Shown: positions 1-64,000 of the stretch, piece by piece
Layout: each line of letters starts with the position of its first letter
Numbering within the stretch: position 1 is the stretch's first letter
Origin: Trichoplax sp. H2
Lineage: Eukaryota
Assembly (NCBI GenBank): GCA_003344405.1
Contig: NOWV01000018.1
Coordinates: 434,001-498,000 of the forward strand
Length of the DNA stretch: 64,000 nucleotides
Reading direction: 5' to 3'
Notes under the pieces: model-generated
What the model saw: only the letters and a program-made list of their open reading frames with translations
Told to the model about the DNA's origin: nothing
The model's database searches: none
Translations under genes and position numbers: made by a program

Positions 1-24
1 GACAGTATTTATTTAAATAATTAG

Positions 25-1185
25 ACTTTTGCAAGACAATAACTTGGCATATGTTAGCGGAAAATCATTCTATGGTCCGCCTGAAATGGTCACAGTGTTA
101 GTAACTACAGAAGTAAATGTAATAATGATTAAATTAGCAAGCACTAATCCTTTTTATCTTAATGTTGATATATTAGATTGACAAAGCGTGATTATCTTTG
201 CTGTATGGTTCCCGCAAAAATTAAACTTTGTCAACCGAGTATGGGTTCTGACGATTTATCATCATGTGAAAATTTGTTGTCTCATTTTTCACAAAAATTA
301 TTTATTTGGATTGTGGGTATCTTAGCTGTTGTTGGTAACCTACTCGTGTTTATTCAAAATCATTCCATTCGCAAACAGAAAAATAGCTTGGTTCCAATTT
401 TTCTTATCAATAGTCTAGCTCTATCGGATCTCCTAATGGCGTTTTATTTGATAATTATTATTGTAGCTGATTTAGCTTTTAGCACTGGAGAGTATGGTCT
501 GAATTCAGAAATATGGCTATCCAGTCCGTTTTGTTTAATAGCATGCTTTCTAGTTAACGCGTCTAGTTTAACAACTGTACTTTTGATGGTTACTATTTGC
601 TCAGATCGCTATATTTGCTTGGTTTATCCTTTATCACCGAAAAGAATGAGTATTAAGACAGCACGCATAGTTGTCGTGTTCGTATGGATCTTATCGCTTT
701 CATTTGCAGCAGCTCCGGTAATATCAAGTGCTAACATGCCAGGGTACCTTCGATTGTATACTTATAACAGCATGTGTATGGCTAATAATTACCAGATTGA
801 CTACTATCGAGTTTGGATGATTTCTTATTTGTCCATAATATTTATTGCATGGGTAGCTATGACAATCTTATATATGCGTTTATTTATGACTATTCGTCGT
901 AGCGGCAAGAATTTAAGAAGATCGACCGCAACTGACAATACAGTTATAGCGATACGCCTAGCATTAATTTTAATTTCTGATTTAATCAGTTGGGTTCCAT
1001 TCTACTATGTTAATTTGCATGGGTTGTTAACTTCTGGGCGTGTAGACGTAATAGCACTTCAATTTGTTGGTATATTTTCTTTGCCCATCAATTCAGCTAT
1101 TAATCCATATTTGTATACATTTACAAATATTGATATTATTAAGAAGTTTTTAGTTCGCCAGAAAACATTTAGCACTAAATCTTGA
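25..1185 (+). CDS. Leucine-rich-repeat GPCR (LGR, RXFP/GRL101-like), 3' part: last LRR exon plus hinge/7TM exon
   Basis: A 72-nt phase-2 exon at 25-96 encodes LLQDNNLAYVSGKSFYGPPEMVT (LRR-like). It splices GT..AG to exon 177-1185, which has the hinge YLCC...SSCENLL, seven hydrophobic segments, SDRY and LPINSAINPYLYT (NPxxY). The gene starts upstream of the window. Confidence 0.92.
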
Positions 1186-1751
1186 TGACTGCTTATTACA
1201 TTCCTCACTGGAACTAATCTTGATCAATGATAATGATTAAACAAATTTAGTAGTAGCTGGCATCTTTTCATTATATAATTTATTGTTTCATGCCTGTAGA
1301 TATGAGACTGAAGATACTTCTATCAACCTTATAATTTTACTACAACTTAAGGGATATCTAAAATTAAATATAACATTAGAATGTAACAGAAGCTAAATCT
1401 TCACGGGTATTGTAGTTGTGAGCAATCTAGCCCACACACATTTTTTAACAAGGCTTTATAATAATTTAGCCGAAATTTCGGCGATAAAGTGATAGATGTA
1501 ATAAAATATTAGCTTTAATAAAAATTCAAGTAATATTAGTACATGTTTACAAATCTACTGCTGATATAGATGTTCATACTGCTTTCAGGGAGATGAAAGG
1601 ATTTCATATCTATCGTTTCGGTGAAAGTCTTGAAAGATGAGTGTAAATATCTAATTAGATCTTATTTATATAGCGATGCTCAGTCGATACTCAAAATGCA
1701 TAGTTAAGACCCAAAGTAAGAGAATGACACTTAGTCAGTTAAAACTTTAAA

Positions 1752-4729
1752 CTATAAATATCGTAAGGCTAACCTAAGTTCCTTCATGCAAGGTAAGTCG
1801 TCATGGTCTTTAAAGATTGCATCTAACTTCTGCGTCTGTAATAATGGTCAGAAGAGCAAGTTTAATCCTAAAACTGATAGTTGCAAAATTAGCTTAAAAT
1901 ACTGTATTTCGAGACGGACCTGTTCCTTGGTACCACTATAAATTGCATTACGGGAAATATCTGTAAGACTCCAGCTTAACGACGGCATCTAAAAACAGAT
2001 TTCGCAGATATGATGTCATTACCGTTTTATGCAGTGATAGATTTGCTATTTCAATATCTTACTTGTTTTACGCAATTTATGACATCAAGTACAACATCTT
2101 CATCAATTATTTTCTGAAGTACATTAAAAAAGTCAAGAAATTATTTTATTGGCCAAATTTAATCGAAATAAACATTATCAATTGACATACTTTCCTTACC
2201 TGCAATAAGATCCGATCAGTAAGGATTAGATTGGTCAATATTAGTAAAATACTCTATATAATCGATGATAGTATGGAGAGGTTTGCTTAGAAATTCGATA
2301 ATTTCATATAACATTGAATCACCATTATTATATCGTTTCCATATGAAGTAGGTATAATACCGTAACATACCTCTAAATTTGTTATACTTAATTTCTTATA
2401 ATTTTGTATCATTCCTTTCATAGAAGGTATTAACTTAATACCAATCGTTAACTATTAGATTAGAGACAAAGAATTTCACATATTTAATAAATCATCAAAT
2501 GTATTGGTGAAAGAAATCTAGCAATATCATATAAATAAACGTCTATACCACTGAGTGAGAGTGTTCTACCATAACAAGGCGATTTAGCAGTTGCAACGCC
2601 GGTTCCTTTAATACGATAATCAGAAAGAAAAAGGAAATTTTTATATGACTGAAAATCTACTGCAGCCAAGTAAAAGTAAATGGTATATGATTTAATATCT
2701 TATTAAGCAACATACATATAAGCGAGGCGACCCACTTGTAAACACTTCAAAGATACGAGGTAGCGTTATATGATTATGCAATCGCTATAAATCACGTAAG
2801 ATGTAGAATCAGTACGATTATTCATAAGCTCTTTGTGCACTATTGCTAAGTTTGCCTCTATCAATTTAATCTGTGATTAGCGTATACACAAACCGCTCCA
2901 TACCGCAAAAATAGGTTCATGTCGAAGCGCAAGCAAATTAATTAAAGTTTTAATTGTGTATTGTAGGACCTGCATAGTTCAATTAAGTTATTTCAATAGT
3001 TAATAAATATGAGGTGTAAAATAGCTTAATATAAAAAGACATCAAAGAATATCTAGTCTTACGTATTTAATAGTAAGCATATGGCATAATTTACAAACGT
3101 ATCAGTACCTGTACATCATCAGATTGTATTAGTATGCCAGTAATATGGAGCAACTAAACGCGAATGAAGTAAGAATCTATAATCAGTATAAAGATATAAT
3201 CTAATTTTTAACAAACAAGAAAGTTATGATTAGCTAGCTATCATATTGGTAGTTTTCTGACATTATAGCTGAAGGCTTCCCAAGTGAAATATCGCGAGGT
3301 AGCCAAGATGTATGTGACGGAGGCAGTCATCTGCAAAAATTCTATCTGCGTAGGGCAATTAAGAATTGATATTAATACTTTTCGTATATAGTACTTCAGG
3401 CTACCAGCATGATGTAAAGTACTAATTAACCTCATTATATCATTTATCTTAATACCTACCGATTTATTTAAATGGACAGCCTTGATTAAATTTTGGATCA
3501 TCGCACTTTGAAAATTAATTTCGCTAACTGAGTATAAAATAAGGAAAAGAGTATGAAATATTTCCTAATCTATATTCGTATACTGTTTGAATAGGGTTGC
3601 ACGATGCCATTGCAAATCAAAATAACGCATTAGTTACCATTACTAGCAATCGCTTCTAAAATTTTTAAGCAGTTTATAGTAAGACTTTCATGCGGAGAAA
3701 CCAACATCGGAAGTATTAGAGATATTCTTTCTGTTAATTTTTTCGAATAATGTTATTCATCAAAGCCTCAATTGAGTTAAGAACAAGTTCTGATGAATAA
3801 AAGTAATTGTAAACCTAGTTCTATGATAGGAACGGCTTCATTAGCATTTGGTATTTTTATAGGATAGAAGTATCGAAAGAGTACCGCCAGAGATGTTGAT
3901 ATTTCCATTAGCACCTCATAGCTATATGTGTAAAAATATCACAATATATAGTTTAGTAATTAACGGAATAGCTGAGTACAGAACTGAAAGTGTTTGACTG
4001 CTGCTTTTTTTGTTATATCCTCAGTATATGTAAATTGTTTACTAACTGATCATAGAGTTCAACCAGTTCAAGTAGGCAAGATAATAATCTAGATCTGTCC
4101 AAAATATTTAGGCCATTATTAGTATCAAAGTGATACAGTGCATTTACTCAATATTAATTGATAGTTTGTTTCAACTCTTGGCTATTACTTTTTTCTTATT
4201 AGGGCTTTGTCTTCATCTGATGTCCTGCAACATGAGAAGTTATCGATATTATAAGATTTTTGTATTTAAACACTAATGAAAAATTAAATTTTACAAGGAA
4301 AGATTGAACAAAACATTTGCAGTCACTAACTTTATAGACGGAGCTGACAGATGATGATCTCTTTCGATGTCATTCAAGTTGGATTTATCTATGTACTGCA
4401 GTATTAATTGCCTAAATATAAATTTAATAACTTATAAAGCTAGTAAATCAGGAATAATATAGTATTATTGATCATTACTGTACGATACAGGTTAAAATAT
4501 AAATATTATTTTATTCTTCTTCTTACCTCAGGCAATTAAGACGATAAACTAAATCTGCAGTTGACCTAGCATCATTGACATTCTATATAAGAATTTTGAA
4601 AATCATAGGAGTTTACGCGTACGATTAGAATATTATCGAAGTAGATGTTGGTATTAATTAGCTATTTAATTTTCCAAAATTGATACAGACCATTAATGCA
4701 ACTGATAACTGTCTCTCCTGGCGGCTCTC
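1752..4729 (-). CDS. Divergent importin-alpha-like ARM-repeat protein, paralog A (first exon not located; lacks three C-terminal exons)
   Basis: Spliced exons in frame: ESRQERQLSVALM / NVNDARSTADLVYRLNCLR / QLILQYIDK.. / LLSCLLELVELYD / YEVLMEISTSLAVLF.. / RISLILPMLVSPHESLTINCLKILEAIASN / SEINFQSAMIQNLIKAVHLNKS / IEFLQMTASVTYIL.. / LLHITGILIQSDDVQ / VLQYTIKTLINLL.. / RLHNHITLPRIFEVFTSGSPRLY / EPALQLLNRLV.. / SILLILTNLILTDRILLQ / KIIDEDVVLDVINCVKQ / MPSLSWSLTDISRNAIYSGTKEQ / TQKLDAIFKD..LRYL*. These are exon-for-exon homologous to the three plus-strand paralogs. Confidence 0.75.
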
Positions 4730-4824
4730 CTATTTCAGATGATGCATAAGTTATGAAAGAGGAAATGGGTTATCATAGTAAGAACAGCATAATTATATTA
4801 TATGTATAATCAATACAATTACAT

Positions 4825-5170
4825 TGATCGTTGCATTCTATTATGATGGTATAAAGTGCATCAGTTACATTGAATTACTTAACATATTAATCAATCGAAT
4901 ATATTCATGAGTGAGCTAGATAGTAGAATATAGATTTACGTTGATCCTTGCACTCTCTTGCGATAGTATTAAATACACCAGTTGCATTGAATTACTTACT
5001 ATATTAATTAATCAGTTAAATAAATGAATTTTACGATAGAATACGAGTATAGATAGATCGTTGCACTCTTTTGCAATGGTATAGAGCACGTCAGTTGAAT
5101 ATTTCCATTGATTGTGGTACTCTATTCCTATAGTACGTGTATAAAGTACGTCAATCGGATTGAATTAGTT
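4825..5170. repeat. Degenerate tandem repeat, about 117-bp unit, about 3 copies
   Basis: Recurring GATCGTTGCA(T/C)TCT...CAGTT.CATTGAATTACTTA motif near 4826, 4943 and 5057. The last unit abuts the LTR. Confidence 0.7.
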
Positions 5171-5176
5171 GATATA

Positions 5177-5726
5177 TGTTACGGTGTTACCTTATTGTTA
5201 GAATAGTATAATAGTGCAGTATAGTAGTAGCTAATATGGAAAATATCCATATTTGTAGTGCTAAGTAAGATAAGTAATGCCTTAACGTGGATATTATTTG
5301 TGATAGTTTATTATATATTTGATATTGATTATTATTACGTGTAGATAGCAGTAAGATGATTCAAGTTCTAGCTAATGATAGTTGAATTAGACAACATAAA
5401 TACTTAGATTAAATATAAGTAAGAGATTTAAATATTTACTGATAGAAAAGCCAAGTAAGGAACATTTCAGTTCGAGATGTCTCTACTAGTAAGGTATAAT
5501 ATTAATACTGCTGCTGCTGTTTGCAAATTAGACGGTTCCTATATAAATGGGAACATTTGAGTAGCGTTGGGTGGTGAAAAGTTGTAGATGTGTCTATGCT
5601 TATAAAGGTTCTATTTTTACGGTACTTTGCTTTATGTGTTTAACGTTTAGTAAAAGAGCCTTTAAGTCAGTAGTCACTTTAGACTTTTACTGTTTGTTTC
5701 CTTGTCGTAGAGTTTAATTTGTGACA
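5177..5726 (+). mobile_element. Solo LTR (550 bp) with 5-bp target-site duplication
   Basis: Termini TGTTAC...GTGACA (TG..CA, imperfect inverted ends), flanked by ATATA at 5172-5176 and 5727-5731. Internal TATA-like CCTATATAAA near 5538 and AGTAAA near 5649. Confidence 0.75.
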
Positions 5727-5859
5727 ATATATGAATCAGCTAATCGGTTACATAAAGGAGATGTACATTAGAATATCTATACCAATTATAACAAGTCTAA
5801 ATCAGGATACGCCTGCATTAATTAAGTACACACTCTATGGACCATCATCAGTCTTGTGG

Positions 5860-7100
5860 CTAGTTTAAAGTATATCCAACTCCATCTCTGCCCATAACAT
5901 ACAGTAACCTCAACACCTCCATTAGATTCAATAATCATAAAACACTTCATCTACCAATATTAATGAAATAACTTTTGCCTTTGTCATATTCATTTACTAT
6001 ATAATCATTTTTAGCATACACAGGATATTTTAACGTTCAAGTGCTACTCCAGTAATGGATCAATTGGCTAACAACAAAGCAACATTATCGAATTGACTGC
6101 CTCGATTGATCTAATATTAGTCAATATTTAAGCTGAGCTTCTACTGCCAAATCATCTAGATCTCCTGACTAAATTACTGCTAACGACAAAGCGGCATTAT
6201 CGAATTGACTGCCTTGATTGAGCTAATATTAGTCAATATTTGAGCCGAGCTTCTACCGCCAATCATCTAGATCTCTAAGACCGCTAAATCATCCAGATCT
6301 CCTGACTAAAATACTGCTAACAACAAAGCAACATCATCGAATTGGCTGCCTCGATTGATCTAATATTAGTTAATATTTGAGCCGAGTTTCTATCGCTAAA
6401 TCATCTAGATTTCCTGACTAAAATACTGCTAACGACAAAGCGATATTATCGAATTGACTGCCTCGATTGAGCTAATATTAGTCAATATTTGAGCTGAGCT
6501 TCTATCGCTAAATCGTCCAGATCTCCTGTCTATAATGCCGATGGAAGTCTGCTCATCCATCCTTCATTCTACAGTACATCATAAACTTTATCAATATGCA
6601 TTACCATAATCTTGCAGAATAGACTTTCATTTACTGCTGGTGATGGAAACTAGGTCCAGGAATGCCCGTATTAATGGAGTTTTTCTACCAAACGTTAACC
6701 TGATCATTTACTTTGGCCGGAATGAATTGGAATGGAGGATTGATTTTGTATCACTCACCATGGTGATGTAACTCGGTAAAGTCTTCTATAGTATATCATG
6801 GGTTGTATACCTGTACAAGGAAGAGTATAGTCGACAGAGTCTAGCATAGTACTGTATACTATAATGTATAGTACTCTCTTAACAGCTCTAATATGAAAAT
6901 AATATGCAATACTGTCGCTATCTACTGTATGATGTAAGAGTCATATTCATAGAGATCAAACATAGAACAGGAAAGCTTAGTCTTTTTAAACTTAAGGTAA
7001 TTTTCCGACTGTACTCTTGCTCTAGCTCGAGAAATGGACTCCTAGAAGTCCATGGCCAGGTAGTGATAGATGGGGCTGGAGGCAAATATCTTATGATATC
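5860..7100 (-). mobile_element. Heavily decayed and deleted Gypsy-like pol relic
   Basis: Broken minus-strand motifs in PR-RT-RH-IN order: LLGVHF (about 7040, cf. LLGxDFL), PPFQFIP..DQV..GI..PS (about 6740-6660), DNAALS-like in the 111-bp repeats (cf. NADALS), LWAEMELDI (about 5890, cf. YWxxMxxDI). Many stops, and each motif is weak on its own. Confidence 0.3.
6068..6528. repeat. Tandem repeat, 111-bp unit, about 4 copies
   Basis: Unit GCTAACAACAAAGCAACATTATCGAATTGACTGCCTCGATTGATCTAATATTAGTCAATATTT...TCATCTAGATCTCCTGACTAAA starts near 6068, 6179, 6317 and 6428, with a short partial duplication in copy 2. Confidence 0.92.
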
Positions 7101-9698
7101 TTTCTTGTCATTGCTGTTGACAACAGCTAACTAATTTAATGTGGTAGAGACTAGTTGGAAGAGAGAGTAATGGAGTAGTCCCTGACGCCTGCAATCATAC
7201 TTATAGTATAATAATAGAGCTGGGAATTATAGGTGATAATAGCTCTATCTAACCGTAAGTTACTCCGATTCGAGATACTATAAAATGGCTGAGGTTGCTT
7301 TGCACGAGATGATGTTAAGGCTATCAGTAGCAGAATAGTTACTGTACTGTAGCCTAGCAATTTTTGAGATTCTTAGGTATTTCTGCTCAGATAGCTTGTG
7401 ATACTGACAGCAAGTTAGATAGATTAGATCGAGTCGGGTCTTTCCTTTTATCCAAGGTAGTAAACATCAGCCTGATAACATTTCAGTTTAGGGGATGACA
7501 AATTACCAATCAACGATTGTGGTTGATGTCTTGTACGAGATGGTGGAATCAGTAGCAAGACTTAGGTGCAGTATTTCTGCAATGGTAGCCACAGTAGCTT
7601 AGCTTGCGGTACTGTCATTGATTTAAAATATCAAATTTATAACTTTTCGGTTTAGGGTATTACAAATTACAAATTAAGGCGCCTAATAATAACCATTTTA
7701 ACGGTGTAAATAAGTGAATATGGGCAATCAGTCCATATTTTAAGACTATCTTGTGCCAATAACGAGGTTAGGAACAGCACTGGTAATCTATCTTCATATA
7801 GTCTACACATTATTAAGACTTGTAAATCACTGAGAATCTATAGGGAAAAAGGTTGCCAGGAATTTCAGATTTTAGTGCTCTTATTTTATAATTCTACGAA
7901 CTTCACGGACTGTTTAATGTTGGAGGATATTATACGATCTCTTGCGCTAAAATACAAATAGATGAGGCAATTCATTTATCTTTCCTTCGATATGCATAAA
8001 ATACAGCAAATTATATGCGGTAATCAGCATTCTGAAATAGACTGTAATGGAAGAGCTAGATTTATTTTAGACTCTATTCTTAAAATGATTATCTCATGAA
8101 TAATTGATTATCATTCTTGATTTAGGATCACCGTTATTTGAATAAATTTTACATTTCATATAAATATAATACAAATTGCATGTTAAAATATATGAGAAGA
8201 AAACGCCAGGCACAAATATACACGTATGTATTTTCTATCTAGAGTATCAAGTTTGATAATCACTACGCAAATAAAGATAAGTTAGATGTTGCAAGCAATC
8301 CTATGAATCATTCGATTTCTAAGAATACGCATGATGACGTTATTTAATGTCGCGTTAGCATCTATTTAGAAATTGCCTAACAGTAAAATTGCTATGGACA
8401 AACTCTGCAAAACTTGACTGCAGATACGAAATTATTTTCTAGGGCGTTACGGGATCATAACCATAACTTAGTGGAACCCAAGTGATTGGGGTATGTCGAT
8501 CGATCGAAATTAAGGCTATGTCATAAATGTCATAAGTGGTTTAACCGAGGCGAACTAAATAAATGAATCCTCATGGATAATTCGAAATAGTTTAATACAT
8601 CGAAAGAAATCGATTATCAAGCGTATTCTAAAAGTAGCTTTTCGCTACGCTGGTATATCATAATTAAGGAAAATATCACCTTGAAGCCATCCACACCCCT
8701 TAAAAAAATTTTCTCATATCTTTCGAAAAAATAACCTTAATTGACATCTTAGTATAAATTCAATGTTCTTTAAACTTTTGTATGAAACTGTACAGCTCTT
8801 CCGCTAACGCAGATACTTCCGGTTGCCCATTTGTATGAATAATCCGTAACTGTGCTAGAGCTATATATAAGCACAAAATAAGCGGTATTCATTATTTTAA
8901 CTTTTAAATTACTTCTTGATACTTAATATAAAATAATTTTTCTTGTATCTTACCAATAGCAATTCTTCTACTAATATCTATTCTATACTACATTCGGTTA
9001 GCATTTATCCATTGTATACTTACCATCATTCTTCATTTCTTTCGATAGATTCGGTAGCCACTAAAATTATAATATATATTAGTATACATGATTTCATGTT
9101 TTTAATATATTTCAGATATACTATCAATAGACTTCTACCAACACAAAACTATCGATATCAGATTTCGTATTAAGAAAGCAACCATACCTTACACTTTGAT
9201 ACCACAGAATGCAAACTAAAGAAGGATGGCATCATATTCTATTACGTAGTAATAACAAATATTTACAAATTAATGTGGGTCTTTAAATCCTAATTACACT
9301 TAAAAACAAGCAATAACGTATATAACAGAAATGAGTAATCTAACCTTATATTTATTTTGATCAATTAATGATGCAAACAGGTAAATAATCATTCGGTCAT
9401 GCTTTTGGACAAGATCACGTACCTATTACAGTTTAAAATAATAATAATTACGGAATAATTATAGATTTTGCTAAGTAGATACAATTTCAGTAAATGTTTT
9501 ATCGAACCTGATCATCACTTGCAAAATTGATCATATCTGCGAATATACTTGTTATCATTTTTCTATCCAAGCCAGGTGACTGTCAACGAGATTATAATTA
9601 CTAATGTCATATAATGATACTCTCTTATTGAATTGGCAGTAAATTATCCTGCTTAATTAAACTATTTTTACCATTTCTGAACATTTAAATATTGTAGA

Positions 9699-12629
9699 GA
9701 CCACATCTTCATCGATCATTTTCTATTTAATGGAAAAAGGAACCGCAAAGTTAATGTGTCACATTCAGATTTCTGAGCTTTAATGATTGATATTTTGCAT
9801 TGGTATTACGTTAATTTCGTTACCTGTACTAGTTCGTATCCATGATAAATTAATCGATTGATAATGGTTAATATCTCCTATAAATTACATTAGTTAATTT
9901 CCAATAAAAATACATGTATCGCTGTAACAGTATTATTAGTATTAAAACGATATGTTAATAGTTTTGTTGTATTTACTAACCGAAAGATCAGAAGTACTAT
10001 GAGTACACTTTTTACGTAATAGATTATGAAGATAGGACAGCACTTTGCTATCTAGCAGAAACTGGTAAAGGGAAATAACAATTAGTTTTGAATAGATATC
10101 ATATTGACAGAGCTATTATAGCATATGAAGTATGAAGATTATTAATTTGTATGAAGTCAAATTCGTTAATTACTTTATTTTCATTGTGAGAAACCTTTTC
10201 AATCGCGAAGTACAACAACTCAACGATAGGATTCTGTCAAGAAAAAACGAATACAAGTCTAAAGCAATCGCAGTTTCTAACTCATTGAATATTGCCTATT
10301 CTACCGATAAATTTACGTTAATTTGTTCACAATTTTCAAGTACCTGCAAATATAATGACTGGCTAGCTACAATTTCGCATGCATAACCAGTAGGAATTAA
10401 ATCCATATTTAATTGCCAAAGCTATTAATTTTTAATTTATTAGAATGGTTACTCTGATAAAATAAGTTGATGGACAGCATTTATTCGTGATAGCTGACAC
10501 TTAAACAGTTGCTTTTACAAGAATAAACATCACATAGAATTATGTAATACTTTAAAAAGATAAAATAGCTAACCTCATCATCAGTTTCATCTCTTATATA
10601 CGAAAAAATTGTATGCCTATTGATTATGATGACAGTCCATGCCTTTAAAATTTCTTTTAATACCTATAATATCGTATATTGAAAAGCTATGGTATAAAAA
10701 GAGAAACATAGTACAATCTTTGCTAATTAATTGCACCGGATTAAAGTATAAATTAATACTTTGACTGTATTGCTTACTCTTTATATGAATTTCATTTCAC
10801 TACATGTACGTACCTTGACATCATCCGATTTAATTAGCAGAACGACGATTTGCAGCAGCTACAAAAAAGTCGTGAATGATATACCATTTACTTTAGCAGT
10901 AAACACAACCTATAGCAATATTATTTGCAGATATCGTTCATATACCGGAATGATATGAGGAGATTGATATAAATATTTCATGCAAGCATATACTAATGAC
11001 GCTGTTGATCGAAGGAATTGAGTCTAGCGGTGTAAAAAATAATACAAGCTAAAATTAGCAATCGCATGCAAGCTATCATCATAGTACGGTGTAATAACAG
11101 TGCATTACTTACGGATCTACCCTTTGCGATTACATGGGCAATTTTTTGAACATCATCAACTCTAGTGATTAATATTTCCTCTATAATTTTTAATAAATTG
11201 TACATCATTAAAATTAATTTATGGCTATGCAACGCTTACTCTTTATTAACTTGAAACCATACCCGCACAATGGATGAGTAGCTGCATCGATTTAATGGCA
11301 AGATCTTCATATGGAGAAGCTAATAAATTAATCAGTACTGGGATACAATCTATTTACATTTAAGTAAAGGATAAAATCAAAATTTTAGATTGACCTGCAG
11401 TAAAGTTACAATCAAGAATAAGTACTTCATTTTTTAAACATTGATAATTTTCACACGAAATCATAACCTGAAGCTATAGGAAAGGAATAAAAATTTGAAT
11501 CACGACTACAAACTGATTCCAATAGTAGCATGATATCCATATCTAGATCGAAACTGCAAGACAAGTTTTAGTTGTAGCGTCAACAAACGTGGATGCTGTT
11601 TAATTATGAGCTATAATGCAGTATACCTATCGCTTTTTTCTATTAACTGGAATAGTTTTGAAACCAATTCACTTCTATGTCAATGATGATAGACAAATTA
11701 AGTTGGTAAATTTATTGTTAGACTTGGTTCTGATAAAGTTTTAAATCAGTGACAAGATAGGTGTATGCATATTTTATTGCTTTTACCTAGAACGGTTAAA
11801 GATAGTACAATCTTGAATATAACCAAACACGTCACCTCTGTAATTTAATTTAATTTAATTCTTTATATTATAATAAGGCTTCCAACGGCTATTTTTGTAA
11901 AAAAACATTAATGTAATGATTGTCTATGTTATAAATTCAAGTTATTTTATAGAAGTAGAATGAGTCAATATAATTTATATCGCTTAATAATTCTCAAGGA
12001 AAATCTTAGATTCGTGGCTATCAATGATGAAAAAAGAAGTCGATTAAAATATCTGACCTTTCGGCAGCCCAATAGCGATGAGATACTATTCTGGGCAGTA
12101 AAAGTCTAAAATTTCAAGAGCGTCTAGTTATTAATACATGTAAATAAAATTCAATTAAGGTTGATAATAGTATACGTATAGTATAAGCTAACAAAAATAA
12201 ACACTGATGTTTGCGTTTACTTTAAATGATGTATTGCATTTCGAGTATCATTACAACGTGGACCATGTCGGACATTCTTCTTACAGGGTAAAGACATACA
12301 TATAAAGATATAAAAATAGTAACGATTAGTGTATATAGGTACTGTAGAATTGATATATAAAAAGTTGTATTTAAATATCAAGATACCTCGACTGCGAGTG
12401 AAAAATGATCCAATAAAGCATCAATCTAAAAGTTTAAGATTGAAAAAATTTTGACTATTAAGTTAAATTAGTTAAACCTCATATTGTTATACATCAACGA
12501 TATTTTTCTATAGTAAACACCCAGAAATATTGCAAGGCTACCAGAATTTGTCTTACAAAGTGTCTTATAATGAACTCAAAATTACAATAGCATGGCTTAG
12601 TGTTTCGTTTTGCGAACATATTTTTATTG
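9699..12629 (+). CDS. Possible multi-exon gene or pseudogene with an ankyrin-like segment; structure unresolved
   Basis: AG/GT-bounded exon 10023-10064 encodes DYEDRTALCYLAETG (ankyrin DxxGRTALHxAAxxG-like). Nearby: IIFYLMEKG (about 9700-9750), and open candidate exons 12010-12097 (FVAINDEKRSRLKYLTFRQPNSDEILFWA) and about 12513-12629. I could not build a continuous frame. Confidence 0.3.
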
Positions 12630-13921
12630 GTATGACTAATACCAAAGTTTAGTTACTCCTAATCTTAAATTGTTTTACGCCAATTGAAATGCTTAATTCT
12701 ACTATAACACGCATATAGTCGTGCAGATTGTATTTTGATACACAACCTTTGCTAGATCTTCATCTTCACTGTCATTAGAATCCTATAAAGGAGTATTAAA
12801 AATTGATTGATGAGAATAGTTATCACTGGTAATATTATTAACATTATGTCAATGATGGAAAAATATCAGTAGTTTGTAATCACCTGCTTTAAACAATTTG
12901 TTATTGTGATATCAAATATTGTGCATGCAAGTTACCATTTTGTGCCTTTTAGTATTACCGTTGTGTTAGTGGTTATAGTTAACGGACATAACTAGTGAAA
13001 GTAAAGAATTTCATCTAGTACGGTGTTTGTTAATTAAACAAGAAAACCGTAAAGCTTTCGATACTTGTATGTTGCTAATCTACTCAATGTTGTCCCAGGT
13101 AGTATTTGAATGACATTTAAAAGACACACATCATCGATTAGCTAGCTTTCAAAGTTCTGATCTATTCGACAAATGAATGTCATCATTTGGATATTGCATG
13201 TGAAATCATACTCATTGAAGGAATTGTTTTCTATAAGCGTATTTACCTAGGGATCTAGACAATCCTATAGCTTATGATTGAGGTAATTAATCAACATAAA
13301 GACAAGATTGTCATCTGCTATGGAACATGTTTAGCCGGTCATTTTCGTGATTGAAATGGAAAAATCCTCCAGCGTTAGCAACTACAAAGGATTACTATTG
13401 CTCTTTAATCGCAACAATTATAGATTCCATTAAACCATTAATAACGGTGGAAATTGTGAGAAAAAAATCTAGTAATTATTCAAATTGTATACACTTATTC
13501 TACTATGTATAGAATTTGCACACCAAAAAATATTGATCAGACGATTGACGTATACAAACATGACTAAGACAAGGTATTACAAAATGATTACTGCTGTCTT
13601 ATCCCTATTTTCGTTAGATTCATCTATCTATAGCGCAAAACTGCTACTTCATATCCATCCAATACGCCTATTTCAATCACGATTGATTCCTTCTTACCTC
13701 AGTTATCGAATCGTCCTCTTCTAAATCACTGAAACTAGCCATAACAACAACGTACGCGTATCAATTAAATTAATGCAAATAGCTAGCAATTCGTTCTACA
13801 GCAGTCGTGTTTGGAATGGAATGGATCGCTAATTCCTCTACTCAATTGCTTTGACTACTTAAAAATCCAATTCAAGTAATATCAGAGTAAAAATATCTAA
13901 GTCGAGCAATTGATGGATATA

Positions 13922-14976
13922 TAATGCAAGTTTGAACTATGTATCCTCACATATGGTGATGAGAATAATAGATTAGTAATTAACGAGCAGCATCCTATAT
14001 TGATGTAGTATCTCCAACTTGTGATTGGTTTTTTGTCCTATTTCTTTAGATAGTATCACATGGCAACTGGCGATTGTCTTTAAGTAAGTTATATATAGAA
14101 AGTGTGTATTGTTTTAATGCCATATAATATGCTATATTATGAAGTGCTGTGTAAGAACTAATCTAAGCATTGGTCTTATTATATATTACTAGTACAAACT
14201 CCCGTCGCTTTGCTGACGGTTTACGATAATGTGCTCATTTAACAGATAGTATTACCATTTGATAGACCTATCAGAGGTTCAGTAACTTTTTACCGTGTAC
14301 TCTGTACTCAGGCGTCAAAGATAAATAATCGAGCCTAAGAATCAATTGTAATTATCTTTCTAGGGGTGCAATCATTATCCTGCTTGTTGCAATCAGCTAG
14401 TTTGCACAGAGGGTGTCTTCAACGGGACAAATCTATAGGTTTATCCGACCCATGGTGGTTCTNNNNNNNNNNNNNNNNNNNNTAATGCAAGTTTGAACTA
14501 TGTATCCTCACATATGGTGATGAGAATAATAGATTAGTAATTAACGAGCAGCATCCTATATTGATGTAGTATCTCCAACTTGTGATTGGTTTTTTGTCCT
14601 ATTTCTTTAGATAGTATCACATGGCAACTGGCGATTGTCTTTAAGTTATATATAGAAAGTGTGTATTGTTTTAATGCCATATAGTACGCTATATTATGAA
14701 GTGCTGTGTAAGAACTAATCTATGCATTGCTCTTATTATATATTATGAGAGGTGAAAGATCCGTTATGGGGGATATTGGATTTACTTTCGCACCTCGAGC
14801 AGTAGCTCTCGATCAAGCAACCCAGGCGTCAAAGATAAATAATCGAGCCTAAGAATCAATTGTAATTATCTTTCTAGGGGTGCAATCATTATCCTGCATG
14901 TTGCAATCAGCTAGTTTGCACAGAGGATGTCTTCAACGGGATAAATCTATAGGTTTATCCGACCCATGGTGGTTCT
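13922..14976. other. Near-identical direct duplication (13922-14462 vs 14483-14976) across a 20-N assembly gap
   Basis: Both copies begin TAATGCAAGTTTGAACTATG and end GACCCATGGTGGTTCT. Ns lie at 14463-14482. The copies differ by a few SNPs/indels and one swapped internal segment. Confidence 0.9.
14189..14219 (-). mobile_element. Helitron-like 3' terminus
   Basis: The minus strand reads CCGTCAGCAAAGCGACGG (hairpin), GAGTTTGTA, CTAG, then T. This is the hairpin + CTRR + T arrangement of Helitron 3' ends. The 5' end was not identified. Confidence 0.55.
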
Positions 14977-15369
14977 TTGATGTTCTATACCATGCCAATG
15001 AGTCAGTTCATTTCCATATAGTGTATAGGAAAGTATACCAAACAAAATGGAAACGATCATACCATAGCCTTAATGTGTTGTGCGATCCTTTTACTGCTTG
15101 CAACACAGTGCCGCCATAGCATTTGGAAAAAGGCTCTTTACGGTAGCTTTTTTCCTGTGCTATTGAAAGAATGAAGAGGATTAACTAGATAAAAATAAAG
15201 TCTGGAAATAAAATTGACTTTTGTATAGAGTAGATCTTTTGGATTAACCTGAAAGAACGATTCCTACAAATGCTGTACTAGGGCTGTTTGATGCCCAATT
15301 CTTAAGGCAGTGATTTAAATAATAAATAGGGGACATTATTATTAATTATTAGTCGTTTAGCTTAGTATG

Positions 15370-16330
15370 ATCGTGGTGCAGTATTCAAGTCGCCACAAAA
15401 TTAGAGACGGAATGTTACTTGTTCGTAGGCCTACCATTAGCTCTATTTACTGTATCAAAGTTGATAATAATAACTATTTTTCAGTGGTCCGAACAATCTG
15501 TTATATGAAATGCTTGCATTAATTGTGGAAATACTATTAGTGATTCATTCGTAATTTACTTCAGTAGAATCGTAGTACAGTATTTAGGAATTTACAAAGT
15601 TGCCACAAAATTAGAGACTAAATGCTGTTTATGGGCCTCCCATCAAATCTATTTACTGGATAGAATTTGATGATAGTTACTTTCGGTAGTCCCGAACAGT
15701 CTATAGTATGAAATTCTTCTATTATATAGTTACTTGTGGAAGTACTATCAGTAACCCATTCAAGGCAGCATTTATAAAATAAATGATTTCTCATATTGTA
15801 ATAGTTCGTAGTACTATAATTTATGGTTTTATTTTTCAGTAGCCCAGAACAGTCTATCATATGAGTTTCTTTCGTTAATTGTGAAAATACTATCAGTAAC
15901 CCAGTTATACAGTAGATTAGTTTAGTCTACAATGGTCGTAAGGCAGTATTTAAGATTTTATAAACTTACCTCAAAATTAGAGACGGTATGTTATTTATAG
16001 GCCTAGCATCAAATCTTTTCACTGAATAGAAGTTGATAATAGCTATTTTGCGGTAGTCCCTAACCGTCTATTATATAAAATTCTTCCATTATGTGTGAGA
16101 ATACCATCAGTAACCGACTCGCAGTTTGGTTTAATGTAATCGTCGTGCAGTATCTAGAATTTTATAAAGTTGCTATAAAATTAGAGGCGGAATGTTACTT
16201 ATGGGGCCTACCATCAAATCTATTTACCGAATAGAAGTTAATAATAGCTATTTTTCGGTAGTACCAAACAGTCTATTGTATAAAATTCTTCCATTAACTG
16301 TGGAAATGCAATCAGTAACCCACCCAAGGC
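15370..16330. repeat. Degenerate tandem repeat, about 205-210-bp unit, 4 full copies plus a partial
   Basis: AAAATTAGAGAC/GG..ATGTTA..GGCCT..CATCAAATCTATTTAC..TAGAAGTTGATAATAGCTA..CGAACAGTCTA recurs near 15397, 15607, 15973 and 16177. The ORFs at 15618 and 16238 are repeat by-products. Confidence 0.85.
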
Positions 16331-18709
16331 ACCATTTATGAAAATGAAATCAATTGTCATATTATAATTGTTCATAGTAATATAGTTTATGATTTTATGA
16401 TAACAAAATATATAGAACCTTATCAAAGTCGCAAAAAAATCAGATGGTAAGCCATTGCGGAGAAGTCTACCACTAAAAGTATTCATTAATAATCGATACT
16501 ATACGATTGCTTCTGAAGCTGATGATAGCTATTTTAGATAGTTCTTAACAATCTATGATATAACATTCTCTCTTTATTTGTTAAAATATCGTCTTCAATC
16601 ACGTTATAAATTACCTACTATACCGAACATAGCATAATATGAGTTGAAATGTGTGATATAACATTCGAGGTGCTCTGTAGTGTTCATTTTATTTTAAAAT
16701 TTTCCTACATTAATAAAATTGTGACGATAAGATCTATCAGAAAATAGTGGCAAGTAGATACTAATAGCCGCGGCACTGTAGATACTTTCATTCACTTGCG
16801 ACTAAAAATCATGATAAGAAATTGGCTACTCTAGCACCTTTGAAGAGCAATGTGTAGTGATAGCATATATATATGATATTGAATAGCTATATTGACCTTA
16901 ATAAACATAGTAATTCGATTTCCTAAAGTTAAGAAAGATCCGATTCTTATTTTAAAATATGCCGGTAAATTTAAATGCTGTCATTTATTGCACTTTAAGT
17001 TGTCTTTATCTTATGATGGCAAAGTTCATTGAAAGGTAAGCAAAAAGAATATCTGTAACTTCACAAAGAGAAATAAGGGACGGCAGGGTAGAAAATATAT
17101 TATGCAATAATCCGTAAAACCCTGTGATAATGCAATCTTAAGTCATTGTCCATCCAATGTAGTGTAGGTTGCAGTATAATTTTTACGCCCTAAAGGAGCA
17201 TACATAACTTAACTCGAGTCAATTTCTTCCAATATACTTCATAATAATCTAGTCTAATAAAATTTAATTGGTACTCTATGCTGAAGAATTACTACGTGCG
17301 TAGATGTCTATTGTCACGAACTACACCACAGTAAATCTTATTTAATTCAGGAAATAAGATAAGGCAAATTAATTACAGCATAGGCGTATTTATTTCCCAG
17401 TTGTTCACAATCTTAATATCAGAATGCCCCCTCTGTTTACTAAAGTATTTACCTTTTAAGTTGTATTGATAATTAATTACATAAAGTGAAGCATATTCTA
17501 TCATGATATCATGATATTTAGCATATAAGTATAGGGAACGGAAAAAATCAATCAGTAGTCAATCTTATACAGCCTAAACAGTTATTAAGTGGTTTTAGAC
17601 ATTTTTTATAGTAAGGACTAGGATTTTCGACCTATTATCTATTCTATTTTGACAATCAATAATACCCTTATTGTATGGTTAGATGCAATTTCAGTTCTAT
17701 TCACCTTCATCTTTGCTTCTGGTTAGTCATATAAAAATGTCAACAGTAACTGAACTGGTCATTGATGGCGTTAAAAGTTCTTAACCCGACTAGATTAATG
17801 GAATTATTTAATTTATTCCAATAATCTTGATTTTCTTATTAGAATCGACTACACCACGAAATCTTTACTGCAGTGATTAGCCTTTACTGCTGTCGTCATG
17901 AAACTGAATTTATGAAATTGATCAAGATTTCTGGATCAATCAACTAATATGATCTCATCTATTTTTGTGCCTGTTACTGTAGGAAATTTATCATTACACC
18001 CGTAGTTCTTAGTGCTAAAATAATAGCATTGCATGCTTAAAATATTGCCTCATTTACTTCTCCAAAATCAATTGTACTAGAACATCTTTGTTGCAGTAAT
18101 TGCCATTTTGTATTTATTGGTGCTAATGATTTTATTTACGAAATCAGTCAAAACTTATCTGTGATTTCTATCTTATATATTCATATATCATTAAAAAATA
18201 CGCCCTAAATTTTCTTGTAAATCACTGTCATGACGATATATTTATTTGTTTATGTAAGATGGTGCAGATTATCACATAATAAAATTTAATCAGCCCTCTG
18301 CGCATGCAAATTCACTTCAAATTAATTTTCAATAAAGAATAATAACAATTAATCCTTGTATAACTTCAAAATAATACGACAGGTACAGTTAAATATATAA
18401 ATATCCCTTTTCTCGGAGATAAAGGTAACAAAAATTGGCAATTAATTGATCTAGGCAATCATTTGTTATATTGTACGATACATTTCGAAATTGTTAATAT
18501 AACAGAGATAATAACATCAGCGATAGAGATGATTCACAATTTAATAATAAATTTATTGTTAACTGAGAATTCGTTAAAGTCACGTTGCCGGTAATTAATA
18601 AAGTGAATATGATACTGATTTTTAATAATTAATCTAATAAACCTTTATTATTTGATACTTATTTACTACTCTCGCAGCTAGGAGTAGTTGGGCTTTAAAC
18701 AAAAATAGG

Positions 18710-21700
18710 ATGGAGGATCACGCACAGGTTTGATATTTGTAGAAATTTTCATGGCTTGTATCCATTAAAGTGGCCTAGAATTGCCTTTAGTAAATTGATA
18801 TTCTAATATAATAATCACACTAACATTAAAGCCTATTTTAAAAGATATTTAGGCCACGTAATACTTTAAATAAAACTATTAGCACTAATCTGTTAAGAGT
18901 ATTTATGCAGATAAAATGTCTATAAGAATTTAAATGCGAGTATGTAGGTAGCGATTAAAGCGAACTCATAGCTTTTAATTTAGTTTATTTATTATAACTA
19001 ATGTCTTTTAATAAAATCTATTACAACTCACAATTATTGTTATAAAATTCGGACAGCTCATTCAATCTATTACTTTTCTAGCCATTGGATGTTGAGCCAT
19101 TATGGTATATTTGGAAGGTAAGAGTTAAAGTTGATATATCATTTTAGCCATTATTATGGCATCTTCCAAAACGTGATCGGAATTTCACGAGGCTATTGAA
19201 AATATTATATGATAATATTATAGAAACTCGAAGATGCTACAAGCCAATCCCTTATTCGACAACATGTTCATTCTTTAAGGTAAAAGTTTATTATATAGTT
19301 ATATAACTAAATCCGAATGTATAAAATATGACTAGTGCCGGCAAGTACATTAATTCAATCTTCTTGGTACACAGATATTTACTCAGTTTCCCATATTAAA
19401 TATAGGGAAATCATCATGCAAATGACATTCCATGTTGAATGGAAGTTAAAAGATTGCCAGCAAGGTCTTGTATCTCATCATATTATCAAGTAAGTTATTA
19501 ATAGTGAAAAGAGTAAAGCATTCCAGAATGGCATTCTTGAAATTAATACTCACACACTTTATGATGTCTTATGATGATTTGAGAGTCAAGATTGCATTTT
19601 ACTTAAAATAAGGCAAATGATGATGATATTAACAAAGATAAATAACGTAGTATATTTAAAACAAATGCACTGTTAATATTTTTTACATTACATAATAATT
19701 TGAAGATCGATGTTGCATTTGTAAGGAGAGGAGAATAATGATGATAAACAGTATAATTCGTTGGCATAGTATTCTTTAAGTAAATGTATACCTATGCAAT
19801 GTATGTTACTATTAGTGATGTAGCTTTTCCTAAAATTTAGTTACTACAATAAGGATAGTATTAGTGCCGCAGAACACCTGAATATATTAATCTAAAGATA
19901 AATATATGCGCAGATTTATAACTCATTATGATGATTTCAAGATTGATTTTCATCTTACTAGGAATAGGGCAATTTTTAATTGTAATCAAACTATATCTCC
20001 CGTTAGTGATAGTAGTAAGAAAAATTTACAAGTGAAACCTTACTGTGATTGTAGGTAAGAAATTGGCGATGATTCTTTCTATCGGAGGTTATAAAAGATT
20101 CTTTATTGTACTTTCTTTAATTATTATTCACTTTTGGTATATTTCTAGGGACAAAGTTATAAGCTATTTATTTTATTTACTTGGAAACACTAACGAGTAC
20201 GATAATTTATAGAATACTGATATAAAGTAAACTTTCTAGAGCATAAGCTGAATGATATTTTAAGATAACATCTTACTGTCTTTAAATAATAAAGCTATGA
20301 CTTGCAATTTGAATCCATGGATATTATTGTCATCTTACTCAACTATGATCTAACAATAAATTGCCATTACGCAGCCATAACTCCAGGTATTTATAGTATT
20401 ATCTTATAACCAAGCTATTAAGCCATTTTAATTTCAAAAAGTAGTGTTACGAATATATATCAACTTATTTCATATCTTGTGTTACAGCTGAACATGAATT
20501 ACTAATCCAACTGCTTTCATCGCCATATGAAGAGATTGCTATTAAATCTATTCAGATTTTACAAGTTTATGCGAGTAAATATTTATAAAAGTACAACATT
20601 ATCAAATACCCTATCCGATACCATAGTACTCACTAAAGTATATTGAATATTGTATACTAATTATTTAGCTTATAATGTACGATGTAAATACGTTTGATTT
20701 TGTTTCTTTACTTTCTAAAACAAAAGCAATCGGCGTAATGATTTATAGTACATGATTATTTGATGAAATTATTTTCATCTCCATTTGACTAGAAACATTT
20801 ACCGTTTCAAAACGCCAATTTATACAGGAATTAGTAAAGGTTGTCAATGCTGAAAGATCAGTAAGACTATTCGAATGCTTTCGCCTTATACTGTAATTTA
20901 GTCTAGAGCAAAATTATTATTAAATTTTTTCTGCCTCGATAAACTTACTATTAAAATTATTTTGTAACAGACTGAATTTTTGCAAGCAACGGCATCGACT
21001 TTAAACATTTGTATTCGATTATTCTATCTTGTACAAGAGAATTTTGCTGCTGTGAGAAGATTTATAGCCTGCTTAAATTACTTTATTAATCACTGAAGCA
21101 TGAACAGCATTTTTCTGCATCAATTAAGAGAAAGAATAATAATTTATGCGCATATTTCTTACAGATAATGCAAATTATCGCTATTTTAATTCAGTCTGAT
21201 AGCGTTAAGGTAAATTATAATTATTATCGAAAGGAGAGAAAAAGTAGAATTTTCTTATTTATTATCATTCAAAACCATTCCTAAGAAGTGTCCAAATATT
21301 AAATAGATTTTAGAAGAAATTATCGACATATTAAGACTTATTCTACGATTATCGCATTCAATCGGAGGTGAAGGCAAAGTAAGCTTACTTCTACCAGTAG
21401 CTAAATATTTGTCAATTCTTTATGGTTATAACCTAGACATATCAAATCACGCGCCTAAATTTCAATATTAAGTTTGTTATAATAATGATTCCGATTACTT
21501 CTGATCCAATGATAATATTCGACTTTTGTAGACTGTTTTTTACTCTATCATTGGAAGAATATTGGAAATCATGTCTAGTCAATCGAAATCTCTTCAGGTC
21601 AGAATTGATTACGGTATAAATAATAATCAGACTTAATTTTAAGTGTTTTCATATAAATTGAAAGTAACCTCGGAAATGTGGAAATAATATGAAAACTTAA

Positions 21701-24700
21701 CTTAGAAGCTATTTACTTTGATTAAATAGCAGTTGTCATTACGTGACATAATCTTGCTGAGCCTTATCGTTACTTTATGAAGTAATAGTTTAACTACTAC
21801 CCTGACGACACTATAGAACGAAAGAATCAGTAACAAACTTAAGTTTTGAAAACAATTTATTAATTAGTTTGCACTAAATTTGAGGCTGACAGCAATATCT
21901 ACCATCAGCCTATTAATGTATTATACGTTAAATTTGGGCTCTATACGTGTATAGCAAATTATAAGCTTTTATTACCATGCTTAGTACTGCAATATATTCC
22001 CTCTCATGCATTGCAAACGTAACTTGTGTTTAGTGGACCAGCCTGGCAATATTAAAGCTAGTTTATCCATAGATCATATTTTACTTAAGCAATTCTTCAT
22101 TTGATTTGTTATTTGAGCCATAATTACTGCTTTATATTATCATAGCATTTCTTAGCATGCTCATTGCACAACTTATGATTATTTAGGAAGCAACGCTACG
22201 TCTTACCGAAGACTTAATCCGAAAAAATGATTTCGTTGGTGTTTCTAAAGTTAGTATATCGTACAATGTATTTCATATTTGTTAGGATAAACAAAATATC
22301 ATAAAATCTGCCTAACATCATTGCTTAAACAGTTAAAACTATTTATAAATTGATATGAAAGTTATGGATAGGTGATCAAGTTATTAGCCATCTTAAGGTC
22401 ATATTGCAAAATCATCAAGATTATGGCATCTACCAAATAACAGTGAGTAGCCGTGTACGAGCTTGAACCCAACATCCTTTCCAATTGAGCTAAATAAATT
22501 GGCTATTGAATCATTTTGATAGATCGTTTTAGAAACTATCGAAAGAATGATGGACAACCATAGACCCATAATACAAGTACTGCCAATACCAGATATGTAT
22601 TTACAATTTTGTCTATTTCTAAGGGAATCTCGTCTGTTACAGGTGGTCATAGATCAGGATATTATTACGCCAATCTTAAATTGCACGAATATCGTAAGCT
22701 ATTGATGTTTCCTTATCTTATTTCAATTTTATACTAACACGATAGAAGAAATAGTAAATTTGTATATGAATGGATATTCTAAAGGATAAATCAGCTTTAC
22801 AACCTATGATACAGCTCATTAGATTGCCGCTAGTATATATCAGTTCAATGTTTAGTAATAATACTCTGAGAATAAGATTTTAATTCCATATAAAATTCAT
22901 CTAGGTAGAACATAACAAAATACTCTTATAATTCGGAATTTATAAAGTTGCTATCCGACTGCAATAGTTATAAGAATTAAGCATCTGATGATATAAGGTT
23001 GACGATCGACAAAGATTACCAACGCACATCTGAAAGCTAAAAAATGTTCCAAACTCCTACTCAAACAGTGCATGACTTTGAATAGTTAACAATTCAGTAA
23101 ATAAATAAGGAACTAAGCGATTTTAGATATTCATCTTGTAGCATGTTAATGTGTTTTTAACTAGAATTTTTTTCATGACAACTACCTGGACGTTGTCTTT
23201 AAAGATTATATATTACTATTTTCTTGTACATTGTGTTTCTTTATTAAGATAGCTTATTTATTGTAATTCTCATCAGAAGATGCCATTACATCCTATACAT
23301 ATATATAAACAGATGATTTAATAATGAATACAGAGAATAAGAAATATTCTGTGTATAATTCAATTTTAGTATTCTGACCTACATTGGATAACCTGGAGGA
23401 TCATTCTTCGTGCAGTTAAATTTAGGCCAAAAGAGCAGGTTACGAAATAAATGTATATGGCGTATTTAAACTTAACTATTGTCATGTGATATTTTAAAAT
23501 ACTGTATATCACTTTAACATCAATTTCTAGGTCCAGTCATTAATGAAGCACTATAACTTGACATATCTCCTATGTAATAAATTGCAGACGGAAAATGATT
23601 GCAAGGTAAAATTCAATGATATATGGAACTATATCTATATCTATCTTATTTACTATAATGCAAAGCATCCTGTAGAACTATTACTAAGCAAAATTTTATG
23701 ATCAATTTTAAATCTACACATACTGCAATACTGTAAATGCTGATAGGGCCGAATATTCTATATTATTTGTTACCCATAGTTAAAGAATTAATATAAAATT
23801 TAAAATATTCATATACTGTACACCAGAACTTAAATGTAAAAGTTCTAAAACTGAGGAAGTCATGCAGACATCATTTGATAGCTTCTAAGATTTTCGTAAG
23901 GCGATACATATGAACGTCTATATATTACTGACAGCCTTACTCCTTACAGCACGGATTACCTCTTAGCGTAGTATGCTGTACTATCGTCAGCATTTTGAAA
24001 TAATGCTCTACGATAATATAGCCTACAAATTAAATCTTTTAGGAATAACCTTGTATCTGGAAGCCAGAGTGTTTTCTTATAGTGTGCAATTGTTTTAATA
24101 AGAATTTGTAGCCTCGCTTTTTCTTTAGATATAATAGGCTAAAGGAAGAAACGTAGTCATACAGCAATCGATTTTTTCAATTCATGTTCTTAGTCATTTT
24201 TATATGATATAAATATTAATTGACATATTTTTATAAAATTTAGAGCTTAAAAAATGTACTAAAAACCATGTTGTCATTTACAGAAATCTTAAAGGTAAAT
24301 ATATTACTCATATTAGATACTCTTTTTAAATCTCGTGGAGTGTTCGAGTATACTGCAATATCATCGTCTCCAAGTTGATGCTTTCAGGAAGTAAAATGCT
24401 TAGAATATTGCAAACATAACCTTTTCTATATTTCCTTAGGGCATGCCAGATCTAACATCCAAAATGAAAATAGATGGTAAGCTACCTTCGAGCATGTTGT
24501 AATAGCTAAATATTCTAGCAATTTAGATTTTGTATCTAATGTCCAAGTTCATCATGACATTGTGTTAGTAGAGATTCAAAATGCAATCAACCTATCATGT
24601 TATAATCCGTTGATTTTTTTGGTAGTATTATCTAGGATCGATCTAATATGCAATAAATATAAAGATGATCAGAGATTAATGCAACTTGCTCAGGAACTCC

Positions 24701-24744
24701 ATCATTTACTAAATCGTAAAAATTCTAACTGCCGATTGATGTAG
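18710..24744 (+). CDS. Divergent importin-alpha-like ARM-repeat protein, paralog B (about 21 coding exons, about 450 aa)
   Basis: Continuous spliced frame: MEDHAQ / PLDVEPLWYIWK / KLEDATSQSLIRQHVHSLR / EIIMQM.. / DKVISYLFYLLGNTN / YDLQFESMDIIVILL.. (cf. importin-alpha LQFEAAWALTN) / EHELLIQLLSSPYEEIAIKSIQILQVYA (cf. LLxSPHxxVxEQAVWALGNI) / TEFLQATASTLNIC.. / IMQIIAILIQSDSVK / .. / VVIDQDIITPILNCTNI / YSDLHWITWRIILRAVKFRPKEQ / .. / VLSRIDLICNKYKDDQRLMQLAQELHHLL..*. The start codon is tentative. Confidence 0.85.
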
Positions 24745-25243
24745 AAGAGCAATTTGAATTTTCTCGTAAAATACTGAGTAATTCGGCTCAATAAATGGAA
24801 TAATTGTGGCATTGAATATAAATTGAAATTCACTTTTTTTAACAATTATGTAGAAATAGCGACTGATCTGTCACCCATGATTCCTGTTAAAAAATCATTT
24901 CGAAGTAATAAATGCAGAGACGTCTATTACGAGGTTTTGATAATCTTGTTTAACATCATTTGCGATCAGATTCTAATTATTACTAATAATAACGTTAGTT
25001 ATCAGTTCTCAACAGTTTATATCTCGCGTGATTTCTATATGGTGTTAGTATAGTCAACGGAAATGATGTTTCTTGCAATATTAACCGCTTAAAATTGAAT
25101 TAGCTTTGCTATTACTTATAGCTTACAACGGACAATAGAAACGAGCACGTATGTAAAAGGTGACCATAGAGTTATCCTAATATGCTTTAATTTGAAAAAA
25201 TAAAGGAAGATTACGATTATTAAGTTGCGACATTTATAATTCT

Positions 25244-25596
25244 ATGAATGACTGAACCTTGAATAAATAAACTGCAACTGAGTAGTTATTTTAAAATGTA
25301 CTTAAAATAATAAGGAAAATGAGATAATTTATTTGCCATTCAGATTCAAAAGCTAGTCGTATGATGAATTTGAAGGGTATTTTCGTGGAATAAGAATCTC
25401 TGAACTTAATACTAAACGAAATGAATGACTAAAACTTTAAATAAATAATCTATTATTGACTAATCATTTTAAAATGTACTTAAAAATAATAAAGATAAAG
25501 AGATAATCTACTCGTTATTCAGATTCAAAAGTTAGTTCTGCGACGAATTTGAAGGATATTTTCTTGGAATAAGAATATGTAAACCTAATGTTAAAC
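25244..25596. repeat. Two-copy direct repeat, about 178 bp
   Basis: ATGAATGACT..TTTTAAAATGTACTTAAAA..ATTCAGATTCAAAAG..GAATTTGAAGG..TGGAATAAGAAT at 25244 and 25422. Confidence 0.85.
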
Positions 25597-27789
25597 TTGA
25601 AACTCATGGATAGAACCAACTAGGTTTTTCATCTTTACCTTCACGTTCATTAATATTATCGTACATAATATACTCATATAATCAACCTATTAATCATTTG
25701 AAATCTTTATTCTACGTTATATTCATGCTTTACTTGATTTATAGTATAAACTATAAGCTAAATAGACTACAATATCAGAGCTCTCATCTAGATTTCATGA
25801 TTAGTTGTGATTCATTTACAAGGGCACTTTCTCTATCAATTTTTATTTCGATCGATTTCCAGACCAGTCTGAGGCCACGATAATAATTGTCTTCTTATTG
25901 CTTTGTAAAATTTTGTCAATGTAAACTTATCTCCGGTAGAAGGCATTAAATCGGTAAATTTAAGTAGAGTAGCTCAGATACCCAGTCTTTCTCAGATAGA
26001 TTAAGTAGCTCGTATTAGCGGTAACTGTTTTGACTAGCCATATGTATTAATGAACATTTTTACTTAAATGGCTCTTTAACTAAAATCAACTACATCATTA
26101 GTCAAATTGAACCGCGGTGATCAAAAATCTAATAAGCTTGTTGATACCGATTCAGAGTATGACCGGTATAGGGTTCTAAATTGTTGTTACTCTACAAGTT
26201 GAAACAAACTATTTTTGGATATTTAATCTTTTACAGAATCACCCTAGTATATTAATACTTTTCCATGCTGATTCTCATTAACTGTAAGTGTTAGTAAAGA
26301 TTTTTACCAGACCGATTCTTTATTAAATCAATTACCCCATTACTGAAACTAAAAGCTGAAATTAAATCACGATGACGACTAATTCAGCAATCCTCTTTGA
26401 TTACATGTTCCTATACATGGCAGATACTCGACAAGCGCTTTTATATGATCGATATATAAATATAAAAATACTAATTTTATGTATTTCAATCTCTTCCTGT
26501 AAGATTAGTCCGGTAGGTTAATACTTTCTCATGTAGAATCTACAGCTAACTAGAAGCCATGATGAAGATATTAACTCGGCAATTTCTTAATTGAAATAAA
26601 TTACATCATTACCCAATTATTAATAAAACGGAAATTAAATCATGATAAAATAAGTAATCCAATAATCTTGTTAATTACTTATTCAAATACACGATCTATA
26701 TGCGTTTTTAAGCGATTATTGTCTATAAATCTAAAGAAATTGGTGTAGTGTTCAGTTCAACACTTTCTTCTGTAGAATTTATAGCTACTTGTACATATTT
26801 GATTGTAATAATTTCTTGGTTCGTGCTTAATGCAAACTACGTTGATTCCTTATTTGTATACAATTTTGAAAAGTTATTGCAAAATTGTTTCAAAGTTCAA
26901 CATTCATTCTAGATCCTACTTATCCCATATTTATATATAGAGAGTGCGCGCGTTTTATATGCCTTTCCTAGGATATGTTATTGGATCTTATCAACATGAA
27001 CTCATGCAAGATGAATAAACTAAAAGTTATTTATGCTTTTTCGATATCATTGTCAAAATGATCAGTAGAACAATGATTCCAACATAACTAGACTATCATA
27101 GAAGTAACTTGATCGGTTATGGCGTTATTCAATCGATTACAAGGGTTTTGTCGTTCGAAATAGGACAATATTAGCCGCGCATTGAAAAAATAACCCGAAG
27201 TACTTGACAACTAACATTAGTTAATATAACAATACTTTCAAAGTATCGCCATCTAACTTATTATTACCGACGATAAAAGGCGTTGACATAATTGGACATC
27301 AATTGTTGGCTTACTTTATAACTATTGTCTAAAATGAAGGAAAAGCAAGAAAGATCATGGTGATAGCTATATTGTCAACAAGAAGTCGTGTTGCGACAAA
27401 GCAAATAATCGTAACTTGGTTTTGTATTCACCCTAGACGACCTCCAAGATGCATTGATCATTTGTTTTAGAATATCAACAAAGATATTCAACTCTATTCC
27501 ATTTATTTCTTATCATAAAATCGTGCACTTCGTTTTTAACACTAGCCAGTAAGCCTAGGTAGGAAACTTGGATACATCATTTGGGCTTGCTTCCGCGATC
27601 CATCAACATTAATCCAAAATTACAACTATGGCGTTTATTAGCAATTATACTCAGGTTCGAATCATTTCTATCTTTCTTGAAAACTTATTTCGATTTTTAT
27701 ATGCTTTGATAAGACAAGTTCTACCATTCATTTATTCACTCCTTACACAATTCAAACATTGACAATTTATTTAAATCTCATTTAAAACG

Positions 27790-28375
27790 AAACTACTATG
27801 GGACAAGATGATCCTAAATTATGATTTTACAAATATTTGTTATGGATTTTATAAGTAGGCAGACGGTTACTTACAAGTAAAATTCGATATGTAGAAGTCT
27901 TAGAATCCTACTTCATGAAAAACTAATACACGCGGAATGACCATAAGTTATGATTTTAAAAACACTGTATCTGTTGCGGATTTTATAAGTAAGCTGACGA
28001 TTACTTACATGTAAAATTCAGTATATAGAAATCTTAGAATATCAATCAATGTGAAACTACTATAGATGACATGATTTTATAGGTAAGCAGACGATTACTT
28101 ATATGTAAAATTTGATACGTAGAAATCATAAAATCCCACTTCATGTGAAACAACTAAGGATGAAATGGTCACAAATTAAGGATTTTACAATTCAGTACAC
28201 GATTGCTTATAAGTAAAATTCGATGTCTAGAAATCTCAGAATCCCATATAATGCGAAACCACCGTGGACGAAATGATCCTAAATTGAGATTTTACAAACG
28301 CTGCATCTGTTATGCATTTTAAAAGTAAACAAACTATTGCTTACATCTAAAATTCGTTAAATAGAGATTTTAAAA
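27790..28375. repeat. Degenerate tandem repeat, about 100-130-bp unit, about 5 copies
   Basis: Recurring GATTTTATAAGTA.GC.GACG.TTACTTA...GTAAAATTCGAT...TAGAAATC.TAGAATCC. Confidence 0.85.
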
Positions 28376-29769
28376 ACGCTGCAAAAAAATTTTATCAATC
28401 TATTTTACTTTTAGGTAAAGGTGTTTACTCTATTATATGTAGTAAAATAGCTGTCTAATTCTATCTAATTACCTATTACAAGTTATTTTTCGATTCAAAT
28501 CTCACTTTTAAAAAAGCTTTCTAATCCAACGTGGACGGAAGCAGTTTAACAAGTTTAGGGTAATGATAACAAGTTATTTTATTGAATGATTACCTAGTAA
28601 ATTACTAAACATCCAAGAATTTAATTATCAATTGTTAGAGGTCAAAAATCGATAAAAACTCACGCAATATAACATGTTTCTTCGTCACTTACGGAACCTG
28701 ATGTTATTTTCAGCTATAATTGTGTCTTGAATTTATAGTAAGCCATAGAATTGGTGTTAATTCAGTAAATTCAAAGAGATAAAATATCGCTATCTTAATT
28801 CTTAATCAAGTCGATCACAAGCTGTAATTGCTAGCCTTAGTCTAGAAAATTTTACAGGCTTTTACTGAAAGTACGTAGTAAGGACTTGAAAATCTTTAGA
28901 CGTTGCAAGTTAAGCAAGAGCAAATGTCCTTACGTATGTCTAGTGATCACTGATTAATTTATAGGTTATAGTTAATTTAGAAATGCACGAATTTTTAATA
29001 AAAGTACTATGCAGTCTGTACAAACAAGCTCATACCTGAGGCTACTAAATAAGGAACACTGTACCACTGCTTGTACATAACTGACATTTCAAAAGTGCTA
29101 AGATCAGTGTAATACCTGCAGTAAGACATAGAATAGCTATGTTAGGACCATAGAGAAGAACCTCAATGGTTAGGATTTCCAAGTGTTGGGAAGGCTTACT
29201 GTAGATCCTACAGACATCTTACTACTGTATAATTTGCCGTCGAGGGTATAAAAGCAGAGAGTTTTTAAGGGAGGTGTTTTAGTATTTCGTAAGGAATGGA
29301 AAAATCTCCAAAACTGGACATATTATACTTAAGGGTGCCTAGTAATCATTTCTAGCGTCTCATCACGATATCGCAACAAATAGAGGTTCAAGAAAATTAA
29401 ACTTGCAATCCGAATTTCTAATCAAAGGCTTCTAACCACTATTATACCATCTACTAGTTAAATAATCAAGACAATTAGCGATACTACGGTATGGTATCAA
29501 ATACATTAAGAAGTGATCAATATTGTTAGTTTGAGCATAAGTTTAACTTTCGTAAAACATTGAATTATGACTCGTATTGACAGCTGACGAAGATGGAAGT
29601 TCTTGCCCTATAACTTTATTTAGCTACTAAACAAATTAGTTTATCACTCCTGGGTAGAGATCTGTCCAAATATCGGTTAAAATCCTTAGGGCTATGAAGT
29701 AATTGACGAGGTGGTTGCGTCAACATTGTTGATACTCGATTAGGCATAATTTATATTTTCCTCTAATAC

Positions 29770-30045
29770 TTTTATATATAGACAGATGACGGAATGCTTC
29801 TTCCGTCAAATTACTCATGATAGCATAAAGACATCGCTTAATTACTCCTATTGCATAGAGATTTGTTCTGGCATTGGATGTCACCAGTAATGTTGTAATG
29901 TCGAAGTACGAAAGAAGAGTAATAAATGTAATTTTATATAGACAGATGACGGAATACCTCTTTCGTCAAGTTAATTTTGATAGCTTGAAAATATTACTTA
30001 ATTATCACTGTTGGTCAGATTTATTCTGTCGCTAGACATCAGCTT
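29770..30045. repeat. Two-copy repeat of about 160 bp carrying a hairpin
   Basis: TATATAGACAGATGACGGAAT..TT(C/T)CGTCAA at about 29775 and about 29935. The first copy has a perfect 8-bp stem TGACGGAA/TTCCGTCA (29787-29808). Confidence 0.7.
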
Positions 30046-30947
30046 TGATGGCTATCGGTCATGCATTTTCAAAGCATTTACAGTACAGAAACTGATTGTT
30101 CAAGGCCATCCAAATTTGTCTTCGCAATGGCTATTATTAATTGCTCGAATTGACAATGGCAGAACGCTATTTCTGGTCAACTACTTTTTAATAATATGAA
30201 AAATGTTATTTAAATGATTAATAATGGACGCAATTCTATGCAAAAGAATGGTTAATAGTCATCAGTACTATCTATAATGGCTCAGGTATAACGGCAAGAA
30301 ATAATCAAGTACAATATAGAGTTTTCTGGCTTCCTGCTAATATCAATTACTGATGTTGACAGATTACAAAATGCCATTCCCCGATCGATTTACTTTCTAA
30401 TACTGCGAAAATTATTACTTAGATTGTTATAGACAGAAAGAAAATTGATAATAAAAATTACGAATAAGTTTTATTATCATAATATCATAATATGGAGTTC
30501 TAGGGAGAAACATATTACTGAAAATCATAGAATGCCGTCCTTGTTAAATTACTTTTAAATAATATGAAAAGCACTATTGAATTAAGACTAATAGATCAAA
30601 ATCGATTGTATGAACGGAGCAAGTATTATAACAGTCTTCATATATGTTCAAGTTGCTTACCGTCTATGGTTAGCTTGATCAATACCGTAGTTAATGCATT
30701 CTTGTTTATAATTGGTCATCACATTAATAATTTATCTCAAATTTTAATGACAAAAATAAAACAGCCGTTTTCCCCTTTCCATCAAACTATCCTTCAGTTA
30801 CCAACTTATGAACGTAACATTCGTTCTGCTTTCGTTAGCGGAATTTTATGGTTTTGCCTTCGTCTATCACGGCTTAAGGATTAGTTATTTCCATTTTTTA
30901 ATAAGCTTTTTAAGGGCACTAAAGCGGCCAAAGTATTCTAGGATGGC

Positions 30948-33900
30948 ATGTTTTTGAGAGGAAATAATGTAATTTACTAAATCTAATTACACATGCGATG
31001 TATCATACGTTGTCATAGAGAGTTTAAAACGAGTATTCGTTTCCTTTTTGTAACTCTAATTATTTTCTGTTATTTAAACTCCATCAATTTTATTGTAATG
31101 ACAGTAAACAGAGATTTTCCAATCCATTTATAGGCCTATCCACGTCAGCTTTCAATGGAATTTCAGGTAGAAAACGAACAAACATTTTGCTCAGAATTAC
31201 TTTCTCGAATCCATGAAGCTTTCGATAATCAGATTTTTAGATAAATTTATGACAGATGAACAACAAATTTCTTTGTTAACCTTGAAATTGATTCGCGATC
31301 GTAGACTCTACAATCGGCAAATAATGGCGATAATATTTTACGGATTCTTCAAAAACTGCGGTAATTTCTGAAGCATCCATAGTTGATTTCTTTTACTCTT
31401 CAACTTACATAACATATTTATAAAAATACAGGAATACAGCAGACCGTTTCCTTCCTAAACCAATCTGGTCTCAAGGGCGAAATTTGGATAGCCCTCTTTC
31501 TCTTCAAATTATGGAGTAAGTTGCCCATAACCATGATTGCCTCAACATGTCCAGTACACTAAGCGCATCTTAATCAGAAAGTACTTCAGAAAGTATTTTC
31601 TATGTCTTTGTTAATTTATCTGATCTCTACTAATTTGGTTCTTACTTTTATTGCAGTGAAAGAGCAAAACCTATCGAGATTTGTTTACCTTTGCAACAGT
31701 ATGTATTTTCTTCTAAAAAGACCGATAGAATCATAACTCAGATTATGTTAGCAATTGACTAATCCATATGTTTCTATAAATAATTTCATAGGCCAATCAT
31801 TAGAAGACTGTTTAGCCTCTTAAAAAATTATGATTGGTTTGTGTACTTGTATAGGCGCTTGTGGATTCATTTCAATAGCCTAACTATCTTCTGATAATAA
31901 TATTCTGTTTTCCATTGGGCTATAGTTATGATTTACGTCTAGAAATTATGGATATCTTACAACGTGTAATCAGTTATGATATTTATACATGCTACGTCAA
32001 TAGCTCCATCGACAGCCATAATGAAGGTACAAATAATGTTTCATCCAGCATGATTGATTTATCTACTTTACATCATCTTTGCCGATTTTCATATTATAAT
32101 TACAAATAACTTAACTTATCCAACGTGATTAATTTATCTACTTTATATCGTCTTCATTAGTTACTAATTTATAGATATAAATAAGATCTTTTATTCAGTA
32201 TGATTGATTTATCCATTCTACATTATCTAGATCAATTTCCATACTATAGTTATAAATAGCTTATTCTTTCTAGCATGATTGATTTATCCACTTTGCATCA
32301 TCTTGGCCAGTCGCCATATTATAGTTCATTCTAATGAAATCTTTCATTACTATTTCACGACTACTCGAGATCTAATCTCGAAAATGACTGATTCCCAGGA
32401 TTGACCGTAACAATTATACTGATCTTGTAGAGCAGATCTAATTGCAACAATAAGCACAGCTAGGCACAACACGATGAAGGTTTATCTGTCGTTATGCTGT
32501 CTCATTTCGTATTCCTTTAGTTATACTTCCATATTGACATTGGTCAACAAAGATTCGCTTGTAATCAATGATTGAATAGAAATGGTTGTCAAGATATTTA
32601 CAGTTTTACATGATCTATTTGTAATAGAATGTACCTAGCGCCATAATTTGACAAACAGACAAAGCAAATATGGAATGGCCATCATTTGTCTTTAACGCCT
32701 CAGGCAATCTTCGTGGTATACGTCTGTGTTAGTTCTTAATGATAATCTATCTCAATGGATAGTATGGATATAGTCTAGCCACGATGCTAAGCAACAATGA
32801 TTATTGGGTTCTATCTGAAGAAAGATTCATTGATACATTTTCATGCTGTGATTAATCAAGTAGATGAAGAAGTTGTTAATGACTCTTAACGTTGACACAG
32901 ACCTTTAGTTGTAAGCTTAAAATCAATCTAAACATGATATTCTCGTAAATAAGCCACCGGTAACGTCATAGCAAAATCGATAGACGTATGAAACTAATAG
33001 TTTATGATAGCTTGTCACAATCTTCACTTGTGGCAAAGATTTATAAAGACTCTAGAGTAGGTACGATAACTCAGCTACTTCTCCAGAATTTCCAGTCTCC
33101 ATGAAAGCGATATTGTAATGATTTCAGCTAATTAAAGTAGTGGTATGTTAGGAATACAGTGATAGTATGTAGTATAGAACTGTATATCTTAATAAATGTC
33201 AAGAACCCATACACTACAGATATACGAGTATAAGAGAACTCGATTTTTAGACTAATGAATTGATACACTTTTCTTCGCGTTATGACTCCTGCACACTTTT
33301 TTAGCAATTGTCACTTTTATTCTGCAAACTACTCGCGCTTAAATGAATCTTTATAGTGCAACTTTGAGTGTTAATTTGCTCCTGACTTTTAATTCCTATG
33401 GAAATTATTGTAGATAAAGTACGACTACTACTCCATTTCTTGTCATTACCATATGAAGATCTAGCTATTAAATCTATGCAGCTGCTGTCCGTTTATGCGG
33501 GTAAGTTGATTCAGTTGGATCAAAATTTTGTTTTTATCATCCTTAAGACAACTTATATTTCAGTCTCTGTAGTACCTAAACTACAGTGGTAAACTATCAC
33601 ATTAATAATGGGAATAAAAGCTGAAAGGAATATTCTTACTAATTAGATTTAAAACTCATTCAAAATCGAGAGCTAAACTTTGTTAAAATGTTAGCTAAAG
33701 CCATTACCCTTGAAAAATCGGCAAGTTCTATTGTGTTATTTTAAATTAAACTAAACTTTTAATCTCGTCAATCATCTAATTTTGCCGTAATTTCATTAAC
33801 AAAAGGTGGAATTTATGCATGCAGCGGCAACTGTTGTTAACATTTGCTTTAAAGATACTTTATTATCTCAGCATGACCATTTAGAAGATGTAAGAAGGCG

Positions 33901-36356
33901 TCAAATATTGCTAAATCACTCTTAAAAAATTGCTTTCTGCGCTATAATACTCATTTCAGGTCCAACTAATGTTCAGATTCTGAGTTTAATTTTTATTTTA
34001 CAGCTAGCTGCGATTGCTTGTGTTCTACTTCAATCTAATGATATTGCAGTAAGTATTATTATTATTTAGCGAAACATAGGCACGTATATTGGAATCCTTA
34101 AAAATTCCAACCTATAAATTAGGCCTTAAGTATTATACTATCCTGATCGCAGATTTCCGGTGAGATGATTTCATTGTTGGTGCAAGTATCTTCAGAAACG
34201 ACATCTAGTAATGGGGTTAGTTAAAGCTATATCATTGCTGAAATTGGGATAGATGATTATTTAGATATTTTAAAATTGGTTATATATATTGAGTTTGGTA
34301 ATGGTATTAAAAGTCAATCTTCTATTTGGAATTAGGCGTATATCAAAAAGTTATTTAACCTGATACCTATTGGCAACATTTTTGAAGTTCTAGCGGTGGG
34401 ATCAATTCATCTAAGTGTAGGTTTAATTTTATTATGATATTAAACCGAAGAATAGAACTGGTTTTTAACTAGTGACTATCTTTTTCAATTAACTGTCTTA
34501 ATACAATTTCATTTACATCTAGATATCCGTTGCATCTATGGTCTTCAATATTATTACTTCAAATTCTATTTCTCACTCTTCTCAGGTACTGAACATTGAT
34601 TTATTTCTAGATGCAATCTGACTAAAATTTTTTCACTCCTAGTAATGATGGATAAAATTGTATCCTGATCCATCAGATGTAGTTTGCAGTTTGTACGCTA
34701 TTTAAGCAATATTATTTTATATACATCATGATGGGATTAAACTTAGTCTGATTACGTTTAATAATATTTTAACCAATAAATAATTAAGCAACACTAGCTC
34801 ATCTTTTTATACCATTACGATTTCATAGTTTCATTTTGGTCGAAAAACGTTAATATACTTGAAAAAAATGTTGAAAAAGCCTTCCAATTATACTGAATCC
34901 CAATTAAAGGTATGTACATTACAGTATGAAAATTGTATTAAGAACTTTGATTAGCGTGAGATACTGAGTGAGAATTTCAAAGTAATATTATTGTTACGAT
35001 TATTTTTTAATTCAATAAAATCTACAAAATTATTTCCTATAATGTTTGATACTTTCTTTTTAGAAATTAATTTGGGAAATCGGCTGGTTTGCCAAAGCTG
35101 ATCATGCTTTAGTTCAGGTAATTTGCATCCCTGTATTTAAAATTAATCCCATACATGTATACGTTTGTTAAAACCAATGCTACCCTGTACTCATTTCAAT
35201 GGCTATCAAACAACTAATAAATTTCTGTTTAATTTATTTATTCAGGTTATTATCGACGAGGATATTTTGTCAACCGTCCTTCTATGTGCTGAACAGGCAA
35301 GTTTAATTCAAGGATTGATACATTAGGTAGCCCAAATCTTCGAACTTGATTTTTCATCTATTTCTACTACCAGTTTCCTTACTTGTATGGCAGTATTATT
35401 GTACAAACGATCTTCTTTGTCATTGGCTCTGGGAATGAACATCAGGTTAATATCTTGTTTCTCATACTTTAAAAATATTACAAAAATTGAGCACTAAGAC
35501 TTTTTATATATTGAAAAATCTGAATAGATAAAAGTCTTAATTCCAAGTTGCAATTTAACCCAGTGTTTAAGTTCCATTTTGTTACATAAGAATGTTCTTT
35601 ACGTAAGTTGCTACATAAATCAAATCAAATATTATACTGATATTGTGGTGTCATCATCAGTATGATTTATACACTGTTAATTCCGTACAGATCTAAAATT
35701 ACCTTACCTACTGTATAATATTAAAATCTTATGTACATAACTATTAGGATATTGTCCGAGTTGTAGAAGTATTATGGACAATTTTAAACAAATGCCAGGT
35801 ACTGTTAATCCTTAACTTTACTGACAAATTTTATAATTAATTTCATATTTTAATATCGCTTATCGATATTGATGTGATGGAAATATGAAGGTAATTTTAA
35901 AATCTATCATACTGTAATTGAATTTTTACGTCAGGAAATACCTGGATTATTGGAATGCAATAATAGCAAAGGTAGGTGTTTAAGTTTTAACTGATAGAAG
36001 TCTATTCATTTTATTGGATAGAGAATGTCTTTTAAAAAGCCCAATAATATGTTTAATTTAGCAATATTATTGATCATCTGTATTTAGAACTGATGAAAAT
36101 GGAAATCATATGCGATTCAATTGTTCGTAATCCAATTGTGCCGAGAGAGTACGAAGGTAAGCCTTTGGTTTTCATGGTAAACTCAATTTAATTGCGATAT
36201 ATTTGTTTCATTGCAGCTATAAGCTTAATTGGGGAACTAATAATTCAATAAATGCAAGCAATGACTCATAACGTTTTCTATTTTAATTTTTTCCATATAG
36301 ATTGCGCAAAAAAACTTGGACGATTCATAAAATACAATGCCATTGCTCAACATTAA
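30948..36356 (+). CDS. Divergent importin-alpha-like ARM-repeat protein, paralog C
   Basis: Spliced frame: MFLRGNN / AYPRQLSMEFQ / TLQSANNGDNILRILQKLR / .. / PIIRRLFSLLKNYD / YDLRLEIMDILQRVIS.. / DKVRLLLHFLSLPYEDLAIKSMQLLSVYA / .. / VEFMHAAATVVNIC.. / LAAIACVLLQSNDIA / .. / KLIWEIGWFAKADHALVQ / VIIDEDILSTVLLCAEQ / FPYLYGSIIVQTIFFVIGSGNEHQ / .. / DIVRVVEVLWTILNKCQ / .. / DCAKKLGRFIKYNAIAQH*. Two GC donors are needed. AATAAA overlaps the stop. The start is tentative. Confidence 0.8.
32043..32325. repeat. Intronic tandem repeat, about 75-80-bp unit, 4 copies
   Basis: (A/G)TGATT(G/A)ATTTATC(T/C)A(C/T)T.. recurs near 32050, 32125, 32200 and 32275, inside the long intron of paralog C. Confidence 0.85.
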
Positions 36357-39300
36357 TAAAACGTTAATATCGTTTTTGTGTAATGAAAGGTATTATTTAA
36401 AATCATTTTCTTTCGTTACGGAAATATTTACGCAAATTTTAAACGTTCAATCACACTTGAAAGGGTTTAAAAGTTAGAATTGATCATAGTCTTTATCATT
36501 AATATATTAATAGCTCGAAACTATTATTCCGGTATATATAAACATACAATTAAAGCAAACTATTTTAGTACTGTTGTCTTTGCTATATCACTATTATCGT
36601 CAGACATAGAAGAAAAGCACTGGGATTTCATAATCGTTGGATTGAATCTGTATCGAAATGTATTATTTTTTCTTATTTCATAGTAGCTAATAATTACCGA
36701 AATATTCATCATCTACAAATTTGATATTATATTTGTCTTGTAGTGTAAAATTTTGGGTAAACCTAGATATTTTATAACTAATAATGATAATACATTAATG
36801 TCCATAAGTAATTTACTAGAGTAACCCAAAATTGGGAGATTATTTACACGTATCCATCCATTAGCTTTGATGAATATCTTTCTATAATAACAACTATGGG
36901 CTTACAAATGCAATCTATCAATTTATTATCATGAAATAGAAAAAGACCTCTTAAAGTCAATCTTATACAGCAATATTTGAATTATCAGCTTTACTAACTC
37001 AATTTATGCCATTTATTACTTCTTCCAGTATTCCGATATTTATTTCACTACTTATATCAATTTCGAGACGTAAGCAATTTTATACTGATACATACTGTAT
37101 ATCTGAATAATAAAATTGTGTGAATAGAAAACATAAAATTCTTGTTATACACGTATTAAAATAATTTAAATACCATAAGTAACATAGAACTTTTAACTGC
37201 CGAACCGAACTCATAGGCTGTTCATCTCGTGGACTGTAAAATATCGGCAAATTAATAACTATGTGAGATAATTAATTAATCCCATTTAATTTATTTCATT
37301 CTTCCTTATTGCAGTTATTTTCTATCTCTATGTCTATCTGCATGTTTGCAGAGATTAATTGTTTTGCGTAAGTACTGCTTATATCCAATTTCATTTCATG
37401 AGCAATTTTACAATCTTCTATCTGAAGAATACTATTAAATAAGTTTATATTAGTGAAGAATAGAAGGAAATAATTACCAGATTGTTTATCACTGTAGTGC
37501 GGCCCCCCCCCAAAAAAAATATAGCATAGATTAAGATCGAAGATTGTACGAAAATAGTTTAAATTGTAAGCTAGAGTGTAAGACTGTATTAAGTGTCTAT
37601 TTGAGATAGTACAGAAACAGTCCACAGATAGCCTGATTGCAGTAAGATAGTCCATGATACTTTTAAGATGAACCTAATTAGGTATCTTATGTAAGACAGT
37701 GAAGTTTACAAGAAACTGTAGTTCTTGTTGTATTTGTTGGAAGGCACTTTATCACATACTGATAAAGGATCCTCAACATGACCAGCTTACTAAATCAATA
37801 GTAAAACTATATCAGACAGAACATGTGATATATAATATGTTACGGTCATCCTTAAGTTCGATTTTATTCTTACGAATGGCCGAATTCCTGGTATTGGACT
37901 TGATCAGTCTTAAAGATAAAATCAATTCTAGGGATTGCTGTAACATGTACTGTAAATACATATGAATTAATAATAAGCAATCGCGCTCTAGAATGCACAA
38001 CAGTAAATTATATGCAGTAGTCTCTCATCTTAATTGATTGGTAACTTATATAACACGTGTATGGATGCTATAGCCATATAAAATTTAAATTATTCATCCT
38101 TAACTTACTATTGCAGAATGGTATTATCTTTAACTAGCTATCGAGATACGCCTATACAAATATGTTATAAATGTTGAAACTCTAGCGGATAATAAATAGT
38201 GAATTAAATTACAGCTAGAGCAGCGCATTCTTACTTAGTGTATCCCTAGTATGGTAAATTATTTCTACGAAAAGACGAGGTCTTTAATCGGCTATATGAG
38301 TATTAAGTAAGCTATGGTATTTTATCAACCTCTAGTTAATTAACTGGACATAATCCTGTAACTCTACCCATCGACGAATTATAGTTCGTGTAGACTGGCA
38401 AACATCCTTATTTAGTTTATTGCACATATAGTACATTATTGCTTAGAAAGATTATCATCCTCAATTACCTACCTATCTAGGTACTGTAAGGACTTCAATG
38501 CTTCTTTCTACATTGTGGTAATGAATATGATCTTGCCAGCTGATATCGAATAAATTACAATTCTAGCAATACATCGTGCAGCAATTTGCTACTGTAGTCA
38601 AATTAATACTAAGAAGTGATGTCTTTTACAATCCACTATTTAGATATTTAGTAGGTTATTCCACCTAAATCGTAATTATCAATGTTGCCTTTTCTATTGG
38701 ATTTATTGACAAATCTTTGAGTAAATTGAATTCATAATATACGGTATGATATCCTAAATGTTTCAGATCGCCAAATTGTTTCGAATGAATGATTTAGACT
38801 TTAATGAATTACTTTGATACTGTATTAAGCTATACTCGTACTCTCCATTATCTTAATTAATACAATCTTCCCACTCTATCAATTAGCAACTTTTACAGCT
38901 ATATAAATAGAATGATACTTGCCTAATTATATCTACATTGCTTATAGTTATAAAGAAAACTATCGTAGGTCAATAATTTCGTCTTTAATAAATCTTCTAG
39001 ATATTAGTAAGCTGTGGTATTTCCTCATTCCTTGACATTAATTTAATGAAATGTGGCAATAAATTGTGGAACTAATTATAGCACGAACTAATACATTATA
39101 GTTCCTACATTATATTAGTGGGTCGGGCGGTTACTTTACGAAGAAATAATCTCGTTTAGATATGAATTGATTACTATCTCCTTGCCATAATAATTAGAAA
39201 ATCTTTCAATTTTATTGATAAATTTTATTTTACGGGAAATATAGCATAGTTACGGTAGATGCAGACGCGTGTGATTTAAACAGGGACTTACTGTACTATG

Positions 39301-39584
39301 GAGAAATAATCTCATCTCGATACCAGTAGGTTTCTCTGCTGAAAATCTGACATTTCCACTGATTAATAAATTATGAAACAAATTACAGTATCAAGTAACA
39401 AATTATCATCGTATGCTTATGGCTCAGACGGCGCAGAATACCTCATGCTAAGACATGATTTCACGCGGATACCGTATACATATTAGCAGGTATCTCGTAT
39501 AAAATATGAATAAAATCTTCCAATTCCATTGATAGTTAAATGGTGCCATAAGTTGCAATATGAAATATCTCTTTAAATTTATCG

Positions 39585-40375
39585 GGAAGGAACTTGAACA
39601 GAAGGTTCTTATCAGGATATAATTTCGCTTTATCATGCACAGAATATGGAGTAATGCGAAACACCCTATTCTCTCCATACCGCGGAAGGGGCAATGAATA
39701 CAAACTGATGCCTCTAGCGATCAATCAATTCCGAGATCAATTCCAGCATTATTAACAGGATAATATGCATAGATCGTTAAGTTCATAGGGAAAGAACTTA
39801 GGCAGAAGGTTGTCATCAGTGTATAATTTCGCTTATAATAGATGAATATAGTTTACAGAATATGGAGTAATATGGTATGCCCTATTCTCTCTATATCGTA
39901 GAAGAGTAATAAATACAAATTGATGCCTCGAGCAATCAATCAACTATAGGATAAATTGCAGTACAATCAATAGAATAATATACGGATTGGCCGGTCATTC
40001 CCGGGATTGGCCGGTCATTCCCGGGATTGGCCGGTCATTCCCGGGATTGGCCGGTCATTCCCGGGATTGGCCGGTCATTCCCGGGATTGGCCGGTCTTTC
40101 CCGGGATTGGCCGGTCATTCCCTGGAATGGCCGATTCCCGGTGTTAGGATTGATTGTAGCATATCATATTCGTACAATTCATAGGCATGGCGCTTGGACA
40201 CAAAGTTATCATCACGGTATAATTTCACTTTCGATGAACAGAATATGAAGTAATACATTATACCCTATTTTCCCCATATTGCAGAATGGTCATGAATACA
40301 AAGTTATACCTCTAGTATAAACCAATTCTAGGAGAAAGTCCTGCATAATCAATAGAATGATACACGTAAATTATT
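39585..40375. repeat. Degenerate repeat of about 210 bp (3 copies) interrupted by a GC-rich insert
   Basis: TATAATTTC(G/A)CTT..CAGAATATG(G/A)AGTAAT..CCCTATT...AATACAAA..AT(G/A)CCTC near 39640, 39857 and 40240. Confidence 0.8.
39983..40156. repeat. GC-rich, near-palindromic 20-bp tandem array (about 7.5 copies), possibly a small non-autonomous element flanked by TA
   Basis: Unit CCGGTCATTCCCGGGATTGG is repeated almost perfectly. The insert is bounded by TA at 39981-39982 and 40157-40158. A related end sequence occurs at about 32378-32409. Confidence 0.9.
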
Positions 40376-43300
40376 CATTTCCTACGACAAAAAATACTGT
40401 CATGAATAACATGATCATTCAGTCTCTTCTTTTTCCTTCAGTCTTGAGCCAAATGTTGTTGATAGACTGACGAAGAGGTAATAACTTTAGCCAATATTAA
40501 GCTACTATATAGTTTATCTACTTGAGATACGATGACGTAAAATTTAAATATTCATGACGGGAAGATCTGTAAACAACTACTTTATTCCCCGATCCTTTTC
40601 ATCCATTTTGACAGCCAGTATGATAACTAGGACTATTGTTTAGTAGAATGGAATAGTATGAATAATATTGTTTCAATTAAAAACAAATAGAACAATCTAC
40701 TTATTCCATATTTTCTAACATCATTTCTATACACTTATTCAGGACTGATTCCTACACTTTAGGCTAGATCGGATGAATAGATCTAGCCTTCCATGAGTTG
40801 TGGGAGTAGTTATAAAAGTGACGAGCCGGCCATGATACAGCATTTTAATTAAAATTCATTAATAAATGACGAAATCTACAGTACTTACTGACCTTGAAGA
40901 TTATAGAGCAATTTTGAATCATCGATTTAGTATTTTCTATCATGAATCCAATCGACGAATCCAATCACCCTCCATCATTGAAATAATCTCAGTTATATGC
41001 TAGTGGAAATTTGAAGAAAGAAAATTGAATTAACCTTGATAATTCCTCGTTGATCATGGCTACAGTAGGCATGAATATAACTGTTCAGGTTAGATATTAT
41101 CCAATTTTAGTTTGTAAGCTTTTTTACGCGTAAAGATGCAGAATAATACTCATTATCACAATCATGACATTGAATCAATAGAAAGACAGTAGAGGAGTAA
41201 TAAAAAGTCTCTGAAAATATACAGTAAATTCATTTAAAATTATAATGAACAAGGGAGCGAATCTATTGCAGTAAAATCATCTGAGTCATTTTGGGCCCGT
41301 TACATCTAAATAATTTGATGATTGCAAATGAAAGAAATGAATGTTGATATTTCTGTTTCACTTTTTAATTACTATGATAGTTTTAGCACTTATTTCGCCA
41401 CAATTTATTAATAATTGGAGATGATTAAGTCGTAAAAATTTCTCAATACTAAAGTTAAATCTTTCGAATTTTTAACCTACCCTTCATATCTAATGTGTAG
41501 GATTATAGTTAAGTGGAGAAGTACATATTAATTCTTCTTCCCTTCTTACACAATCTATCACGTTTGCAACAGTAATGGCATCGATTTTAATTTAGTTAAA
41601 CTAATCTTAAATGTTACCGTACAATCTTCCTCATTCTATAATGGAAGATGATTCATTCCTAATTTTACAAAGACAAAGATAAATCCTTCCAATTTTATTT
41701 TATCCATCACGATCAAATCGTCGAATTGCCGCAAGCTGTAAATTTTGATGTTGATTTTTGTCTCACATCCAAGCATTTTACCATCAGTTGCAAACAATAT
41801 TGAAAACTTAGATCAAATTTTTCCCATCATATAAGAGTAAATGATTATTAGTAAAACTTTACAACACTACAGTTCAATTATTTTAATTGTTCTTTATCTG
41901 GCGTATTGAGATAGTTTGGAGATAGAAATTCGGATAAATAAAGAATCTTTGTGTGTATCTGACGAAGATTAGCATGTTAATTACAGTAACAGCATCAAAT
42001 CCACTTTACTTAAACCGATATCGAATATTGATATCAAGCTATTCCTATTAAAAATTAGTAGAAGACTTGTTTCCAAGGTGCTAAAATGCTACAGATAAAT
42101 CATCTTGCTTTTATTGTGCCCATGCTATAATTTGATTATGGTGAATTAAACGAGTTTATATTGATTCTTTTTTCGTCTCTTATACACACCATTACGCCAA
42201 CAACAGCAAAGGTATCGATTTTAATACAACTGAGCCTCGGTAGAAATTTATATCCAATCCTTCTTGTTTTACAATTAGAGATGAATGACTTAAAGGTCTT
42301 ACAACACCAAAACTACCTAAAAATTTCGAACGAACATTCCAAGTGGAACATAGCATTCTCTTGAAATCAATTGGCTTATAAACTCAATAATTTCAGTAAA
42401 AGATAAGTCGAAAGGAGATGATTTCAATTTAAAAGGAATAATTACTCCATAATAGTCTTCAATAATTGATATCTTGCATGCAAGTATGTTGTAGTGGATA
42501 ATGACTATAATCACTTTCTATCGCTCAGCCAGTTTGTTAAAGAATATTAAATTCATTTTGATTACTTAAATTTAAACGGAATTTAGATTTTACTGTCGAT
42601 GACGTTAGTCGAACTCATTTATTCGAAACTACAAATCATAAGTGATTAGCAGGCGCTTGTGTATTCGAATTAGAGCAAACCTAATTCAATATTATAGTTA
42701 TTTTGACAGTGTCCTAACCTCTTGTTCAAAATGATGGTATTCGCTCAATACCTTAATTAAATGGCGAAATTGACATTATCATCAATGACTACAGTTTACG
42801 GATAGTTTCCGGTTAAGTTTTCGCGGAAGTATCAGAATTTTTAGGCGGTCGTTGACATTTATTAATCAACTCAACTAAAAGTAAAGCCTTGCCACACAGA
42901 TCGAGCTTTACTATACTCTCAGTACTTTAATAAGTAGCATTTAAACATCACTTTCAAACTTGCTTGAGATTAAAACTAATTAAATGCTTGCTCGTAGCTA
43001 GAGAAGTCAAATTACAATTATTAGGTCCAGCTAAAAATATTTGCCCAAACTTTTATTTGCATATTTTATGATGTCGAAAGGCATTAAGCTACAATTAAGA
43101 TATTGAACGCTTCTGTTTTGAACGGAAAACATCGCATAATCTTCGTGTACCATTGCTATCTTTCGAGTGCTAAGGCTGATATAAGTAGCAAGATTACTTC
43201 ATATTTAAATATAGCTTTTAAAATTAAATCACTTCATTACCGTGAATAATATCGATATAATAGTGCTTGAGTATCTATCTAGTTGCTCATACGTATAGTG

Positions 43301-43457
43301 GAGGAGTAATCGTTACCCATACTCCTAATCTACGAGAATTAAGACTTTAAAATCAAGATCGTTAATAATAATGTAAATTTCTAAATTTTGATGCAATAAT
43401 CAGTTGCATTACTCATACGCATAAGTAACGATGTTTAAATACTTTAAGGCATGCATT

Positions 43458-46400
43458 ATGCAAGAACTAATATCAATATTAATGGTAAAGTAAGCTTTAC
43501 TAGTTTGATCATTTATGCAGTTGTTCATCATGTATTTTAACTCAGATATTTTTGATTGTGGCTACGCAGTTTATAATCGAATTAAACAAAATTTAAAGCT
43601 ATAATCTATCGTTATGCAAAAATACTTATTTATTCTAATCAAAATATTTTCACGGCTGCAATTCTCATCTACAGATACTAAATATTAATACACTATGGCA
43701 GGAATTAGAGGTAAGAACGATTTAATAATGACAAATCACTATTATCAACTCATCCTATTTTTATATTGATTAGTTGCTTGTCTTAATCTTACATTTGCAA
43801 AATTTGATAGTCTTACAATCCAGCAAATCTTCAACCTGTAATGTTGGCATATGTGGAAAATCTTGGGTAATTTCATGTCTTGTTATATCTTGCTATAAGT
43901 ACTACACTATCTAGCTATCTAAGATATTGACAGAAGCAAAATTTAAGCAACCGTATTTTAACAAACAGTATCCTATTAATTATGAACTTGTTATGTCTTT
44001 AAACACTTCTTAACGTAAATAAATATATTTTAAACTCAAGGAGGATTGTTTCGGAACTGATCTCAGTGGCAATTGATAATAGCCTAGCTACCTATTGCCA
44101 TTCCTTAGTAATGGAAGATGTCGTTAGGTTTGTTCTAAGAATCTAACTTCATGTAACGTTTCAACCATAACTACAAGTGAACTGAGACAATTGATATATC
44201 TGGAGATTCAGTGATAAGTAAATAGCTTTAAATATTTCGTTTGATTATTTTAGTCAAGTAGATCACGACAGCCAGCACGATCCATTCTTCCTTGTCCGGT
44301 AATCATATAGGACATCTGCATATTAATATCGACTTTTTAGTAATTCTTCGGCAATATTTATTGCTACATACGTATTACTTCTAGTGATCGATTACTGGCT
44401 AAACTTATTTCTATTTTGGAAAATTTCGACGAGTAAGTCAATCCATACTAAATTATTATAAAAATTGGCTGTAATGTATACTATCTGAACAATTCATTGA
44501 CACAAACTGTACTCATTCTCGTTGCGGCTTTCAGTTTCGAATTGCAGATGGAAACTACAAAAGTTATAATCACGTTTATCGATTATTACCATGGATATGT
44601 GGTCTTTCAATGTCCAAATATTGAATCAGGTAATCGTTTTTAAAATAAAATCGACAAAGTTAATTTTTTAAATATAAAAACCATACGTCTATATTTCAAT
44701 GTGAGCTGATGATCTCACATTTATAGTGTACGTTGTTATAAATATGACTGATTGTATTTGCAGTAAGATTTTATGCTAGAGTCACAATAATAAAGTATGG
44801 CTAGTGCTATAAATTCTAATGGAATTGTAATATTTGGTGATGGTTATCGGTACCCTAACCTTGTAACGTGATTTAAATATGTTTTATTTTAGACGATATG
44901 AGAACTCTCATTTCGCTTATCTCATCTCCATATGAAGAAATAGCCTTAAAATCGATGAAGATTATCCAGACATATAACACTACAAAAACCTATACAGGTT
45001 TAAATGCAAATAAACTTTTTTAATATCATTAGAATGAAATTCTAACTTTCTCAAAGGATACCAGCTAAACTAGAAGTCTTCTTACCATTAATGCGTTGAT
45101 TTACCAATTAGCCTCTTATCGCGTGCCATGTTTACATCTAGGAGAGCATCTAGTTCTAAAATGTGGTTTAATGCGAGAATTAGCCAAAGTAGCTACTATC
45201 AGTAAATCGGTAAGCTATAGCTAAATATATTATATGCGTATTATCTTTGGTTATTATACCCACGAAAGTATCATTTAGCAGAATTAATGAGTTAAGTCTA
45301 CTTTTTATATTTATATTTTTAGACTGCGTTCCTTCAAAGCGTTGCTGCAACCATTAATACTTTGGATTGGACAGTCTTTCGTAGCTTTAAGGATTACCAT
45401 GCTGACGTAAGATATCTCAATTTTTTGTATTCTCTTAGTAAATTCACTTTATATAGTACATGTACCAATGTTTCATAATCCATGGGATAATAAGATTATG
45501 ATAATTTTATCACTATAGCTTGGGATCACTATTTCTATTCTAATGCAATCCAACAATATACAGGTTATTATTTCACTACTAAGAATATTCTATTTTTCCC
45601 CGTATACTCTATTGTGTGTATTTATACTACAGAAATATATCCATGGCAATGTATTTACTACGGAAAACGCTATTAAAGTAATAATTTAATCTAACAAGCT
45701 TATGATAATTGATTCATTTAGGTCCTACGAATGACAATTAAAGCACTGACTAAAATGACAAAATTTGATTCACAACATGTTAGGGTATGTTGATAACAAT
45801 TTTCTTGCTGAATCTTGTATACATATATGTACATGATCATTTCCTTAACTTTGATGCTATGTTTTATATCTGTCACATATAAATGTTGCTTACTCCTATG
45901 TTCGCCTTGGATTAATATCACTGCATCAAATATTTGCCATCATTAATTTTCCTATTTGATTACATTATCTATAATAGGAAGTTTTTCAGTCCTTGCCAGT
46001 GACGTTAGAAGTTCTAAAAAGCGAATCACCGCGTTTATTTGTAAGAAAAGTGTGAAAAGCACGATAGTATCCCTCAAAATCGGATATGACTAACTATATA
46101 TTTACATTATTTTGTTAGGATATTACCGTAAAACTACTAGAACTCATTGCAAGAAGAGTTCGATTTCGTTCACAAACGAAGGTGATTAAATAGATTTAAG
46201 ACTGTTACAGGGTCAGAGATAATTCTCTGCTGGCTAATATGATAGTGATAGTGAAATTATAAATACATACTAAATTAATGTGTGTTTGATACAAGTATTA
46301 ATATTAGTCTTAATTTACAAACATAATGACTACTGATACATTAATTTTATAATTGTATAAAAATGGCTGCTATTTTATCGTATTTACAGTTATTAATTGG

Positions 46401-48328
46401 TTCCAAAATCATAATTTACCTGAAAACAATGCTACAGAATCCAGGCTTTTGCAATATATCACAATTTCGAGTAAGAATCAAAATACCAATTTGCATTATT
46501 ATTATCTTTAATATAGAAATAAATATTCCTAAGCTGTCTTTCAATTGGATGGATTACTTATTAATACAATGATCCGTATTGTTTAGGTACTTTTTAAGGT
46601 GCTAGATGATTTTTCCGCAACAAATGATGCCCTATTACAAGTAAGAATGATGTGATAGTACAATATTTAATTAGATGGATATATTTGCATTTTCATAAAC
46701 TGTATCTTATATTAATTAGACTATCATACAAAGATATATATTCAGTCTATTATAATACCTACAGAACATATCAATTTTAAGTTTTTCTAAACTACCAATT
46801 TCAAATTATTATTTGGTATGGCACTTTAATTTAGCTTCTATAAAAGCAGTCAATTTATTCAATTTATATTATAGTAGCTCTGATTTAGTATGTCCTAATG
46901 AACAACTTCAAAATTTTTGTGGAGCATAGTCCTAGTATTTAGGTTGAATTATAAATACCACTACTAGAACTTAAACGGTGCTATAGATATTAACATCTTA
47001 TTGAATTCTTACGCTATAATAAAATTTAGGCCGCTAGGGATTCTGTTTCAAGATTTAAAATCAGTTTACTAAATTAGAATTTAAGCTATATTGTAACAGC
47101 TATATTCCGCATAGCTTCTCTATTAAATTCACTTAGTTAGAATAATCAGCTGTTTATTTTCAAGTATAGTCTATACTGAGATTTCTTTACCTGCTTGAAG
47201 AATTTGACTGAAATTTATATGATTCACATTTAATATACTTTGCATATATCAATTATATCCCAAAAATACGCTTGTGATTAATTTACTATAAATTTCAGTG
47301 CCGTTTAATATATGATAATATTCATTTCGTGATCCATTTACAATTATAGAAGCTCATTAGCGATTCTGAAACTTTAACTACAATTCTATCCTGCGCCGAA
47401 CAAGTAAGATATTTTTTATTAGTATTGCTAAATTGGCACAGTACGTATTTTAAGCAATATATGTATCCTGATTTACTATAATTATAGGACTTCATCTATT
47501 TTCGAACAACGGCTTGGAGTATTGTATTTCGAATTATAACTACTGCCACCTCAGAACAAGTAATAAATTAGTATTAGATCATCAATGCATGTTTATTACT
47601 GTTTTCATAATCCACATTATTTATCTAAACGGTTTCTGTATTGAATATCTTGACAGATCCAATATTTGCTAGATCAATCTAATCTGAAATATTATCTTTG
47701 TAACCAATTACTAAATACAGCTAGCATTGAGGTAAATCATTTCACACTCCTATCCAAATAATCATTTAATCTACTTCTGTACATATATAGTTTCAATAAA
47801 TATGACGTTATTGACAAGCATATGAAAAAAAGTAATTAAATTGATAAATCAAAAGCATATATCAATAATATAACTAAAAATTACTGCTATTAGAATCTTC
47901 GCAAAACCCTAAATGCTATGGCTACAATAGCTACCAAGTGCAAGGTAGCATTAATATTTATATCATTTCCTTTATTACCTAATAAAATCCCCATGGTTAT
48001 GAAATACGTTAATTATTTACTTTTTATATATCGATTTAACAGCGATTTCCAAGCTTGTCCGATGATATGAAAGCAACTGGTAATTATAACTTGTAAAACT
48101 TATTGATTCAATATTAAATGCTTACTTAAGCTTATTGCTCGATTTTGATTTAATTTCAACTTTCTCGGACATATTATTTCATCTATTCGATTAGTAATAT
48201 CTAGAATTGACGCTATATACAAGGAAAACCGCGATATTAATTCTATATCTGAACCAGCTCAGAAATTACGACGTCTCATGAAAACGAAAAAGGTTAAAAA
48301 ATTCGATATCGGATGTACAATAACTTAA
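43458..48328 (+). CDS. Divergent importin-alpha-like ARM-repeat protein, paralog D
   Basis: Spliced frame from exon 43675-43710: ILNINTLWQELE / SYNPANLQPVMLAYVENL / RIVSELI.. / DRLLAKLISILENFD / FELQMETTKVII.. / DMRTLISLISSPYEEIALKSMKIIQTY.. / GEHLVLKCGLMRELAKVATISKS / TAFLQSVAATINTL.. / LGITISILMQSNNIQ / .. / KLISDSETLTTILSCAEQ / DFIYFRTTAWSIVFRIITTATSEQ (cf. GDFxTQKEAAWAIxN..SG..EQ) / IQYLLDQSNLKYYLCNQL.. / VISRIDAIYKENRD..KLRRLMKTKKVKKFDIGCTIT*. The first exon (43458-43484) is a guess. Confidence 0.82.
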
Positions 48329-50984
48329 ATTTTCACCAAGAATATCAACAAAAATTGTATATTAGAATATTTATACTCTTCAAAATAATCTACCGGTCTA
48401 TTGATGTAATATGTGACGATAAAATCTCCCATCTATTGTGTAAATTAAACTCTACAGTATCATTTTACCAATTTCGACCATAAACTTTTCAATTCTCATT
48501 GTACTATAAATGAATCTATTAACATTTTAGATTATATCATGATATCTTGTATATTAAATATGTATAAGAATACATGTAAGAAAGAAGCACTCTGTCCAGC
48601 TGTTAATAAAGTTATTCCATAGTAAGCCAATTTGAGTATGGTCATTTGATATATGAGTAACAAATTCATCTGCCTGCTTCTTATAATGCTGACCAGTAGA
48701 ATCTGTATAATGGAGGAGATATTTATTTATATATCTAATTATTAGGAAGATTGAAGATTTATTAGCTTTGCTCGTATATGCATTTGCTATGACTCTATAA
48801 TACCGATTAGAGAAAATCAATTCTACTAATTTATAGTCGATTATTTTTGTAAACAGGTAAATTGCACAGCTTAACATTTAAACTTAGTCCATTATTCCCA
48901 TTTCTTGTCTAGCACTTGCACCGTTGTATTATAGATATAATGGATATAACTTGTCCTTTATGTCATAAGATATTAGGATAATTTATCGCACCTTATCCTG
49001 ACAGTACAGAAGTTAGATCCCGTACTTATGATAGCATTCTATGAGTTGACATTCCGCAATATAAGCATTTATAAGTATGCTTTAAGGATGATTAAGCAAT
49101 CTTCCCAGAGAAAAGAGGCGAAGAATTTAGAGAAAGAAGCAGTATTTGTAATCAAAATTAATTGTAGTGAATCAATTAATACGGAGAGCTGATTAAAATA
49201 TTGGTTATGAACAAGGAGAATCATCAGACTAGTAAATTAAAGTACGAGACTTTAATTTGACATCAAGTTGTCAGTATTACGTCTCATTGGTTCCAAGATA
49301 GCTACTACTAGCAGGCAGTGCAGTATAAGCAGCTATTGGAATGTTGCCAGCCTTCATATATCAGCTAACAGTAGCTTATCTAACGTTTATTTTCTTTTGC
49401 GAAATGTGTTCTCTGATCTTATAGCTCGATCTAAAGCATTTGCCGAAAGCGGAATACTATTCCAACTCTTTTGCTTGCTTAATTTGTTATTAACTAACGA
49501 TGCATGCAAAACCATTTAATGTAATTAGACCAGACTCACTTGCTCGCTATCTAATTCACATAAAGGTGTAAGGCGGTGTAGTAGGATACTCGATATAATC
49601 TAATCAAATTATTATAGTTGTAATGTTAAGGAGTTATTAATCTATGACAATTTGTCCAGCCATCATGTACGTACCTTCCGTATCTGCGATAGGGTATGAA
49701 TGAAATATCTGAATATGTATTAATACCCGGCTACCATGGAGAAATTTTGTTCACCCACATAGGGAAACTCACTATCAGTCATTCCACCGCTACGAAAAAC
49801 AAATCTATCTAATGATGCAATCGCCTTTTAATACTTCAACATGTCTTTAAAAATTTGAATATGGGAGTTCACGAACCGGTTAGCCAAGAAAATCGATCCG
49901 AAATCCTAAATTATCAGTCGAATTCCGTTTTACCATTTTGTGTGTAAGTTATAATATTAATTCAGTAGTGTATCACTTACGACAGGCAATTGCATTTTCT
50001 AACCTACATATTATAAATTTATTTTTCATATCATATAATTAAATCAATCTACAATTCGATTCAATTTGATTAACGTTCCTTGGCAGTAAATACGACATTA
50101 CATTCTTGATTAATGTTAGTAGCGCAAAATAACCACATTATATTATCTATCAGGTATTGAGGCTAAATACTCATAAAGCGTTCGTACAATACAACTTATT
50201 TTCTTGTATAATTACCGATACTATAAATAATGTCGCAGTGTATTTAAAAATAATAATGCAACATGGCCAATAACGACGGTACAATTGAGGCGCTTCATAG
50301 GTACCGTAAAATGTGATGTAGATTGTACAATATAAATTTTTAAAAATAATGCCACATTATAATTACTGATAGCGTATTATATCAATTCAAAAGTACTAAA
50401 AAATCGGCTGATGCCTATTTGGCAGTATTTTAAACATTACAGTTGATATCTGCGTAAGTGATACAAATAGTATTGGTATAACAATATAAATCACCCAAGC
50501 AAACCTAAAGATTATGATATACAAAAAATTTTTCTTTCTTGCTGATATAAATTTATAAGGCGCTTATTGAAAATAACCATCTACGCAAAACTTTTAAATT
50601 ACAATTTATGCCAATAAGAATGCCATTTTTAAATTCAGCAACAATCTATTATATGCCAACCTTATACGGTCTTAGTCAGCGACGTCATCGTACAATAGCT
50701 AGTATTGGTTATTGTATAAAAACTAAAGATAGTGCTATATTACAATAATCGTTAGTTAGCTGGAGGAATCATTTATAACAACGGTGCTCGTCTAATCCAT
50801 TATATTTTCTACATTAACAACTCCACACAAAGCATACAATAATATCAGCATTTGCAAAACTACTGCTTGTTTAAAATTTCTCTAGTGAAATAATAACAAC
50901 AGTAATTTGTAATTCGCTGCAACGGAGTCATAGCTATATGAAAAATTAAACAATGGCTGGGAATAGCCAATAAGCTTGTAACCA

Positions 50985-53900
50985 TTAACGTACAGCAGTT
51001 ATGAACTTATATCTTAGTAAATCTCCTGCACTTGGTCTTGACTTAGTATCTCTAGTAACGATAAAGAAAATTTGTTATAACAGCAATTTAAAATTTCATA
51101 ATTAGCTGTAAATGATATTAATACCGTCTGAATGTTGCCCTTATAAACTCTTTAGCAGATTCTGAACTATGTTCCGGTAATGAAGGATAGATCTGTTCAG
51201 TAGCAATCTTGAAGACTGCCGCTAACGGTTCATATTCACGCAAAGGAGGATGAGCTGTTAACATCTCAACAACCGTGCAACCGACGCTCCTAAAAACATT
51301 TAACACAACACGTTCAGTATCTAGTATTAACGACATTGCTTTTGTGATATACATACCAAATGTCAGCCTTTCTACCATAGCCTTCGCCTTTTGCAACTTC
51401 TGGACTAATCCAATACGATGTACCATGAAGTGATTTAAGTCCACTCATTGTTTGCAATGACTACGATAAATTAAAGAAATGTATACTATACTATCAGCGT
51501 TATCAACAAATAAAATTACTGAATCAGTAATCATCTGCAAAATCGGTATATTTTATTTCATTTTAACCTTAATTCTTCTTGCAGACCCAAAATCAGCTAA
51601 TTTCACATTTCCGTAACTATCTAATAAAATATTCGCTCCTAAAATAAAGTTAGAGGATTAATACATTAAAATATCACACATGATACCATCATTTGGATAT
51701 AATATTAAAATTAATCGATTGCCTTTAATATCGCGATGAACTATCAAATTAGAATGAAGATACGCTACTCCTTCCAGTATTTGTCTTGTATATTTCCTCG
51801 TAGTACTTTCAGGCAAGACACCATTTTTCCGAAGGTACTCAAATATCGAGCCCTAAATTGGAGAAATGCAATTATTTCACAATGAAAAAGTACCCAAAAT
51901 TTACGATATCCTCACGTACGCCGGGCATATATTCCATTAAGATAGACAACTCTATTTCATTATATTCGGCTCCATAATAAGAAACGATTCTATCATGTCT
52001 TAATTTTCGTAGTAATTCAATCTCTGCTTTTAGAGCTTCTACTTCCTAAAGTCAAAAGATCATGAAAACATTGTAACACCAATGAAAAAAGTATAAAGAA
52101 AATTTAGTTAACTAAATACCTTGCGTGCATGATCATTACTATATGTCTTAACTTGCTTTATAGCAATATAGCGCTTATTGGTCTTGTCATAGCCCAAATA
52201 TACCTGTACAACATTAAATATATGTTAATCTAAAAATATCAACATAGGCAGTGAATAATTGGTATGACTAATGATTTTCCAACTAGACTCACTTGGCCAA
52301 ACGCGCCAGCACCTAACAGCTTCTCCTTTTGCCATCTAAATGATTTTGCTGAGAAAATAATCAACAAATATAAGATCTAAATTCGTGGAAGAAAGAAATA
52401 TATTTGTTGTATTAAACTTACGATCTGATGTTGTTAAATCACGCAGTCGTTGTAAAGCAACATCAACATCGCTAGGTCTTCTATTACCAATTCCCCCATT
52501 CCACTGTTCATGATCATGTAGGCTACCACTACTACCGTAATATTCACTATTTGATACGCTATTAACTGACAAAAGCTGAGCTCGAGGAAATGTTTGTCTT
52601 CCTACAAAGAAAACATATACAACACTCATAACGTAAGACATAAAACAGCAAATTTAGAAATAATTCTATTGCATGCATAGCCAAGCCTACCGTCAATATA
52701 GCTTTCATCGGTAATGGTATTATCATATACAAATCTTCTACTAGGAAAAGTACCCGATTTTCCACTTAATTCTAAGAGAAAATTGTTCAATAAAAATCGA
52801 AATTGAGACAATAATTAAAGTCGTTTAATAGCTTACCTGCATAATCGTAAGACGAATTATCCCACCCTCGATTAACTCTGGAGGTTGATCGAGAAATATT
52901 TTCACTTTAAGGGATAAAGGATAATTAAAATTAAAATCATATTGAACACTTTAGCGTAGTCTATAAGCTAAGGTTTACCCTGAGTGTCCCCCAGTAATTG
53001 ATAGTTGGCTGCTGTTAAGAGATGAAGATGATCCTATCGAGCTTAGATCTGAACTTGACACTCCATACTGTCAGTAGTTATGCATAATAGAATCATCAGA
53101 ACATGCTTGGAGATTCACTACTTAGCATTAACAATATTTTCTTACCTTACCTCAGTAAGAATTTAATGATTACTGATTTTCGTATCTACTGGCTAATAAC
53201 TAATAAGTTAAAAAATTACAAACCTGTCCTGCTACCACTGGAGGCGAAGTTGGAGGGAATTGGTGTTGTGAATCGTCCTACAAATGTTAAAATTGAGAAA
53301 GGTTTAAAAATAGCAGATGACTTTTGAGGATGTATTGTAATTTCATGAATAATAGCATACCTTATTAGCATAATTTTCAGGTATAAAAGTTCCTTCACCC
53401 TACATATAATAACAGTAACCGAAATTTGATTTATTATATCACCGCTAACAGCTAAATTACATTACTAGAGATGTAGCGAGCTAAAATCAAAAGCATACAG
53501 CAATTAAATGAACAGGTGTCTGAATTTCTTCATCCGGATTAAATCCAGGAGGTGGAGAATCTCTACCAGGTATTTCTTGGACTGCGTTAGTAGACTTTAT
53601 GTCAAAAGTTTTCGCTTTCAACGTTCCCTCTTTATCTATATCATCATATAATTGTACGCTATCGCCTTCAGTTGTTCCATCCGTATCATTCTAAAACATC
53701 AGAGGGGTAAATTAAATTGCATGATGCGTATTCGTAAACTGACTATATCATGCAGTCAGGAATAAAAATTTCACATGTACGAATGAGTACCTGAGATTCA
53801 TCGCAATCATTAACAATTACTTCAGATGAGTAAGAATTAGTTTCTGATGTATCTGAAATCGTTAATAGAATCCTGACACACGTGGCATTGGGGTTATTCA

Positions 53901-54861
53901 TAGAGATATCAACAACTTTGTCGACATGCGACTGTGAAAGAATTGGCGTCATAATCATCTACGAGCATAGAAAAATTATCAAATATTATTAGTTGAGATG
54001 TAATATAAAGTTCGAATCTTTAAAATGTATCATGAAGAATTTTCATATCAAATTACGTGTATTAATGTTGTATAATAGAATAGTTAAAGAAAGAAGTAGT
54101 AGTCCTAGATCAAAAATGCTGATAAGAATATCAACTATACCTCAGCTTCATTCATTACAAAGTTCATCGCTAAATCTCTACCAAACAATTTTCTCACACG
54201 AATAGCAAGATCTTCATATTGTAATGGCCGGGGAAGTTGACAAACTCTACACAAGTTTAACAGTTAATTATTACAATGATACTAATATAGTAATTAGTTT
54301 TTTATTTCCACATATACAACGTTAGAAGCAGTATTAGGCGCCCGATAGATTTAATAAATCAAATATATATTTGCAGACTGTATCTTATAAAATTGAAAAG
54401 TTCAAAATTTATAGATATAGATTTAAATCAAGTGATAACAGTTTTATTGTACAATGTAGATCACTGTATCTAACATACACTCTTCAAGAACTACAACAGT
54501 TACCATAATGTACAACACTACTACTGTACTTACCGTTTTTCATATTGGTACTGAAATTTGACCCGGATATCATTCTAAGTATATAAATGAGAATAACAAA
54601 TAAATAATGTCTTGCTAAGATAGAGTAATTTAATTTTGCAATACAATTCCACCATAGTAAATATTAGCTTTGCACTAAAACTCAAGAAAGCTAGTTTATA
54701 TTTAATAGCATGTTATAATAACACCGATTTAAATAGGGGAAAATAAATACAAACCTGCCATGGCAATCCATCGTGCCTTATAGTAGGCCTATTTCTTACG
54801 CCAACTCGTATAGCTGGCATTGTATGACTAGGCCTAGATGCTCCCCTGACATGTCTGTCGC
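50985..54861 (-). CDS. MAP3K2/3: MEKK2/MEKK3-type mitogen-activated protein kinase kinase kinase (PB1 + STE11-type kinase domain); start exon not located
   Basis: PB1 domain [42 protein letters not shown]. Linker motifs [22 protein letters not shown] and GRQTFPR, as in MEKK2/3. Kinase [84 protein letters not shown]. Confidence 0.93.
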
Positions 54862-57800
54862 CTAAATTTAGACAAAACAGAAACACGTTGAGTATAACAA
54901 TAATTTTTAGCCTACCGGAATATTAAAAAATAACACTAATATCATAAGACCAGAACATCGATAGTGATTCTTTCCATCATTATAAATTAAAACACAAGAT
55001 TTATGAAATAGGATATTTCAACCCTGGACGACTATCGGATCTTATTCTAGCAATACCGGATTACTTGTAACTATCAGTTACGGTTAAATACAATCCCGAT
55101 TTAAAACTACCAACAGATCGGCTAAGAAAGTTTTAATAATGAAAATGTAAATGTTTCTTCCCTAACTTCAATACAACTAAATATTAAGGTATTGGTTTTT
55201 TTATTTTACTATTGTATTACTATCATGGTTCACATCAACACATCAACTTTCATTAGCGATTTAACATTAACAATAAAATTAATTATAATCTAGTGCGAAT
55301 AGAATATATTTATACATCAATAGGACAAAAAGTTAGCGATGCTATCTTTTACTCCAACAAAATATTAAAATAACACGAATTCAAATTTAAGACCGCTGTA
55401 GTTCTAGTTCAATAGATAAGATTGTAAATCTTTTACGTTCGAATACAAGATTTCGGATATTAAAATATCGTTATGATAATTAAATGTACGATTCATGTTA
55501 GCGTAATTTGAGTCTTGATTATATGATGAAAAATCTTGCCATGTGTGATATGATGAAATCAGATAAATGGTACAGTACTGACTGTACTGTAAAGTATACC
55601 GTAGTGCTGTATATGATATGCGATATCAACCAATAATTATAATTTGAAACATATATTATTACATATTGACTTTAACGATACAGTAGAGCAGCAATTGAGT
55701 AAATAGAAAAGTTTGTCTACGCTCAGTCATAATGACCAAAATAACACAGCCGAGGTAGTAATAGTACTTGTGTATGGTTGATGAGAAAAGAATAACCACC
55801 GGAAAAAGTTATTTTACCAATTCGGCAATAAACAAAATCCTTTTAAATTAGTACATAATGCATATTGTGTTCGATGCCTGTTATAGAATTGAGTTGCCTA
55901 GAAGAGGCAAAAGAAAAGCTCTATAGAATTGCATTTGACATTTCGTAAATAGATCTTTGTCAAATACAATCGTAGATTTTGATATCCTTTCTAGGAGAAC
56001 GTAAATCACTATTTAATGTTGCGTCAAATTAGAAGAATTGCAAGATTTATAATCTTGTAACAGTGGAAAGATTGTTATTGAGCTCATTAATAATATTAAA
56101 TATATGATTATATAAAATAAAGGAGCACTTCTTTATTTAATTATCAACAGTTCTATCATGCTGTATAGCTAACAGGAAACAACAATGTAAAATAATAGCT
56201 ATCTTTTAAGACTACCACATAACAACTACGTAAAATGTACGCTTATACTACATAAGGTACTGATAAACTAGAGATATTTCTTAATAAATTCGTTAAATAG
56301 ATTGTATACTATAGCTGATTAATTATAATTATCAGCAGTGTACTAAATACTACCATTCAATATGCCAAGCTACGATAAGCACTAGACATACATACAGTAT
56401 TTACTCCTCTACCTGGTATAATACGATTTAACATGGTAATATTGTCATCAAGTCATTTCCTGAAACATTTATATAGGAGATTAAAAAAATTAAACGACTA
56501 GGAAGTCAATCATTTGAGTTCCTTATTTTGCTACTGCTTATTATTGACTATGATAAGACGATTAAAAAAATATTGTATTTAAACACAATAATTATAATGA
56601 ATTTTAATTACTAATGATGCAATCAGGGACTATTACTGCATAATATGATATCGGAAAGATACCGTGCTTCTGTTATTATTGCAGTTATTTAAAGGTTATG
56701 AGAGGTAGTAGAGATTTTAAAAAAAATAAATTAATCTATTGTTACGTCTGAAATCATCACAAAATTTCTTGACGTAATAGTGTACGTAAAATATGGTACA
56801 ACAGCAATTTCATATCTCTAATAATAATTAATTCCAATTAACTGGAAGCTACTTTTAAATTTAAAGTAAGGATAATACACCAATTTATGCAGTTGAAGAT
56901 GAAAAAATTTTTCCTCTAAAGTCTATACTTGATCCCATTGAATTTAACTGATGGTCATTATTGAAGTAAACACGATGAATTTACGACCTAGGTATGAAAA
57001 GTTAATCTAAATTGGGACGTTGTAATCATTGTCAGAAAACAGAATTAAGTACAAATAAGTGGTTGATATCAGAAATTATAGTAGCAACTATGACTGGGGG
57101 GAGGGGGCACTACAAAATTTTAATCCAAAAGAATTATAATATAATGAAAATAAGCAGATCCAATAGAGTTTGAAATCTTAAAGAGTGGTAATGTTACGAC
57201 TTTCATTCTATAATAATTATAATCAATTGACAAGCCGAGACTGATACGCTAGTGAAAGCTATGGTTAAGGATTTCCGATAAAAACTACGCGTATAATTAG
57301 ATTTTCTCGCATACGTCTTTTACCATTAGGAAGCTAGAAAAATATGGATTAAAATGTTCACGAATGAAACGACTGAAAGCACTGAATTATACGATCGATA
57401 TAATTCCTATGTGACGATAATAAATCTAAATAACTCTTACAGTCGAACGAAGTACTAGGCCAGTAGAACGTATATGTAGAAGTATTTACAGATCGAAGAT
57501 GGCATCGATGATCTCCGTTGTTGTCCATTTCTATCTAACAGTAGAAAATAACGGGAAAAAAGACCACTTTCTGATTGGGTATTAAAAGAACTTTCGGTTA
57601 AGGACCAATAGTCTAGCGGGTTTTTTCTTTTTACTCAGAAGGCAGCAATATTACCACTTAATTTTTACGATGGTAATTGAAAATACTCTTACGTTTTACC
57701 GATGCCAAAGTTAGAATTAAGAACTAAATGATGGGGATGATTAATCAGGTTGCAATCGTACTAGTAATCAGATCAGTTGCTCATCGTGTCATAATAAGCT

Positions 57801-59754
57801 AGCCCGATAAAATACTGGCATTTTTGAAGAAAGAAAAAACATGCAGGATGTGCAGCCCAAATTACCAAGATAGGAAAGTCAATCAGTATAGCACGAGTTC
57901 AATAGTTAATATAACAGTAATAGCATTTAGTCAAGTTATGTAACAGGCGTTGAGACAATTACTTGGCAATTGAGGAATTAAGAAAAATGAGTGTCAATTT
58001 TGGTATTGGATTTTCAACGTTCTACGAGTATAAATTGTAAGGCAAAAAGTATGAAAAAGTAAGGGTATCGATTTGGAATGGATCGAAGTCTTTTCGTAAA
58101 TTCTTCAAGTATATTAATGCAGTGCTTCTCATTAATCAATCCTTCAACGACGCTTGATTAACCGCCAACAAGTTGTAACACACATTTATCCTTTACATTA
58201 CTATAGTGCATTTAACTGTAGATGAATTTTATTCAAAATATACCCACTCGACAAAATCCAATAACAATTGCTGTAATAAGTTATACTTCATTGAAACGTA
58301 ATAAATTCAAATAAGCCAAAGGTATAGTGGGTTTTCTTGAACAACATAGCGCGTATACTGTACGCTGTAGCGAAACTGCTGTAAATGATCGATAATTTAT
58401 ACGTATATTAAATAGATTTTGTCCGACACGATCTCGATGTCATCGATGAATTAAAGCACCAATAAATTGGTGAGATGCACTTGACAAGATTGTATTCGAC
58501 TGGTGTTGATTTGGATTGACTACGGAGGCAAAAGCTACTACTATTGAGATGCGAAAGAAACGTTATCTTCTCCCGATTGTATCTGTTCACCAGTGTTGAT
58601 CACTGCTGGAATATTACTAGTATTCAAAGATGGAATAATAGCAAGACAAGCTTATTTACAGCTTTCAATATAGCAACTATGGTGTAGAATATTGCTCAAA
58701 CGTCATAAATTGTCAATCGCTGAATGTAACGGTTATCTACGTGTCCGCAAAAAATGAAACCCAGCAGGGGCAAACCAATGAAAGGTTGCTCGACGTTTGA
58801 CAGTTGTAATTGAATTACTAGCATGTGCTTGCATCAATGCAAGTTATTTACTCATTACCCAATCATCATCATTGGACTAATTTGCATCCAAAACAACACA
58901 AGTCTAAAGATCGTTTACATCAGATACACATTGCATATTTAAAAGCTTGTCTAGCTTCGCCATGTCCTACAAAGCATCACAGTAGGTTAATACCCTTGAC
59001 TTAACAATTTTAGAGGTTTTCTATCTATGGCGAATAGCTAGCTTAATTCACTTCAAAAGTCATTTTATATACAATCTAATTTATGGCAACATATGCATTG
59101 CCAAGTAGAATAATATGACGCTAAGTGTTGAGTGATAGGTCTTATTATAATCAAGCTACAACTGGAGTAAAATCAATAACGGTAAATGAAAATTAATGGC
59201 CTAGCGTTTGACTCATGAATAATAACTTGTACTAGTTAAGTATTTAGCATGTAATTTATCAAGACACTCAAGTCTTAATTCATGTAAAAGGGTTGTTTCT
59301 TTACGTTTGCAAAATTGTGCTTGAGTGTGGACATGAATATCTATTTCAAGTCTTGTGTTTTTAACATGCTGCTAGATAGTCTATCCTTATCCAATAAGCA
59401 CATTCATTTACAACATTGATGCAAAGTACTGTATACCAGCGACAAAGCTATTTATCAGTTAGTCTAGCTTATTGTAGCGTTATTGGAGATTGCCTACATG
59501 CAAAAAGTGAGAGACCCATTGGAAATGCATTTAGCAGCTTACGTAAGGTGTGTTAAAATTATGCACTAATGAATGAATTCATCAACTATGATCACTTGTA
59601 TGAAATATAGCCAGTATCTCTGGTCAGTAAGTCAGTACCTAGCTAAGCATCAAAAAGTAGCTGTTATTACAATATGCCAAAAGAGAAGTTAACCATTTTG
59701 AAAGTGGCCTCCTATTCCTCAGTCATTTGTTGATATTCCATGCTTATTAATCAA

Positions 59755-60015
59755 TGCAATAAAATCGATTTTTATACACTTTACTGTAGTATTCTATTAT
59801 TATGATAGGTAAATGCAAATAAAATCGATTTATTCGACACTCTACTGTCGTATATTACTGAAGTACACAGCATGAAGATGTGTTGGATCGTACTTAATTG
59901 AATGGTTGCAATAAAATCGAATTACTCTACACTCTACTGTCGTATATTACTGAAGTACACAGCATGAAGATGTGTTGGATCTTACTTCATTGAATGGTTG
60001 CAATAAAGTCGATTT
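59755..60015. repeat. Tandem repeat, 92-bp unit (2 near-identical copies plus a degenerate partial)
   Basis: ACACTCTACTGTCGTATATTACTGAAGTACACAGCATGAAGATGTGTTGGATC..TTGAATGGTTGCAATAAA at 59837 and 59929. Confidence 0.9.
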
Positions 60016-60559
60016 TACAGTCTACTGAGTCTGTCATTCATAAAGAAAGATTTTACTGGTTTATGAATTGATAATTAAGTAGTGTTACTTTACCCACATA
60101 TACCAACATGGTCATACTTCGCTATGTTTCTACAAGGTAGGCAACTTTAATCTCGATGTCTTATTCCATATATATGCATTTGATGTAATTCAATCCAGCA
60201 GGAATACAACACAGTATCCTCGCTTGCAAATAAATCACCACTACTGATACGTGTTGCACGCATATAGAGTACATGAATGCATGATATGTTCCATTCTTCA
60301 ACTTCTAACACCGAAGAGATCTATCCATCTTTGAAAAATTGGATGCTTATTCACAAATTGACAGTGATAATACAGATGGATACCTTGTCTATCTGTAAGT
60401 TAAGCCAGACATTGCTATTGACGAATAGTACAATAGGAATAATGTAGTGAAAACTACTGCACTTTCAACTGACGACAGTAGCAACTTTAGGACAAGGTAG
60501 ACCAACTTGGAAGGTCTTATACCAGAGACAAGAGTATGGTAAAAAAAAGTGGCCCTGTT

Positions 60560-62830
60560 GAAAAAGTCAGTCCAAATGCCAGTTGAAAAAGTACTTCACC
60601 GTCAAGTTTGAATGTCATTTTGGCAGAGGCAAGAGTACTTTACCAATGGACGTATTCAGCAAGAACGAATTGTGCTCTATAGGAACATCACTAGAATTTC
60701 ACGCGCATTCTATTTACTCACTAGAAATATTCACTTTCAATACCGATATTTACAGTGATAGCTTGGTTAAAATTTTCGGGAAAAGAAAGCTAGACGTGGC
60801 TGATAACAATCCCAAAAGTAAGAAATCATAGCGTTTGTGTTGATCGTTACCATTATTATAGAATTAATCCTCTTCAAATAGTGAATATTGGACGAATACC
60901 ACCCTGTCAAATGGTGCTTGTACTTAATTTCTTCCATCTCTTGGACATGACGACTACAGTACTACTGTTCGCATACACCTATGGCATTCCTCTATATCCT
61001 CTCCAGTACAATATAGTTTTAAGGTAGCGCGAGCAGACAGTAGCAAGTCATTACGCGGATCAAACCACTGCCCAATTTAGCATATTGAATTCTCCATCAT
61101 TAGAGTTTCAACGCTTTCAATTCTCGTCCTAAAATCAGTCGCACTTGCTTATCGCAGCCATCAAGCTTAGCGGTCATAAAAGGATGTATAGGATCAAGAG
61201 AACAATATCGTAAAACAATCTAAAATGGTGGGAAAAAAATGGTCTAGTAGGATTTGACAGCACTGTGTACCTACTGCTTGTGTGTTAAGGACTATAGTCG
61301 ACGCAATCATGTAGTGTTATGACAGTGGAGTACAAAAGTCTGATCTATTCTTGGTCTCCCAACTACTTGCTGTATAAGATAAAATATAAATGAAAGTCTA
61401 AAGTAACAGAGTGGAATGAAATGGTTATGCAGACTACAAAGTATATCAAACAGTAAGCTAATGGATTGATAAATTCACTTTTCCCTAATGTTAACTTCCC
61501 TACTGGTTTTCCTTCCTTGACCCATATGTAAGATGTGAATACTGTCCCAATCACGATGGGGTACACGCACTCCACTGTCCATTTTTATTGACAACTCGAT
61601 GCCATACTGAGCATCTTTTTAACAGCGCCATAACACTAATCCCCAACTACATTATAGGATAGTATCAAACTATCCAACTTGCTTGGTTATATTGATTGAC
61701 ATCATACAAAATACTATTTGATTGAGTTATGTATGGTTCCATAGGCAACGCTGAAAGCAATGTTTTCAATGCTGCCATGCAGTGCAACAGCAGTGGTTGA
61801 AAGTGCAAAAGTCCTTTTAAACCTCGTATGGACACAATAATCAATTTTACTTGCATAGTAATCCATTATTTTTTTATACCTTCTTGGAAGAGATTGATGG
61901 CCAACATCAAGTCTTTCTACAGTAATAACACTGCTACTATGAATGCGACTACAAAAATTACCCATGGAATAATCGATTAGACGCATATGAGTTATTACTA
62001 TGCAAAGGATTTCCCGCTCCAGTTAGCCATAAGTATTCTGTTTTAGGTACTTGAATGCATAAAATTGATGGACAGCATTACAATCTACTGTTGGGCATAC
62101 AGTACCAATAATAACAATAATCATAATATTATTACGCCATTGCTAACAAGAAGAAAACAACAAAGTCGATTATACGTTGAACAATTTAAAGCCTTGTACT
62201 CTTTTTTAATAATTGCGCGTTGACTAAAATTGGCCATGAATATAGATAGCACTATCATGCTAAGTCATAACCATGCTGTAACGGTACTAGCTTCATCATA
62301 ATATGGATAAATAATTCTACCAAGCGGGGTCCCTCAAGACACCGCCAAAAAAAACCATTATGCTTTAACTTGATAACGCTACAAAGAGAGAAAGTACTGA
62401 TACTGACTCTATCAAAAAAGTGGCATCGTTGTCGTTGGGAGGGATACATTTTAAACGTAGATGATTGGATATTATCATTGCAGATAGGTTATTAGTTCAA
62501 CATCATGCGTAACTCGTCTACCATGAAACCAATCGTTCTATCAACGGCAAAAAAGAAACAAGCGTTTCTCATCATTTCGTCATGTTGGTACAGTTCAATT
62601 GCATTATTATCCTTCAAAGCCAACAGGATACAGCTGCAGTATTCTATTAAATTGATTTTTTATCTTGGGAATAATTTGCTTGATAAATGGTTGAAATGTA
62701 GTCAAATCGAAAAACGCTATAGGTGTGTAATCATTAATTTCAAGTTGCGACCATCCCATCGCATTGATGTTTTTCAACTATTGGACAGTACTGTAGTTGT
62801 AGTCTATTCTAGGTCATACTGGTAAGTATG
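60560..62830 (-). mobile_element. Decayed Ty3/Gypsy-like retrotransposon pol relic (RT-RNaseH-IN)
   Basis: Frameshifted minus-strand motifs in Gypsy order: IDY (about 62805), FDLTTFQ (about 62705), YL.DNI (about 62475, cf. YLDDI), RCHFFDRV (about 62420, cf. KCxF), IIVSIRGLKGLLHFQPLLLHCMAALKTLLS (about 61840-61755, RNase H-like), YW..DIEECHRC (about 60990, integrase Zn finger) and PFDRV (about 60905, start of integrase core). Confidence 0.5.
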
Positions 62831-64000
62831 CTATGGGTGAATTGATAGTACAATTTGCATCTTCACTACATTTTTATCACATGTTCAGTTGTTACAAGGC
62901 CATCTAGTAAGTACAGGAAGTGCTTATTACACTATAAGTTGTATCATGACTTGAAAGAAACCTGCAATGCTTGTATATCCCACGATGTGAAGTAATATCA
63001 TTTTCTCATGATGGGTTATAAAAATAAAAAAATGATCAATTCAATCCCTCTCCGTACTCTACTGTACTACTGCAGAACAAGCATCATTTTGCCGATATAC
63101 ACTATTATGATCAAGATAAAAATCGTGGAGATGGCAAATAATTGAACATTAGACTTTCATACTACAGTAACTGCAATTTGTACGGCATAACAGCGTGCAG
63201 TCGATATTGAAGGGCAAATAGCAGCCAAACAGTGTTGTAGTCTCTCTCCTATGTTGCTATTTTGTGAACACCGTGCATGACAGTACACTACAATAATTAT
63301 AGATTACATAACAATGATATTGTATAATTAATTAAAAGTGAACATGGATGAAATATTAAGTAAAATAAGTTAGTAGCTTTAAAATAATAACAAATCCCCC
63401 ATATCTACACCTATAGTACCATAGGCAAGAAAGGTTAGCAGTCTACTCACCCATGTCGAAGGGCCGCTACCGACTTGAACTGTGATTCGAGGAGCTTTTT
63501 TAATCACTTGAATGGCGATAAAACACGGACAAAGTGTTGTCGCTGCAGTTGTCGATTCTAGCCGGGCCAGTATCCAAGATGGACTAGTCCAATACACAGT
63601 ACGTCAACAAATATCGTTGCACGTAAGCCCAATAATTTCTATATACAGTCAAAAAGGGGGAAAAAAAAAAAGATTTACAATCTTGAACGCTTGCTTCTCC
63701 TGCTCTTGATATAGCAAAATAATTGAGTATCCGATTCGTACAGTACAGTATGGTGTCAAGCAGTGGAATACGCAGAGTAAAGTAGAAAATTGCTGTTGGG
63801 TACTCGATGGACCGCAACAGATGCAAAGAAAAAAAAAAGTGCCAGCCGCTGTCCATTCTCAATAGAGTGGATGAAATTTGGACCTAGACAATTCTCCAGT
63901 ACAGTATAATTTTTACGGTCATGGTCTCTACTCACTGCTCAGTCAACTTGGATCAAGTAGTTGTGCCAACCGACTAATTTGGCCTTTGCAATGTCTTGCA

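What the first reader, a model, noticed from the sequence alone, without database searches (positions are those of the whole stretch)
1752..48328. Cluster of four extremely diverged importin-alpha-derived genes, invisible in the ORF track
Seen in sequence: four genes of roughly 18-23 small exons share exon order, sizes and phases (for example a 56-nt phase-0/2 exon, a 45-nt exon, a 54+51-nt pair and a 69-72-nt ..EQ exon), yet share few identical residues. Established knowledge: importin-alpha has the motifs LQFEAAWALTN, LLxSPHxxVxEQAVWALGN, FLRNVTW, GDFxTQKEAAWAI..SG..Q and GLEKIE, whose remnants appear here as LQFES, LLSSPYEEIA, EFLQ, SGTKEQ and VLSRID. Inference: this is a lineage-specific, fast-evolving importin-alpha expansion. 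Importin-alpha is normally among the most conserved eukaryotic proteins, so these may be repurposed ARM scaffolds (cargo-specific adaptors, decoys, or factors in host-pathogen or genetic conflict, analogous to fast-evolving nuclear-transport duplicates in Drosophila).
Basis: partly seen in the sequence, partly recalled or inferred. Interest (0 to 1): 0.88.

Follow-up and report, generated by a model that had tools for sequence, protein, structure and literature searches.

The report
Placozoan cluster of degenerate importin-alpha genes
A Trichoplax chromosome segment carries five neighbouring, heavily split genes that descend from the nuclear-import adaptor importin-alpha. They have lost its importin-beta handle and its signal-binding residues, so they are probably repurposed binding scaffolds.

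Summary
They have 16-22 tiny exons each, with the same exon order, sizes and phases, and only 16-30% pairwise identity. g4 is exactly TrispH2_002538. The others match TRIADDRAFT_54152, 63721, 54154 and 54155.

No single protein hits Pfam Arm/IBB, and P0002, the one searched alone, finds no PDB relative. A profile of seven family members hits importin-alpha 3 at E=1e-20 in one collinear stretch. All 60 PDB hits shown are importin-alpha or designed armadillo proteins.

An unlinked, less diverged paralog (TRIADDRAFT_56612; the H2 copy is annotated 'Importin subunit alpha-1') bridges the two. It matches the family at hhalign 99.96% and importin-alpha at E=6e-41.

Foldseek on an AlphaFold model ranks importin-alpha first. 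A Foldseek-independent aligner only supports a generic ARM solenoid.

No IBB domain is present, and no complete WxxxN NLS-binding pair survives.

RNA contigs splice g2 across twelve model exons. One junction supports g1.

Verdict: an importin-alpha-derived, IBB-less family so far seen only in Trichoplax. Function is untested. It is a new variant of a known kind.

The parts
1752..5250 (-). g0: shortest paralog (matches TRIADDRAFT_54152, P0008). It has about 16 exons and lacks the exons for profile positions 363-416. The terminal exon is 1835..1752, with the stop codon at 1754-1752.
8760..13742 (-). g1: paralog matching TRIADDRAFT_63721 (P0007), about 20 exons.
   Evidence: One spliced junction (11263/11180) is read from the loose ends of an X7 contig (table 7) against the window sequence.
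18710..24744 (+). g2: paralog matching TRIADDRAFT_54154 (P0009), about 20 exons. The public model misses the SSPYEE exon (20488-20574) and several others, and it has a wrong C-terminus. The true terminal exon is 24626-24744.
   Evidence: RNA contigs show 9 GT..AG joints that match the model. One 1157-nt contig runs from 20971 into the 3'UTR.
31134..36356 (+). g3: paralog matching TRIADDRAFT_54155 (P0004), about 22 exons. The 51-nt exon 35246-35296 has a GC donor and is missing from the public model.
   Evidence: RNA joints 30968>31134 and 27652>31132 enter its first mapped exon.
43431..48328 (+). g4: paralog identical to TrispH2_002538 (P0002, 499 aa). It has 22 exons and all 21 introns are GT-AG.
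   Evidence: the spliced CDS translates exactly to P0002.
44893..44997 (+). Most conserved exon, corresponding to ARM3 ('LISSPYEEIALKS', aligned to importin-alpha 'LLxSPHxxVxEQAVWALGN'). Homologous exons are 3638-3730(-), 11263-11349(-), 20488-20574(+) and 33414-33500(+).
45519..45563 (+). 45-nt phase-0 exon ('..LIQSDDV..' type) present in all five genes. The others are 3109-3153(-), 10814-10858(-), 21165-21209(+) and 34004-34048(+).
47488..47559 (+). 72-nt '..EQ' exon, corresponding to ARM8 (importin-alpha 'AAWAISN..SGG..EQ'). Homologues are 1920-1988(-, 69 nt), 9508-9579(-, 72), 23370-23438(+, 69) and 35374-35445(+, 72).

Best explanation
The window is placozoan (Trichoplax) DNA. It carries a tandem cluster of five paralogous genes that descend from importin-alpha.

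Shown:
- Each gene encodes roughly 330-500 residues that align with importin-alpha from about ARM2 to ARM10.
- The genes are split into 16-22 small exons, mostly phase 0, at conserved positions.
- The annotated proteins carry no IBB (importin-beta-binding) domain.
- None keeps a complete Trp/Asn (WxxxN) pair of the NLS-binding groove.
- g2 is transcribed and spliced as modelled, and one junction supports g1.
- Relatives outside the window are TrispH2_002525 and TrispH2_002528 on the same contig as TrispH2_002538, and TRIADDRAFT_56612 / H2 'Importin subunit alpha-1' on a different scaffold. The last one is less diverged. It also lacks IBB, but it still has the ARM7 and ARM8 WxxxN pairs.

Inferred:
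- An importin-alpha duplicate lost its IBB. It then multiplied by tandem duplication and diverged until single-sequence searches no longer recognise it.
- Without IBB the proteins cannot be carried by importin-beta and cannot auto-inhibit. Without the W/N ladder they should not bind classical NLSs.
- They most likely act as importin-beta-independent armadillo scaffolds. Each would use a diversified concave (helix-3) surface to hold its own partner outside the classical import cycle, as an adaptor, a retention factor or a decoy.
For: Identity:
- P0002 maps exon by exon at 100%.
- The T. adhaerens models of g0-g3 map with a few substitutions.

Homology to importin-alpha:
- A1 profile against PDB: importin alpha-3 at E 9.6e-21, one collinear stretch. 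32 of 60 rows shown are importin-alpha, 28 are designed ARM proteins and 0 are other natural families.
- hhalign of A1 against P0012: 99.96%, E 8.5e-39, 409 columns.
- P0012 against PDB: importin-alpha at E 6e-41, with alignments spanning query 27-453.
- P0005 carries Pfam Arm at 2.3e-12.
- Foldseek on the AF2 model (pLDDT 70.3, pTM 0.65): 40 of 41 listed rows are importin-alpha, E from 2.4e-8, TM 0.47-0.62.
- The ESM Atlas structure search gives importin-alpha clusters at TM about 0.6.

Losses:
- No IBB or Arm_3 hit in any of the 11 annotated proteins scanned, at E up to 1 or 10.
- None of the four lysine/arginine-rich ORF pieces found in the window looked like an IBB to me; this judgement rests on a recalled IBB pattern.
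- W/N table: 0 complete pairs in g0-g4. P0012 keeps the ARM7 and ARM8 pairs (with columns taken).

Expression:
- 9 of 9 listed g2 joints are GT..AG and match the model.
- The twelve model exons 20971-24476 sum to 745 nt. That equals the distance inside one X7 contig, record 15 to 759.
- One g1 junction is supported.

Intact ORFs: all five spliced models read through without a stop.
Against: - No single window protein reaches Pfam Arm. P0002, the only one searched alone against PDB, found no relative. The assignment therefore depends on profiles built from 7-8 sequences.
- The Foldseek-independent search cannot single out importin-alpha. Vac8 scores Z 23.4, designed ARM proteins 22.5-23.4 and yeast importin-alpha 22.4, which are ties.
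- IBB absence rests on gene models. Four of the five are old models that miss exons, so an unannotated 5' exon is not strictly excluded.
- The W/N table depends on a low-identity alignment. Isolated W or N residues do survive: ARM8 W in g2 and g4, and ARM4 N in g2, g3 and g4.
- Nothing here shows localisation, partners or selection.
- The family tree is unresolved.
Confidence: 0.72

Rival explanations
1. They are ordinary, functional importin-alpha import adaptors. They only look odd because the gene models are poor.
For: The alignment to importin-alpha is collinear and nearly full length. UniRef already names the unlinked paralog 'Importin subunit alpha'.
Against: - g4 has a complete 22-exon model that translates exactly, yet it shows no IBB and no Pfam Arm hit.
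- Most of g2 is confirmed by RNA.
- No complete WxxxN pair is left.
- P0002 alone finds no importin-alpha in PDB at E up to 10.
Confidence: 0.04
2. They are generic armadillo-repeat proteins of another lineage (Vac8-like, catenin-like or axonemal ARM proteins). The resemblance to importin-alpha would then be fold-level only.
For: VIA-align ranks Vac8 and designed ARM proteins level with importin-alpha, Z 22.4-23.4. The ESM feature search lists vimar/RAP1GDS, ARMC8 and UNC45 clusters.
Against: - The sequence profile finds only importin-alpha among natural proteins, 0 of the 60 rows shown from any other family.
- The bridge protein P0012 hits importin-alpha at 6e-41.
- P0012 shares the family-specific 'SSPY[DE]ELAIKS' motif.
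Confidence: 0.06
3. They are decaying duplicates (pseudogenes) with no function of their own.
For: Divergence is extreme. The ligand-binding residues are lost. g0 has lost three exons.
Against: - All five spliced models keep open frames across 16-22 exons.
- All 21 introns of g4 are GT-AG.
- A predicted ARM fold is retained in g4, the one paralog modelled.
- Spliced transcripts of g2 occur in contigs of two runs from two studies, with one junction in a third. One g1 junction is also seen.
- At branch lengths of 1-3 changes per site, unconstrained sequence would not stay open.
Confidence: 0.08

Closest known systems
Canonical importin-alpha (karyopherin-alpha / Srp1; best PDB hits are human importin alpha-3, e.g. 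4uae_A)
   Same: The ARM solenoid is collinear from about ARM2 to ARM10. Remnants of the repeat signatures survive: LQFE; SP[HY]; FL[RQ]; SG..EQ. Importin-alpha is the top Foldseek match.
   Different: There is no IBB domain, no complete WxxxN NLS-binding pair and no Pfam Arm or Arm_3 hit. Structural-alignment identity is 14-16%. Which importin-alpha clade gave rise to the family is unresolved. The family profile favours alpha-3 (77 against 57 bits), but P0012 shows no such preference.
TRIADDRAFT_56612 (UniRef 'Importin subunit alpha') / Trichoplax sp. H2 'Importin subunit alpha-1' (P0005/P0012)
   Same: It belongs to the same IBB-less family: hhalign 99.96% over 409 columns, and it shares SSPY[DE]ELAIKS, IQELAKV.TL.KS and LIQ.DD.
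   Different: It lies on another scaffold. It still carries Pfam Arm repeats, the ARM7 and ARM8 WxxxN pairs and TPALKTLGNVV. It is recognisable as importin-alpha by a single-sequence search.
[quoted passage not shown]
   Same: They are importin-alpha paralogs that lack IBB and are reported as non-nuclear (PMC12227655; I read passages only).
   Different: They come from a plant. They are less diverged: 50% and 28% identity to alpha-1 according to that paper. They are not a tandem cluster.
Drosophila duplicates of nuclear-transport genes
   Same: They are lineage-specific duplicates of nuclear-transport genes, discussed in terms of fast evolution and meiotic drive (PMC8645118; I saw the search listing and the start of the abstract only).
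   Different: That paper's title says they arose through RNA intermediates. Here the copies are tandem DNA duplicates that keep 16-22 exons. No germline or conflict context is known for these genes.
Importin-alpha-like expansion in the ciliate Tetrahymena (recalled, no call)
   Same: It is a large family of divergent importin-alpha-like proteins in one lineage.
   Different: It concerns a protist with nuclear dimorphism.

Membership tests
Importin-alpha (karyopherin-alpha) | Ten armadillo repeats collinear with importin-alpha | tested here: met
   Profile A1 aligns in one stretch, positions 71-401 against importin alpha-3 residues 56-374. It reaches position 445 against yeast importin-alpha residues 419-421. 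Foldseek aligns about 450-470 columns. The AF2 model has 27 helices.
Importin-alpha (karyopherin-alpha) | N-terminal importin-beta-binding (IBB) domain, Pfam PF01749 | tested here: not met
   No IBB hit in P0001-P0009, P0011 or P0012 at E up to 1 or 10. In 5 of the 7 N-termini checked, acidic residues are as many as or more than basic ones; P0004 and P0009 are near neutral (11 K/R against 10 D/E) and P0003 is mildly basic (10 K/R against 5 D/E). The crude scan for basic ORF pieces found nothing that I judged IBB-like. Caveat: this depends on the gene models.
Importin-alpha (karyopherin-alpha) | Trp/Asn (WxxxN) ladder of the major (ARM2-4) and minor (ARM7-8) NLS sites | tested here: not met
   g0-g4 have 0 complete pairs at the five sites. 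P0012 keeps ARM7 and ARM8 only (with columns taken from the alignment). The site definitions are recalled from the literature.
Importin-alpha (karyopherin-alpha) | C-terminal atypical repeat (Pfam Arm_3) and the exportin CAS-binding region | tested here: inconclusive
   There is no Arm_3 hit. However, the profile aligns to the yeast importin-alpha C-terminal repeats. In addition, 'V[IL]SRID' aligns with P0012 'VLQKIE'.
Importin-alpha (karyopherin-alpha) | Pfam Arm (PF00514) repeats above the gathering score | tested here: not met
   Window proteins: the best is P0007 at 13.5 bits against a cut-off of 20.6. The feature is met only by P0005 and P0012.
Armadillo-repeat superfamily (fold) | Right-handed superhelix of three-helix repeats | tested here: met
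   The AF2 model is all-helical. VIA-align gives Z 17-23 to Vac8, importin-alpha, plakophilin, p120 and beta-catenin.
Vac8 / catenin-type ARM proteins | Sequence-profile similarity equal to or better than that to importin-alpha | tested here: not met
   None appears among the 60 rows shown, out of 65 PDB sequences at E up to 10. Structure alone ties them: Vac8 scores Z 23.4 against importin-alpha 22.4.

The most novel reading that the evidence does not exclude
The cluster is a diversifying family, so far seen only in placozoans, of importin-alpha-derived decoys or sensors. These would be IBB-less solenoids whose helix-3 grooves evolve to capture foreign or selfish proteins that normally exploit importin-alpha. 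Candidates include effectors of the intracellular bacteria that Trichoplax harbours (recalled biology). That would give one of the simplest animals an armadillo-based recognition repertoire.
Probability: 0.1. Interest if true: 0.85.

Novelty: new variant of a known kind. Interest (0 to 1): 0.58.

Why it matters
Importin-alpha is usually one of the most conserved eukaryotic proteins. Here a whole tandem family keeps its scaffold but has lost the two features that define its job: the importin-beta handle and the NLS groove.

The family has drifted below the detection limit of Pfam and, for the protein tested, of single-sequence search. This has three consequences:
- It gives names to at least seven 'hypothetical' placozoan proteins.
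- It corrects several public gene models.
- It offers a natural series for studying how an adaptor becomes a new binding scaffold: canonical importin-alpha, then the half-degenerate paralog 56612, then the cluster.

It is also a reminder that many 'orphan' genes of early-branching animals may be unrecognised derivatives of core machinery.

Tried and rejected
- Single-sequence searches with P0002 found nothing. Pfam gave only noise at E about 0.1, and phmmer against PDB gave noise at E 0.28 or worse.
- The search for homologous proteins with the family alignment returned only P0002 and P0001. With P0005 it returned only P0005 and P0012. The word filter lets no canonical importin-alpha through. 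So I had no canonical sequences for a rooted tree or a residue-level multiple alignment.
- No whole genome is held for this window. I therefore could not compare with the canonical Trichoplax importin-alpha genes, compare intron positions, or compute dN/dS.
- The maximum-likelihood tree of the 8 family members is an unresolved star. All 5 inner branches are open and end branches are 1.1-3.4 changes per site. No order of duplication can be given.
- VIA-align wide does not separate importin-alpha from Vac8 or the designed ARM proteins.
- The ESM feature search gives mixed ARM families.
- Rfam has 0 matches at gathering score in the window.
- Earlier findings of the scan held nothing relevant.
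- Papers: no paper on a placozoan importin-alpha expansion or on these gene ids turned up. The searches were 'Trichoplax' + 'importin alpha' (7 papers), the six TRIADDRAFT ids (0 papers) and 'importin alpha' + 'placozoa' (6 papers). I judged all of them unrelated by title or abstract. Supplements are closed, so expression tables of the Trichoplax cell atlases could not be checked.
- RNA contigs gave little or no cover over the g3 core. This says nothing about their expression.
- My dynamic-programming exon caller made small errors. On g4 it placed two acceptors wrongly compared with the exact model. In g3 it missed the exon with the GC donor. Both were corrected by hand.
Full report
WHAT THE WINDOW IS

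The window is AT-rich (GC 0.29-0.37). It has only 7 ORFs of 100 aa or more, so it is eukaryotic DNA with small exons.

The terminal exon of the last gene (window:48197-48325:+) finds two proteins at 100% identity:
- TRIADDRAFT_54156 of Trichoplax adhaerens (P0001, 359 aa)
- TrispH2_002538 of Trichoplax sp. H2 (P0002, 499 aa)

P0002 maps onto the window exon by exon without a single mismatch. An exact spliced model of 22 exons, with all 21 introns GT-AG, translates to P0002 letter for letter. The T. adhaerens models of the neighbouring genes map with a few substitutions.

THE OBSERVATION

An all-against-all comparison of six-frame pieces first showed one exon shared by four loci, at 11.3 kb (-), 20.5 kb, 33.4 kb and 44.9 kb (+). 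E values ran from 1e-8 to 1e-6.

Mapping the public proteins and scanning with a family HMM then showed five collinear paralogs, not four:
- g0: 1752-5250 (-), TRIADDRAFT_54152
- g1: 8760-13742 (-), TRIADDRAFT_63721
- g2: 18710-24744 (+), TRIADDRAFT_54154
- g3: 31134-36356 (+), TRIADDRAFT_54155
- g4: 43431-48328 (+)

Apart from one weak piece at 54056-54160 (E 0.39), nothing else in the window matches the HMM at E below 1.

I chained candidate exons by splice-site score, frame and HMM coordinates.
- The 56-nt phase 0>2 exon is in g2, g3 and g4.
- The 45-nt, 81-nt and 54-nt exons are in all five genes.
- The following exon is 51 nt in g0-g3 and 54 nt in g4.
- The '..EQ' exon is 69 or 72 nt.
- The penultimate exon is 37 nt in g1, g2 and g4.

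g0 goes straight from the '..EQ' exon to a terminal exon that ends at 1752. It therefore lacks three exons. One g3 exon, 35246-35296, uses a GC donor.

Pairwise identity among the paralogs is 16-30%.

TRANSCRIPTION

Contigs of four coded runs were laid on 18600-36500.
- Nine of the fifteen listed joints lie in g2. All nine are GT..AG and agree with my model. X5 and X7, from two studies, carry all nine. X8, a run on record as RNA, carries one.
- One 1157-nt X7 contig runs from 20971 to 25023. The twelve model exons between 20971 and 24476 add up to 745 nt. That is exactly the distance inside the record, positions 15 to 759.
- This also shows that the public model's C-terminus (24853-25050) is wrong.
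- Another X7 contig joins the LQFES exon to the SSPYEE exon, which the public model skips.
- The loose ends of an X7 contig at 33449 and 33483 are, letter for letter, g1 exon sequence continuing across the 11263/11180 junction. So at least that g1 junction is spliced in RNA.
- Two joints enter g3's first mapped exon at 31134.

WHAT THE GENES ARE

Alone, the proteins are anonymous. Pfam gives no Arm or IBB hit for any of the window's proteins. P0002 alone finds nothing in PDB.

A full HMMER pass of P0002 over 1.84 billion representative proteins finds only 10 proteins at E up to 0.001. Nine are Trichoplax proteins and one is an unnamed 65-aa fragment. They comprise:
- the window's five genes
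- TrispH2_002525 (equivalent to TRIADDRAFT_54146) and TrispH2_002528, both on the same 855,400-bp contig as TrispH2_002538
- TRIADDRAFT_56612 on another scaffold, which UniRef calls 'Importin subunit alpha'

A profile of seven family members without 56612 (A1) was searched against all PDB sequences. Human importin alpha-3 is the best hit, at E 9.6e-21 and 77 bits. The match is a single stretch, profile 71-401 against chain 56-374. Yeast importin-alpha extends it to profile 445.

Of the 60 rows shown (65 sequences at E up to 10), 32 are importin/karyopherin-alpha and 28 are designed armadillo proteins. No catenin, Vac8 or HEAT protein appears.

I placed SGTKEQ against the ARM8 '..EQ' signature by hand, using a recalled canonical motif. 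VLSRID is linked only through P0012 'VLQKIE'.

THE BRIDGE PROTEIN

The H2 ortholog of 56612 (P0012, 481 aa, annotated 'Importin subunit alpha-1') links the family to importin-alpha:
- It carries Pfam Arm at 3.5e-16 and no IBB.
- It hits importin-alphas at E 6e-41 to 1e-35, with alignments that span query 27-453.
- It matches the family profile at hhalign probability 99.96%, E 8.5e-39, over 409 columns.
- It shares derived family motifs such as SSPYDELAIKS.

STRUCTURE

AlphaFold2 on P0002 with an 8-sequence alignment gives an all-helical model: pLDDT 70.3, pTM 0.65, 27 helices, with the N-terminal 90 residues poorly defined.
- Foldseek against PDB lists importin-alpha in 40 of 41 rows. E starts at 2.4e-8, TM is 0.47-0.62 and identity is 14-16%.
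- The ESM Atlas's own model of P0002 also finds importin-alpha clusters first, at TM about 0.6.
- VIA-align over 48,161 representative chains is independent of Foldseek and gives ties. Vac8 scores Z 23.4, designed ARM proteins 22.5-23.4 and yeast importin-alpha 22.4. Plakophilin, p120 and beta-catenin score 17-20.

Structure alone therefore proves an ARM solenoid. The specific link to importin-alpha rests on sequence profiles.

WHAT HAS BEEN LOST

IBB domain:
- No IBB domain is detected in any of the 11 annotated proteins.
- Five of the seven N-termini checked have acidic residues equal to or outnumbering basic ones. Those of P0004 and P0009 are near neutral, and P0003 is mildly basic.
- No ORF piece in the window looked IBB-like in a crude scan based on a recalled pattern.

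NLS-binding ladder:
- I read the importin alpha-3 W and N positions off the alignment. I then aligned all members to the same HMM.
- g0-g4 keep no complete WxxxN pair at ARM2, 3, 4, 7 or 8. Only isolated residues survive.
- P0012 keeps the ARM7 and ARM8 pairs but not ARM2-4.
- The definitions of the NLS sites are recalled from the structural literature, and the alignment is of low identity.

HOW IT PROBABLY WORKS (INFERENCE)

- Without IBB there is no importin-beta coupling and no auto-inhibition.
- Without the W/N ladder there is no classical NLS binding.
- The residues conserved within the family appear, by eye, to lie outside the groove-forming helix-3 segments. The helix-3 positions differ between paralogs. 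No helix assignment was computed.
- The frames have stayed open despite 1-3 changes per site, and the genes are spliced and expressed, so the proteins are under constraint.
- The most economical reading is a set of importin-beta-independent ARM scaffolds with diversified binding grooves. Whether they act as adaptors, anchors or decoys is open.

KNOWN PARALLELS

- Drosophila has recurrent duplicates of nuclear-transport genes (PMC8645118; listing and start of abstract only).
- Three searches found nothing in print on this placozoan family.

VERDICT

The importin-alpha interpretation is supported. The functional ideas are untested. This is a new variant of a known kind: a lineage-specific, degenerate importin-alpha expansion.

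Noticed in passing
window 33153-33196 (+), inside a g3 intron: Contigs of all four runs cover a 44-nt stretch, at depth up to 64 in X5. In those contigs it is flanked by different sequence, and GTAAGT/ATAAGT-like letters follow it (tables 2 and 7). This looks like a dispersed, transcribed short element with a donor-like 3' edge, such as a mini-exon or a spliced-leader-like or SINE-like element. The window holds only one copy and Rfam has no match.
   Followed up: partly
window 169-1185 (+): A single-exon ORF of 338 aa is a rhodopsin-family GPCR (Pfam 7tm_1, E 1.2e-23). It lies just beyond the g0 end of the cluster.
   Followed up: partly
window 13900-15010, with an N run at 14463-14482: Two blocks of about 500 bases are 100% identical and flank a 20-N gap. 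This is probably an assembly artefact or a very recent tandem duplication between g1 and g2.
   Followed up: no
window 27650-31000 (-): RNA contigs show CT..AC and TT..AC joints, which are introns of a gene on the minus strand, at fairly high depth between g2 and g3. The gene was not identified.
   Followed up: no
window 6056-6563; 15361-16500; 39450-40310; 59784-59990: Tandem or low-complexity repeat arrays appear in introns and intergenic DNA. They were seen as self-hits in all frames.
   Followed up: no
window 48550-52650 (-): Several ORF pieces of 100-108 aa lie on the minus strand. One has a weak protein-kinase match (Pkinase, E 0.008, below the cut-off). This is probably an unrelated multi-exon gene downstream of g4.
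   Followed up: no
public gene models TRIADDRAFT_54152, 54154, 54155, 54156: The 2008-type T. adhaerens models skip conserved exons or use wrong termini. For example, 54154 lacks the SSPYEE exon and ends in 3'UTR-derived sequence, and 54156 lacks the first 140 residues present in the H2 model.
   Followed up: yes
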